The notes under the pieces: generated by a model
What the model was told of the DNA's origin: nothing
The model's input: the letters and a program-made list of their open reading frames with translations, nothing else
The model's database searches: none
Source of the DNA: Thalia democratica
Taxonomy: Eukaryota
Length of the DNA stretch: 64,000 nucleotides
Assembly (NCBI GenBank): GCA_965202585.1
Contig: OZ241826.1
Span: 21,948,001-22,012,000, forward strand
Direction: 5' to 3'
Made by a program: the position numbers and the translations under genes
Shown: positions 1 to 64,000 of the stretch, piece by piece
How the letters are laid out: each line of letters starts with the position of its first letter
Position numbering within the stretch: position 1 is the stretch's first letter

Positions 1-1437
1 AGAATAAGTCATTGGGAAATTTAAAAATATGTCTGCAAACATACTTATTTGTTTAAACAACAAAATTTTACTATTTAGTTTAAAGTAAAGCTGTTAAACA
101 GAAATCACGAGAATTACTAAAAAAGTAATCTTATTTAAAGTCAAAATAAAATCGATTTTTATAACTTACGTAAATCAGTATATGATATATTCAAAACAGA
201 TTATTTTACTTTAGGTTATTCAGTTGAATGAAGTTCGGAAAAACTGTCAAAGCTTTACCTGCTTTCGAAACAACTTACACCACTCGAAATTGTAAAGCTA
301 AAATAAATAACTAGAAACACATTTTTCCAGCGAACTTTAGTCTTACATATTTTCCTCAAACACAACAACATCGTCTTTGTAGAATTAAAGAGCTAAAATC
401 CTTCAATTCGAGCAAAAATGAGAGCTGAAACCGTATATATGTCAAGATAATTTATTTTTACAAAAATACAAAAAGTAGCTTGTTTCCCGTGAACCTTGCT
501 CATACTTGTACTACAGCATACATCTACAAAAAATCTATAGATTCAAGCAATAGAAATATAGCATAGAAAAAGCTATCGATTCTTGATGTTAAAAACAATC
601 GCTTCTTATAATACAAAAATTATCAAAAAACGTTTTTTCAAACTTTGCTCACACAAACATTTCACAGAGATTTTACTTTTACAAAGTGAAGTACTGCAGT
701 TAGCTTTGAAAGATTTATAAGCTCCGAAAAAGAGAGCTTATAACACCTCAAGAGTCTTTTCCATAGCACACACACACATTCGCATGAATTATTCAAAAGG
801 GTCAAGAAAAACCATTAGCATTTGCCCTGACGGGTATAAGCATAAACAAACCTGACTTAAAAGCTTGCATAAGAGTAAAATAAAACATCAGCATTTTATA
901 TTCAAAATATTATGCGAATAATGTTTTTGCAGTGAAGTTTAAAGACTTATGAGTAACTGTTGTCAAATTACTTTGGGCCTAAACGCTATTTTGTACTTAC
1001 GATTAATTATTTAAGCGGTAAACTTGCTTTTCTAAAAATGAGCTTGACGTTTCAAAATGTAATAACTTTTTACTGCTTACTTTTAGCTAATTATACGGAG
1101 CTGTTTAGCTTTTGAACTGTTTAAAAAATAAACCTTCTGAACTATTCTGTCAAGCATATCAAATCCATTATACTTTGTGAGGTTTTTATATAACTTTCAA
1201 CTAAAAAATCCAGATGTATGCTTGAATATATGCCAAGTGATAAATCTAAAACATATTTTTTCTTTGAAGTTTTTAATCATTTACAAAAAGACCAAGACCA
1301 AACTATTCATATAACTTTCAATATAAAAAAAATTAAAATCAGACTAGTTTTATTCTTTAACAGTTTCGCATTGAAGTTCTAGAAAAATAAAACTTTATGG
1401 TATAATAGTTATTTCATATAAGTCATATGAATTAGTT

Positions 1438-1500
1438 AAAAGGCCCGCTATTAGCCGGGATCGGCTATGCGTGATTGTGCATAGAGAATAAAATAAATGA
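1438..1500. mobile_element. Possible repeat or Helitron-like terminus with tandem hairpins
   Basis: GC island with the perfect stem-loop TAGCCG-GGAT-CGGCTA (1452-1467) and a second stem tatgc...gcata, followed by an A-rich tract. Confidence 0.25.
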
Positions 1501-1725
1501 CAATAAAAATTTTCAAAAGCAATCAATAAAAAAAACAGATAATAAATAAAAATAAAATATTCTTATATAAACAAAATTCAGTCAGCTTCTTATTTCTCCA
1601 TATTCTTTTTGAACTAATTAGTGCTTTTCATGAATTAGTTGCAACAAAATTCATACACATTATGAATTAGTGAATCTATTGTAAATTAGTAATTCATACG
1701 TAATGGTAGCCAAATTTTCCTACAG

Positions 1726-1839
1726 TGGCACCGTCCATAACGTCACCATCGGAGCAGTCGTTCATCGAAGGAGAAAACGCCGAAGTCATGTGTGATTACG
1801 AGCACGACGCAAAACAGGACTGGATTGGTGTGGAAGAAG
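1726..1839 (+). CDS. NCAM-like exon: first half of Ig domain (VAPSITSPSEQSFIEGENAEVMCDYEHDAKQDWIGVEE)
   Basis: Acceptor tttcctacag, donor gtttaa; 114 nt, phase 1/1; B-strand Cys and C-strand Trp. Confidence 0.85.
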
Positions 1840-2907
1840 GTTTAAATAAAATTTAATCTTTATAATTAAATAGTAGTTGTAAAAAATAGTTAATTAAATG
1901 TGTAAAAAAATATTTATATGTATATATTATAAACATGATACACAACTAGATTTAATTTATGTAAAAGAATGTGAAAGTTTAGTTTTTTAATGCTTAATTA
2001 AACTTGCATAAATATTAAATTGATCGCAAGTAGTTACTTAAATTTTGTTTGAAAAGTTGTAATTTATTATTTAGTAATATAAACTATTTTCTATGTTTTT
2101 TAAGAAATGGCTTTGTTCAAGCTAAGGATTTATGATTATATACACACAACATTATTTTATATACGATTAGATTTTTACTAGTACTAAATGTATAAAAAAA
2201 AAGATAATATAGAAAAAAGGTTGGTCAATTTTTGTTGTTCAAGGATCGGCAGTCTTTTACAACAAGCGAGCAGATTTCATTATAAAAAAATATTCTTTTA
2301 ATTAAATATAACTATTTTAATCTTTTTTAAAATCAAACAGTAAGTATTGTTACAATTCTTAATAAGCACCATAAGTTACCAAAAATAATTTGTTATAATA
2401 ATTAAACAAAATTGATCTCAATACGTCGGAGAACTCTTTTTACGGTTTAAATTTAGCCGTGAGGCTGTATATTTTTGACCCCTGGCGTCTTTTTAGTTTT
2501 TAGAAATACTTTAATTACTTTAAAGTGAGTGCAGTAATCCTACCACTAAAAAAACTTTTAAGAATATTCACAGACGCTAGGTTTGTGAAGGAGGACAGAA
2601 AGCTGATAATTTCCAACATTTCCGAATCTGACGAAGGAGTGTACGAGTGCCAGATAACGAGCGAGGATACTAAAATATACCGGTTTCTCAGCATCAACGT
2701 CACTGTTAATTGTTAGTTGAATATATATATTTATATATATATATATATATAAAATACTTGCTAACCCATATGAGTTTATACTAAATGACGTTGTGAATTT
2801 TTAGTGTTTTATATTATGATTAATTAAAATTTTTTATTTTACCAAAATTTACCGGTTTCTCAGCATCAACGTCACTGTTAATTGTTAGTTGAATAGATAT
2901 CTATCTA

Positions 2908-2948
<41 letters not shown>

Positions 2949-5900
2949 AGGTTAATGTTTAAACTTAAACACTTTCAACTGAGCCCACTTGAAGGGCTTT
3001 TAAATAATTTATTGAAATGGCGATTTTAATTTAGTTGTAAAATAATTTTAGTTGTTTGATTAGTTAGAAGGTAGATCGATTTTTGTACTGAATATTTGTA
3101 ATGTACAATATTACGTCATACTGTTTTTGTTTTTTTGCATAACTTTTGTATCTTTGTTTAGTACAGTGCTTTTTATTTTGAATTTAACTGGCTGATGATT
3201 AAAGCTTTATGAAAAATTAAAGCTTTATGAAACATATGTTCCAGAATTTTTAAAATCGCCATTTCAATAAATAATATATATATATATTTGCTAACCCATA
3301 TGAGTTTATATTAAATGACGTTGTGAACTTTTAGTGTTTTATGTTATGTTTAACTAAAATAGTTTATTTTACAAAAATTTACCAGTTTCTCAGCATCAAC
3401 GTCACTGTTAACTGTTAGTTGAATATATATGTATATATTCATTTTTTACAAGTACTTTCTACTTCATGCAATCAATGCTACTGTTAATTCTAATATTATG
3501 TGTAACGAAGGTAAAAATATCAATTTTCTTCTTGTTTTACCAAACTTACCGACTTCTTAGTTTCAATGTCACTTTTAATTGGTAGTTGAATATGCTTTTG
3601 GTATCAACGTAAAATATTTTATTTTACTAAGACTTATGAGTTTTATACTATCGGTGCCATTGTATGTAAGTGTAAGTTATGTATTTTATTTTTATTCTAC
3701 TAATACTTCACTATTAATTCTTAGAAAATGTATTATAGAAATATTTATCTAAAAAAAACTATTTTATCAAAACTTATAAGTTTTATATAGTAAATATCAC
3801 TGTTTATTGTTAGGACTAAATATTATGATTATTTAAAATCATTTATTTAAAATCATTTATTTTACAAACACTTATCTTTTTTATCCGATCAATTTTACTG
3901 TGAATTATTGTTATTTAATATTATGATAACTTAAAAGATTTGAATTTACCAACACTTATCAATTTCATAGAATCAGTGTCACCGTCAATTGTTAATTTAA
4001 AAAATAGAACAAGTACAAAAGTAAAATCATATTTTTGTAATATCTAAAACTATACTAGCCTAAAAGTTTCTTTCTACAGTATAATTGCTAGTTTTAAGGT
4101 TTTTGTTTCATATATAAGTTAAAAAGTTGAATAATAACGTCGTTTCGGGTTGGAAAGCACTTGTAATTTTGAAATCAATAAGGTTTCACTAAGTTTAAAC
4201 TTGATTCACAAAGCTTTTATGTTTAATTTATTGCATTTAACTTATTTTAACTACTTCATGCTACTAGCACAGATGAGTTTAGAATTGTTATTGATACTTC
4301 TATTAAAACTAAAAATAACATTACAAAAGTTTTTTATGTTTACAAAAGCTAAACTTAAGCATTATACAAGCTACAAGTTAGTTATTTAGTTTAGTTAGTT
4401 ATTAAGATATAAAGCTGAAGTGTTAGAATTCAAATGACTTTTTAAAGTTATTCAGCAGAATATTTTTAGTTTCTCTAAAACAGTTTTACTTTGCTGGGTT
4501 CGTTTAAAGTCTTAATACGTACGCTGTTACAAATAAGTTTTTAGCCATTCTAACTAGAGAAGCAAAGTCCATAGAAAAGTAACGCAGTACAAAAAAAAGT
4601 GAAACCTTTTAAATTATTCATACGATTTCCTTGGTAGCTACTTTTTTACTAAGCTTCTTATACTAAGAACTGTTTTGTTGTGACATCTGTTTGTAAACCT
4701 TAAATTGCTTTAAACTTGACTTTCAATGTTGCTGGAACAAGCGATGTGTTTGTTTATTGAAACTGTATCTTTGAATAAAGTAAATTGTGAAATACTTACT
4801 CGGTTTTACTTTGGGCTTGGTGTTTTATTTCAAAGTTTTTCTTTAAAGAATACAACAACTGACAAAAAATAATATTTTGGTTTTATCTTGTATATGTATG
4901 TAATTTTATGGTTAGATTATTGATTAATATTTGTTGTTTAGTAGCTAATTAACTAAACAGCTTTAGGACTTTTAAGTAAAACTTGGTTTTAAACATAAAC
5001 TAAAAGTTTTGTTATGATAATCAAATCAAATGTTAATAGGTAAATTTTAAATTTACACGTTTTTAAAATAAATCTTAAACATATCGTATTCAATTTATAA
5101 TTGTAAATAAATTTAAACTATTAGAATATATGATGATGAAAATAATTTAAAGTTTTTTCTACTGATCAAAATATTTAACTGTATTTGATTCTGTAGGTCA
5201 AAGTTTTTTTTTTGCTTAAATAACAATAATTTTGTTTTGTATAATATTATTAAAAAGGCGTTTTTATGTAAACAAAAAATTATGCTGCTTGTAGGCCAAA
5301 ATTTTGTTTTCTTATAATATATATGGCACATTAAAAAAATTGTTAAAAGTATTTCAAAGTCGGTCTCAAAATTTACACAGGCCTTTTGTTAACATTTTAA
5401 ATGTTTTTAACGTACATTTGTTAAAAAATATGCGCGATTATGTAAAACTGTAAAAATAATAAGACTTTATTGTGAACAACTTTTTGTTATTCGATTTAAA
5501 CTGACATTTTTTTAGTATGGCCCAATATGTAACATATGCATAAAATAATTCCTTTTTTGTATAATACCTTTTTTAGTTTTAATCCAGTGGCTTTTTAATT
5601 TTGTTACCAAAAAATCACTTCACGCTGTATTTTAAAGCATTTGCTAGTTTAATAAACTTAACGCAACTTAAATTAGCTATTGATGCAAACTTAAAGCTTA
5701 CCACTATATTTTCTAGGCAAAAAAAAAATTAGGTATATAAAACACAACTTATTTTCTAATTTAATTTATATGGTGTCAGTTGACTAGGACAAACTTAAGA
5801 AACATTGCTTTTGTAAACTAAACATTGTTTTCTGACTTGTAATTCAGCTCAATACTTTAAATGATAATGATTATTAGATATGGTTTTAAGTAATTCGTAA

Positions 5901-8900
5901 AAAAAGCTTGTTACTTTTAAAACTTCTACAAGTTTTTCATAACAAAGTTGTAAAAGTTTTGAGTCCAATCATTGATAAAAAATTAAGAAAACAATTGAAA
6001 AGACACTAGTCATATGAAAACTATCATTAATTCGCTCATTATACTTCTATAGCTTGTTTTTGAATTACCTTTGAACAAAATCGAAAACAAGGGTTTCCGT
6101 TTTAATTTTACATTTTTCCTTTCATACAAGGCCTGTGAGGTCAAGGCACATAGCGACTAGGGAAAATAAGTTTATTGGTTTTTGCTACAAATTAGTTTTC
6201 AAAGTTAGAAAATTTCTTCGGTTTAAATGCACACAAATTCGTATTTTAAAATTTATACTTTGAGAATATTTTAGGTTTGTGGTAAAGTTTCGAAGAAATA
6301 TAACACTACTACAATGTTTATTTTTTGTTTAACAACTTTATATTAAAATCTTAGGTTTCCTTTTTTGTTGCATTTGTTTTTTATCTTTATTAAAAGCATC
6401 AAGTGTTTAATAAAAATTATATTTTTATATAATAGAAAATAGTCTGTTTTAATAATATTATTAACCTTAAAATAAACATTTCAATTTTTAGTAGTAACAT
6501 AGTTCTATAAACAAAGTTAGTTTAAAGAGTTTAATGAAGAAAAAAAGTACATACATATTTAAAGGTATTTTACTCTTTTTTTTTTACAATGTACTTAAAA
6601 TGATTTTGCATATAAATCAAATAAGTGAATCTCAGTTTTCAAGTTAATATTAGTATAAATACAAATGTGTATTAGTTTTGGATAAAAACAAAATGTTTTA
6701 CAAAATAAAACTAGACATTTGTATGCAATGTCGTTAAAAACAAGATAAAATTGATATTATCATACAAGGATATATGCGAATTTATTCTTTTAAATTCTCT
6801 AATCAATAGTGTAATTTATCGATTCAAATGTATATATGCAATAAGCCTCTTCTTAGTTTCTTTCTTAGTTTTAACAAGTATTCTCAAAGGTTGTACGCCT
6901 TATTAAATTTTAGATGTAGCATATTAAACTTAATGAACTATTGTGTAAAATAGCAGCACAACAAAACATTAATGATGTTTTGAAAAATGTGCAGGCATTT
7001 TGAAAGTTACATTATATTCGGCAAAAATTATTATAAAAGAATATCTAACAAAAGTAAATTTTACCTAGATTAGTTTTCTTCTTATTACTGATTTTTAATA
7101 TATAACATGTTTGAATAAAAACATTAGTTTATACTACAAATAAGTTAAACATTATTAAACTATTTATATTTTGAGCCTTAAAAGTTGTTTTACTTGTTCT
7201 TTCAATTGGTAAACCTTCTTTCATGGTGTCTACCTTCATCTTTTACAAAGGAAGAAAGTAACTCAAATTTATGAATTGACAGATGCGCCAAGAAATGTAG
7301 AGATCGATGGTCCTAATGATCTTGTGCAAGATGAAGAAGAAAATGCAGTGCTCGCGTGTAACGCAGTAGGAAAACCATCTCCGACTATTGTGTTTGTTTA
7401 ATTTTATTCAACATTTTTGAAAAATAGTGATTTTTGACGTTGAACATACAAATTGTAAGCAATATTTTTTAAGATTTCCAAGAAAATTTAAAGCAAAGTT
7501 GTTAGAATTTTACACAAAGCAATAGATTTTAGACACTTCTAAATATTTGAAAGATAGAGAAAAACTACGTATAAAAGTTTATCAGGCTATCATGTGAACG
7601 ATAAACAAATGTTTTTGTATAGTTCTTAAGTTCAAAGCAACTTAATGTGAACTCGTTTTTAAACCCTTTTTAAAATATAAACTAATTTTAACCGGTTTTA
7701 GAAATTAAGTCATTTTGCAATTCGTCAAGGAGATAAAAATCAGCTTATTAAATATTAAAAGTAAGCAATTTAAAACAAATTATCTGCAGTTGGATGAAAG
7801 ATGAAGAAGTTTTGGAGAACAAAAACTCAAGTTCACTAGTTATATGTGAGTTTGTAGAACATTTATTGATAAATACTAAAAAAAACTTTAATTTGAGTAC
7901 AGTTTTTTCAAAAACTCTTAAATGGTACGTGCATCAGTAGCAACAAACATATTATGAAGTAAAATCGTTATTGTCCATCAAAGAAAACTAACTTTGTATT
8001 CAAAAACTTAAAACTATGTACAAGTTTAGTTATCTTTTTGCTCAAGTAACTTCAGATCAATTAATTTACATGATATTTTTTGTTTTAATTTTATAATGTA
8101 TGATATATTAAATTATATTAAGTTTTTTGTTTAAAAGTACTGCTGACATAAGTTGCTTTTAGCTCATTTATACATTATCAAACTGATATAGAAATAACAA
8201 GTAAATATGTATTAATCAACTTTAAAGATGTTGTTTAAAGTTAATACACGAGTAAGTTGATATTGTTTAATCCGAATAGGATTAAAAAGTAATCTAACAT
8301 GTTGATTGATTAAATTTATTAAAGTTTCACTTTGGTCTTAACATTTGGTGTTTTGTAATGTAAAAATAATTCAACAGCAGCGTATATAAACTATATACCA
8401 CTTAAAATACTAAAAGTTTTTTCAAGGTGTTTCAGGTTTAGCTTTTCACTAAGTTTTAGTAAAAAATTTTAAGTTAAAAAGTCTAAATCAAACTAGATAT
8501 ATACATAAAACTAGTCTAAGAATAAAACTTAAAACCAACATTTATATTTTATTTTGTTTAAATTTAAATTAAGTGTTTTCGTAGCTTTTCTAGATTATTC
8601 TTGTCAAATTAATACAAAACTTTCTACTTTTATATCCTAATAGCCTGTTTTCCAAACTTAATCTGTTTTTGTTCTTATATCTTAATACTTTTAAACTGGT
8701 CTAACTACAATTAGTATTCAGTATTAAGTTTTTGAAACAAACGTAAACGGTATTAAATGCTGTTTAAAAACGCAAGTAAATGTTTAAAAGGAAATAATTT
8801 TCATGAATTATTTAATAAAAAAAAAATTTAAAAACGTTATTCACTTACTAAACACTATAGTTTTAAATAAAACAATGTGTGCATAAGGCTTGTAAGCACA

Positions 8901-11900
8901 AATATGGTTTTCTAAGTTTTACGTACAATGTTATGGTACGGTATTCAACTTAAGACTACCGGTAAAAAAAAATTCTGTTTTGTATAGTAAAAACAATATT
9001 TCAATATTTTGCACATATAAAATTGTTTTTAGTAAAAATTTTACTTATATCTGTTCCACAACTTCTTCAAAGTTAATTAATTGTAGGTGTGCAATATAAA
9101 AAGTTAGTCATTATTAGAACATATATTTAAATGAAATTCAAAAATAATCACAGCAAATATAATTTGGAGTGATACCGGTGTTTATAAATGCATTGCTGAA
9201 AATAAAGTGGATAAAGTGGAATCTGAAGGACACAAACTCAATGTTAAAAGTTAGTGAGAAAGTTTCAGTTGTCTGAACATAACCACAACTTCTTTTTAAA
9301 CTAGCTAAATAACGTATTCAGACAAAGTAAAAAATAGTTTAACAAAATAAAGTATTTTAATAAGTAACTAAAATAGTTTTAAAAAGTGAGAAAATATATT
9401 TACTTTTTAAACTCTCAATTAACTTTTATATTAAAATTTAAGGTAATAAAAAGGTAGATAAACGTATAACATTGGAAATTTTTAAAACTTATGCGCACTT
9501 TTTAAATTATGTTTTGTTTAACTTAAGTTGCAATGAAGCTCATTAATTTAATTCATGTTGCAACAAAAGAATTAAAGTTCTCTAAAATTTACAGCTTATT
9601 TGAATAACACCAAATTTTATTTTTTCGAATTTTAACAACTCGAAATAAAAGTAATTATTAAAATTTGTAGAGTAAAGTTTGCTAAAAAGCAACAAAACTT
9701 AAAAAACCTTTATGTGTAAAAGAGGTTAAAAGAGAACACAGTTTAAGTAATTGAATTTAGATAAGTTTAATTCAGTTCTTGCTTGTAAATTAAGTAAAAA
9801 TTAGCATGCTGATTTAGTAAGTATTCTCCTAAACTATCAGTCCTAATAGCTATATCGATATAAACATTTTTTGTAACAAAAACTTACTAAATGAAGGTTT
9901 TATTGTAAATAAGGTTTTTTATGTATGTCGTATAAAGTTTTAATAGTTAAGTAATATATACTTATATTGAAGAAAAAGCTACAATTGAAGACATTTCAGA
10001 TTTTTTCAAAACAGAAAGTAGCAAGAAAACTAAGTATAAGCATAAAATATTGTCTCTGCCAACATAATAAAACTTGACTAGCTATTATCTTTAGTATATG
10101 TTTTGCATGTAAAAAAATTCATACAAAAAAGCGTAACAGGAAGCTAGTTTTTTTATGAAGCTTAATCAAATTTATTGGGAAACCGATGCGTAGTATTTTT
10201 CAACATGCGTAAATAAAATTTGCACAAGCCAAGTTTTTGTCGCTTTATTATATATTATTCCGATCAATATTATTCAAAACAGCATACCAAACCGTATAGT
10301 TCGTTTTGAAGTAAAATAGAAAGTTTCTGTTTTTTAAATATATAACACATAATATTAATAAACAAAATTAATAAATGTTTAACGCACTGACTTTTGTAAT
10401 ATCTTAAGTATCTTTTTTTAAATCATAAACTTACAGTAGTAAAAACAAAAAATGTTTTAAAAACTTAAGTTCAGAAACAGAAACGTTTTCTTAATATAGC
10501 TATAAGTATAATCGAAAGTTATTTTTAATCACAAAGAGTAACAAAAGTGAAGACTTTTGAATGCACAAGCGTAAAAATCTTTTTTTTTATTGCCAAACGA
10601 TGTGATGTGAACTCAGATTTTTTTTATATAAAAACTTTAGTCATAGCGCACCCTTATGCAAATTTATATAAATTTTTCAATCAATATTGAACCCTGCTAT
10701 TTCAGTTCTTCCGAGCATTTACAACTCTTCGGCTCCCTCTTGTGTTGAAGGTGGATCCACTTCCGTGTCGGCAAAAGTTGAAGCTTTCCCGGGACCAGAT
10801 AACTTAACAATTTCGTTTGACGTTAGTTTTATTTATAGTTGTTACGTTAAAATAAAATTTTTAAGTTAGTAAAGCATATTTTAATCGTTTTGTATGAACT
10901 TTTTGTGAAGTATTAACCCGATTGCCACGGAAAAGTATCAGTTAGTAGTCAAGTAGATGATATACTTATAATTGTTGTTTTCATATAAATTGATCAAATG
11001 CTATAAAACTATATAAAACTTTTTTTTTCTATACTTTTATTCAGTAAATGTGTTGAGTTGATTTTATAAAAGTAGTTAAAACTTGTAAAACATTATAACA
11101 ATATTCTATTTTGTGTTTATTATCTATAAAGTAGGTAAACATACCATATGAAAATAGTAAAAATATCGAAGTTTTTTATAATGAAAAAATGATTTGTTTC
11201 AAGTTAAATAAGAGAAAATCATAGCTGTCCTGTTTAAGCTTTTTCTTTGAAATGTTCAATAACTTTATTACACTGCTTACAAAAGTAAAGATAACTGAAT
11301 CTGAAAAAAAATCAATACATAACTTGGTCACCTTTAAACTTCGAAACTTTTGCTAAAACCAATAGTTTTAGATAGAAAGTAGAAAATAACAAGTTGCGTA
11401 ACACGGAGAAAAATTTCATAACATTTCAAAGTTTTAATCAGAGATTAAAAATCGATAAACATTTCTTTTAACTTGACCCGCGAGTGATAAGCCGAGTTAG
11501 ATTAGCGACTTAATTAGTTTTGAACTTTACTTACATAATTCTGTACTTAAGTTTTCCCTGGAAATTAAAATTATTTGAAAGAAAAAAGAAATTGACTTAT
11601 TTAAGAACTACTTGCTTTTTAACTTTTACTTATATTTGAAGTCGACCGTTGAATTTTTAATTCCGCTTTAGTTTTAAATTTAAAACTTATTGATAAAAAA
11701 ATGAACTTTCCCCTAGAAGTCGAAAGAAAATGACGAAAGTTAAACGAAAATTTGTGCTACGTAAAACATTAAGCTACTTACTATTTAATTATTTTTGAAC
11801 TGTACCATTAAACTAAAGTTTAAAAAAAAATCAAGTGTTAGACAACTAATTACAAAATATGTTAATGTTTAGCCTAAGTGCTTTGTTTTTGCTATATAAA

Positions 11901-14900
11901 TTTTAGACCTAAACTACTGTTTGTTGTTTAATAGTTTAACAGTAAAAATTTGTATGACAGTATAACTTATATATAACTAGTATAAAGTCAATTTGTAATC
12001 TAGATAGTAAAATTTTAAACAAATCACAAACATATAAACTTTAAAGATTTTGCATGATTTAATCAAGAAATCTTAATCACAGTAGACAAATTTTTTTCTA
12101 GGCTTTATGAAATAATGTTTTTAAAACTCATGCATTAGTAAAAATTAAATTGTACTTATACTTCTTTAAAATTAATGTTCATTGTGTCAAATATCATGAA
12201 CAACAACAAATACTGCAATAAACCTTTTAACAACTAACTTAGTTCAAATGATACTCAGCCAAGTAATTTTGAAGTATTTAAAAGAATTAAATAACGTTAA
12301 AACGTATTTAAAAACAAGTATTTATTTAACTAAACACCTTTTCAGTAAATGCTAACAGCCGATGCTGTAAATGAATAATTTAATATGCATTTTTTTAAAA
12401 CAACTAAAAAACGCTTATTACAATAAATTCTTTTAAGTTTACTGTAAACATATTTTCTGTAAGAGGTTTCATTAAAACCGGCTTAGTTAAATACGTTTAA
12501 TTCTCGTAAAAATAGTATAAGCCATTTATTAGAAACATAACTTGAAATTATTTTTTTTTTTCAAAAGGGTCAAAAATAGCTATATTACGTTTAACCCGTT
12601 AAAAGTTTGTGAGAAAACATTTTCTGTTAAAATTTTTATTAAAAGTAGCTAATTTAATTTTTACTTTTACTTAACTTGAAATTTTTTTTTTTCAAACAGC
12701 TTAATAAATAGATTTATTACGTTAAACCGTTTTTTTTTTTGTTAAGTATTTTATTTCAAACGGCACATTGACTATTTACTCTCCAAAACTAGTAAATAAA
12801 CACTTTTGCGAGAACACGCGCATTATTTACACTTTTTAAAGTAAACAAAACCCGAATTAACTGAAATAAACGGTAAATTTAATTTTTAATTCGCCCACCC
12901 GAACACCTTATGTCGTGAGTCGCTAACTGCCGATTAAATATTCATTCATTCCACTTTTGACGCGACAAATTGCAAACAAAATGCTTTTAAAACTTGACGG
13001 TTGGAAAAATTATGACTCATAAATGATGTCATTGATTATTCGCTCTGACAAAATTTCGAGACTTAAGTGTTTTATATGAAGTAGGTTTATTATTTAATTA
13101 TTGATAGGTGTGTTAAAAAATGTCTTAAACCAGTATTAGTTTGTAGAGACTACTGTTTGTTGTCTTTACTGGCAAAAATGCTTGAAATATTTCTGTGAAA
13201 AAACATTTTGTTCTTCAACTGACAAAACTTAAGACTAAATTTTTTTTTAAATTTTCTGTAAAAACGCAGGTTTAACATTTGATAATTTATACTTTTGCTC
13301 TAAATACGAATAATATTTAAACAAAAAATGTTTTAAGTTTAAAAAAAAATGACGCATTTGTTAACATTTTTCTAAATTTTGTTCTAAAAAACGTGAATAG
13401 TTTTAAAATGAATAATTTTAATCTTAAAATAAACCATGACGCACTTTTTAGTGACACAAATGTTTTTATATCTTCCTGAAAAGTGTTGTTTACCGAAACT
13501 CTATTTATAAACGCATCTTCAGAAACTGCTTTTTAATAAATAAAAAGCTTTCAGAATTAAAAGATGTACTGTTATAATGGATTGATAAATATCAGATAAA
13601 ATACGCACTTTTCTGAAATAGCTTGAAATTTATTTATTTTTTTCTTCAAACAGGTGCAATAAATTTTGCTTTCGTCGATCGGTAGCTGATGTCTTGAATA
13701 ATTAATTTTTATTCAGAGTTCTGTTTTTAATGGAAAAGTAAAATTAATATTTTAAAGCTTAAGCTCATATAATCTTATATGTACTACTTTAGTTTATCGG
13801 AAAGATAATACATAACTTTAACTTGTTTTTTACACTATTGACAAAAACAGTCTCTACAACAAATATTAGTTGAAGTACTAACAAAGGCGAATTTCAATGC
13901 TAATTTAAGAACATTTATTTATTTTAATCTTATGATAAAAACTTGTATTTTTGCAGGGCATTATAATAGAGAAATCTTTCACCAAACTAACTGAAACAAC
14001 ATACGAAATAAAATACGAGATCGGAGGATGCGACAGGAGCCAAGCAGGTGTGTATGCTGTTGACGTCAACAGCAACGGAACTTCAGTAGATCTCACACTC
14101 AGTGTAACATGTTAGTTTGTAAGGACAAGTTTGAATAAATTGTAAAATTTATAGTATTAAGTTGTTTACTCTGGTAACAAAAATAGTCATAAGAAAAACT
14201 ATTACTCTTAACATAAAACTATTATGTTTTGGTAAAGAAAACTTGTTAAATAGATATGTTTAGTTGAACAACTTTGGTCAAGTGAAAGAAAAAAATAGCT
14301 GTTTTAAAACAAGCAATACAAAACAAAAATATCATGTTTCCTAAAATCACAGTACAAAAATATGCACTAAAAAGGCTTGTAAACGTATTTCTAGATTGAT
14401 AACAGTTTTTTTTTATTAACTAACAGGTCCACCGAACTTAAAGTACTTTGTTAAACACTATAGTACAAAAATAATCACCGAAAAGGCTTATAAACATAAT
14501 AATTAAAATCGGTATTTTTTGAAATTGACAGATCCACCGAACAACAAAAATGTCACCAAGGAGGCGTGTGTCGGTGACAAAATAACTCTGAGCTGTGACG
14601 TAGACGCCGATCCCGTTCCGCATACTTACAACTGGACTAAAAATGGTTATTATATAAAACAATGTTATAAAAGAATTTATTTAAGTTTTATATTAATTAA
14701 AGTTGATTGACTTTAAATTATGTTCCATTTCTAATTTCCTTACTTGGTTAAGAAAATATTCTTTAACTGGTTCATAAAATATTATTAAACTTTTTTTTTT
14801 TAATTTAATTTTTTTTAATGTACTTTACAGTCTTAGTCTTATTTTGTTATTTAGTAAATGTTTTTGTAGAACTATTACGTTTTCATGCTTGTGTTAAAAA

Positions 14901-17900
14901 CTTCTAAGTGTTAAAATGTTAAAAAATTTTAAAAGTAGAGTAATAAAATTAAAGAACGTGAATTGTGCACTGTTTTGTAATAAGTACGACTTTATTGTGA
15001 TTAAACGTAAACAATTTTTAACAAATGTTTTTTCACTTTCAGGAACTACTTTTGATTTCGGACAAGAAATACAAGTAAGTAATTAATTTATTTTACTTTC
15101 TTATACTTAAACACACTTGTTAAATTTTTGTTTTCAATAAAAAGTTGTCAGTTTACTATTTATCTTACTAAATTATTTGCATATACAATGAGAGCTGCAA
15201 CTGTTCAAAGCTTTTTGTTTTATCTGTGTTTATTTTAACTATAAGATAACTACTTTTGCCAAAAATTAATGGTTTTCAATAAAAAATATTTAAAACTAGT
15301 TCATTAAATAACTCTATTCTATCATAAAGTTATAGTTTTAATAGTTGCATTTGCAGTTGATTACATAATTTGTAATGCACATTGGTATAGACAGTTTTTT
15401 ATAGCTCTGAAAGTCTGTTGTGTTCTTTTTATATCACAATTTTACTACGACAGTGCTGAAGTTTAATTAGTGCGGTTTTTGCGTACTAGAATAGTTAATT
15501 TTGCAACGTAATTAGTTACATATAAATCACTTAAAACCTACTTTGAATGGTACTTAGTTAAATAGTAATCCCATAAGATTACAAGCTTAATGGGATTTAG
15601 TTGTAGATAAATTAAAGTGTAAATTTCTAAACATTTTTTAAACGTTCAACACATTTAGATATAAATCAATTATATATGTTGTTATATAAAGTTTTTAGTT
15701 TAAATTGTTAAGTAATACTAATTAATAAATCCTACAAACTGTTTAAAATTACTTTCCATATTGTTTAACTTTTTTGTTTTACAAATCAGATTAAAGACCT
15801 TTACGTGACATTATTTCATTCAAAGCACTAAAGTATTTCCTTTATACGATCAAACAGTACTTCTGTGTTAACTTATTAAGTAGATTATCTAATAATTGAC
15901 GTTAATAGAAGTTTTTATTTACAGTTAGTTTCATTCATAACTAACTCCTTGCATAAAGGGCTTTAGTTATAACTGAACTAAAGTCTTTCCAGAAAATAAA
16001 ACTACGGACTTAGTACCTATTTTTTCAGTTAAAATTAAATAAACAACGTTACAGGTATCAATAAGCACAGATGATGATTACACCACTTACACTTGTAAAG
16101 CGGAAAACAGTCACGGGCTCGGTATAGTTAATTATGACGTCATAAGACCCAAACAACCCTCGCCTGTCAATAGTTTACAAGTTAGTTATATAAACTTACG
16201 TATATAACCTATAAACCTTTATAAAAGCTATTTGTGTTCTATAAAGGTATTATATTAACATTTACCTAAGGTTATACCTGTAAAACATCAGGTTTGCATT
16301 TTACACACAAAAAAAGTATGTCAGTTACTCAGGTCAAAAAAACTCTGTTAAAACTTTTGTAACGATATTATCTTATAAAAACTAAATAAAACAACAAAGT
16401 ATTTATGAAAATCCAGCAATTAGACTTAACAAGCTTTCAATGCAAACAGGTTACCAAGACAACGTCGCGACGATGTTATGTTTCATACAACTACAGTGGA
16501 AACAAAGATGGCGGGTTCAAGTATCGTGTTACTCATTACCAGGTAGTTTTTTTGGTTGATTAACTAACTTATTTTGCATATTCAAAATATGTTTGAAATC
16601 TTTGAATACTAAGCATAGTTTTTATGTCTTTATAACAGGCATTATCATAAAACAATAATATTTTAAATATTTTCATAAAACTTCAAAACCTATATGACAG
16701 ACAAAAACTATTGGTAACTGTTTATAACAGTTTTAATTAAAACAAACCAAAATCAAAAGATTTACGAAAATAATAGTTTTCAAATAAAATATAAAACTGT
16801 AAAACAATGACAAATTAGTACTTGAAGTTATTTTTTTCTTGTAAGTTTCAAACTCGATTTGATAGTATAATATATGTCATCTTGAAACGAGTTTCATTAC
16901 AGGTAGAAGACGGCGTGCAGAGTGGGGAAAACGCAACTTTGTGGGTGGAGAAGAATGACGTCATGCTGGAAAACCTGAAGTACAACTCAACCTACCAAAT
17001 AGAAGTTGCCACCAGCAAGTGCAAGACTACTTTCAGCGAAATATTGAATATCACATGCACTACAAAAGAATTAAGTGAGTTATATTAGGGTAGACTGTAC
17101 TATTGTATTGTTTTTTTTTCTAATATTAATTGTTTTCAACAAATTTTTCTGAGTAATTCATGATACAAGTTTAACATTTTTTTCTAAACTAAAAGGGTAA
17201 AAGTATTACAAAACTTGATATCAAGAGTATAAAGTTTATTTTTGTATAAGATTTTAAATATTTTATACTTTTAACATTTATAAGACGCAGTTAACATAAA
17301 TTTTTAAATTGGAAACAATTTTAAAAAACTATCAAAAATTCTTTTTTCATTAATAAATGTCTATAATTGGTTTAAAAACATGAGATACAACAAATTAACT
17401 TCCTTTTTCAGTTATTAACTTAACACAACATTTTTTTCTTAACAACCAATTACTACTTTTTAGAGCACCCATCAAGTATCAACATAACTGTAGACAGCAA
17501 GCAAGACGACTGTGACGAGAAACTCTGCGTAAAGTGGGTATTTCCTGATGTCGAGAGTAAAGACGAGATCAAAACTATCACCATCGTTTACAAAGAAGTT
17601 TATCATAATTTTTATTTTAACAATGCTTTGTTTCGTTTTAAACTCAAAAAAACTACTTAACACCAATATTACTAAAACATAACAACAATAAATTATAACA
17701 AACTTTAGTTTTAGTTTTTTTATGTGTTTTTCTACTTACGCAGTAGAGGTAAAAGGGCTTAAAGCTTTATTTTTAGGTAATAATTTTATTTCTTTTAGAA
17801 GGTACAAGTTGATGTAGAAATTTTGTTTTATAAGTATTTATTAAGTTATATGTGTAGTGTTCGCGTCAGCTTACTTTAAGTAATGTAAACCATCTTATTT

Positions 17901-20900
17901 GTCAAAGTTTTATACCGAAATAACTCTTAAATCCGGGAATAAATTTAAATAGTTTGAAAATTTTCAGAAATTTCGGTGTTCTAATCTTTAAGCATATACA
18001 TTAATCTATTCTTTCTTTAGTTTGTTAATAATAATACTATTCAAAATTTTTAATTCTAATAAAAGTTTTTAAGTATAGTTAAAATAAAATAAGTTTAAGA
18101 TAACAAAAGATTTGTTAGTTTAGTGTTTTATAGCTTATTTTGTTATAGAAAAAATAAAGCCATTACACTTCACATAATTAGATCTACATATAAAAACACT
18201 AGTTTTACGAATTTAAGGATCTGTGTAATTTAATAAACTTTTAAATCAGAAAACTCCTTCAAGATTTTTCAATATAAGTAAACCTGCTAATTAGGTATAA
18301 AAAAATTAGGTAAACATGTAAGAGTTGGGGTAAAAATAAATTTCTAAATAAGCATAATCACTTGTTATCCTAAATATACGTAAAAACTATAACAGAAAGT
18401 TGCAAAAGATGTTGAAAGTCCCAAAAAAGTTGCAAAGAAACAACTAAAAATGACAAGATACACTCATCAAAAAGAGTTTGATGATGGATTTGTAGCAATA
18501 AAAGGTACGCTAATTTAAAAAATGTTTTTTTTTATATTTAAAACAAAATCACCATTATTTTACTACTAGTAATCAACACTTTGCAGAAGGTATTGCCGCT
18601 AACACCAAGTACAGCTGGCACGCAATATTCGAAAACGAAATCGGTGAGAAGAGAACAGATAAGTTCGAATATCTTGTCATCAGTAAGTTCAGTAAATATT
18701 TGTTTAGGAGTGTTAAAAAATACATAGTATTGCTTTATTTTTTCTACAGTTGTTTTGAATTATGTTTAAATTTCTTAACTCTAGTTTCATAAATTAATTT
18801 ACAAGCTCGACAAGCACTATAAAATAAGCATTTAGTTTTTACAAATGTGATTTTATTTAAAAATTTATTAAATCTAATTATTCTTCAAACAGAGCAAGAC
18901 TCCCCGAGCAGTTCTGCCCCCACCACTAAACCCATTATGACGTCAAAGAGCCCAACATTTGTACCGTTTATCGTTGCAGCAATAGCGGTAGTCGCCTTGC
19001 TGGCCGGTTAGTTGAATTATGACGTCACGACACTGTTTGTGTTACGTCATAAACAGTCTGTGACGTCATGACGTTTGTGACGTCTGTTGGGTTGAGCGCT
19101 GCTTTTTGTTTTCCGTCTTTTTTACTAACAAACTTGTGCTAACAAAGATTTTGCCTGTTTTGTGATTGAAAGAGTTTTTTACTTATTTTGCTTTTGATGC
19201 AAGCTTAAATTTGATTGTTTTTATATTTGGCTTTGTCAGAGTTAATAACGTACATTAGCAACATTTTTTTTCAATAAAAATTTATTCCATTTATTTTACG
19301 ATTAAATTTAAACTTTTTATCGTCTAAGAAGTAAAACCAAAAGTACTCTATGAGTAATATAGTAAAGAAATAAAACAAATTTTGCTAAACTTCGTGCAGT
19401 AAATACTTTTGTGATTAAATTTTGTTTTCAAATATTTTTTTGTTTTCAATGTATAATATTCCATACTGTTCAAAGCTGCTAGCTTTTGAAAGCTTTGTAT
19501 AAGCTTTAAAGTGTTTTTGATTTTCTGCATTTTTATTATTAAACTCTTTTTACTAAAAATAGACTATTCAGTGTGCATTAGAGTACAACTTAACTTTGTT
19601 TTAATAAAAACTGTAAATACTCTTACTTGATACTCTAGTTTAACTTTTTATAAATATTAAATAAGTCAACAAAGTGTAAAAGACGTATGTTAAACAGATT
19701 TTATTGCAAGGTTTGTCTTAGTAATGGCTTTAACTAAGCTTTGTTTTTCCTTTAATGATTTTATTTGACAATGTGCGAACAATTTTGAAGTTAAAAACAT
19801 TTTCTTTTAAAATTCTTTGAAATTGATTAACTTTTTTTTTCACAGAATTAGTTCCGATAAAACTGTTTTTTAAGTCAGTTGACAAAAACTTAACTTTTAA
19901 CTAACCTTTACAACTGTTGAGTAACTTCAAAACTGAGATTTTTAAATTAAAAACGTTTTTATTAACAAAAGCATGGGTTTTCTAACAAGATCGTTTGAAT
20001 CAATAAAACAAAATTTGATTTGAAGTGTCGTCATTATTTACTAACAAACAAAAAAACTAAATAAAATATTAGAAATTAAACTGTTGCTTTTCTTAATAAT
20101 ATTCGAATTTAAAAAATGCGTCATTAAGTAAAATTAAGTTTATATAAAAGCTTACACTAGTAAGTGATATAAGCATGCTAGTTTTTAAAGTTAGAGTGAT
20201 TTTTAGTTTAAACTGCTTCTCGTATATATTTAGTTTGTAAGTTTTTGGAAATAACATAAGAAATGTTATGTTTATTAAAATTTTAAATACCCTTTACGTT
20301 AATGTTTTTAATTTATTTGAAATAAATTGCCTTAAGGTATACTAAAACTTAAGATAAAAAAGTGCATGAAGCTTACGAAAACGTTTGTAAAACTTTGCTA
20401 AAAATTATTAAAGAATATACGTATATAATATTTACTTAAAGTATGTATACACTTGAAACCAGTTAAACATTTTATTACAGTTGTGCGCTTAAATTCCAGC
20501 TATATTGCTTTAACTTCAACTCTATGTCATTTGTTTAGCATAAAATTTTTTTTAACATACTCTTACTTAACATCATTTTAGCAAAAGAATACGACCAAAT
20601 GTTAATTTTTTTTTTTTATGGCTATTTAATTATCATAATTAAAACGAGGTTTTTTATCCAAAATAAGTTCATAGAATTTTAACAGCAAACATACAAAGTT
20701 AACTTAATGATACATTTATTTGTCTAGAATTAACATTAAACATGTTTTTTGATATTTTAAATACATACTTTTTAAACTAAGCCTATACTATAAAATTGTA
20801 TTTAATTTTATATATTTAAAAAAGCTTACTAAAAAGTTTTAAAAACTTTAGGTTTTCTAAAAGATAAAATACTATCAATTATTTTAACAAAAAAGTCTAA

Positions 20901-23900
20901 GAGTATAATAACGTTTTGTGTAGAAACACTAACCTGTAAAAAATTTACCATTTTATATAAAGAAGCAAAGTTTACAAGATTACTTATGTAAATGTATTTC
21001 GTAAAACGACAACATGTTTTACTATGTGTTACTAGCATTTACCTATCTTAAGAGTTTTTTTATAACTACAGTTACAAAAGATATAATTATTGGTAAGGTG
21101 TTAAGTATAAATAGTAAACAACTTTAAGTATTTGCTAACTCTTAAAAGTTACGATTAAATAAGAGCTAAAACTCTTTTGTTTTTGCAGATAAAATTTTAA
21201 AACAAGTGAGCAAAAATGTTTAACTTTTAATGTTTTACCGTTTAGAACAAAAGTGATCTATTATTAATAAGAAAGTTAAAATTTAAACACAATAGTAGCA
21301 ATTTAGTTTGATTGAAATTTACACGTCTACTTTTGCACAAAATAAACACTTATAAGCCACAAACTCAATACTTTAAGTGGTCTAAGTGGCAGATAACACT
21401 TGCAATTTTTTAATACAAAAACCTTACACAAAAGCCTTAAACAGCTACACACTGTTGACTTTATAAATTTCAATTACTAAAATTAAAAACCATTTATCGT
21501 AGTAGGTTAGTTATTTTGCATAACAGTAGATCAAATCAGCATAAGTATCTTTGTTATCTTAAAACTCTTTTTTTTGCAATATACTTTTCTTTTCATACCT
21601 TATAACTAGTAAATAGACTGATGTTTTTGGTTTTAAACAACAATCATAGTTGAAAGTTTAACTAACATTTTTATAGTATTCCTTATTTCGTTACTTAAAT
21701 TTTCAAAGTTATGTTTTTTAAATTAAGTTATTTTACCTCTTATATTTAAAAAATTTTTTTATTTTATAGTTCTAAAACTCAAACATATAGTTTATAAGTA
21801 AGACAACATAATTATATAGTTGACATAATAATACAAGTCTCATACTACTCTTTTTAGGTATTTTATAATTTTAAAGAATATTTCTACCGTTGTGACGCAA
21901 ACATATTGACAGTTTAAACTGCTGAGTTTTATTAAACAAAGAGTTTGTTCAAGGCTTTAAATATTTTATCAATACATTCTACGAAGCTTGCTACGCGAGA
22001 ATAGCTACATATGTTTCACAACAAGCTAAACAGCAAACATTAGTAATATTTTAAAAGACATACTGCGCTGTACTTCAATACATATTTTGTTACACTTTTT
22101 GTACATTTTTATAAAACCTGGTACTAATAAAACACTTAAATTGCAGTAATATCAATATTTAGCACATTTTTACTAAACGAAGCATTATATCAAACCACTA
22201 GATAGATTAATTGTTTTATTAAGGCCTACAATGATCTGTAAAGAAAAGCAAGGTCTAAAAAACTCTAAGTTATAGAACAAACATTAACATTGTTTAAACA
22301 GACATATTGTGCTGTACTGCAAGACGTATTTTGTATATATTAAGTTTTCACTAAACAAAACATTATATTAAACCACTAAAAGTATAAACAATTTTATAAT
22401 GCTTAATCTATTTATATTATAAGGCTAAAAAAATTAAATTTATAAAACAAACATCAACATTGTTTAAACAGACATATTGTGCTGTACTGCAAGACGTATT
22501 TTGTATATATTAAGTTTTCACTAAACAAAACATTATATTAAACCACTAAATCCACCAACAATTTTTAAAATGCTTACAATGATCTATTTATATTATAAAG
22601 CTAAAAAAAATAAATTTATAAAACAAACATCACCATTGTTTCAACAGACATACTGTGCTGTACCGCCAGGCAGCAGGGACTCATTTACTTCATTTCAACG
22701 AAGTTTTGCAACCAGGACAACGAAAGTGAAAACCTCACTAAAATCGACGAGGAAAAAGTGGACCTTGAAAAAGCAGAATCGTTAGTATTTCTGTAAAACA
22801 AATATTAGCTACTCAAAAGATTTGTTTGAGTATTTATAGTAAAATTTGTTAATTAGAATTCAGCACAGCAATATGATAAAAAAAAGACAATTATGTTTTT
22901 ATGCACTGACCACAAAAAAAAGCCTTTAGTACAAACGGTAATAGATGAATTCATTTTTTACTAACGCAGCAACAGTGAAGAAGTCGAAGCGGACGAACCT
23001 GACAAGTGCGAACCGCTCATCGAAGAACCCGATCAGGAAGAACCTCTCATGGAAGATGAAGATGAGAAGATGGATCTGAACGAACGGTTGATCGAGGGAT
23101 CGGAGGACAAAAAGGAACAGCTGGTGGAAATCGGTGAGGAGAAGGAACCGGTTAAGCAGACTGAAGTGTTAGTATTTTTTTGTTATAATATTTCACTAGT
23201 TTTGATTATTTGAATTATGCAAAAGTTTACGACAATAGCTTTTTAATATCTTAAGTCAAATTCTTTAAAAACTAAATGGACTTAATTAAATATCGAAAAA
23301 AAAATTAAATGTAAACTATCATAAAGACTTATTAAAACTTTTGTTCACTTTTCAAGTGTATAAGGTTTCTAAAGAAAGTTTATCCAAGTTTCCAAAAATT
23401 TTTAATCAAAAGTGTTTGATTTGCAATCTTTATTCTTACGAAATATTTTAATGATTATTAGCTTTACATAGTTACTTTTATTACTTTTGACTTTATTTTA
23501 AAGTTTTTATTTGTTCAAGTAAATATTTAAAAATGCTTTTTTTTGCTACAGATAAAAGTATGCTATTTATGTTGCTAGTATTTCTAGAATAAGTTCAATT
23601 AATATTTGTAGGTTAGTTAAAACCAAACAACATAAATATAAAACATAGTGTGATGATCTATAAAATTCTTGTCTTCATTTATACTTTCTCTTCTTTTTAT
23701 TATATGTGTAGAACATTTTTAGTCTTTACTAGTTTTCTAAAATCTATACACAGTATAGAATTATTCTTTCTTGACTAAATGTTTTGAGTTTTGTAAAGCT
23801 AATTAAATCATTAGCGGAAGAAGTAACTCTAAGAAAAGCACAAAAACGTTTATCACTTCCGGCTCATCTTCTCTATCTTCGATTAGTGAAATAAGTGACA

Positions 23901-25517
23901 CATTAACGCCTGGAAAACAATTATCAAGCTCAGATGAAGCAAACACGCTAAAGACAACTGCGAAAACTTGTTGACATTTTTAAGTAAGAAGTGTGAAACT
24001 ACTTAGATTTTGTCATGCTTCTAGTATGGATCTTGGTTTATCAGTTTTATTTGAACAACACATTATAATCTAAGATTAGTAGCATAAAGATTACAAGCAC
24101 TCTTAAATTCGTATTAAATGTGTTAATGACTAATAAACTGTGTTAACTTGACCTACACTAAAAAAAAAAAAGATAACTTTCAAACTAGAGATTTTTTAAA
24201 GCAAATGTTTGTTTTTTACTTTTTATTTTAATTAATTCAAGCTTGCTTAAATTTTATTGTTTGTTTAAAAGACCAAAAGTTAAAACTACTTATTAACGGA
24301 AACACTTATTTTATTTATTGAGGAGTTTATAACTAAAAGCAATTAAACTTTAAAGTGTTTCTAGTGATCAGGGTTGCTTTTAAGAACTAAAGAAACAATT
24401 AAAATTTTTAAAGAATAAACTTTTGCTGTGAAAATTTTGTGTATACGATTATATTTTTGATTTTATAATAAAAACGATCGATTTTATCTCAGTTCACGTT
24501 TTTTGAGTGTTTTATAAGTTTTAGAACACTTTAATTAGAAAAAAAACAGTTTTATTAATTCTTACATACTCAATATTGATTAAATTTAAGCTTTGCTTAG
24601 TTTCATGTTTAGGTTCTATTGGAGTTTTATTTGTCAACATATTATTACGAAAGGTTACAAAAGCCTTTGTTCTTTAAACCGGTCGTCAATTACAAAAGGC
24701 TGCCGACCTCTGACATGGTATGACGTATTTTCACAGATGTACGTAAAACATAGTTTTTAAACAGTTTCATGTTTTCCTTCATTCCATAACTGCATTTAAC
24801 ATTTTGTCATTAGTTGAGTTTGAACTTGCTAAACAGTTTTAAAAAAGATACAATAACCAAGCTGGACTAGAAATTATCATTTTTATTACTTATTATTAGA
24901 AGTTTTAATCTTAAACTAAATGTTTTTACTTTTCAGAAAAATGTTTTAGTTTGTAAAAAAACTTTTTTGTTTTATATAAACATCAATCTCTGTTTTACTT
25001 TTTATGTATCAAAAACGCTTTCTTTTTGTTTTTGTTTAAAGGATACTTTGTTGCACAATATTTCTTAAGGTAATTAACATTTATTTTCTTTTGGTTATAA
25101 AATTTTATCAAGTGTGCTTATGAACTTAGTGTTTTTTTACATACCTTCAGCAAACTTTAGGTAACCTTCAAATTTTGGTTTGCATCAAATAAAATACTTG
25201 ATCATTTTTTTAAATTCTTTTAGCTCAAGTGCTTAAAGCCACACAACGGTAGGGCAATAATTTTTTTATACAAAAAACGCATTACTGTTGTTACGTTTTG
25301 TTAAAAAATAACATTTTTTTCTGTACGGAAATAATATATTAGACTGACTTCTGCCAAAAAATAAAAACAGCTCTACAGAATGTTATAAAATTTCTCAAGT
25401 ACTCCAAATATTTAACATTTTTCTTGTGATTACAGCAAGGAAATCCACGAGGAGAACGGAGATGTGGAGGAGAAGAAAAAACTGGTTGATGATCAGCAAC
25501 CAGGAGATCAGAATTGA
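1726..25517 (+). CDS. NCAM/Fasciclin-II-like Ig-superfamily cell adhesion molecule, 5'-partial (4 Ig + 2 FN3 + TM + acidic cytoplasmic tail; 19 exons, about 728 aa visible)
   Basis: Exons 1726-1839, 2574-2711, 7283-7391, 7790-7845, 9154-9249, 10706-10821, 13957-14110, 14532-14645, 15043-15074, 16055-16180, 16450-16542, 16903-17074, 17464-17597, 18396-18504, 18587-18682, 18893-19006, 22648-22780, 22970-23167, 25436-25517 all have AG/GT boundaries and join in one open frame ending at TGA 25515-25517. Ig motifs: DEGVYEC, DTGVYKC, YTTYTC. FN3 motifs: LENLKYNSTYQIEV, GIAANTKYSW. The TM is followed by DILCCTARQQGLIYFISTKFC, resembling NCAM DITCYFLNKCGLFMCIAVNLC. The signal peptide and first Ig are presumably upstream of the window. 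Confidence 0.88.
2574..2711 (+). CDS. NCAM-like exon: second half of Ig domain (DARFVKEDRKLIISNISESDEGVYECQITSEDTKIYRFLSINVTVN)
   Basis: ttcacag / gttagt; 138 nt; D-x-G-x-Y-x-C motif; overlaps ORF-track 2525..2716. Confidence 0.92.
2679..4000 (+). repeat. Decaying tandem array of the 3' end of exon 2574-2711 plus its splice donor (about 5 intronic copies)
   Basis: 2679-2723 is identical to 2851-2895 (45 nt). There is a near-identical copy at 3381-3425 and increasingly degenerate copies near 3548, 3870 and 3955. The first units share a spacer (ttgctaacccatatgagtttata...) and (AT)n tracts. Confidence 0.9.
3007..3272. mobile_element. MITE-like non-autonomous element with 23-bp perfect terminal inverted repeats
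   Basis: atttattgaaatggcgattttaa (3007-3029) is the exact reverse complement of ttaaaatcgccatttcaataaat (3250-3272). It interrupts a unit of the tandem array near an (AT)n tract; no clear TSD. Confidence 0.65.
7283..7391 (+). CDS. NCAM-like exon: Ig domain start (YAPRNVEIDGPNDLVQDEEENAVLACNAVGKPSPTI)
   Basis: ttgacag / gtttgt; 109 nt, phase 1/2; LxCxAxGxPxP motif. Confidence 0.88.
7790..7845 (+). CDS. NCAM-like exon: Ig C-strand (VWMKDEEVLENKNSSSLVI)
   Basis: tctgcag / gtgagt; 56 nt, phase 2/1; WxKD motif. Confidence 0.85.
9154..9249 (+). CDS. NCAM-like exon: Ig end (SNIIWSDTGVYKCIAENKVDKVESEGHKLNVK)
   Basis: atcacag / gttagt; 96 nt; DTGVYKCIAEN motif. Confidence 0.92.
10706..10821 (+). 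CDS. NCAM-like exon: start of atypical Ig domain (ILPSIYNSSAPSCVEGGSTSVSAKVEAFPGPDNLTISFD)
   Basis: atttcag / gttagt; 116 nt, phase 1/0; GC-rich island in AT-rich intron. Confidence 0.85.
13957..14110 (+). CDS. NCAM-like exon: end of atypical Ig domain (GIIIEKSFTKLTETTYEIKYEIGGCDRSQAGVYAVDVNSNGTSVDLTLSVT)
   Basis: tttgcag / gttagt; 154 nt, phase 0/1; QAGVY F-strand without Cys. Confidence 0.85.
14348..14542 (+). repeat. About 105-bp tandem duplication containing the acceptor and first 11 nt of exon 14532-14645
   Basis: aacag|gtccaccgaac (AG ends 14426) vs gacag|atccaccgaac (AG ends 14531); the upstream segments agtacaaaaat...aaaaggctt.taaac also align. Confidence 0.8.
14532..14645 (+). CDS. 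NCAM-like exon: Ig domain start (YPPNNKNVTKEACVGDKITLSCDVDADPVPHTYNWTKN)
   Basis: ttgacag / gttatt; 114 nt; ITLSC..ADP..YNW motif. Confidence 0.88.
15043..15074 (+). CDS. NCAM-like 32-nt microexon (GTTFDFGQEIQ)
   Basis: Strong acceptor tttcactttcag and perfect donor gtaagt; phase 1/0 is exactly what is needed to join the flanking exons. Confidence 0.8.
16055..16180 (+). CDS. NCAM-like exon: Ig end and FN3 start (VSISTDDDYTTYTCKAENSHGLGIVNYDVIRPKQPSPVNSLQ)
   Basis: gttacag / gttagt; 126 nt; DYxxYxCxAxNxxG motif as in NCAM Ig5. Confidence 0.9.
16450..16542 (+). CDS. NCAM-like exon: FN3-1 (VTKTTSRRCYVSYNYSGNKDGGFKYRVTHYQ)
   Basis: caaacag / gtagtt; 93 nt, phase 0/0; DGG..V..Y motif typical of FN3. 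Confidence 0.82.
16903..17074 (+). CDS. NCAM-like exon: FN3-1 end (VEDGVQSGENATLWVEKNDVMLENLKYNSTYQIEVATSKCKTTFSEILNITCTTKEL)
   Basis: cattacag / gtgagt; 172 nt; LxNLxxNxxYxIxV motif. Confidence 0.9.
17464..17597 (+). CDS. NCAM-like exon: FN3-2 start (KHPSSINITVDSKQDDCDEKLCVKWVFPDVESKDEIKTITIVYKE)
   Basis: tttttag / gtttat; 134 nt; VxW..P...I..Y pattern. Confidence 0.85.
18396..18504 (+). CDS. NCAM-like exon: FN3-2 middle (KVAKDVESPKKVAKKQLKMTRYTHQKEFDDGFVAIK)
   Basis: ataacag / gtacgc; 109 nt, phase 0/1, compatible with both neighbours. Confidence 0.72.
18587..18682 (+). CDS. NCAM-like exon: FN3-2 end (EGIAANTKYSWHAIFENEIGEKRTDKFEYLVI)
   Basis: tttgcag / gtaagt; 96 nt; GIxxNTxY...ENxxG motif. 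Confidence 0.88.
18893..19006 (+). CDS. NCAM-like exon: Ser/Thr/Pro stalk and TM (KQDSPSSSAPTTKPIMTSKSPTFVPFIVAAIAVVALLA)
   Basis: caaacag / gttagt; 114 nt; hydrophobic helix. Confidence 0.9.
19019..19069. other. 51-nt near-perfect inverted repeat containing clustered CRE-like motifs
   Basis: ATGACGTCAC-GAC-ACTGTTTGTG-TTACGT-CATAAACAGT-CT-GTGACGTCAT: two 10-bp stems (one G.U pair); TGACGTCA at 19020 and 19061, TTACGTCA at 19042. Confidence 0.75.
22040..22670 (+). repeat. About 170-bp tandem repeats containing the acceptor and 5' end of juxtamembrane exon 22648-22780
   Basis: aaacag|acatattgtgctgtactgcaag at AG 22301 and 22471 (near-identical units), a degenerate unit at AG 22057, and the real acceptor at 22647 (caacag|acatactgtgctgtaccgccag). 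Confidence 0.9.
22648..22780 (+). CDS. NCAM-like exon: juxtamembrane (DILCCTARQQGLIYFISTKFCNQDNESENLTKIDEEKVDLEKAE)
   Basis: tcaacag / gttagt; 133 nt, phase 1/2; NCAM/Fas2-like Cys-containing juxtamembrane motif. The ORF-track frame 22570..22785 is a different, wrong frame. Confidence 0.88.
22970..23167 (+). CDS. NCAM-like exon: acidic cytoplasmic segment (SNSEEVEADEPDKCEPLIEEPDQEEPLMEDEDEKMDLNERLIEGSEDKKEQLVEIGEEKEPVKQTE)
   Basis: ctaacgcag / gttagt; 198 nt, phase 2/2. A second in-frame AG at 22974-22975 could remove two codons. Confidence 0.88.
23815..23974 (+). CDS. Candidate alternative terminal exon of the NCAM-like gene (VGRSNSKKSTKTFITSGSSSLSSISEISDTLTPGKQLSSSDEANTLKTTAKTC*)
   Basis: Acceptor atcattag at 23814; 52 open codons in exactly the phase (2) left by the preceding exon; GC-richer than the flanking intron. 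Confidence 0.55.
25436..25517 (+). CDS. NCAM-like terminal exon (VKEIHEENGDVEEKKKLVDDQQPGDQN*)
   Basis: gattacag acceptor, phase 2, stop TGA 25515-25517. Confidence 0.85.
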
Positions 25518-25685
25518 CTAAAACCTGATTTCTACGTGGTTTGGATGGATTAAAATATATATATATATAAATATATAAAACTTTGCTTTATAAAAATAGA
25601 ATTAATGCAAAAAATTATTAAGCTTTCACGTTCTGTTACTTTTTGTTAAAACTAAATTGACTAAAACCTGATTTCTACGTGGTTT
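25512..25685 (+). repeat. 31-bp perfect direct repeat spanning the stop codon of the NCAM-like gene
   Basis: aattgactaaaacctgatttctacgtggttt at 25512-25542 and 25655-25685. Confidence 0.9.
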
Positions 25686-26906
25686 ATAAAAAATATTTTA
25701 ATTGTAGAATTAGAGCCCCAACGATCAATTTTGAAACAAATATTTTATTTTGATATCACTTTTTTAAAAAGAGAATTTTTAAAAAGTTGTTTTAGTTGTT
25801 TAAACTCTTAATAAGTTAGTTGAGTATTTCAAAAGATTTTTAAATAGTACTCTTTTAAGTTTGCACCTCTTAACTTTGTAAATTTTTAGTATTTGGCAGT
25901 ATTCTTTTTTAAACATAAAGAAAAATACACATATAAACTATTTTATAAAATATAAATTAAAGAACTTTTTTCAAACTATAGTTTGTTACTAAATATTTAC
26001 TAATATTTATATAAAACTAACTAATAAAAAAACTTTTTTTTATTGTAAATTATGAAAAAAGAGCTACGTTGCGAAGTGTTTTTTTTTTTACATTTTTATA
26101 TTAGCAAGCTGCTAAATGAAGAGCTGTAAACAAAGAAGTCTAGAAAAAATTGTAAATTTGTTTAATAGTTTGTAATTGTGTTTTTCAAAGAATTAGTTTG
26201 CATCTACTGATCAACGTGTTCAAAAGTTTATTAGAGTTAAAAATAAAAATATTGAACTCAATTTTTACTTTTTATATCCACTTTGAAACACTCTTTTTTT
26301 CTAATTAAGAAAAAATAAGTAGATTTCTTTTTGTACATACTATTAATAATAAAGGATTAATTAACTTTTATTTATGTTATTGAACAAAATGCTTTAATCG
26401 TTTTACGATACTTATTGTTTTATTTTCTATGTATTCCTAACTGTTGCTGCAATAAGTAATGTACATTTTATCTTGAAAATTTTGCAATATTTTAGTGTAC
26501 AAAACTGTCTTTGAACTTATTTTTGTTGCTGATGGTACTCTGAATCACAATTCGCTACTATAGATTTGTATATTTTGTAAGTAACGAACTTATTTTTATT
26601 TTATTGTTTTTTTCTAATAAATACACGTCTGTAACATCTAGAAATGATTTTTAATTTATAGCTAAATATATTTGCGGCTTGAAAACTGTTTATACAATAT
26701 TATAAAAATCTGTATTTAAACAAATCGGTACAATTTAATTAAAGTGTCATTAAGGTTCAGCATTAACTTTGCTTTCACGGAAGCTATGTATTCTGTATAC
26801 CATAAATTGAAATCTACTTTATCATTAATTGAAGTTATGAGATTAATAACCTCGGTTAAAAGTGAACAGAATTAAATTTATACTTTAAAAATCCATTTTT
26901 TTAGAT

Positions 26907-27112
26907 CAGAGTTTGCCAAAGTGGGTAATATTGGTATTAGGAGGCCATGAGGCAATCATCATACAAAATACTTTTGAGTTGATCATAAAAAGCAAAAAAA
27001 AAGGTCTTAAGCGTTTTTAATGGGAGTTTTACGAGAATTCTTGTTAGAGGGTGCCATAGATTTTTTTATTTCTTTAAAGGTTGCCTTATGAAAAAAAACT
27101 TGGCAATCCCTG
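26907..27112. mobile_element. hAT-type (Buster/Charlie-like) MITE, about 206 bp
   Basis: Ends CAGAGTTTGCCAAAG ... CTTGGCAATCCCTG (imperfect TIR resembling the CAGGG-type hAT ends); flanking 8-mers ttttagat / gtttaggt match 6/8 with central TA. Confidence 0.65.
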
Positions 27113-28423
27113 GTTTAGGTAAAATAAAAGGTTAAAACGTGCCTAAAATTTTATATAACATATTTATACTGGCAGCAAGATGCTTAATAATTATTAAATT
27201 TTGATCTAGTTATAACTTATTTACACCTCTGTTATACACAAACGTCTTAATGTGTTTTAACTGATATGTTGTGTAACAAGTAAGATATAAATGGAAAACG
27301 TACGACCGGCGACTTATTTTATTTAAAAAACAACTTTTGCAAAGTTAGGAACTTTCATTAAAAAATGTTTTAAAATGTGTTTTAAAATTGATGTGCAGTA
27401 CTTTCAATTACTTGTTAAAAAACAGTTTTTTTAAAGCGTTGTTTTAAGAAGTTAATTAGAAAGTATATAGTACATACATAGTTTGTAGTACTTTTTTGAG
27501 TTATGCGGCTCGCAAATACATTTCCTGATAAATTCGGTTCGGCTACTAAAACTGACTGTTAAAATGAGCGAAACTGACTTTTTAATTTTAAAGTTGTTTT
27601 GTTGCTAAGAAGATAATGTTGCTATGCATCATAATAAATATAAAATAATGTGATTATGCATATTTTAAATTTTTATATGGTTTAGTCTACTAGCTCTTTT
27701 AAATTTCAAATATTGAATACACTTTTTTTATAAGATTTATAAACTAAAGCTTTATTATTACAATTTAAGACAACTCAACAAAAAGCCAAAGTAAAGATTG
27801 ATGAAACGATAAAGAATGACCACATTGAAATTAAATTTAGCAAAACTGTTTTTATTTTTACTAACTACAAATTATGTTTAAAAACTTCTAAAACAGGCTT
27901 ACAAAGGCTTATCCCTATAACAATATGCTTTGTAGCACATAGTAAGGTTTACTTATTAATCTGGTTCAAGACTATATTGAACAAACAATTAGTTTTAGAC
28001 TCTAGTTCTTTACATAGAAAATACATAAGTTACAGCTAAAATATTACACTTAAGTTTTACAACTTCTGCTTACTTAGAACTGTCCAGCATAATAAACAGA
28101 GATGAATACTTTTAGCTAAAAGTCTAGAAAAAAAATACTTTGATTTAAATCACTTATGTCTCACTTTAAATACTAGGAAAGTTACAATTAAAAAAAAAAT
28201 TGTAGCTTTTTGTTCAACTTGAAAAACTAAAGTCAAAAGCAACTTATACAAAATTTTACAGTAGTAAAAAATACAAACATAAGGTTTTATTTAAAAAAAT
28301 AAAAATTAAAAGCAACTTATACAAAGTTTTACACAGGTTTACTGCTGTCTTAATTTTAAAACAAACTGTACAGATCTATCTTTTGTGTTGTTTCAGTTTT
28401 TTAAATTTTGTCGTTGTTTCTGA

Positions 28424-29182
28424 TTAGTTCCGGTGGCGCCTTTCCGGTTCACTGCTCTTGCAGCACTTTCTCAAACAGGACACGACGGCGCACAAGATGG
28501 AAATGCATATCATCACCGCCCCGCCAATGGTCAGCAACGAATAATCCTGTATGTACTTTAATATCCTGTCGGCTATGTTCTTCACCACATCGGTCGATTG
28601 GCAGCAAGTACCTGGTTATTAAAAAATATATATAACATATATGTGATTATAAAAATATCATCCTGTACTGGAAATGTCACTAAACTGTTCTGGTGTACGA
28701 GTCGATAACAAAAATGTTTTTTCGTACACCAGGTCCTTGAACCAAACTTTTTGAGCGTATTTTTAGTCGTTCATTAAACAATTCTATAGCTTAAAAAAAT
28801 AAACAAAAAGAAACGGTTAAATCATAACTCTTTGTCTGTGCGATCGACACAACAACTTTAAAATTTTGTAAACAAAATTTGAACAAACAGCTTTTTAACT
28901 TTGATTAATGCTTTCCTTTTTTTTTAAATGTTAAAAAATTCTACCTTCCGGGCAGCAATATACATTGTCGCTGCATTTTTCCCCGCAACTTCCGGTCGAT
29001 TCGGAGCAAAAATACTCTTCGGTGGTCGCGTTGGTTTGGCAGTTGTAAGCTACCGCCTTCGTTTTTGTTTCCGAGCCCGGAATTTTTATCTTGATCTCGT
29101 CGACATTATCGTTTGTCTCGTTTTGGCATCTGATGTTGGATGCTTTGAAAAGCAGCAAAAGTACAACAATTTTAACGATCAT
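28424..29182 (-). CDS. Single-pass type I membrane protein with Cys-rich ectodomain, Shisa-like/STMC6 (WBP1/VOPP1/TMEM92-type) pattern; 141 aa, 2 exons
   Basis: Exon 1 29182-28945 (MIVKIVVLLLLFKASNIRC...CQTNATTEEYFCSESTGSCGEKCSDNVYCCPE; donor gtagaa). Exon 2 28611-28424 (GTCCQSTDVVKNIADRILKYIQDYSLLTIGGAVMICISILCAVVSCLRKCCKSSEPERRHRN*; acceptor taaccag). Signal peptide, C..C..CC..CC, TM, post-TM Cys cluster. Confidence 0.8.
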
Positions 29183-30873
29183 GTTTCAAACAGTATCTTG
29201 CGCGAATTTACAATGAATGGTAATTTTCGTTGATTTTAAATAAGATAGTTGCTAGGTAGTAAAAATTTAAATATGCAAAGCAAAGCATACTAATAAGTAA
29301 ACGGAAGATTTCTAAAACATAATTAAGAAAAGTCGGAATAATATTTACCCGCCTTATTTTTGCCGTAAAAGCGAAAATTTAATGAACGAAACGTTAAAAT
29401 CCATGTAGACCATACAGAGTAGGGTGGCCGTAAAAGATTAATGGTCAAAAAAGATATTTTCGAAAACTTAGAGGAATTTAAATATGGAACGTTTTCCATA
29501 AACGTTGTGTTGTAGATGCGTTTAAACTTTTCTAAAACTGACTAAACCGTAGTAAAAAGTTTTAATTAATTAGTTCTAAAAAAATACTAAAAAAAAAAAT
29601 TAAAGGTATTAAGTAAGAGCTAATTTTACAAAAGTCTTTGATATTAGTTTTTAATCATTAAAATACCTAAAATTTAGGGTCTTTAAAATATAAAATTGTA
29701 ACTTGTATTAAATTAAACGATTTAAAGTTCTCGACTTAAATGTATAATTTATGCAAATATAGGAAAAAAGTTCTTACTTTCTCCTATATGCAAATACAGG
29801 AGTGAAACATTGTTTTGTTAGTAATAAACTGTTAAAATAAATATTGGATATAAAATATGTTAAAATGTTTTTTAATAAATTGAAATATAAATACTTCAAC
29901 CGTTCAACACAGTTTTAACTTAATTAAAAACATGTTTGATGTAAATGTTTATGTTTTGTTTCAAAAGTTTTTTTAGACTACCTCTTAAACTAGTAATTTT
30001 TTACACACGAAGAGTATTGTATAAAATTTTAGACAAAGATTTTTTAAGTTAAAACCAATGGCTGTTGACAGCCTAACTATCAAAGCTTCGCTTTGGTCAT
30101 GTCGACCTTTTGCCATTTTGCTAATGCTTACTTTTTTCTTAATTGCTTACTTAGCAAGTTAACATTTTGAGTCTACAGTGGAAACATCTTTACTCTTATA
30201 ACTGCAGCTCATGAACCAACTTAAAACAAAAGAATTGTATTCTTTTTGTTAAGTAGAAGAACAGAGGAAAAACAAAACAAAACTTTTGTTTACAAAATTT
30301 AGATTAAATGATGATCAAGCTTTAAAAACAATCAATAAAACACCGACTATTTTTAAAGTTTGTACTAAAACTTTAAAAAAATAATCTTAGGGTATTTTAA
30401 ACATCAACATTTGTATTGTAAACTTTTAAAACTTGCTAACATTAACCCAAAAATTGCATTTTTAACCAAAAAAAATCCATAGAACAGGACTAGCAACAAA
30501 TGTTGTGAGAGTTTCAAAGCGATTTATGACAACTTCATAACTGTTTAAAGAATGAAAAAAAAATCAAGGTAAAGTTTTATTACAAGTTAACAAAAATTAA
30601 AAATACTTTAAAAGTAAAGATAAAATTGGTTTGCTTTGTCTCTAATAAATACTTTTATACAGTCTAATTATTTGACAACAAGGTATTAAACATTTTAAAG
30701 CACACTTTAGTTTTTTTTTAGTAGTTATGATTTTATTAAAACAAAAAAGTGTTTGAAATGTATCCAATTACAAAATACTTTTCTAATAAAAAAATATTTT
30801 AGTTCATGAACATATATTTTTTTTATCATCATTACTATTAGGTGTTTAAGTGTTTGTGTAAACTCATTTTGCT

Positions 30874-30953
30874 TTTTTGACCTTTAGCACAGCGAAGCAT
30901 AGTCAACAGACTAATAGGAAACTGTTGATTGATACTAAAAACAATTAACTTTG
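30874..30953 (+). promoter_or_regulatory. Conserved upstream element of subtype-A genes with an inverted heptamer TCAACAG-N12-CTGTTGA
   Basis: Intact palindrome at 30903-30928, 34468-34493 and 34714-34739; decayed versions near 45985-46015 and 51750-51776. An adjacent TGACCT is kept upstream of A1, A3 and A4. About 310-340 bp upstream of each A ATG (the 34468 copy is an extra duplicate). Confidence 0.45.
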
Positions 30954-31240
30954 TTACCCTATCCAAATGCTATTAGTTCTCAGTTAAAAAACAACTAAAA
31001 AAGGTAGCAAAAAAAATTAACTGGTTGGAACTAATGAATTGATTTGAAATGAAAATATTATAGCTAACGTGCTTTGTTGCATTATTTATTTTTGTCAATT
31101 TTTGACCTTTAGTATGACTTAAAAAATCAAAAAAGTAAATAGGAAGTTACTTATTTTATAATATTATTTTTCAAACAGTGCTATAAAACTTGTTTAAAAG
31201 ACAATAAAGGCAGTAAACTGAATATTTCACTTTCTTCAAA

Positions 31241-31702
31241 ATGAAAGTGCTAATCATCGCATGCATCCTCGCATCCTCGCTAATCCGAACCGACGGACTG
31301 TTGAAGTGCAGCAAGTGCTACGACACGCATTACTACTACTACGACTCCACCGTACGCGACGAATAAGACCGAATCGACGATTGTGAGGACGCGAAAGTCA
31401 CTGGGTGCAGGAAAGGTTACTGCATCACTTACGAGCTTGACTCGTGCGAAGGTCCTCGCTGCCACGAAAGAGACTGCGACTATCACGAGTTGTGCAAATC
31501 TGTTGGGATTGGGAGTCGAGAAATTAGACACCCGTTGTGGGAGGAAAGGGTCACCGTACATTGTTGTAAGGGCGACATGTGTAACGATCAGGAAAAATTT
31601 TCCATGAACGCTGGAGTATCAGTGAGAAGGAACAAAAACTTATATCAGAAGTGTTTGTTTTGTGTTTTTGTTTTAAAGGTTATAACAAAACTTTTTGTTT
31701 AG
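31241..31702 (+). pseudogene. LU/three-finger gene, subtype A copy 1 (A1): intronless, intact frame except one premature TAA
   Basis: MKVLIIACILASSLIRTDGLLKCSKCYDTHYYYYDSTVRDE*DRIDDCEDAKVTGCRKGYCITYELDSCEGPRCHERDCDYHELCKSVG...HCCKGDMCNDQEKF...FCVFVLKVITKLFV*. TAA at 31364-31366; all 12 LU Cys retained. Confidence 0.85.
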
Positions 31703-34700
31703 TTTTAAAAAAAATTTTTATTGTGAACTTTCGTTTTAACATAATTAATTTTCAAGATTAACAACATTTTTTAATATATTTTGGCATAGTTTTACTACAT
31801 AATTTTACTAGAGCTAGCTTTTTGTAAGATCTATAACTAAAAGTACAAAAATTGATAAATTATGGTAAAAAAAAAAACATTCATAAAAGTTTCAAAGTTT
31901 AAATAACACGATAAACCTAGCATACAAACTAAGAAAAATTTGCAAAAAAGTTTTTTTTACTGTAGGAAATTAATGTATAACATTTTGCTATTATTATTTT
32001 ATATATTGAACAAACAATTTTTTTCAAAGCTTTAAATTTTATTATTTGAAGAAATTTATTCTTAGTTCTAGCTATTTTTTATGTCAGTTTATTGAAACTA
32101 ATATATAATTTTAATAATAAGCTGTCAAGTTATAATCATTCATTTAATCTTTTTATTTTCTATAATTATAATGAATTTAAAAACCATGAAGAACTAAAAC
32201 AAACTAAACTATGTTGAAACTAAATAAAATGTTGAACTAGGTTTTACATGACTTAGATATTGCACTTTAATTTAAACTATATTTTTTAATTTTATTGGAT
32301 CGAGCTTTTGTTTTGCTTATTTTATGTAGTTTATATTTTCATTAGAAAATTTAAGACTGCGTTTATGACACAAAACTATTTTGGTATGTACTATGTGTTA
32401 TGTAAATAGTTGAACATTGAAAAAAAAAAAGATAATAACTAGTTTTATCTTAAATAGAATCATACTGAAAACACAAACTTCATCTTATTAAAAAAGCAAA
32501 AATATTAGTTAAAAACAACACTGAAAACTTCTAAGTTATTTTTTTTTATATGTTTATTTAGCTGAATATGTTTACATGTGCAAAGAGATGACTGTTCCAA
32601 GTATTTTTCTTTATTTTATCATGAATTTGCATTTAATATACTGTCAAAAACGTTTCGAACTTACCATCAAAGTAAAAATAAAATCTTTATGAATAAAGTT
32701 TAAAAAGACAGCAGTAAAATAAAAATTTAAAAAAATAAAAGCAAACATATATAGGTTACTGATCAGCTTAAAGAAGCATGTAGTTAAAAAGTTCATACAA
32801 TTAAAAACAACGATTTTAATATCATTAGATTTTGCGAGACAATTTTATGCTTGTTTTTTTAATGCTTTAATACTAGTTAAAAATAAAAATAAAAATAAAG
32901 AACATTTTGAAAATTTACTTCTTAACTTCAATCTATAAACTTGTAGTTATCTTATTATCTTATAAGTAAATAGTTATCTTACTTGGTCTAATCTGTAATA
33001 GTATAAACAAAACTTATTAATGAAATTAATAAATTATTTTTGATTGCATGTTTTATTTTTCTTAGAATTTATTAAGATAAATTTGGAAAAATTTATTCTT
33101 TATAGAAAACTTTGGCATTAAAAACCGAAATTTGTTTTAATTTACGTAAATAACCTAAACTAGTGTAGTTTTTAGATTTTCACCAATTTGTTATAATTTG
33201 TTTTCTGTTTTACTAAAATAATCTCAGAACAATTTTTTCAATGCTTTTAAAGTAGACTTTAGTATTTAATAAGTATAAAAAAGTTTTAACTTAAGATAAA
33301 TATTCTAAATTAGGTCTATTACTCAAATGTTCTAAAAGAACAAAAAATAATTAAGTTTGTTAGGAAAAGATAAAAATCTTAAATAACCTTTCATAATTTT
33401 AAACCACTATTTTTTTACATTTCGACTAATTTACTTTACGCTTAAGGCTGACCGAATGGTATCAAAACCTTTATAAAAAGTTAAATAAATAGTAAACTGT
33501 TTGAACTAATATTGAAAATTTTTGTTTATTTTGGTGTAAATATACACGGTTTTAAAAAATGCAAGCTCTTTGATTTTAGACCCTTAGTACAACTGAGATT
33601 GAAGAAGCACATTATTACAGGAAATTGTTAAATTTAGTTACTAAACAATTTATCCTTTATTTTCGAATAGTGCTATAAGCTGTAAGTAATTAAAAATTAA
33701 GATAATTTTTGACGGGGTCCTTACTCTTACAACAACGGAAATAAAAGAAATAGAGTAGTTAAGTTATTTTTTATTAAGTAAATTAATTTAGGAAAAAATC
33801 AACAAAGTTTTGCTTTAAAACTGCCTCAAAATTTGAGTTGTATGAGTGTTAAACTTTTAAAATTCTTGTTGATAAATTAATTCTTAATAAAACAAGTAAG
33901 AAAATGTGGTAACAAAAAAAAAACAAAAATAGAAAAGGTTTTAAAATTAACTATTTGCCATAACAAACACAAAAACTGTAGTTTTTAATGTAAAATTTGT
34001 TCTTTATAGCAAGAACAAAACTAACATCAAACATTACGAGAAGTTAAAACCTGTTTTATTTTAACATATATAGCTATTATCTTTAATTAAACATTTTATT
34101 ACTATTTAAAAAATAAATAAAAAATTATTAACAGTTTAGAATTTATCTTCATATGTAATTGTTGAGAAATTAAAAAAAAAGAGTTTTTTTCGCTAAGCTT
34201 ATGATAAATATTAGTTTACAATTTTTTATCATTCTTTGTTTGAAAACAAGGTTATGAGCATTTCTAAAGCACGTTAGATAAGTAGGTTTAAGTTTTTATA
34301 GCACTAAAAAGTGTATAAGATGCATCTATTTACTAAAATAATATTTGTTAAGTATATAGCTACTTTATTCTATGAATTGTGTTTTTTTGCAATCATGTTT
34401 ACTAGAAGGCCTTCAAAATTTAGTAAAATTTAGTTAGTTTTTTAACCTTTTGCACAGGAAAACATAGTCAACAGACTTATAGAAAACTGTTGATTGATGC
34501 TAAAAACAGCACCTTCAATGATTCTTTTATATTGAATTTATTGATTTATAGATAAAAAGTGTATATAAAGCATTTGTTTACTAAAATATTTTTTGATTAA
34601 AAAAAAAACTATTAAGGTTCATGAATAGGTTGCAATCACGTTTACTACCAGATGCTTAAGTTTTGTTATGCAAATTTACTTAGTTTTGTGATTTTTAGCA

Positions 34701-35045
34701 TAGCTAAACGTAGTCAACAGACTAATAGGAAACTGTTGATTGATACTAAAAACAATTAACTTTGTTATTCTCTTAAAATGCTATTAGTTTTCAGAAAAAA
34801 AAAGGCAGCAAAATAAACTAAGTAATTGATTATACTGACTTTATTCAAAATAAAAACATTACAGCTAATGTGCTTTGTTTCATTATATATTTCTGTTAGT
34901 TATTGCTATTTAGTATGACTTAAAAATTGATAAAAGTAAATAGTGAGTAGTTTATTAAAACAGTGCTTTAAGACTTAGGAGGTTTCAAAAACAATAAAAG
35001 GCAGCAAATATAAATAATAAACTAAAACATTTCACTTAGTTCAAA

Positions 35046-35393
35046 ATGAAAATGCTAATCTTTATATGTATCCTTGTTTGTTAACTAATCTGAACAGATT
35101 GATTAAGATGCAGGGAAATGCGACAGCAAACACAATTTGTGCTACAAAACAACTCAGAAAGCTCGAACGATGCTTCTGAAGACTCGAGCATCGTTCACAA
35201 CGGTGACTTTTGCATCACGTTGCAGTTTGGTTCGAGTAAAGACTACGACTATCACGAACTGTGCAAATCTGTTGAAACTGGCCAAACTAGACACCCGTCG
35301 TGGGAGGGAAAGGTTATTAAACATTGTTGTAAGGCCGATATGTGTAATGACCGAGACAATTTCTCAGTTAATACTAGTATAGCAGTTAGTTAG
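35046..35393 (+). pseudogene. LU/three-finger subtype A copy 2 (A2), decayed
   Basis: ATG 35046; three in-frame stops in the signal-peptide region (taa, tga, tga); loop II deletion and lost Cys; still shows HELCKSV..HPSWEG..HCCKADMCND. Confidence 0.88.
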
Positions 35394-36184
35394 AATAAAT
35401 AATTAAATCAGAAGTGTTCGTTTTACGTTTTTTAAAGGTTATACCAATACCGTTTGTCTGATTTTAAAAATATGTGTATTGTAAATGTTGTTACAACCAC
35501 TTCTAAACTTTCATTAAACAAAATTATAATATCTAGGATTTATATTTTTTTTTATCACATTTTATCACAATTTATACATTTTTTTTTCGTTAGGGTAGGT
35601 TTTTATAACATCAATAGCTAAAACTTACACATAAAAACTGTACTAAAATATGTCTTTTTAAAATTTTAAAAAGCAATTTTACGTCTATAGTGTTTTTACT
35701 ACTATAACATTTTATGAACTAACTAAAAATTTGTTTTTTTAAGAATTAGTTGTTTTAGAATTGTAGTCAAAACTAGATGTCCACAGTCTTAAAAATTAAA
35801 GGCAAACTTTAATAAAAAGATAATTGTAGGCCTCATTTACTTACAAGAAAAAAATTTAGTAAATAAATGATTCTCATTTTAATACAAAACAAAACGAACT
35901 GTTTAAGTAATTTTAGTTTTAAAATTTTAATAAATATAGATAAAAAAATTAACATTTCTTAATACTTTAGAAGATAAATTAGTTCTGTTTAATAAGATTT
36001 TTTAAGTTTTACCCAAAGCAAAAATAAAACAATTTAACAAAGCAATAGGAAACTAATCGTTTGTGACTATAACAACTAGCTTGTTCTCCGAATAGTGCTA
36101 TTAGCAATAAGAGAATAGAAGTAAAAAGGAGCGAAGACTAATAGAAAACCGTTTAGAACAACCTAAATTTTATTTCCATTCAAA

Positions 36185-36628
36185 ATGAAGGTGCTACTAT
36201 CTGTATTCACATTAGTTTTTTTGATAAACGCAAAAGAAGGGCTAAGATGCCGAAAATGCAACGACGCTAATCATTTCTATGATATAGAAACTTGTGACGA
36301 AACTAACAATAAGACCGCTCGGTGGTGCGGCAGCAGTTATAAATTCTGTGTAACTTACATGTTTGAATGCGAAACAGATTCTGGCTGTTATGAAAAAGAC
36401 TGCGATTACTTCCACTTGTGTAAGTCTGTTGGAACTTTTAAAACTTCGCACCCATTTTTGTCTAAGAACATCACAGTTAGCTGTTGTCGTGGTGATATGT
36501 GCAATGACCTGAAGGAAGAAATTTTGCTCGTAAGCGCTGGTAAATCAGTAGGTTTTAAAAACATATCAAATCACATTCGTGCATATTATGTTGTGTTTCC
36601 AGTGGTTGTAGCATTACTGTTTGCTTAA
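36185..36628 (+). CDS. Ly6/uPAR (three-finger) protein, subtype B copy 1 (B1), 147 aa, predicted GPI-anchored, intronless
   Basis: Signal peptide; 12 Cys ending in CCRGDMCN; small-residue site (SAG), spacer and hydrophobic C-terminus YYVVFPVVVALLFA with no cytosolic tail. Confidence 0.93.
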   Translation: MKVLLSVFTLVFLINAKEGLRCRKCNDANHFYDIETCDETNNKTARWCGSSYKFCVTYMFECETDSGCYEKDCDYFHLCKSVGTFKTSHPFLSKNITVSCCRGDMCNDLKEEILLVSAGKSVGFKNISNHIRAYYVVFPVVVALLFA

Positions 36629-38228
36629 GTTTACTTTGTTATGTTTTCATTATGTGTTAAGACCAGTTACAAACAATTAATTTTATACTTAATAAAGATT
36701 TAATAACAATTAAAAGCAGCCTTGTTTTACTATATGTTTTTTACGCTTTTACGATAGATTTTTTGATAGCCTTCCTTAGGACTAAAACGAATAGTTTTTC
36801 GCTTAGGCTGCCCATTTTAGCTGTTTACTTAAAGTTTAGTTAGATTTTTTAGAATATAATTGATAATAAATGTATCAGTGTGTTTAGCGTATAATTACAT
36901 AAAGTAGCTATGGTCGTTTAAATATAATAAACTATAAGTTTATTATCGCTAACGTTTATTATCATGAAACTAAAACTAAATAAACTGTCATAATCAATAT
37001 CAAAATATAACCAAGTTTTTTAGTATAGCTTTAATATTATTTTTTCTCCATATTTAACAAAGTTTTCTACATTTATTTTTGCCATCATAATAATTGTCAA
37101 TTGCTTCCGTTCGCACTTAAATGTTTTATTAGATAGTTTCAAAATCGTCTTGCAATCGAAATTTAATGAATTTTTTATATTTTAAAAAGCTTTTCTAATT
37201 GTGGGCTGAGTAAAAAAATTAAACGTTTTAATAAACCAGTAGGTCAGAAAAAAACAATATTTTAGAATTAAAACTATTTCACACACTAACATGCAAATTT
37301 GTTTAAAGTTTTGATAATTTCTAGTAAAGAAATTTATCTTACTATTCCTATTTTCTATTTCGCTTCATTTTTTTAACTTAAATAGAAATATAAGAATAAA
37401 TTTTCAAGTTATCTTTATTCGTATAGTTGCATTCTATATTTAAAGTAATATAACTTTTAAGGTGAACTAAGAATAATTATATGCTAATTTAGTTTTACAT
37501 GTCTTTGAGATGGTTTTTAATAATCACTAGTATTATGAAACTTATGGACATTAACATTTGTTTTAGCTTATTTAATTGAATTTTAATTATAAAAAGTTTG
37601 AGTTTATGTTTATAATAGAAAACTATTTGTATATTTGAAGAAAAAATAACAGAACACTTTTTGTTTTAAAATAATAACAATAAAAACAGCTATACTTTCT
37701 TTTTTTCAAACTAGCAACAATACTAATTAAAAATATTTGTACAATGGAACAGTTGTTATACAATACTGTTATTTTTGAATGTTTTATGTAAGTTTATTTT
37801 AGTTGCATACTTTATGTTTTAATGAAAGTTAAACTTTTTTAAATTTTATTGAATATTTAAACTAGTATTTATTTTTAAATTTGTTGAATTACGACCATAT
37901 AGTGTAGAGGTCCTAATGACTGCTTTAAAAACTGTTTAAGTAAAACGTTGAAAGAACTTAACACCTTACCAATGCATTTAAAATAAAACTTCCATTCTGT
38001 TTTTTTAGTTGTTTAGTTTATTTGACTCAATATGTTAAGTATTGTAAGAGTATTAGCACTTTAAGTATGTTCCCTTTTTTTGTTTAACAACTTGTGTTCA
38101 ATTATGTTGTCAAAAAACAGTTTAAGCTCACTAAATATTTTTAATAAACCAAAATTCCATTTGTATATAGTTAAAATAAAAAATACAAAATAACAAACTT
38201 ACATAGTACATTTTTTATTAAACTAACA

Positions 38229-38300
38229 TATGTTTTTGTTTGTTAGTACTCTCGTATCTTTACGCAATTTTTCTGTGGACACAATGTGCGTAATTACGCG
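38229..38300. mobile_element. Small Tc1/pogo-like TIR remnant at a deletion breakpoint
   Basis: Imperfect inverted repeats (tctcg..tacgca / tgcgta..cgaga). The right end reads TACAGTAACCTCTCGCGTAATTACGCA on the minus strand (TA + CAGT start typical of Tc1/mariner/pogo ends). It is absent from the paralogous block. Confidence 0.45.
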
Positions 38301-40475
38301 AGAGGTTACTGTATATTACAAAATTCTGAAAATTGAGTTGTTAAAAATGTTCTAAAAAGCAAATTTGTTCATTTTAACATACATATCGATATATGCCTTT
38401 CTATAAACAGTTATAGTCCTTCAGTTTCAGATTACTAAAAAAAAAAATTTAAGGAACATCGAGTATTGGTTCACGATAATTCAAACACTGCTTTTTTATT
38501 GATACTGCAATAGTATCTTTTAATATTTCAAACAAAATTTCTGTACGACCGTAATATTTATTAAATTGACATTCTTGTACAATTTTACTATTTTTGTTGT
38601 TTAATTATGTTCACAACGAGCGCACTCAAAACATTTAAAGTTTAAAATTTCTAGCAATTTAGTAAACGTTTCGTCAAAAATTCATTTCAATAATACATAA
38701 TTGAATTTTTTCATAAATAATAATATTAGACAACCTTAACTTTACAAACTCTTACTATAAATAAAGAACTATTTTCGATAAAAATAATAACTAATAAAAA
38801 AAAATAATTGTCTATAAATACTTACTACTTTTAATAATTTTTTGTTAAACTCGACTTTTAAAAAAATAAATATTTAGTTGTAAGTATTAGAATGCTTCAT
38901 TTAATACTTTTTTTTTTACAATTTTTTTAGTTCTGTATAAATCAAAAGTTTTGAATAAGGCTTAGTAGAAGAAAACATTTTATTTATATTTTTAAACTTA
39001 AACTTTAGAAGCTTAATCTTCGTTAAATCATGTAAAAAATAAAAAATCTAAATTTAACTAAAAAGTTATTATAAAAAAAGTTGATTTTATTTATACAAAA
39101 AAAAAATAGCCGAAATATTTGTTATTTTAATCATCTAATATTTTCCTAGTATTAATTAAGTAAGTATGTGACCAATAACTTTCGAAGAAACAACTAACTA
39201 CAAATACGTAGAAGGAAAATTTTAAGTTTAAAATCTAGTTGTTGTAAACATAGAACATAATTTATTGACTATTCTTACGTTTTTTATATAACTTTGTAAT
39301 CTAAAACAACAAAAAAATGCAACTTGAATATTTACTGCGCATCAAGGCTAAAAACTAATTCTGGCATTTTGTTTTACGAAACTTTTATAAACAATTTAGA
39401 TTAAAAAGTTAAATATATTAGATACTAAAAAATATTATCAAAATTCACTGTTTAAAATTAAGTTCGTATAATAAGAAAAGAATATTAGGTTTTCAATTTT
39501 AGGTTTATAGTCAGTTTATGATAAAAAGAACAGTGTTTTGTTGCTGTAAAGTATTATTTATAAAAATACATAATCTGATTATTTATTAATGTCTAAATCT
39601 ATTCGCTCAAACCATAACAAAAAAGTAATGTTCAAAACTCATAAAATAAACATTAGTTGACAACGAATGATTTAATTAGTTAAAAGTCATGAAAATAGGT
39701 TTATTTTCAAACTATTAACAGGTAAATAAATGAGCTAAACATTTCAGGTGTAACTTTTTAATTCAAGTGTTTATAAAATATTTATTATTAACAATACACT
39801 TTAAGATATGATGTTTTGTTCTAACTTTAACGTTCTGCATTAATGGTACTATTAAAAATGTATTACAAGATTCATTAAAAATACAATTTATATTCTTTAT
39901 TTTGCAGCTAAAAATACTTCAGTATTAAATATAAAATTTAAGTATAATGAAAAACGTAGGTGTTAAATACTACTTCTATTACTATAACAAAATTAAACTA
40001 CAATAATATTTTTTAATTAAGTTTAGCTCAACAAAAAATGTTAAAATGAAAATGAACGTCTTGACGAAAACGTAAGTAAACTGTGTTAAGGTTGTACTTA
40101 TAAAATATTGAAAGAAAACTTCTATAATACGGTTGAATTTATTGTTTTTTAATGAATCAAATTAGAACAACAATACTAACATGTAGAAATTTGATAGAGA
40201 AATAAAGTCTAAGTGTCGTGTTGCTTAAAATCATGCTTTATTTTGAAAACCTAAAAAAATTTAAACATCAAAACTAATAACATACTCGCAGATATTTTAA
40301 AAATTATGATAAACGTTTTAAAGATGTTTAGACCAATATATGGTAAGAATTGTAAGGATTGAATATTAAATTTTTTCCATGGTTAAGCCCGTTGTCAAAT
40401 ACAATAAACTAGTAATTGTAATAAATATTAATCAATACCATAGTCATATTTTTATTTTATAAACATTTTCCGTAA

Positions 40476-41259
40476 CTAAAAAATAATATCTAATTTACAA
40501 TAAAATATGAAAGTTAGAAGCACGAAACTCTGACCCGACACATTGTTTCCACCTGAAGACGGAAGGTTCTCATCGTTGCACAGGTCGCCCCGGCAGCAAT
40601 CCACCAAGTAGTCGTCGCCTTGAAAATCCCACTTGCTCTTTCCTTCCCGCTCGCAAAAATCGAACCAGTCGCATCCTTTCTGATACAAATCAAGCGGACG
40701 TTCTTCGCCGTCAACAAACTGCTGGTACGTGATGCAGATGTTTGCGTCGCATGTGGCAATGCTGCTTTCGTCCCCGTAGTAATCGTAACCGTAATCTACC
40801 TGAGTATATAATTTACATTTATGTTATAAAATGTAGAACTTAAAAAAGTTCTTCGAAAAAAGTTTGAATCGTTTAAGCCGTTTTCATCTTGTAAAACTTT
40901 CAATACAAAATTCCTATTCAAGTATGTATAAAAAATCATTTTACTTTTAAACTTTTTAAAAATAACTGTATAACTCAAAGCATAATATCAAAATATATTC
41001 AACAGTGAGCACACCTGTAAGCTTATAATAAACCTGAATGCTTTTATATAATTCAATTTTTATGAAAACCTTAAAGCAGAAACTAAAAAATAGTGATCAG
41101 TAAAATAATGAAAACTTAAACTAATAGAAAAAAAAATGAAATAAAAACTAAAATACAGATCACCTGTTTGTGCAGCTGATCAAAGTATGAGTGGCATTGC
41201 AAGCCAGCAGCCAGGTTTAACAGGCAAGTTAAAGCAAAGGGAAACGTAAAAGCCTTCAT
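40476..41259 (-). CDS. Ly6/uPAR protein, subtype M copy 1 (M1), 139 aa, 8-Cys LU, two exons, GPI-like tail
   Basis: Exon 1 41259-41164 (MKAFTFPFALTCLLNLAAGLQCHSYFDQLHKQ; donor gtgatc). Exon 2 40799-40476 (VDYGYDYYGDESSIATCDANICITYQQFVDGEERPLDLYQKGCDWFDFCEREGKSKWDFQGDDYLVDCCRGDLCNDENLPSSGGNNVSGQSFVLLTFIFYCKLDIIF*; acceptor actcag). Phase-0 intron. Confidence 0.87.
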
Positions 41260-43149
41260 CGTCAGTATAAATTACCAGCATCAACGAATACACTTGAGTT
41301 TATTTGCCTTATTATCTTTATAATATCTACCACACATTTATTTCTTCAGAAATGAGAAAAGCGGTTGTTCTTGCAGTTTATTTAAACTGCGTGTAAATTA
41401 GGTCAGTTCTGGCAAATTTTAAATTTGATATATTTATACTGTGAAAATAAAGTAGTAAAGAAATTTTTTAGGTACACTATATTAAAAAAAATCAACTACT
41501 GCAAAATAAACGTTTGAAAGTTTGTTAAAAAATATCATAAAATAATTTTCGTAGTTTAAATAAAATTCTATGCTTTTCGTGTTGTATTACAAATATTTTT
41601 TAATGTTTATGCAGTTTTTCAATGGTCTATCTAAATAAAAATTTAAACATGTTTAGGTATTCAACATGGTATAAAAAAATATTTATTATTCTGCAAGAAG
41701 AATAATAAATATCTAAGTAAATAATAAATATCACTAAACAATAAAATTTATTAAAATTTAAATGTTGAAGTTTGAGTTGTCAGAATTTTATTTTCATCCG
41801 CCTAGTCAAATTTCAGTAAAAAGTAAAATCTGAGGAGTTTTGTTTCAACGCTCGACGAAGTCTATTATCAGTTGTTGATGCAATTTAAGTTAATTGTTTT
41901 GAGTTTATTTGTAAACTTAGATAAACATAAACATTTAAATTTATAATCTTAAAAAAAGATTAAATAAAGTTTAGTAGTTAAAATTGTTAAAATAAATTTT
42001 GATAAAAATAAATCCCATAAAAAAAAACTTTTAACAAAAACTCTTTTTAGAACTTCACAACTTAAACAAATTCTATTTACTATAAATAATTAGGTTGAGT
42101 AAGCAGACAAACGTTTCCGATTAATTGTAAAATAAGGCTTTTATAAACACTTACGTGTATAAACATCTATTATTTGAAACTAAAATAAACTAAAAGTATC
42201 CTACTTACAATCTTCAAAAAAACTTTAATTGTGCAGTAAATTAAACTTTAATTAAATTAATTTTAATAAAATCAATTTAATTATTAATAAAATTTTAAAA
42301 AAGTAAAAAAAAAAATAATAAAATTATTTAATAAACTTTTTAATTAAAAAATAAATAAAAATGATTAATTTCGAGCACAATTTATTTTCAATATTTTACT
42401 GCTTAGAGTTTTTTTTTTTGTTTAAGCACTTTACAACTAAAAGAGATAATTTCGACGAGTTTATATGACGAATGTTTCCGAAAACGTTTGTGTATGACTT
42501 GCTTATTGTACTTATTTTAAACTAACTATAAAACTTTCGGTAAATAAATGTGAACACTTAATTGATATTATTTAAATACGTAACTAAAAGTAAAGAAATT
42601 TTTTTTTAAAAAGAAAACAAACAAACAGTTAAAAATAAAATTTTGTATTTTTGTAATGTTGTTGATATTATTTTTTTTTACAAAGTCTTTAAGTGAATTA
42701 AAAACATACATATTTGTCACTGTAATTTGTATAAGATTAGACAACTGTACATCAAATTGATAAAAGGATGTATAAAAAATGATAAATTTCAATTTGATTT
42801 AAAATTAACTAAATATAAGGCCGTGGAGAATATGTTAAAATTTACACATAGTTACATCACATTATATTTGACAAATAAAGCAATATTATTAATTGTATTC
42901 ATGTTCTATTGACTATTAGAACTAATCTTTTTTCGGAACTGATTAGACTATATATTATTTTTTTGCATTATCTTTAAAAAAAAAATAATTTATTTTTTAA
43001 TGTTGGTCCAAGGTGAAGTTTGAAATACAATTAGTAACTCATTTAATTTTTTTTCTAACCATAATCTAAAAGTTGTAGACATAATTTAATATTTGCTTTA
43101 AATTAACGTTTGATTATAACTATAAAATGTTAAACAAAGTTTATTTAGT

Positions 43150-43800
43150 AAATAAAAACTACCATGTAAACCTTCTTTTTTACAACTTTCTCGAATAGTG
43201 ATGTAACAAAACGTATCGCACAACAACTAGCTTCATTCGTACTAAATGGTATCACCGCTTATTCATTATTAACTAAGTGTTTCCACACATCCGTTTTCTT
43301 ACGGCAAATTTTGAACGCTACGCAAAGCAGCTAAACATCAGCATCAATAAAAACGTTACCTTATGTTTTGTATCATTAAATCTTAAAGCAATGAATGTAG
43401 CAAGTTTTAAGTTGTTGAAATTTTTTTAAGGAAATGTTTTAAAATCATGTGCTCGTAAAAATTAATTGTATAAGGTAAAAGTACTGGTGTTTTGAGTTTA
43501 ATTTCTTAAAAAAAAACTAAATTTACAAAAACTTTAAATCTTTTTAGGTTCATTGCTTCAAGCTTTAGTATTGCAAAACATAAAGTTAACGTTCAAGTTG
43601 ATGTTGATGTTTAGCTGCTTTGCGCCACTTTTAAAATTTGCCGTAAGAAACGGACACGTAGGATTACTTACTAAAGATAGTTCAGTGGTAGATACAATTA
43701 GTATGGATGAAACTAGTTGTTGTGGTGTACTAATCAACACGTCATAATATGAGATAGTAATTAAAAAACAAGAAATACAAAATATTGTATTAAACACCTG
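43150..43800. repeat. Inverted duplication IR1 (arms about 43150-43360 and 43582-43800)
   Basis: The reverse complement of 43290-43360 matches 43582-43655 (..ttgatg(c/t)tgatgtttagctgctttgcg....aaaatttgccgtaagaaa..) and similarity continues outward (aatgaagctagttgttgtg / gatgaaactagttgttgtg). Confidence 0.85.
43601..43747 (+). CDS. Possible small secreted peptide ORF in the right arm of IR1 (MLMFSCFAPLLKFAVRNGHVGLLTKDSSVVDTISMDETSCCGVLINTS*)
   Basis: 48-aa ORF with a hydrophobic N-terminus and a CC pair; the homologous frames in the other three arms are interrupted. Confidence 0.3.
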   Translation: MLMFSCFAPLLKFAVRNGHVGLLTKDSSVVDTISMDETSCCGVLINTS

Positions 43801-46332
43801 TGAATTTGAAAAATAAAAATAACATTAAATAGTTCCCACATTTTTTAAATTGAAATTAAAGATAAAATGTTTTATTTTAAGCTTATCAAAACATCATTTT
43901 TATCATAATGAAAAATACAGGCAATACAAGTTAAATAACTCAATCAACTTTTGCAGAAGTAAAAATTTTAACTTTATAATACCTAACATTTTGTACTAAT
44001 ACCTAAAACGTACTATAAAGTTCAATAATAATTTAAAAAACAGCATACTTTTAGTTTTATATCTAACAAAAAGTATGTACGAAGGTTTTCTTTTATCCAA
44101 AGACTATTGGTACAACATATTTAGTTTGTTCAACCACCTTTAAAACGAAAAGAAAAAAAACCTTTAATATTTAAACTATTGATATAATTTAAAACAACGT
44201 TTAAAATAAACGTTTTAAACAAATTTTGATACTTACTTATGAACCTAGAAAAATAAGAGTAGGTATTAAATAAAATTATATGTTTTTAAACGATGAAGTT
44301 AATTTCAATAAAATAATTGCTAACTCGTTAGCTCTTGTAATTTATCAAGATTGATTAAAATATTTTAAGGATTATTTTGTGCCTGTCTTCACTTTTTAAA
44401 ATATACAACTGGTCTGAAAATATTATGAAATGATTTTAATTTGATAACAAATATATTATAAAAAATTATCGTTTTGATGAAATAGACATAGTAAATATCT
44501 TTAAATATTTTATCTGTTCATTCAGCTTAAAAGCTAATACTTTAATTTCTTTTGTGTTATGATTTTAATAACTTTACTAAAAATGCAGTTAAATGTTTTC
44601 TTTTTATTAAGGACTTTAAAAATATTTTTGTGTGACGCTTTACTTGTAGTGGTCATTTTGTGCCCTTACTCTTATTAAGTTTAACTATTAATATGGTAAA
44701 AGTTTAATTTTATTCATCTAAATTAAATTTTTGTTCTAGGAATTTTGTTAACTTTGTTATAAAACTCTGTTTCGGAAAGCAATATGCTTAAGTTTTATGA
44801 AATAGTTATCGATTGATATACTTTCATTGCTTTTTAATTGTTTTTGATTCCTGAATACCTCTATCAACAAAACCATTATATACTATACATTTTACTGTAA
44901 GTTTATTCCATAAAATTAAACCGTTAGTTTGATTTTCATGTGGTTTTTTAGTAGCTTTAGAAAAATATTTCTTAAAAATTAACTATTATTTTACAAACTT
45001 AAGGTAATTTAGGTTCGACTAATGTATTGTCCTTATTTAATTTATTGCTTTTCGTATATGGTCATTTTTGTATAACTTTAATAAAAAAAAATTAAGAAAA
45101 AATTAAAATGAATACTCAGAAAAACTTTCATATTAAATTTTAGGATTTACTTTTTACGATACATACGTATTGTACTTATTTACAGAGAGTTGTTTGATCA
45201 TTTTAGAATAAAACAAAAATATACTTTCTAATATTCTTCTATAAAAGTTGTCACTTAACCATAATAATCATTTAAATTATATATACCATTATTATTTTAT
45301 TATATAATTGTAGTTGTTAAGTGCTTATATGACGAGATTTCGAAATACAAACTGCTTTTTTTTAACTTAAAACATACTAATTTAGTTTTTGTTACACTTA
45401 ATGTTATGTAGAATTTATTTTCTTTGAAACCTTAAGTCCGTAACTTTTAACTAAATTTAAAATAAACATATAGAATTCCATAATCAATTAACTTGATATA
45501 AAAAGTGACTACAAACGTAATAGTAAATTTAAAAGCCATAATTGAAATGTAATCAGAAATATTTGTTTACTAACTTAATCTAAATAGTTCTAGTTATTGT
45601 TAACGGTATACATTTCAAAGTTTGAAGAAAATAACAAAAAATATTTTCTATATAATAAATACTTTATTTAAGAACAAAAACAAAAGGTAGAGTTTTATAA
45701 TAATGTATCACGCTAGTAAAATAACTTTAACCTAATTTTTTAAGACTAAATAAAGAAAAAACAACAATCTATTTTATATCAACTGAAATATAAAAATTTA
45801 TCAAAAGTTTTATATATAACTAATAGTTGACCAGTCAAATTTTCTTAGTTTTTTTTTAGTTTTTACTTTAGATTAACTATAGAATATAGAATAATAATAT
45901 TTTTTTTTATATCACGTTTACTACTAGGTGCTTAAGTTTTTGTGAAAAATATTTTGTTTTTTGACCTTTAGCAAAGCATAACATAATCGACAAAATATTT
46001 GGAAACTATTGATTGATACTTTAAACAATTAAATTAGTTTTTCTGTTTAAAAGTCATTAATTCTCAGTGAAAAACAACTAAAAAAGGCAGAAAAAGAAAT
46101 TAACTAGTTAGAACTACTGACTTGTTTTAAAATGTTAACATTATATCTAACGTATTTTTTATTTATTATTTGAAAGTTTTTGACCCTAAGTATAACTTAA
46201 AAATCAAAAAAGTAAATAAAAAGTCATTTATCTTATAACATGATTTAAAGAGTGCTTTATGACTTAGAGGTTTCAAAGAGAATAAAGGCAGCAAATATAA
46301 TTTATAAAATAAAATATTTTACTTTATTCAAA

Positions 46333-46715
46333 ATGAAAGTGATAATCTTTAAATGCATATTTGCTTGTTCGCTAATCCGAACAGAGGGCATAAGATGTAC
46401 GGAATGCGACGACAAACATAATTTCTGCTACAAAAACTACACAAAAAGCTCGCACGATGCTTGTGAAGAGTAAAGCGTGTACACACAATGTAGGCAAGAC
46501 TTCTGCATCACGTTGCAGTTTGGTTCATGCGAAAGTTCCGACTGCTGTGAAAAAAGCTGCGATAATCATGAAGTGTACAAATTTGTTGGGACTGACCAAA
46601 TTAAACACCCGTTGTGGGAGGAAAGGGGACTATACATTGTTGTAAGAGCGATATGTGTAATGACCGGGAAAAATTCTCAGTAAGTATTGGTATATCAGTG
46701 AGTTGGAAAAAATAA
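46333..46715 (+). pseudogene. LU/three-finger subtype A copy 3 (A3)
   Basis: MKVIIFKCIFACSLIRTEGIRCTEC...DACEE* (TAA 46471-46473), in-frame SVYTQCRQDFCITLQFGSCESSDCCEKSC..., then a 1-nt deletion before HCCKSDMCND. Confidence 0.88.
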
Positions 46716-47508
46716 TTAAATTAAAAGTGTTTGTTTTACGTTTTTTAAAGGTTATAACAATACTGTTTGTTTGATTATACAAAAATGTGTATTGTAAGTG
46801 CTGTTAAAACCACTTGTACACTTTCATTAAACAAAATTATAGTTTCTAAAGTAAACAATATTTTTATTATATTTTAGCACACTCTATACATTTTTTTCTT
46901 AAGGGTATGTTTTTTAAAGATCAGTAGCTAAAACTTACACATAAAAACTGTACTAATTTTTGTCTTTTTAGAATTGAAAAAGAAATTTTATGTCTATAGT
47001 GTTTTTACTATTATAAAATTTTAAGAATTAACTATAAATTTGTTTTTTTTCAAGAATTAGTTGTTTTAGAATTGTAGTCAAAACTAGATGTCCGCGGTCT
47101 TATAAAATTAAAGGCAAACTTTAATAAAAAGATAATTGTAGGCTTCATTTACTTACAAGAAAAAATTGTAGTCAATAAACGATTCCCATTTTAATACACA
47201 AATACAAAACAAAACGAATTGTTTGAGTAATTGTAGCTTAACAATTTTCATAAATATAGATTAAAAAAAAATAAAACTTCTTAACATTTTAAAAATTAAA
47301 TTAGTTTTTGTTTAATAAGATTTTTTTAAAGTTTTACCAAAATCAAAAATAAAGTAAATCAACAAAGAAATAGAAAATTACTTATATGTGACTAAACAAT
47401 TAGCTTGTTCTCCGAATAGTGCTATTAGAAACAAGAGACTTGAAGTAAAAGGCACTGAAAACAAGTAGAAAACCGTTTAGAAAAACCTAAATTTCATTTC
47501 CATTCAAA

Positions 47509-47946
47509 ATGAAGGTGATACTGTTTGTATATACATTAGTTTTATTCATAAACACAACAGAGGGGCTAAGATGCCGAGAATGCTGCGACGATTATCATTT
47601 CTATGATATAGAACCTTGTGACGAGACTAACAATAAGACCACACGGTGCAATAGCAGCAATAGATTTTGCGTCACTTACAAGCTTGAATCATGCGGAACA
47701 GGTTCTGACTGTTACGAAAAAGGCTGCGATTTCTTTCACTTGTGCAAGTCTGTTGGAACTTTTAAAACTTTGCACCCGTATTTGTCGGAGAAGGTCACAG
47801 TTAACTGTTGTCGTGGTGATATGTGTAACGACCTGAATGAGGAAATGTTGCTAGTAAGCGCTGGTAAGTCAGTGGGTTTTAATAAGATATCATGTCGTGT
47901 GTATCATGTTATGTTTCCAATGGTTATAGCACTATTATTTGTTTAG
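47509..47946 (+). CDS. Ly6/uPAR protein, subtype B copy 2 (B2), 145 aa, predicted GPI-anchored, intronless
   Basis: Signal peptide; 13 Cys in the LU domain (extra Cys in RECC); CCRGDMCN; hydrophobic tail VMFPMVIALLFV. Confidence 0.93.
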   Translation: MKVILFVYTLVLFINTTEGLRCRECCDDYHFYDIEPCDETNNKTTRCNSSNRFCVTYKLESCGTGSDCYEKGCDFFHLCKSVGTFKTLHPYLSEKVTVNCCRGDMCNDLNEEMLLVSAGKSVGFNKISCRVYHVMFPMVIALLFV

Positions 47947-50900
47947 TTTTACAAAAATATGTTTTTTGTATTTGTTTAGACAAGTTAATAAGTTTTATAT
48001 AATAAAGTTATAATAATAATGTAATACATCCCTATTTAAAGTGTTCTTACATTTAGCATTTGTTTCTTTTAGAGCTATTTTTAAAACTTAATAAAACAGT
48101 AATCTACTTGGCAATTTTGTGAGCGTTTATTTAAGTTGTGTACTTCCTGTTTAAAAAAAGCTATAACAGATAAGTTATAATAAATGTACTTGTTTATTTA
48201 GTGTAAACATATAAAATTGTTAAAGCGACTTACCTATATATTTTCATCATTTAATACAATGCCAAATGCAACAGCTTATAAGGTTATTTACGTTTTTCGA
48301 AGCTAAGACTAAACAAACAGTTTTATAAAGAACTATAAATAATTAACATATTTAGTAAGCATTTGTAGCCTGCTTTTTAGCCATACTTAATAAACTTGTT
48401 TCTACATTTATTTTGAGTAATGTTTTAATCATCAATTGCTTCCGTTTTAACCAACTTGTTTCATTTAATTAGTATTCAAGTCGTTTTGGAATTGGAATTA
48501 TGTAAACTTTGTATTTACTTAAATTTTTTTAAAGGTTAGTTAAGTAAAAATAAAATGAATAGTTTCAACATTTCAATGAGGCGGTAGGTCTGACATAGAA
48601 ACGAACATGTTTTGGCGAAAGTTTAAGCTATTTCGAACTCTAACTTGCAAATTTTTTAAAATTCATATCAAAGAAATATTTTAAATTATTCCTAGTTCAT
48701 GTACCAATTTATAGCTAATAACAAAATTTTTTGTTTAAGCGACGCTTTTAAAATTTAACTAATTTTCTTTTCAAAACAATTAAATACTCACTAAAATTAT
48801 TTAATCAAACAAAATACAAGTAAACTAAAGAAAAAATCAACATAAAACTAATCAAGTTAATCATAAAAACTAAAATAGATGATTAGAATAATAATCGACT
48901 ATTTAAAAACGTTAAATATAATTTTAGATTCTTTATCATTTTATTTTATAAGCTTATTAAATGAATAAAATTTGCTATAAGCAATATATTGGTACATACA
49001 ATCATGTAAACACCTTTCGCTACATTCCATTAATACTTCTTTTTGTGTTATTTTTTATCTTAAATAGAAATATAAAAATAAACAGTCTTTTATCTAATTC
49101 GTTTAATTTGCTTTTTTTGTAGTTAAATTAATCAAAATTTTATGACGAAATAAAACTGGCTATATCTTAAATTAGTTTTTACATTTCTTTAAGATTGTAT
49201 ATAATAATTTAAAGTGTTATGAAACCTATGGACGTAAGCTTTTGTTTTTTTACTTATTGAATTTAATTTTATCACTTAAAAGTTTTAGATTTGTTTATGA
49301 TAGAATATTACTTTAGTATGTATCTAGTTTAAAATTATTTGATAATTGAAGAAAAAAAATTCAATAACTAATTTTTATCTTAAGATAATAAAACTAAAAA
49401 CAGCTATGCTTTTTTTTTAAAGAAACAAATTTGTATAATTCTGGCCTGATACGTAGGGGTCCTAATGACTGCTTTCAAATTCTTTAAGTAAAAATTTGCA
49501 AGATATAAACCCATTGCCAACACGTTAAAAAAAACTAACATTCTGTATGTTTCTAATTTTTGCTTTATGCTTATTTAATTTAATATGTTAAGTAGTCTAA
49601 AAATAATACGACTATAAATATGTTCCCCTTTCAAATTTGACAACTTTTATCTAATAATATTGTCGAGAAACAATTTATGCTTCCTAAATACTTTTAATGA
49701 AAACGGATTTTAATTGTGCATAGTTAAAATAAAATATATAAGATAACAAGCTTACCAAATACTTTTTTTTATTAAACTAGCACAGTTTTCTATTTATTAA
49801 CAAGTTAGAATACTTCTACAGAGCTATAGAAGCTAAAGAAGTAATAAGAATAAGGGTATTCCTTTAACTTTAATAGGTCTGTTGATGTATGTAAAATTTA
49901 AAACGCACAAAACATATGTTAGTTTAGTAAAGATAGAAAACTGTGTAAACTAGTTCTTATATATTCCAGTAAGCTTGTTTCGCTACGATCTCTATTAGAA
50001 AACAATTAACTTTAAATTTTGAATAGTTAAAAGAAACAAACACTATAAAAAATTGTATTAAAAAATGACACATTTCTACATTACTGATGAAGGATAATGA
50101 AGCATGAGGCATGAAATATCTTCAATGTATTATACTTTTATATGATTTTAAGAACGGCGTTTTACAGAATAAGAAGACGTTTGTAGTTTGTTGTTCTGTT
50201 TTAATCAAAATAGTTAAACTTTTAGAATTTTTTTAAATTAATAGTATCAATTGTCATGTTTTTTTCAAATTCAAAACAAATAAGATTTTAAGACTTTGTT
50301 AAGCTGTTTACTAGTATTTATTAACGGTTTAATTGTTACACTTTTTTTTAATTTTTGTACTTTATTACGGAACACTTCATATATGTATATCCTTAAATAT
50401 CCTGAATAAACTTTTTATAATTGAAATATAATTTTTTTTTGTTTTTAATGTGTTTATGATTCTGTAAATGTTTTCATTTTGTATGTTGTCTGTATTAAGT
50501 TAAATTTTCAATATTGAATAACTAGTTATTGTTAACTAGGTTTATTTATCAAATCAAATTATTTTTATACTATTTAAAACTTAGCCTATCAAACTACTTA
50601 AAAATTAAAAGTACATACTTATTGAAAATATTTCTTGTATAATACAACTAAACTACTTATTTTTTTGCTTAACAAAAATCGAAGAAAAAAATCTAAAACT
50701 GTAACTGTAATACAGTTCTACCACAAACTACGAATAAAGAACTTCATATTTTATTTTCCTCAGAAAGTATATCAACTTCTTTTAAATTTTAGCAACATTT
50801 TATTGGTAAACTCAATTAAAAGACCTAGCGAAATTGTTAATAGTATTTATATTGGGTTTTTAGTCTTACTGTCATTTTTTTACTGTATTAAAATTAACTA

Positions 50901-52090
50901 TATGTTTTGTTGAATTATTATTTTTCTAAATTTGTATTACTCTATTTTCTGTTTATATTATTCAGGTAAATACATTTTTCAAACTAAACAACACGAGTTT
51001 TGTTTTATAGTTTTAAGAAAACAATTCGTTATTAAAATCTCAGTTTACATTACAATGGATTATAACATCTAAGCTGGTTTATAATGATATATGACAATCA
51101 TCTGTTCTGAGAAAACGTCTTGTTTAGTTGTCATACAAATTAAATGCAATTAACTTATTAATATAACAGTTTAAATATTTTTAAATTACATGATAGTCAA
51201 CTAATATTTTTTATATTATAATAAGGCCACTAAGAAAAATTGTAATACAGACTATTGAAACTTGCTAATGTTAACACAAAAATTGGATTTTAAACTAGAA
51301 AAGTTCCCTAGAACAAGACTAGCAACAAATAGATTTATGTGATGTGAGAGTTGCCAAGCTAGTTATGTTAACTTCATAACTATTTAAAGAATGGAAAGTT
51401 TTCGTTGGTAAAGTTTTATTACTTATTACTAAGAAATGTCTAAAATAAAGGTAAAAGTGATTTTCTATGCCTGTGAATATTAATTTTATACAATCTTCTT
51501 CAATCATTTTTTTAACAACAAATTATAAGCATTTTAAAGCACACTTAAGTATTTTTTTAGTAGATATACTGATTTACAAAAATAATGAGATGCTCAAATT
51601 GTATCGATCTACTTAAATAAATTTCTAATAAATATTAAGTTGCATTACTGTATGAACATATTTTTTTTCTATAACATTTACTATTAGGTGCTTAAGTTTT
51701 TGTGTAAATTAATTTTGTTTTTTTGACCTTTAGCACAGCTAAATGTAGTCCACAGACTAATAGGAAACTATTGATTAATACTAAAAACAATTAACTTTCT
51801 TATTCTTTTAAAATTCTAACAGTTCTCAGTAAAAAAATAAGTAAAATCGGTAGGCAAATACATTAACTAGTTGAACATATTGACTTCATTCAAAATAAAA
51901 ATGTAGCTAACGTGCTTTGTTTAAATATTCATTTCTGTTAGTTTTTGCTATGTCGTATGACTTAAATAATAAAAAAGTATAAGTGAGTAATTAAAATATA
52001 AAATTATTTTTCAAATAGTGCTTTAAGTCTTAGGAGGTATAAAGACAATAAGGGCAGCATTAATAAACTAAACATTTCACCATATTCAAA

Positions 52091-52462
52091 ATGAAAGTGC
52101 TAATCATTACATGCTTCTTTGCTTGTTCACTAATCCGAACTGATAGATTAAGAATGAGACGACAAACATAATTTCTGCTACAAAAACATAAGTAGAAAGC
52201 TCGTACGATGCTTGTGAAAACTCAAGCATGTACACGACGGTGTAGGCATGATCTTTGCATCACATTCCAGTTTGACACGTCTGACTGCTATAAAATAGAC
52301 TGCGATTAGCATGAGCTGTGTGAGTCTGTTGGAACTGACCAAATTAAACACCCATTGTGGGAAGGAAAGGTTACTATACATTATTGTAAGGGCGATATGT
52401 GTAATGACCGGGAAAAATTCTCAGTAAATACTGGTATATTAGTAAATTGTAAACAAAATTAA
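52091..52462 (+). pseudogene. LU/three-finger subtype A copy 4 (A4), heavily decayed
   Basis: MKVLIITCFFACSLIRTDRLRMRRQT* (deletion and frameshift at the first CxxC); remnants HPLWEGKVTIHYCKGDMCNDREKF in another frame. Confidence 0.85.
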
Positions 52463-53239
52463 ATCAAAAGAGTTAGTTTTACGTTTTTTAAAGGTTATTA
52501 CAATGCTGTTTGTCTGATTTTACAAAAATGTGTATTGTAAATGTTGCTAAAACCACTTCTAAAATTTTAAAAGATAATTATACAATTTTCTAAGATAAAC
52601 ATCTATTTTTTTATTTTAGCACATTTTATACATTTTTTTACATTAGGGTAGGTTTTTATATGACCAATAGCTAAAACATACAAATAAAAACTATACTAAA
52701 ACTTGTCTTTCTAGAATTTTAAAAAGCAATTTTATGCCTAGAGTGTTTTTACTACTATAATATTTCAAGAATTAACTATAAATTTGTTTTTTTTTAAATA
52801 GTTGTTTTAGAATTGTAGTCAAAACTAGAAGTCCGCAGTCTTTAAAATTAAAGACGAACTTTAATTAAAAGATAATTGTAGGCCTCATTTACTTACAAGA
52901 AAAAATTGTAGTCAATAAATTATTATCATTTTAATACAAAACAATACGAACTGCTTAGGTTTCTGTATCTTACAATTTTTAATAAATATAGATTAAAAAA
53001 ATTAACACTTCTTAACATTTTAGAAAATAAATTAGTTTCTGTTTAAAAAGACTTTTTTAAGTTTTACCAAAATCAAATATAAAGTAAATCAACAAAGCAA
53101 TAGGAAAGTAATAGTTTGTGACTAAAACAATTGGCTTGTTCTCCGAATAGTGCTGTTAGAAACAAGAGACTTGAAGTAAAAGGCACTGAAAACAAGTAGA
53201 GAACCGTTTAGAACAATATAAACTTCATTTCCATTCAAA

Positions 53240-53686
53240 ATGAAGGTGATACTGTTTGTATTTACATTAGTTTTTTTCATAAACGCATCAGAGGGGCTAG
53301 AATGCCGAAAATGCAACGACGATAATCATTTCTATGACGTAGAAACTTGTGAAGAGACTAACAATAAGACAACACGGTGGTGCGGTAGCAGTTATAAATT
53401 CTGTGTAACTTACAAGTCTGAATCATGCAGATCAGGTCCTTCTTGCTACGAAAAAGACTGCGATTACTTTCACTTGTGTAAGTCTGTTGGAACTTTTAAA
53501 ACTTCGCACCCATTTTTGTCGAAGAACATCACAGTTAGCTGTTGTAGAGGTGATATGTGTAATGACTTGAAGGAAGAAATTTTGCTTGTAAGCGCTGGTA
53601 AATCAGTAGGTTTTAATAACATATCAAATCACATTCGTGCATATTATGTTATGTTTTCAGTGGTTGTAGCATTACTGTTTGCTTAA
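53240..53686 (+). CDS. Ly6/uPAR protein, subtype B copy 3 (B3), 148 aa, predicted GPI-anchored, intronless
   Basis: Signal peptide; 12 Cys; CCRGDMCN; hydrophobic tail YYVMFSVVVALLFA. Confidence 0.93.
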   Translation: MKVILFVFTLVFFINASEGLECRKCNDDNHFYDVETCEETNNKTTRWCGSSYKFCVTYKSESCRSGPSCYEKDCDYFHLCKSVGTFKTSHPFLSKNITVSCCRGDMCNDLKEEILLVSAGKSVGFNNISNHIRAYYVMFSVVVALLFA

Positions 53687-56600
53687 GTTTACTTTGCTAT
53701 GTTTTCATTATGTGTTAAGACCAGTTTCAAACTGTTAATTTTATACTTAATAAAGATTTAATAACAATTAAAAGCAGCCTTGTTTTACTATATGTTTTTT
53801 ACGCTTTTACGATAGATTTTTTGATAGCCTTCCTTAGGACTAAAACGAACAGTTTTTCGCTTAGGCTGCCCGTTTTAGCTGTTTACTTAAAGTTTAGTTA
53901 GATTTTCTTGAATACAATTGATAATAAATGTAGCAGTGTGTAAAGCGTACAATTACATAAAGTAGCTATGGTCGTTTAAATATAACTAAACTATAAGTTT
54001 ATTATCGCTAACGTTTATTATCATGAAACTAAAACTAAATAAACTGTCATAATCAATATCAAAATATAACAAAGTTTTTTAGTATAGCTTTAATATTATT
54101 TTTTCTCCATATTTAACAAAGTTTTCTACATTTATTTTTGCCATCATAATAATTGTCAATTGCTTCCGTTCGCACTTAAATGTTTTATTAGATAGTTTCA
54201 AAATCGTCTTGCAATCGAAATTTAATGAATTTTTTATATTTTAAAAAGCTTTTCTAATTGTGAGCTGAGTAAAAAAATTAAACGTTTTAATAAACCAGTA
54301 GGTCAGAAAAAAACAATATTTTAGAATTAAAACTATTTCACACACTAACATGCAATTTTGTTCAATATTTTAAAAATTTCTTACAAAGAAATTTATCTTA
54401 TTATTCCTATTTTCTATTTCGTTTCATTTTTTTAGCTTAAATAGAAATATAAGAATAAACTTTCAAGTTATCTTTATTCGTATAGTTGCATTCTATATTT
54501 AAAGTAATATAACTTTTAAGGTGAACTACGAATAATTATATGCTAATTTAGTTTTACATGTCTTTGAGATGGTACTTAATAATCACTAGTATTATGAAAC
54601 TTCTGGACATTAACATTTATTTTAGCTTATTTAGTTGAATTTTAATTTTAAAAAGTTTGAGTTTATGTTTATAATAGAAAACTACTTTTGTATGTATAAA
54701 GCTTAAAATTATTGTATATTTGAAGAAAAAATAACAGAACACTTTTTATCTTAAAATAATAACAATAAAAACAGCTATACTTTCTTTTTTTCAAACTAGC
54801 AACAATACTAATTAAAAATATTTTGTACAATGGAATAGTTGTTATATAATACTGTTATTTTTGAAAGTTTTATGTAAGTTTATTTTAGTTGCATACTTTA
54901 TGTTTAAATGAAAGTTAAACTTTTTTAAATTTTATTGAATATTTAAACTATTAATTACTTTTAAATTTGTTGAATTACGACCATATAGCGTAGAGGTCCT
55001 AATGACTGCTTTAAAAACTGTTTAAGTAAAACGTTGAAAGAACTTAATACCTTACCAATGCATTTAAAATAAAACAACCATTCTGTTTTTTTAGTTGTTT
55101 AGTTTATTTGACTCAATATGTTAAGTATTGTAAGAGTATTAGCACTTTAAGTATGTTCCCTTTTTTTGTTTAACAACTTGTGTTCAATTATGTTGTCAAA
55201 AAACAGTTTAAGCTCACTAAATGTTTTTAATAAACCAAAATTCCATTTGTATATAGTTAAAATAAAAAATACAAAATAACAAACATACAAAGTACATTTT
55301 TTATTAAACTAACATATGTTTTTGTTTGTACACAAGTTAACAAACTTCAAAAGTGTTATAAAATTTGAAGAAATAACAATAAACAAAAAGTTTTTTTTTT
55401 TTAATTTTAATAGCTCTATTGAGGTTTATAAAATTATAACGCAAAGAAACAAAGATAGTTAGTTTAATAAAGATAGAGTACTGTGTAAATCAGTTAATAT
55501 AACTTTTCGTGAGCTTTTTTCGCTAGGATCTCTACTTAAAACGATATACTCCCAAATTAGAACAGTTAAAAGAAAAAACATTATAAAAAATTGAATTAAA
55601 ACAATAAAACATATTTACATTACTGATAAAGCATAATAAAACATGCAGTATAATGTAACTTTAATTAAGTATTATACTTTTATTTAATTTCAAGAACGGC
55701 GTTTTTTAGAATGAAAATAAAGTTATTGTTAAATAAAAAATTCTTTTCAACCTGCTTTAAGTAATAGTTGTTAACCTTCAACAAACTTAATTTAGTTTAG
55801 TACCAAAACAACTTTTGAGGTAATGAATAAGTGCGTTTTCTGTTTTAATATATAAAGCTTTGTCACTAATGTTTGGTTTTAAAAATAATATTTAATTTTT
55901 TTTCAATTAACTGTGCATAATTTAATTCAAGACCTTTTGCAATTTATTTGTCTTTTTTTTGATCAAGTCAATAAACTTATTAAACTTTTTTATTTATAAG
56001 TCAATAGTGTTATTAAATATAAGTTAAACATATTATAAAAATCTACTTTACTTATAACTACGGTCACAACAAAATTATTTAAGTTTTTAATTTTTTCATT
56101 GTAAACTATTTACATTATTCTTAAATAAAAAAAGCAGATACCATTTTTTTATCAAAATATGATAAATTTAGTCTATATTCTTTTTAATTCAATAAAAAAT
56201 AAGAGTCTTAGATTTTATTAAACTGTTTAATAGTATTTATTAGCAATTTATTTATTATAATATTTTTAAACTTTTGTATTTATTTACGGAATGCTGCAGT
56301 ATGTATAGCGTAAAATATCCTGAATAAACTTTTTATAACTAGAATATAAATATTTGATTTGTTTTTCATGTGTTTATGGTTTTGTATTTATTTTCATTTT
56401 GTACGTTGTCTTTATTAATGTAAATTTTTGATATTGAAACTATTATAATTATTATTAATTAAGTTTATTTTTTGAAATAGAATATTTCTAAAACCATTTA
56501 AAACTTAACCAATTGAACTATTTTAAAATTAAAATGATTAAAATGGACTTATTGAAAAATTAACCGGACTTTTTTCTCATTCGCTATAATTAAGCTATTT

Positions 56601-59600
56601 ATAGTCGCTATTAAGTGTTTATAACATTTTAGTAATTAAGTTTCAACAAAGTTTCTTTTAGTTATCATGTTTTGTATTTAGGCTTTGGTCCTTAAAATCC
56701 AACAACCTTTAAATAAATTAAAGCAACTATAATCTATTTTCATTGACTCAACAACATAAAACTTTGAAATTACTTTAAAAGGAACATCAAATTTATATGT
56801 AAGTGTGAAGTAAAATAACATGACTTGATTTTCAATAAGTAGTTAAATGTTTCAACATATTGCTATTTAAATATTTCGATTTATTAGTTTCACAAAGTTA
56901 GTCAACTAACAATGATTAATTGTTGTAAGAAAAGTTACTACAAATTTTGAAACGAGCTTAAATAATATTTTTGTTATCTTTTCGTAATTTTATTAAAAAA
57001 GATTTTATTTTGCTTTAGGATGAGAAATTTACCAAACACGTTTCCTTCATAACTTTACTAGTTAAATTTGTTAAAAACAAATTCATTAAAAATTATAGTT
57101 TGTATAGTTGTGAGAATAACATAATGTAATTAAAAAGTCTAATAGTAACAAAAAATATATATACGATAAGTTTTTAGTCTTAAATTAAAAGTCGTTGAGG
57201 AAACTGTTCTTAACTATCGCGAGAACAAATTCATTAAAAAAAATAATTCTTCTAAAACTAAAGAGTATTAATTAGCTAAAATATTAATCTTTATGAAAAA
57301 TTCATTACCAAACTCTATTATAATTAAAGAAGTTATAAAGAAATAAATTAAATATAAAAAACAAATCGGAATATATTACTTTTTTATCTTAAACTGTTGA
57401 ATATATATATATTTTTTCATTTATGTCCTGTTTAAACGGCTCAAATTTTGAAGCCTGAGTCCAACATTGCGTAATAAACTGACCTTTAAGTTTACTAGCC
57501 CCTTGAGCAGAAAGTTGAAAAATCATATAATGTTTCTAAGCCAGCAGATTGCGTGTGCACAATCATAATACCCTGATCCTAAAAGTTTGCATTGTTCGAA
57601 GCTGTGAGTAATATTAGCCAATAGATGCAATCGCAGACACCAAAACCTTTTATGTAAAAAAGGAAGAAAATAGGTGCATTTTTTAACATTTTAAATCTGT
57701 CTAATTTTTTTAACTTTAAACAAAGTTTTTTTTTCTTTGAATAAACAGTCTATTACATTCTTTAAAATTCAATTTATAAGAAACAGTAAAAATTTAAATT
57801 GTTAACAAGCTAAAAAGAAAAATTATTTATTAAAAATGTTTTAAATTTGTAAATTTAAGTAGTTTAAGTTCACTTTTAACTGGAAACTTTTATACTAAAA
57901 TACTTAAGATAATAACACTTTTTACGAATGTTAAGTCATATTATAAGTATCTTAATAAAATTCTATAAACAGTATATGATTTGTAAAAACAATTTTTCTG
58001 GCTTACAACTTAAAAAAAAGTTATATCGTGAGTTTTTAAATTATAACACGTTTTGTTAAAATAATACACACTTGGTGTTAAGTTTTTTTTTGACTAACTA
58101 CAGATACAGTTCTCTTGCAACTTTTGTTGCTGAGATAAACATTTATTTAAAGATATTATTAAAAGGTATATATTTAAGAATTAGAGAAATTAAAAGATAA
58201 TTCACCTGTTTCTGTGCAAATTGCATCAACTATCGAAAAAAAAAATTAGTGAAGAACTTCAAGCTTAATTTAAATTTTTATGGTGAAAGTATTAAAACAT
58301 TAAGCTGATTAAAAAGTAACACGAAAATTGAATTACGTTAAACAATCATTATTGCTGATTATGATGATGATACTGACAGCTACTTATGTGCTAACTTCAT
58401 CAAGTGTCAAACAAAGAAAAAAAATAGTGAAGTATTAAATTTATGAAGAATTCAAGCTGAACTTTTTTTTCTAGGTAAAAGTAGTGAAAATAATTATAGA
58501 CTATTAAAGAGTAACAAAAATGTTTTGTCATATAACATAATCAAATTGTTCATAGTTACTGTTTATTTTACAAAATTCTGAAAATTGAATTGTTAAAAAT
58601 GCTCTTAAAAACAAACCTATTCATTTCAATATACCTTTCGATATATGATTTTCTTTGAACAATTATTGTCTTTCAATTTCAATTTCAGTATACTAATAAA
58701 AATAGTTTTAAAGGAACATCGTGTATTGGTCCACGATAATTCAAACACTTATTTTTTATGGATACTGCCATAGTCTCTTTTATTATTTAAAACAAAATTA
58801 CTTTACGACCATAATATTTATTAAAATGACATTCTTGTACTACTTTACAATATTTTGTTGTTTAGTTATTTTCTTGATGAGCGTACTCAAAACATTTAAA
58901 GTTTAAACTTTCTAGCAATTGAGTAAACGTTTCATCTAAAATTCATTACAATATTTAATTATTTAAAATTAGTTAAAATCTTACTATAAATCAAGTAGTT
59001 TTTTCGATATAAATTATAACTAATAACAAAAAAAAAAAAGTCTAAAACTAGTTACAGTTTTAAATAATTTTTTAAACAACGAATTTTTAGGAAAATAATA
59101 CTTATTTAGAAATCTTATAATGTTTCATTGAATACTTGTTTTATTTTTTTTTTTGCAATTTTTTTTTAGTTCTATGTATATCAAAAGTTCTGAATAAGGT
59201 TAAGTATAAAAAAGTATTCAACCACATTAAAAATAAAAAACTTTTTACTATTATTTTTTAATTTAGACTTTAAATGCTAAATCGTTGTTAAAAGACTAGT
59301 AACCTAAATTTAACTTAAAAGTTATTATAAAAATAGGTGTTTTTTTAATTAAACAATTAAAATAGCGGAAATATTTGTCTTTTTAATTAGCCAATATTTT
59401 CCTAGTGTTAATTAAGTAAGTATGTGACCAATCAGTTTTAAAGAAACAATCATTTACAACTACGTAGAAGGAAAAATTAAAATTTCAATACTAGTTGTTG
59501 TAAGCATAAAACATAATTTATTAACTATTCTTACATTTTTTATATAACTTAAACAAAAAAAATTCAGTTTTACTTTTTACTGCGCATCTAGGCTAAAAAA

Positions 59601-60669
59601 ATAATTCTAGTATTTTTATGTTTCGGAAATTTTATAAAAAATTTAGATTAAAAAGTTAAATATATTAGATACTTAAAAATATTGTCAAAATCCACTGTTT
59701 AGTATTGGGTTCGTAAAATAAGAAATGGTTATAAAAAAAAAGGTGAACAATTTTAGGTTTATAGTCAGTTTATGATAAAAACAAGTGTTTTGTTGCTGTA
59801 ATGTATTATTTATTAATGTTTAAATCTATACGCTCAAACCATAACAAATTTTTTTGTTCAACTAAACATTAGTTAACAACAAATGATTTAATTTAATTAA
59901 CTAAAAGTCATATAAATAGTTTTATTTTTTAAACATTAACAACTAAATACACAAGCTAAATATTTTAGGTGTAACCTTTTAATTCAAGTGTTTATAAAAT
60001 ATTTATTACTAACAATGCACTTTAAGATAAAATGTTTTGTTCTAAGTTAAACGTTCTGAATTAATAGAACAATAAAAAATGAATTACAAGATTCATTAAA
60101 AATTCAATTTGTAGTATTTTTTTTTTTGCAACTAAAAACTTAAAGTATCAATCAGAAAATTTTATTATAGTGAAAAACATAGGTGTTAAATGTTATTTTT
60201 ATTACTATAAAAAATTAATATTATAACAAAATTTAACTACAACGATATTTTTGGTTAAATCATAAAATGTTAAAATAAAAATGAATATCTTAATGAAAAC
60301 GTTAGTAAACTGTGTTAACGTTGTACTTATGAATTATTTAATGAAAGTTTCTATAAACATGGTTAAATTTATTGTTTTTTAATAAATCAAAACAGAAACA
60401 ACAGTTTTAACGTGTAGAAATTTAAAGGAGAAATAAAGTCTAAGTGTTGTGTTACTTAAACTTATACTTTATTTTAAAAACCTAAAAAAATTTAACATCA
60501 AAGCTTGTAACTTTTATCATACACATACTCGCAGTGACTTTATAAATGATGATAAATATTTTAAAGATTTTTAAATCAATATATGGCAAGCATTTTAAAG
60601 ATTAAATATTAAATGTTTTCAATGGTTAAACCCGTTGTCAAATACAAAAATTAATAGTTGTGATAAGTA

Positions 60670-61520
60670 TTATTGTTTTCCACAGTCATACTTATACTTA
60701 ATTAGAATTTTCCGAAACGAAAACAAATTATCTAGTTTAAAATAAAATATGAAACTAAAAAGCAAAGCACTAATCACGAAAATCTGACCCGACAAATTTT
60801 TCCCACCTAAAGACGGAAGGTTCTCCTCGTTGCACAGATCGCCCCGGCAGCAATCCATCAAGTAGTCGTCGCCTTGAAAATCCAAGTTGCTCTTTCCTTC
60901 CTGCTCGCAAAAATCGAACCAGTCGCACCCTTTCTGATACAGTCCAAGGGGGAGTTTATCGCCGTCAACAAACTGTTGGTAAGTGATGCAGAAGTTTGCG
61001 TCGCACGTGGCGATGCTGCTTTCGTCGCCGTAATAATTGTAACCGTAATCCACCTGAGGGGAAATTCACATTTATGATATAAAGTAATAAGGTTTATAAC
61101 TTTAGAAAAGTTTATTCGAAAAATGTTTGAAATGTTTAAGCCGTTTTCGTCCGAATAAAACCTTCAGTATAAAATTCCTATTCAAGTGTGTATAAAAATC
61201 GTTTTACTTTAAACTTTTTCTTTATGTAACTATATAACTCATAGCATAATATAAAAGTGTATCCAACACTGAGCACACCTGTGAGCTAAAATTAAACCTG
61301 TGTGCTTTTATACAATATATTTTTTTGAAAACTTCAAAGCATTAACTAAAATGTAGTCAACAGAAAAATAAAAACAGATTAAACTATTAGAAAAAGTAAA
61401 AATAAAAACTAAAATACAGTTAACCTGTTTGTGCAGCTGATCAAAGAATGAGAGGCATTCCTAGCCAGAAGCAATGTTTAGCAGGCAAGTTAAAGCAAAC
61501 GTGCACGCCAAAGCCTTCAT
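60670..61520 (-). pseudogene. LU subtype M copy 2 (M2): two exons, one premature TAG in exon 1
   Basis: Exon 1 61520-61425: MKALACTFALTCLLNIASG*ECLSFFDQLHKQ (TAG 61463-61461 where M1 has TTG). Exon 2 61053-60670 is fully open with all its Cys (VDYGYNYYGDESS...CCRGDLCNEE...). Confidence 0.82.
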
Positions 61521-63399
61521 TGTTAGTATAAATTACCAGCATCAACGAGTACAGTTGAGTTTACTGCCTTTTTCTCTTTATAGTATCTAACACACATTTA
61601 TTTCTTAAAAAAAAGCGGTTGTTCTTGCAGTTTATTCAAACTGTGTGTAAATTAGGTCAGTCCTGACTTTTTTTAAATGTAATAAATTAGTACTGTGATA
61701 ATAAAATATTAAAGAATTTTTTAGGTATGCTATAGTATAAAAAGTTCAACTACTGCAAAATAAACGTTTGAAACTTTTCTTAAAAAATATAACTAGTAAT
61801 TTTCCTAGTTTAAATAAAAGTTTATGTGTTTTCATGTTGTATCATAGAGTATTTTTTTAATTTTTATGCAGTTTTTCAATGGTCTATATCAATAAAAATC
61901 TAAAAACATTCAAATATTTAACACCGTAAAAAAAAGTTAAAACTTTGGTAGAAGAAAAATTTCATAGTTGAGATAAAATCCTACTTTAATTGCACTTAAG
62001 GTATTTAATCGTTTTCTTAAATATAATTTCATCTTGTTTTTATATATAAATATATAGGCTTAACTTTGCAATAATAAAGTTTATAAGCGTTTATAAAGAT
62101 CTTAAAAATACTAAGTAAATAATAAGTAACATAAAACATTAAAATTTATTAAAAATTAAATGTTGAGTTTGAGTTGTCGGAATTTTATTTTCATATGCCT
62201 AGATAATTTTCAGTAAAAAGTTAAATTTAAGGAGTTTTGTTTTAACGCTTGACGAAGTGTATTACTAGTTGTTGGTGCAATTTTAGTAAATTGATTCGAG
62301 TTTGCAAACTTAAAAAAACATATACAATTATTTTAATATTCAAAATCATTAAAACAAGTTTTTAGAAAAATAAATATCAAACATTCTTTACAAAACCTTT
62401 TAACAACTTCTTCCTTAGAACTTTGCAATATAAAAATATATAATTTACGATGAATAGTTAGGTTAAGTTAGTAAACAAACGTTTCCGATTGTTTGTAAAA
62501 CAAGGCTATTATTAACACTGTTACGTGTATAAAAGTCTATATTTGAAATAAAATAAACTAAAAGTATCCTACTTACAATCTTCAAAAAAACTTTAATTGT
62601 GCAGTAAATTAAACTTTAATAAAATTATTTTAATTTTATTTTCGAGCATATTTTACTTTTTAATATTTTGATTCTTAAAATTTTTTTGTTTAAGCACTTT
62701 ACAACTAATAGAAATAATTTTGACGAGTTAATATGACAAATGTTTCCAGAAATGTTTGTATATGACTTGATTATTGTACTTATTTCAAATTAACTATAAA
62801 ACTTTCTGTAAAAAAATGTGTTAACTTACTTATTGGCATATAAATATATAACTCAAAGTTGTATAATTAAAAAAAAAAACAAAATGTTAAAAACTAAATT
62901 AAGATATTTTTGCAATGTTGTTGATATTATTTTTTTTACAAAATCTTTAAGTGAAATAAAACATCTATAACTATATTTTTCACTATAGCTTGTTTAAGAT
63001 TAGACAGCTGTACACCAAATTGATTAAAGGATTTATAAAAAATGATAAATTTTGAGTTGATTTAAAATTAACTACATCTAAAAAATACAATATAAAAGTT
63101 TACACATGTTACATCACATTATATTTGACAAATAAAGCATTATTATTGAATATATTTATGTTCTTTAGAATATTAGAAGTAATCCTATTTTCAAAACTGA
63201 TCAGGCTATATATATACTTTTTTGCATTATCTAAAGAAAAATGATTTTTTTTAAACGTTGGTTTAGTGCGAAGTTTTAAATACAATTAGTAATTTATTTT
63301 ACATTATTTAACCATAATTTAAAAGTTGTAAACATAATTTAATATTTGCTTTAAATTAACGTTTGAATATAACAATAAAATGTTGAACAAAGTTTATTT

Positions 63400-63960
63400 A
63401 GTAAATAAAAACTACCATGTAAACCTTCTTTTAACAAGTTTCTCAAACAGTGACGTAACAAAAAGTACACCACAACAACCAGCTTCATTCGTACTAAATT
63501 GTTTCGCCGCTGATTCATTAATTTTCAAGTGCTTCCAAATATCCGTCTTTTTGCGGCAATTTTTAAAAGCAGCGCAAAGCAGCTTAACATCAGCATCAAC
63601 TTGAACGTTACCATAATTAATATAAGGATAATTGTATAAGGTAAAAATACTGGTGTTTTTAGTTGAATTTCATAAACAAATCAAAGTTTACAACGACTTA
63701 AAACTTATTTCGTTCATTGCTTCAAGTTTTAGTATTGCAAAGCATAAAGGTAATCTTCAAGTTGATGCTGATGTTTAGCTGCTTTGCGCTGCTTTTAAAA
63801 TTTGCCGTAAAAAACGGACACGTAGGATTACTTGAGTAAAATTAATTCAGTGGTGAATATATTTAGTAAGGATGAAACTGGTTATTGTGATGTGCTAATA
63901 AACACGTCATAATGTGAGATAACACTTAAAAAACAAGGAATAGAAGATAATATATTAACA
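63400..63960. repeat. Inverted duplication IR2 (arms about 63400-63612 and 63749-63960), paralogue of IR1
   Basis: The reverse complement of 63541-63612 (ggtaacgttcaagttgatgctgatgttaagctgctttgcgctgcttttaaaaattgccgc..) matches 63749-63820 (ggtaatcttcaagttgatgctgatgtttagctgctttgcgctgcttttaaaatttgccgt..). Confidence 0.87.
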
Positions 63961-64000
63961 TCTGTGAAGTTGAAGTTTGAAAATCATATTAAATAGTTTT

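Follow-up and report, generated by a model that had tools for sequence, protein, structure and literature searches.

A tandem array of three-finger (Ly6/uPAR) genes in Thalia democratica that probably evolves by birth and death

We analysed a window of 64,000 nucleotides from Thalia democratica (contig OZ241826.1), in which positions 31241-64000 hold nine homologous LU (three-finger) gene copies in nested duplicated blocks. A six-frame motif scan of the window for CC[RK][GAS]D[ML]CN (YC in A4) returned nine sites in 31241-64000 and zero in 1-31240, and a tblastn-type search with B3 as the query matched the same nine. The initial annotation had proposed at least nine tandem LU genes in about 33 kb, and both searches give exactly that number. 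B1, B2, B3, and M1 are intact, while A1-A4 and M2 are broken; the earlier tally of three intact B, four disabled A, and two M genes is thus correct in its counts but had overlooked the stop codon in M2. The blocks and genes are as follows.

30411-31849, plus strand: block I, with A1 only; by self-BLAST 71% identical to 51240-52684 and 88.5% to 68741-69996 in window numbering, beyond the window
31241-31702, plus strand: A1, an A1-type LU gene whose frame is open except for one in-frame TAA at codon 42
34635-43834, plus strand: block II, with A2, B1, and M1; against block IV, 88% over the A and B part and about 80% over the M part
35046-35461, plus strand: A2, an A2-type pseudogene with frame breaks, missing Cys, and three stop codons within its signal peptide
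36185-36628, plus strand: B1, an intact single-exon LU gene of 147 residues with 12 Cys
40476-40799, minus strand: M1 exon 2, open, which encodes the LU domain and the hydrophobic tail through to the stop codon
41164-41259, minus strand: M1 exon 1 (signal peptide and first strand), followed by a 364-nt GT..AG intron
45901-50610, plus strand: block III, with A3 and B2 and without M; by self-BLAST the most diverged block
46333-46774, plus strand: A3, an A2-type pseudogene with a TAA and a 1-nt deletion
47509-47946, plus strand: B2, an intact single-exon LU gene of 145 residues with an extra Cys after the second Cys
51240-64000, plus strand: block IV, with A4, B3, and M2; by self-BLAST it runs past the window end
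52091-52517, plus strand: A4, an A2-type pseudogene with an 8-nt deletion, a TAG inside the core motif (CD*HELC), and CC changed to YC
53240-53686, plus strand: B3, an intact single-exon LU gene of 148 residues, whose protein was used for the structure model
60670-61053, minus strand: M2 exon 2, open
61425-61520, minus strand: M2 exon 1, with a TAG at codon 20

Self-BLAST of the window gave between-block identities of 71-88%. The A and B copies are colinear and have a common ATG context, TTCAAAATGA. These observations agree with the local common ancestry and tandem amplification proposed from the first reading of the sequence. Both M copies are encoded on the minus strand as two exons around a GT..AG intron; M1 is intact, and the TAG at codon 20 disables M2 in this assembly. 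The array continues past the window, with 17 copies (7 intact, 10 broken) in about 104 kb of chromosome, so that the cluster is about twice the size visible within the window. The copies beyond the window include a fourth intact B gene (B4) and, just outside it, an intact A1-type gene (A6) that is 93% identical to A1.

Two candidate mobile elements were tried and rejected. A 3.2-kb segment of block IV (55330-58550) that could be taken for a transposon insertion occurs in the other blocks, which indicates a deletion in block II; within this segment only about 100 bp (around 57371-57479) is a dispersed repeat. A foldback of about 500 bp (43219-43724 and 63464-63896), considered as a dispersed duplication-mediating MITE, is confined to this cluster.

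Several lines of evidence support the assignment of the array genes to the Ly6/uPAR (LU, three-finger) superfamily. A family profile built from 70 sequences matched CD59 (E 2e-11), LYPD6 (8e-11), LYPD6B (3e-9), and SLURP1 (8.5e-7) among solved structures, with further matches to C4.4A and GPIHBP1. The alignments show little or no variation at the ten canonical Cys positions, with CC[RK]GD[ML]CN at the end. The A, B, and U types have 12 Cys, with two added in finger II, and the M copies have 8 core Cys, lacking the finger I pair. The family-model check suggested earlier was positive for the LU profile and for paralogues, with at least 34 PF00021 (UPAR_LY6) matches above the curated cut-off in the genome, some of which are also matched by B3. 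For single proteins, however, the Pfam search stayed below the curated cut-offs (best match of the B proteins UPAR_LY6_2, 13.6 bits; M2 exon 2 against UPAR_LY6, 20.2 with a cut-off of 24.8) and found no match to PF17064 (QVR).

The predicted structure leads to the same family. An AlphaFold2 model of B3 (pLDDT 75.6, with 81-93 in the LU core) has a three-finger beta fold, and in an exhaustive VIA search ranks 1-39 were all three-finger proteins (Z 7.5 to 3.9), after which the list dropped to unrelated folds at Z of 2.9 or less. A Foldseek check, also suggested earlier, returned only three-finger proteins among its top 50 matches; Ly6D, Ly6E, PSCA, and qvr matched the model over its full length. 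Profile matches, Pfam-positive paralogues, and the model all agree with the LU family claim of the initial annotation.

At both ends the proteins are hydrophobic, with mean Kyte-Doolittle values of 1.3-2.6 over the first 17 and last 16 residues. In every intact copy the sequence closes with a hydrophobic tail of 14-16 residues that follows a polar spacer and has no cytoplasmic extension, and SAG and NNIS segments lie upstream of the tail. By inspection, the signal peptide and C-terminal tail together fit a candidate GPI anchor. A different reading would make these proteins secreted, toxin-like or antimicrobial three-finger peptides with no membrane anchor. The fold is common to snake toxins, several toxin structures align with the model at a toxin-normalised TM of up to 0.75, and the ancestor of the A2-type copies may have been secreted, since it had lost the reading frame of its tail. 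Against this, the tail persists behind its spacer in every intact copy, the full-length structural matches named above are GPI-anchored proteins, and the A2-type copies are all dead. We therefore regard secretion as extremely improbable for this array.

Under the anchored reading, the intact proteins would enter the ER by their N-terminal signal peptide, and a GPI anchor would replace the hydrophobic tail, with a small residue of the SAG segment or of NNIS as the attachment site. N-glycans may be placed at NKT and NIT. The disulfide-locked three-finger domain would then be displayed on the outer membrane leaflet, where it could bind a membrane or extracellular partner as an accessory protein or modulator, in the manner of Lynx1, quiver, CD59, and GPIHBP1. 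Finger III and the head would form the conserved face of such a protein, with the tips of fingers I and II less constrained.

The open frames of the B genes are not due to chance. In DNA of 25% GC about 0.088 of random codons are stops, which puts the chance of a 148-codon open frame at about 1e-6, and the three B frames (four with B4) survive nucleotide divergence of up to 16%. Substitution distances at the B locus range from about 0.03 to 0.29 among copies. The B open reading frames keep the NKT sequon and all 12 Cys; B2 has lost the NIT sequon, which B1, B3, and B4 retain. dN/dS among the B copies is 0.33-0.59 overall and falls to 0-0.11 in finger III among B1, B3, and B4, where this finger is nearly invariant. 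Divergence is also lower in the coding sequence than in the flanks: 3.4% and about 9.5%, respectively, between B1 and B4, and 15.9% and about 20.5% between B1 and B2. These data support purifying selection on the B copies. One broken B copy, Bpsi, carries a private lesion. Searches of sequencing runs for the locus returned matching runs that were all of DNA type.

In the B tree, which takes its outside sequences from anonymous metagenome contigs after clustering at 50% identity, B1-B4 are monophyletic (SH-aLRT 98), with no outside sequence inside the clade and P0001 as its sister. P0001, a marine-metagenome protein, is the nearest outside relative and is 47% identical to B3 over the full length. 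This topology supports an apparently lineage-specific expansion in place of one-to-one orthologues, and it speaks against the conserved one-to-one orthology that had been named earlier as a result that would speak against the cluster's amplification. A homologous-protein search with B3 as the query gave no match, and a scan of metagenome contigs with the family alignment gave six weak loci only, of no use here.

With 10 of the 17 copies broken, and with only DNA-type runs among those that match the locus, the whole array might be taken as a decaying relic in which every copy is functionless. The four B frames, their dN/dS values, the nearly invariant finger III, and the retained Cys and sequons all argue against this reading, as does the maintenance of a full-length relative at 47% identity in another species, and we give it almost no weight.

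The A2-type genes record the opposite fate. All of these copies are dead, and differences between them are spread evenly over the three codon positions, whereas B and A1-type pairs show an excess at the third position; this supports neutral drift of the A2-type copies. A 4-nt deletion in the tail region is common to A2, A3, and A4 and absent from A1 and the B copies. The three stops of A2 also occur in A7, which indicates that they were inherited, while A3, A4, A1, M2, and Bpsi carry lesions not found in other copies. A1 is probably a more recent loss: a single nonsense codon separates it from the intact state of A6, and its differences from A6 and cA1 are in excess at third positions, pointing to recent constraint on A1.

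Taken together, these observations make it likely, in our judgement, that the stretch is part of a lineage-specific tandem LU array evolving by birth and death. The birth-and-death claim of the initial annotation is borne out by the broken majority of copies, by lesions that are partly independent and partly inherited, and by the drift of dead copies alongside constraint on live ones. In the history we propose, an ancestral cassette would have joined an A-type and a B-type gene to a two-exon M-type gene in the opposite orientation, and would have been copied several times through unequal crossing-over or segmental duplication, giving copies of different ages. The A2-type gene would already have been without its C-terminal reading frame when the blocks were duplicated, and would since have drifted neutrally as a passenger. 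The A1 and M types would each retain one intact member (A6 and M1), and the recent deaths would be those of A1 and M2, by single nonsense codons, and of M3, by several lesions. The B copy on contig C108 has a mosaic structure, a hint of gene conversion and of a process that is not purely birth and death.

C108 also bears on whether part of the copy number could consist of uncollapsed diverged haplotypes, placed in tandem or as separate contigs. This contig (102 kb) is colinear with window positions 5000-38241 at 86-94% identity and is continued by contig C1609, and the genome assembly has 1833 contigs. The youngest units (I+II, VI+VII, and C108+C1609) are nearly equidistant, at 0.03-0.05 in pairwise comparisons at the A2-type and B loci and about 0.1 at the A1-type locus; such near-equal distances mean that part of this tier could be allelic or assembly redundancy, and the youngest copies may partly be a haplotig. 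However, three versions cannot all be alleles of one diploid. The blocks within the window are 10-29% apart at the B locus and differ in their lesions and in their content, block III being without M and block II carrying the 3.2-kb deletion. We consider redundancy an unlikely source of part of the copy number and retain tandem duplication as its explanation.

The initial annotation had gone further and had taken rapid copy turnover together with loop hypervariability as a sign of a recognition system under conflict. In the form considered here, the array would serve immunity, allorecognition, or gamete recognition; selection would diversify the finger tips, and gene content would differ between haplotypes. 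Copy turnover is indeed fast, and amino-acid changes cluster in fingers I and II, with finger III nearly invariant in B1, B3, and B4. A second version of the region exists (C108 with C1609), 4-10% diverged and with different lesions and the mosaic B, and relatives in plankton metagenomes have length-variable first fingers rich in Tyr and Asp.

The substitution data do not bear out this inference. dN/dS is below 1 in every region for most pairs, and in finger II it is 0.25-0.47, where dN is high but dS equally so. Finger I gave 0.22-0.81, with two small-sample pairs higher (B2 and B3, 1.0; B2 and B4, 2.0); the regional values come from 4-5 sequences only, the few that reach or exceed 1 depend on 1-2 synonymous changes, and no region is consistently at or above 1. 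The B coding sequence is, as described, less diverged than its flanks, and between C108 and the chromosome it differs by about 4-5% against about 6-11% in the flanks, which is no excess if C108 is the other haplotype. Tandem LU expansion also occurs in many animals without a recognition role (PMC4839075, PMC13719153). Conflict-driven recognition is thus an improbable account of the array. A more specific version is very improbable: the array and its C108/C1609 counterpart would form a polymorphic self/non-self or gamete-recognition locus whose haplotypes differ in live A, B, and M copies, with gene conversion shuffling the tips of finger II (as in the mosaic B of C108) and an acidic, Tyr-rich first finger, perhaps tyrosine-sulfated, giving specificity.

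The birth and decay seen here are real but ordinary for the LU family. Mammalian Ly6 proteins consist of a signal peptide, one LU domain, and a GPI signal, and their genes form tandem clusters that contain pseudogenes and duplicates restricted to particular lineages (PMC4839075, PMC9574348). Our array resembles such clusters (the mouse chromosome 15 Ly6a subfamily; human 8q24 and 19q13) in its small one-LU proteins, tandem arrangement, and pseudogenes, and the best full-length structural matches of the B3 model include the mammalian Ly6D, Ly6E, and PSCA. In contrast to the several exons of mammalian Ly6 genes, the B, A, and U genes have one exon and the M genes two; the Cys complement also differs, with the extra finger II pair in B, A, and U and only the 8 core Cys in M. 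Sequence identity is only about 20%, and no orthology is implied. CD59, LYPD6, and SLURP1, the best sequence-profile matches, have the same ten canonical Cys positions and CCxxDxCN end, but finger II of the proteins described here has a candidate extra disulfide, and their finger I is longer, acidic, and rich in Tyr; nothing here points to complement or Wnt functions.

The Drosophila Ly6 proteins (quiver/sleepless, boudin, and coiled) are a GPI-anchored, single-LU, partly clustered expansion of accessory proteins of channels and junctions. Like them, the present array is an invertebrate expansion, and qvr models match the B3 model over its full length, although there is no specific sequence affinity to QVR. 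Snake three-finger toxin arrays evolve by tandem birth and death (PMC10421932) and have the fold that is predicted here; they differ in that the toxins are venom secretions that no longer carry the GPI signal, whereas the hydrophobic tail is retained by every intact gene of our array.

The array represents no new kind of biology: mammals, fish, insects, and snakes are already known to have tandem LU clusters in which genes have been gained and lost in a lineage-specific way. A literature search found no described tunicate or plankton LU cluster of this kind. The array adds a well-resolved case of LU birth and death from a poorly studied marine animal, with dated duplication tiers, a passenger pseudogene lineage, and evidence for selective maintenance of the intact copies. 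A survey of annotated invertebrate proteomes (Paramonov et al. 2026; PMC13719153), in which a lancelet was the only chordate, reported that genomes of many phyla carry on average about 30-100 LU genes, and the 34 or more PF00021-positive places in this genome, together with the cluster, are in line with such repertoires. The subfamily formed by the A, B, and U types with P0001-P0011 was found outside this genome only in marine metagenome contigs; standard Pfam thresholds miss it, which makes it useful for annotating this genome and plankton metagenomes.

The window is AT-rich (GC 21-30% in 2-kb bins), free of N, and corresponds to C1:21948001-22012000 of the animal assembly (G000; 801.8 Mb, 1833 contigs). 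A six-frame scan for the C-terminal motif of the Ly6/uPAR three-finger (LU) domain returned nine sites, all within 31241-64000 and thus outside 1-31240, and a search with B3 as the protein query returned the same nine places. Together with self-BLAST, which delimits four duplicated blocks, these searches bear out the cluster of nine copies in A+B(+M) cassettes proposed in the initial annotation.

Duplicated blocks (self-BLAST) and LU gene copies in the window
30411-31849: block I, A1 only
31241-31702: A1, open apart from a single TAA at codon 42
34635-43834: block II, A2, B1 and M1
Block II: A2, signal peptide with three stops, frame breaks, cysteines lost
36185-36628: B1, uninterrupted single-exon ORF, 147 aa
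41259-41164 (exon 1) and 40799-40479 (exon 2), minus strand: M1, 364-nt GT..AG intron, open, 139 aa
45901-50610: block III, A3 and B2
Block III: A3, broken by a TAA and a 1-nt deletion
47509-47946: B2, uninterrupted single-exon ORF, 145 aa
51240-64000: block IV, A4, B3 and M2
Block IV: A4, broken by a TAG within the core motif, the loss of 8 nt and CC to YC
53240-53686: B3, uninterrupted single-exon ORF, 148 aa
Block IV, minus strand: M2, structure like M1, TAG at codon 20

The three B genes are intact and the four A genes disabled, as had been read from the sequence. Both predicted M genes, with two exons on the minus strand, were also found, with the addition that M2 is disabled and M1 open. 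All four A copies and the B copies share a conserved ATG context, and A and B are colinear over the whole gene; they are therefore paralogues, in line with the suggested local common ancestry.

Several approaches support the predicted three-finger family. The proposed Pfam families UPAR_LY6 and Toxin_TOLIP, as well as CD59, were matched, but below threshold for single proteins; at least 34 places in the genome exceed the PF00021 cut-off, several also matched by B3. Run against 1.84 billion representative proteins, a cluster profile retrieved 63 relatives, and a 70-sequence profile matched the solved structures of CD59 (2e-11) and LYPD6 (8e-11), and also LYPD6B, SLURP1, C4.4A, GPIHBP1 and PSCA. 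The AlphaFold2 model of B3 rose from pLDDT 65.8 to 75.6 with a deeper alignment (LU core 81-93). With this model, all top 50 Foldseek PDB matches were three-finger proteins, as were ranks 1-39 of an exhaustive VIA search (Z 7.5-3.9), below which the matches are unrelated folds that score Z 2.9 at most. Among Swiss-Prot models, Ly6D, Ly6E, PSCA and qvr matched over the full length, and a language-model search agrees with the assignment. Further LU tandem groups lie at C9:38.93-39.48 Mb (at least six ORFs of 147 aa), C4:76.76-76.83 Mb (six PF00021-positive ORFs within ~70 kb), C6:16.10-16.19 Mb and C7:45.33-45.45 Mb.

Whole-assembly searches and flank sequence extend the array to 17 copies over ~104 kb, of which seven (U1, A6, B1-B4, M1) are intact and ten broken.

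LU copies beyond the window
Upstream, minus strand: U1, intact, 150 aa
Upstream, minus strand: U2, fragment with frame breaks
Downstream, in order: A5psi, pseudogene
Bpsi, deletion removing two core cysteines and shifting the frame
A6, intact, 153 aa, 93% identity to A1
A7psi, pseudogene
B4, intact
M3psi, three stops

The order A1-A2-B1-M1 is repeated ~38 kb further on as A6-A7-B4-M3. A third A1-type/A2-type/B/M set lies on the unplaced contig C108 (102 kb), continued by C1609. This second version of the region (C108:65844-102428 plus C1609), which includes the flank with the immunoglobulin-superfamily (IgSF) gene, follows window 5000-38241 colinearly (86-94% identity). Its A1-type copy has lost a core cysteine through an 18-nt deletion, instead of carrying the stop of A1, and its B copy (cB) is a mosaic with a 1-nt frameshift in the T run of the signal peptide.

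Path distances from B1, measured over the B locus plus 400-nt flanks, are 0.028 (B4), 0.038 (cB), 0.10 (B3), 0.18 (Bpsi) and 0.29 (B2). The resolved part of the A tree is congruent with this and groups A2, A7 and the A2-type copy of C108 (cA2); the branching of A3, A4 and A5 is not resolved. Duplication therefore took place at several different times. Three signal-peptide stops are identical in A2 and A7, and cA2 has two of them, so the copying of this unit followed the death of A2; A3 and A4 each have lesions of their own. A 4-nt deletion that wrecks the reading frame of the tail is found in A2, A3 and A4 but not in A1 or the B copies, and thus the A2-type lineage was already dead, or without its putative anchor signal, when the blocks began to multiply.

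The A2-type copies drift neutrally: in pairwise comparison, differences are spread evenly over codon positions 1, 2 and 3 (e.g. 0.16, 0.21, 0.20). B pairs and A1-type pairs have a third-position excess, pairwise dN/dS among B1-B4 is 0.33-0.59, and B coding sequence diverges less than the surrounding block (3.4% versus ~9.5% for B1 and B4; 15.9% versus ~20.5% for B1 and B2). Together these data fit the birth-and-death evolution initially proposed. The N-terminal half of cB is that of B4/B1 and its finger II tip that of B3, a mosaic that hints at exchange among the copies.

Part of the copy number could instead reflect uncollapsed haplotypes. For the blocks inside the window this is ruled out, since they are 10-29% apart at the B locus, differ in lesions and are unlike in content (III is without M; II is without 3.2 kb found in the others). 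The answer is less certain for the youngest tier, in which almost the same distance separates units I+II, VI+VII and C108/C1609 from one another. The single-copy flank differs from C108 by ~6-11%, so this contig probably represents a diverged haplotig of one of the other two units. Since a diploid has no more than two alleles, the three versions must include at least one genuine recent duplication.

The initial annotation had also suggested, from rapid copy turnover and loop hypervariability, a recognition system under conflict. We consider this very unlikely. In finger II, dN is high (up to 0.22) but so is dS (up to 0.72), giving dN/dS of 0.25-0.47. Finger I gives 0.22-0.81, with two pairs at 1.0 and 2.0 based on one or two synonymous changes, and finger III plus the motif gives 0-0.11 among B1, B3 and B4. 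Regional dN/dS among these four or five sequences is mostly below 1, and diversifying selection is not demonstrated. Constraint is not uniform: finger III and the head are conserved, and the tips of fingers I and II are looser.

In the protein tree, (U1,(A1,A6)) and (P0001,(B2,(B3,(B1,B4)))) fall into a single clade (SH-aLRT 92), with a separate metagenome expansion (P0002-P0011) as sister and M elsewhere on a long branch. P0001, a marine-metagenome protein with 47% full-length identity to B3, is sister to B1-B4; the B copies are therefore younger than the split from their nearest sampled relative, which upholds a lineage-specific expansion. Relatives of the studied proteins came only from short contigs of marine plankton metagenomes (e.g. 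Tara Oceans PRJEB4352), and one DNA run labelled marine metagenome has a few words in common with the locus.

Tens of LU genes are common in invertebrate genomes (PMC13719153). The Ly6 loci of mouse and human (PMC4839075, PMC9574348) and snake toxin arrays (PMC10421932) are well-known LU clusters that are tandem, lineage-specific and accompanied by pseudogenes, as is the present array. Particular to it are one-exon genes, a 12-Cys variant, an acidic Tyr-rich first finger and relatives so far only from plankton metagenomes.

The ten canonical cysteines align to those of CD59; finger II of the B, A and U types has two additional cysteines, and M has the eight core cysteines only. All intact proteins have a hydrophobic N-terminus and, after a polar spacer, a terminal hydrophobic tail of 14-16 residues, for which a GPI anchor would be the natural reading. 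An NKT sequon is conserved in all four B proteins, and NIT in B1, B3 and B4 but not B2. No RNA run matched the locus among the sequencing runs searched. Indirectly, open frames (chance of retention in this base composition ~1e-6 per copy), purifying selection, conserved cysteines and sequons, the retained GT..AG intron of M and the conserved start context suggest a function for the intact genes. In A1/A6, M1/M2 and P0001-P0006, finger I is Tyr-, Asp- and Glu-rich and variable in length, a composition that we take to resemble tyrosine-sulfation sites.

Next to the array lies an IgSF adhesion-type gene (1700-23210, plus strand), its domain types read from translations alone, and a candidate small gene (28427-29185, minus strand).

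Exons of the neighbouring genes
~1710-1853, 2504-2713, 7213-7398, 13939-14112 and 16043-16204, plus strand: Ig-like
16819-17085, plus strand: FN3-like
18823-19008, plus strand: transmembrane
22965-23210, plus strand: acidic cytoplasmic
29185-28934, minus strand: candidate small gene, signal peptide and Cys-rich segment
28615-28427, minus strand: candidate small gene, second exon, transmembrane stretch and basic tail

The IgSF gene contains a ~180-bp tandem duplication (22167-22669; 84% identity). Each M gene has a ~500-bp foldback ~2 kb upstream (43219-43724 and 63464-63896; arms of 53-70 nt, 77-90% complementary). This foldback is present only in the LU cluster and on C1609, and was therefore rejected as a dispersed element. 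A ~100-bp dispersed repeat at 57371-57479, SINE- or MITE-like, has more than 1000 first-look candidates on all large contigs.

Follow-up and report, generated by a model that had tools for sequence, protein, structure and literature searches.

A putative sixth disulfide in finger II of tandemly duplicated twelve-cysteine LU proteins from Thalia democratica

Gene content and organization of the locus

The window, that is, the whole 64-kb stretch of DNA analysed, harbours three plus-strand genes encoding LU-domain proteins: B1 (36185..36628; 147 aa), recognised by its open reading frame and cysteine positions, B2 (47509..47946; 145 aa) and B3 (53240..53686; 148 aa). All three are intact and intronless. 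The B1 product comprises a signal peptide (residues 1-19), an LU domain (about 20-107) and a putative GPI-type signal at the C-terminus (about 117-147). The codons for Cys62 to Cys68, which would provide a cystine staple in finger II together with the five residues enclosed by it, lie at 36368..36388 on the same strand, and their counterparts in B2 and B3 at 47692-47712 and 53426-53446, respectively.

The B genes belong to a segmentally duplicated array (34635..63998, with no strand assigned) made up of three units. Unit 1 (34635-43834) and unit 3 (51671-55329 plus 58555-63998) share 79-88% identity, and unit 2 is partial (45901-50610). Every unit contains an A-type copy and a B gene, and units 1 and 3 also carry a D-type gene on the opposite strand. 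The four A-type copies, all on the plus strand, are broken. A1, the first of them (31241..31702), has one in-frame stop, and A3, the third (46333..46715), one stop and one frameshift; both keep the loop II cysteine pair, spaced C-x4-C. The pseudogenes A2 (35046..35393) and A4 (52091..52462) accumulate several stops and frame changes each; A2 has lost canonical cysteines as well as the loop II pair, and A4 retains one of the two loop II cysteines. An earlier first-pass annotation had described the additional pair in B2 and B3 and, as C-x4-C, in A1 and A3. All these pairs were found, although that description was silent on the broken reading frames of both A copies. An alternative genetic code was considered for the in-frame stops of the A-type copies and discarded, since TAA or TAG serve as the terminal stop codons of the intact genes, and the broken copies contain frame changes as well.

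On the minus strand, D1 (40476..41259; 139 aa) consists of exon 1 (41164-41259) and exon 2 (40476-40799), separated by a GT-AG intron of 364 nt that is located early in finger I, eleven codons past the first cysteine. Its product is a minimal 8-Cys LU domain with a hydrophobic C-terminus. The duplicate D2 (60670..61520; exon 1, 61425-61520; exon 2, 60670-61053) is interrupted by one in-frame stop, and its C-terminal end is altered. Both D-type genes lack the loop I and the loop II pairs. Altogether, the window contains ten family copies, five of them broken (all four A-type and one D-type). The genes neighbouring the cluster contain generic Ig/FN3 exons only, the host genome is AT-rich, and an Rfam scan of the 64-kb window returned zero matches.

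Twelve cysteines on a predicted three-finger fold

Translation of B1 placed cysteines at positions 22, 25, 37, 48, 55, 62, 68, 73, 79, 100, 101 and 106, exactly as first annotated. All twelve are also present in B2 and B3; in the latter, which has twelve in total, positions are shifted by +1 from the sixth cysteine onward, and B2 has in addition an odd Cys26 inside the domain and Cys129 in the hydrophobic C-terminal tail. The claim that ten of the cysteines follow the canonical Ly6 pattern was borne out by a HMMER alignment of the family profile, in which ten B1-type cysteines, the loop I pair Cys25-Cys37 being present in B1, each share a column with a canonical LU cysteine of human LYPD6. The remaining two fall in finger II, with C-x5-C spacing in the three B proteins. 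The mature B1 N-terminus reads L-R-C-R-K-C, with a C-x-x-C motif just past the signal peptide that B2, B3 and the majority of relatives also have. At the other end of the domain, the residues of the CC-x4-CN knot (Cys100, Cys101, Cys106 and Asn107) are invariant in 31/31 family sequences. An RGD triplet within this knot was rejected as an integrin motif, since it is embedded in the conserved CC-x-x-D-x-CN consensus of the rigid head and relatives have QGD.

The family set used for these comparisons comprised 31 sequences, including the copies in the window and their environmental relatives. The corresponding profile matched several LU structures in the PDB, namely LYPD6 (E=6.5e-8), LYPD6B (2.2e-4), CD59 (5.9e-3) and SLURP-1 (9.1e-3), and replaced a shallower profile of six sequences that had yielded only E values of 2-3. 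Additionally, hhalign gave a 97% probability against a cichlid protein annotated as UPAR/Ly6, and Pfam matches at E<=0.01 were obtained for 14/31 members with UPAR_LY6 (PF00021) and for 10/31 with UPAR_LY6_2. Individually, B1-B3 stay below the gathering scores of the LU models (7-14 bits against cut-offs of 21-31 bits; E 0.08-8.6), and a word-indexed protein search with B1 found no match. The LU homology of B1-B3 rests on the family profile, and the sub-threshold Pfam scores of single sequences reflect sequence divergence and are not evidence against an LU fold.

Structure prediction was consistent with this assignment. The AF2 model of the B1 domain (pLDDT 81.5, pTM 0.71) contains three hairpins (21-23/45-47, 55-60/68-73 and 83-88/95-101), and Cys62 and Cys68 lie on either side of the apex in the second one, in agreement with the loop II location originally proposed for the extra pair. 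Confidence in the model drops to its lowest values (block means 64-74) in finger I and near the finger II tip. Modelling of full-length B1 was poor (pLDDT 61) because the signal peptide and the tail were included. When the domain model was searched against the PDB with Foldseek, the best 50 matches were all three-finger proteins, with probabilities of 0.75-1.00 and target-normalised TM-scores up to 0.75. Thus, the B domain is predicted to adopt the LU three-finger fold, with the additional cysteines at the apex of finger II.

Distribution and likely pairing of the finger II cysteines

The relatives found are exclusively intronless genes on Tara Oceans marine contigs; they are intact, and one of them lies on a poly(A)-tailed contig. 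Across the 31 family sequences, 24 have two extra cysteines in finger II, five have none and two (P0009 and P0028) have a single one. The cysteine pattern is therefore not due to chance. The 12-Cys form is the majority within the family and probably its ancestral state. The second loop II cysteine is always found four residues before the equivalent of canonical Cys73, and the spacing within the pair ranges from 3 to 7. Sequences devoid of the pair keep the complete canonical set, so the extra cysteines would have no other possible partner. A rough neighbour-joining tree indicated at least three independent double losses of the pair. Such losses, together with the all-or-none distribution, suggest that Cys62 and Cys68 most likely bond to each other.

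It is unlikely that the two cysteines are instead free thiols, engage canonical cysteines in a rearranged pairing or form intermolecular bonds in covalent dimers. The single cysteines of P0009 and P0028, the odd Cys26 of B2 and the lower confidence of the model at the tip would fit such a reading, and free thiols or alternative pairings appear to be tolerated somewhere in the family, as judged from the two single-Cys relatives and from the thirteenth domain cysteine of B2. However, the all-or-none pattern holds in 29/31 sequences and is accompanied by the repeated double losses; moreover, pair-less members have a self-sufficient canonical set, the position of the second cysteine is fixed, and both residues flank the hairpin apex in the model. 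Accessory pairs also vary elsewhere in the fold: in the P0005 cluster of relatives, an extra pair is nested in loop I instead.

A mutual bond between Cys62 and Cys68 would complete a set of six disulfides. Four would correspond to the invariant core (22-55, 48-73, 79-100 and 101-106) and the fifth to the Ly6-type bond of finger I (25-37), while the sixth would staple the two strands of finger II just under the apex, giving rise to a closed tip ring of 3-7 residues. The residues in this ring vary between paralogues, whereas conservation extends over the cysteines and the remainder of the domain, and the staple would thus most likely display a rigid, variable finger II tip for binding. Such a tip may form part of the binding surface for some membrane or extracellular partner.

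Relationship to known LU proteins and possible roles

Long-chain snake alpha-neurotoxins and kappa-toxins are three-finger proteins whose loop 2 tip bears a derived additional disulfide (PMC6600238), and the parallel drawn with them in the first-pass annotation stands with regard to position only, the bond in the B proteins being a predicted one. These toxins are secreted proteins without a loop I bond, and the spacing of their pair is tight and fixed, whereas the B proteins contain the loop I pair Cys25/Cys37 and a hydrophobic C-terminal signal, and the spacing of their loop II pair varies between 3 and 7, with the second cysteine fixed four residues before the core cysteine. No long-chain toxin appeared among the sequence matches of the family profile at E<=10, and the first one in the Foldseek list occupied rank 21, behind GPIHBP1, Lynx1, TGF-beta receptor II and C4.4A. 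The resemblance in loop II is certainly independent in origin.

It seems doubtful that the B proteins are endogenous modulators of nicotinic (Cys-loop) receptors whose staple is functionally convergent with that of the long-chain toxins. The predicted bond does occupy the place of the derived loop 2 bond of these toxins (PMC6600238), and nicotinic receptors are targets of several LU proteins, among them LYPD6, the closest relative with a solved structure (PMC8494132, PMC7582953). Nevertheless, the toxins are no closer than other three-finger proteins either by sequence or by fold, the pair spacing is variable, the residues enclosed in the ring, which are small, polar or acidic, vary among paralogues, and many other partners of LU proteins are known. 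There is no support for a receptor specificity of the toxin type, and a nicotinic partner is not indicated by any of the data. A broader scenario, in which a marine-plankton LU family independently evolved a toxin-like finger II cystine ring on a membrane-tethered, loop I-bonded Ly6 scaffold, with the ring determining specificity in contacts with a Cys-loop receptor or some other channel and the recurrent loss of both cysteines reflecting partner switches, is likewise a long shot.

Among characterised proteins, the greatest similarity is to human LYPD6 and LYPD6B (PDB 6gbi, 6ib6 and 6zso), which are the top profile matches and, like the B proteins, have one LU domain with a loop I pair; their six disulfides and GPI anchor have predicted counterparts in the B proteins. 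UPAR_LY6_2 is the best Pfam model for the relatives. The six-disulfide LU domains of LYPD6, LYPD6B and Lynx2 have their extra bonds in loops I and III (PMC7582953). In contrast, the sixth pair is found here in loop II, and none of the 31 family sequences has a cysteine in loop III, between the equivalents of Cys79 and Cys100. The genes differ too, being intronless and lineage-specific in the B family. These comparisons also bear on a possible function as LYPD6-like regulators of Wnt co-receptor signalling, to which the nearest characterised relative and the best PDB and Pfam matches would point. Identity is low, however, the loop III disulfide of LYPD6 is missing from all members, and the family, confined to one lineage and expanding in tandem, does not behave like a conserved signalling component, which makes this role quite improbable.

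Similarity extends to the Ly6-type 10-Cys proteins (CD59, Lynx1, SLURP-1 and GPIHBP1) and to the 'non-conventional' toxins; their L-x-C-x-x-C start and CC-x4-CN end recur in the B proteins, and their loop I disulfide and, for most of them, GPI anchor have predicted counterparts there. Indeed, GPIHBP1 and Lynx1 are top fold matches, and CD59 and SLURP-1 significant profile matches, but loop II is devoid of cysteines in all these proteins. In archetypal LU genes, an intron splits the domain at the loop 2 tip (PMC6600238); B1-B3 and the Tara metagenome relatives, by contrast, each consist of one continuous ORF. Boudin, Coiled and Crooked of Drosophila and SmLy6 of Schistosoma are similar in being invertebrate, tandemly duplicated, fast-diverging single-LU proteins, and their GPI anchor parallels the one predicted for the B proteins. 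The insect and flatworm Ly6 families are described with a diagnostic set of 8-10 cysteines (PMC4476152, PMC4492491), and Coiled has 12 invariant ones (PMC3058042). Sequence searches from the B family found no insect or flatworm Ly6 member.

The architecture had initially been regarded as unusual. In the literature, no described six-disulfide LU domain combining loop I and loop II pairs was found, Coiled being compared by cysteine count. Twelve-cysteine LU domains as such are nevertheless known (LYPD6, LYPD6B, Lynx2 and Coiled), and the 12-Cys form is the common one within the family. The B family is a modest new form of a very plastic, well-known fold and not a new type of molecule.

The B proteins have a hydrophobic N-terminus and, according to hydropathy, end in a hydrophobic stretch of 15 residues with no cytoplasmic tail. 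By inspection and hydropathy, small-residue triplets (Ser-Ala-Gly and Ser-Val-Gly) and a polar spacer come before this stretch, a layout shared with the relatives. In B1, N42 and N95 lie in N-glycosylation sequons. The C-terminus resembles a GPI signal, in keeping with the GPI-anchored molecule proposed in the first-pass annotation, and on this sequence evidence the B products are probably small, lipid (GPI)-anchored surface proteins. Alternatively, they could be secreted, in a toxin-like or pheromone-like manner, or held by a C-terminal transmembrane helix, given that secreted LU proteins are common and that the GPI signal was judged by eye and hydropathy only. The terminal stretch of only about 15 hydrophobic residues, with no cytoplasmic residues after it, and the conserved small-residue and spacer layout before it render both options decidedly unlikely.

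The B genes are under purifying selection, with dN/dS values among B1-B3 of 0.33-0.49 (B2 vs B1, 0.39; B3 vs B1, 0.33); the value for D2 exon 2 relative to D1 was 0.16. Inside the Cys62-68 ring dN/dS is about 1, a figure based on few sites. B1 and B3 are about 85% identical upstream and in the 5' half, where coding divergence exceeds that of the flanks, and 95-99% identical in the 3' half and downstream. Diversifying selection on the 5' half was discarded as an explanation, as the identity step is consistent with a tract of conversion or recombination, and dN/dS is <0.5 overall. That B1-B3 are functionless decaying copies like their A-type neighbours, as the 5/10 broken copies in the window might suggest, is very improbable in view of their intact ORFs, the twelve retained cysteines, the dN/dS values and the conservation of ~150 nt upstream of the B genes with the Tara contigs.

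On the whole, the three B genes are likely to be functional paralogues without introns, set in a tandem array with ongoing duplication and loss, each encoding a signal peptide, one six-disulfide LU three-finger domain with a 62-68 staple and a C-terminal GPI-anchor signal. The staple would be old in the family and lost as a pair several times, in a family so far encountered only in marine plankton sequences.

The LU/three-finger fold is a standard case of one scaffold serving many functions through its loops and accessory disulfides. No long-standing question is opened by the present findings, and a specialist would not be greatly surprised by them. Nevertheless, they reveal a whole LU subfamily that is recurrent in Tara Oceans data and missing from databases of annotated proteins. 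Provided that the sixth bond is real, the family adds a combination of loop I and loop II disulfides not found described, and its members with the staple present, half lost or fully lost, together with the loop I pair of the P0005 cluster, constitute a natural series for the gain and loss of accessory disulfides.

The LU gene array and its surroundings

With a G+C content of 21-30% in 2-kb bins, the window is very AT-rich; it contains no N runs. Between 31 and 62 kb, tblastn searches with the proteins of the first-pass annotation detected a small cysteine-rich gene family of the Ly6/uPAR (LU) type in ten copies, including four A-type copies (A1, 31241-31702; A2, 35046-35393; A3, 46333-46715; A4, 52091-52462) and three B-type copies (B1, 36185-36628; B2, 47509-47946; B3, 53240-53686) on the forward strand, and two D-type copies on the reverse strand (D1, 40476-41259; D2, 60670-61520). 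The coding regions of B1-B3 are single uninterrupted ORFs; D1 has a GT-AG intron of 364 nt, eleven codons past the first cysteine. The LU copies sit within a segmental duplication in which unit 1 (34635-43834) and unit 3 (51671-55329 and 58555-63998) share 79-88% identity, and unit 2 (45901-50610) is partial. About 3.2 kb of unit 3 (55329-58555), very AT-rich and without long open frames, is missing from unit 1, reflecting either an insertion or a deletion. Units 1 and 3 each carry, at the same relative place, one foldback or palindromic repeat of about 500 bp (43219-43724 and 63464-63896) with approximately 70% match to its own reverse complement.

Five of the ten copies in the array are dead. 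All four A copies are disabled: A1 by one stop, A3 by one stop and one frameshift, and A2 and A4 by several stops and frame changes in each; D2 has one in-frame stop and an altered C-terminus. Broken frames were neither joined nor repaired, disablements being given as counts, and the one A-type sequence used in the alignments was the single open piece of A1. The disablements of A2 and A4, which lie in sister units 1 and 3, appear to be partly shared, suggesting that the A copy was already dead at the time of unit duplication.

B1-B3 are live genes, with dN/dS values of 0.33-0.49 overall and 0.27-0.53 across the LU domain; exon 2 of D1 and D2 gives 0.16. Identity between units 1 and 3 rises midway through the B coding sequence (36380-38243 versus 53440-55329). 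Diversifying selection on the 5' half of B1 and B3 was discarded as the cause of its lower identity, which equals the upstream background of about 85%, whereas identity reaches 95-99% from the 3' half through 1.7 kb of downstream sequence. This pattern suggests instead that a recent gene-conversion or recombination tract homogenised the 3' halves.

Outside the array, short open frames on the forward strand (2504-23210) resemble the exons of a multi-exon gene, spanning 2.5-23 kb, for a large membrane protein of the Ig/FN3 type. They include matches to Pfam V-set (2504-2713, E=2.4e-5) and Ig_3 (14507-14707, E=7.7e-7), a weak fn3 match (16819-17085), a hydrophobic segment (18823-19008) and an acidic tail (22965-23210), the last lying just downstream of a local tandem duplication (22167-22669; about 178 bp, 84% identity). 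On the reverse strand, two open frames (28427-29185), in the most G+C-rich patch of the window outside the LU genes, resemble a small cysteine-rich type I membrane protein with a signal-like start, a cysteine-rich stretch, a hydrophobic segment and a Cys-rich basic tail; these frames matched no Pfam family.

Superfamily membership, distribution and probable anchoring of the B proteins

Taken singly, B1-B3 gave only sub-threshold Pfam matches (Toxin_TOLIP, UPAR_LY6 and UPAR_LY6_2), and a word-indexed protein search returned zero matches. When 1.84 billion cluster representatives were scanned in full with HMMER and a window-derived profile, nine proteins matched. Eight of them are unnamed, 107-159 aa long and of the same layout (signal peptide, domain, hydrophobic tail); the other, from tilapia, is mucin-like and contains seven ordinary LU repeats. 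A second, profile-based search enlarged the family to about 25 clusters. Against solved structures, the alignment of 31 sequences (window copies and environmental relatives) matched LYPD6 (E=6.5e-8), LYPD6B (2.2e-4), CD59 (5.9e-3), SLURP-1 (9.1e-3) and GPIHBP1 (0.022), and in hhalign it matched a cichlid protein annotated as UPAR/Ly6 with 97% probability. Pfam matches at E<=0.01 were obtained for 14/31 members with UPAR_LY6, 10/31 with UPAR_LY6_2 and 7/31 with Toxin_TOLIP. On the strength of this alignment, assignment of the B family to the LU superfamily can be regarded as secure. AlphaFold2 modelled the domain alone with a mean pLDDT of 81.5 and a pTM of 0.71, with hairpins at 21-23/45-47, 55-60/68-73 and 83-88/95-101 (B1 numbering, as used throughout). 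The best 50 Foldseek matches in the PDB were all three-finger proteins (probabilities 0.75-1.00, target-normalised TM-scores up to 0.75), among them GPIHBP1, Lynx1, TGF-beta receptor II, erabutoxin, C4.4A, LYPD6B, uPAR, alpha-bungarotoxin and SLURP-2.

The B family is an unannotated, marine, lineage-specific LU subfamily. Its close relatives all lie on short environmental contigs, assigned by their record names to Tara Oceans marine metagenomes or to a JGI sample, and neither profile search found annotated relatives in sequenced animals other than distant fish LU proteins. One of these contigs ends in a poly(A) run and is thus a transcript. The relatives are likewise intronless, and their contigs share the composition of the window (flanks 19-25% G+C, coding 34-41%). 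Three of the contigs, L002-L004, show 66-70% nucleotide identity to the B loci; for L002 and L003, which are Tara Oceans contigs with B-like genes, the aligned region also takes in roughly 110-150 nt ahead of the start codon. There, non-coding positions 35987-36184 are approximately 66-71% identical to L002:56-208 and L003:130-237, a possible sign of a conserved 5' UTR or promoter.

The N-terminus of B1-B3 is hydrophobic. At the other end, Ser-Ala-Gly and Ser-Val-Gly triplets and a polar spacer come before a terminal hydrophobic run of 15 residues, with zero cytoplasmic residues after it; GPI signals usually have this arrangement. From these features, the proteins are very probably GPI-anchored. 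An N-glycosylation sequon at N42 is common to B1-B3 and widely retained in the relatives; a second, in finger III, occurs in B1 and B3.

The sixth cysteine pair

The twelve cysteines reported for B1 in the first-pass annotation (22, 25, 37, 48, 55, 62, 68, 73, 79, 100, 101 and 106) are all in place, and all are retained in B2 and B3, in the latter displaced by one residue. The ten described as canonical align to LYPD6 in the family profile, and the alignment predicts the bonds 22-55, 25-37 (Ly6-type, loop I), 48-73, 79-100 and 101-106. Cys62 and Cys68 come after the fifth canonical cysteine and before the sixth, hence in finger II as proposed, and in both predicted models they lie on either side of the apex of the 55-60/68-73 hairpin. 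A1 and A3 have the expected four residues between the cysteines of this pair; A2 and A4 lack it, and D1 and D2 lack both it and the loop I pair.

Among the 31 sequences, 24 have two extra finger II cysteines, five have none (D1, D2 and the environmental proteins P0003, P0005 and P0033) and two have one (P0009 and P0028); P0023, from the same 90% cluster as P0009, has both. Members without the pair retain the full canonical set, so that in 12-cysteine forms the two extras can partner only each other. In the most distant clade of a rough neighbour-joining tree (P0035-P0041), the pair occurs with three residues between its cysteines; on this tree it was wholly lost at least three separate times. 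The gap ranges from 3 to 7 residues, and the second cysteine always lies four residues ahead of the Cys73 equivalent. This comparative evidence favours a Cys62-Cys68 bond; in B1-B3, the sixth pair most likely acts as a staple at the finger II tip. The P0005 cluster (P0005, P0015 and P0016, on environmental contigs) lacks this pair and has another nested inside loop I; therefore, the family has put a sixth pair in two different fingers. None of the 31 members has a loop III cysteine.

B2 has two further cysteines, Cys129 in the tail and Cys26 (codon at 47584-47586), the thirteenth of the mature domain, adjoining canonical Cys25; an unpaired thiol could lead to alternative pairing or covalent dimers. 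An RGD triplet in the knot (CC-R-G-D-x-C-N; 36488-36496 in B1) also occurs in B2, B3, D1 and D2, all window copies, and is replaced by Q-G-D in the environmental relatives. It is probably incidental, lying as it does in the domain's rigid head.

Extra disulfides are a known theme in LU domains, occurring in loop I of both Ly6 proteins and non-conventional toxins, and reviews give the superfamily 4-6 cysteine pairs. Elsewhere it is described with 10-12 cysteines (PMC6502960). Human LYPD6, LYPD6B and Lynx2 have six disulfides, with extras in loops I and III together (PMC7582953); in Drosophila Coiled, 12 cysteines are invariant (PMC3058042), insect and schistosome families being otherwise described with an 8-10 Cys set (PMC4476152, PMC4492491). 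Some 13,000 invertebrate LU proteins are catalogued, without cysteine-pattern analysis, in a 2026 survey (PMC13719153). The literature searched yielded no account of a six-disulfide LU domain combining loops I and II, nor the site of the sixth pair in Coiled.

In long-chain alpha-neurotoxins, the extra bond at loop 2's tip is derived and tied to alpha7 receptor targeting (PMC6600238). The proposal that B proteins combine a Ly6 loop I bond with a toxin-type loop II bond holds insofar as both pairs are present, but the likeness to these toxins is limited to the position of the extra pair. The B proteins differ from them in having the loop I bond, in their predicted anchoring, in the variable spacing of the pair and in the ring residues it encloses, which are small, polar or acidic, and unconserved; dN/dS in the ring is about 1 among B1-B3, over very few sites. 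Moreover, long-chain toxins were not preferentially matched either by the family profile or by Foldseek. B1-B3 represent a variant of a well-known and notoriously plastic fold, descriptively interesting and unsurprising to the specialist.
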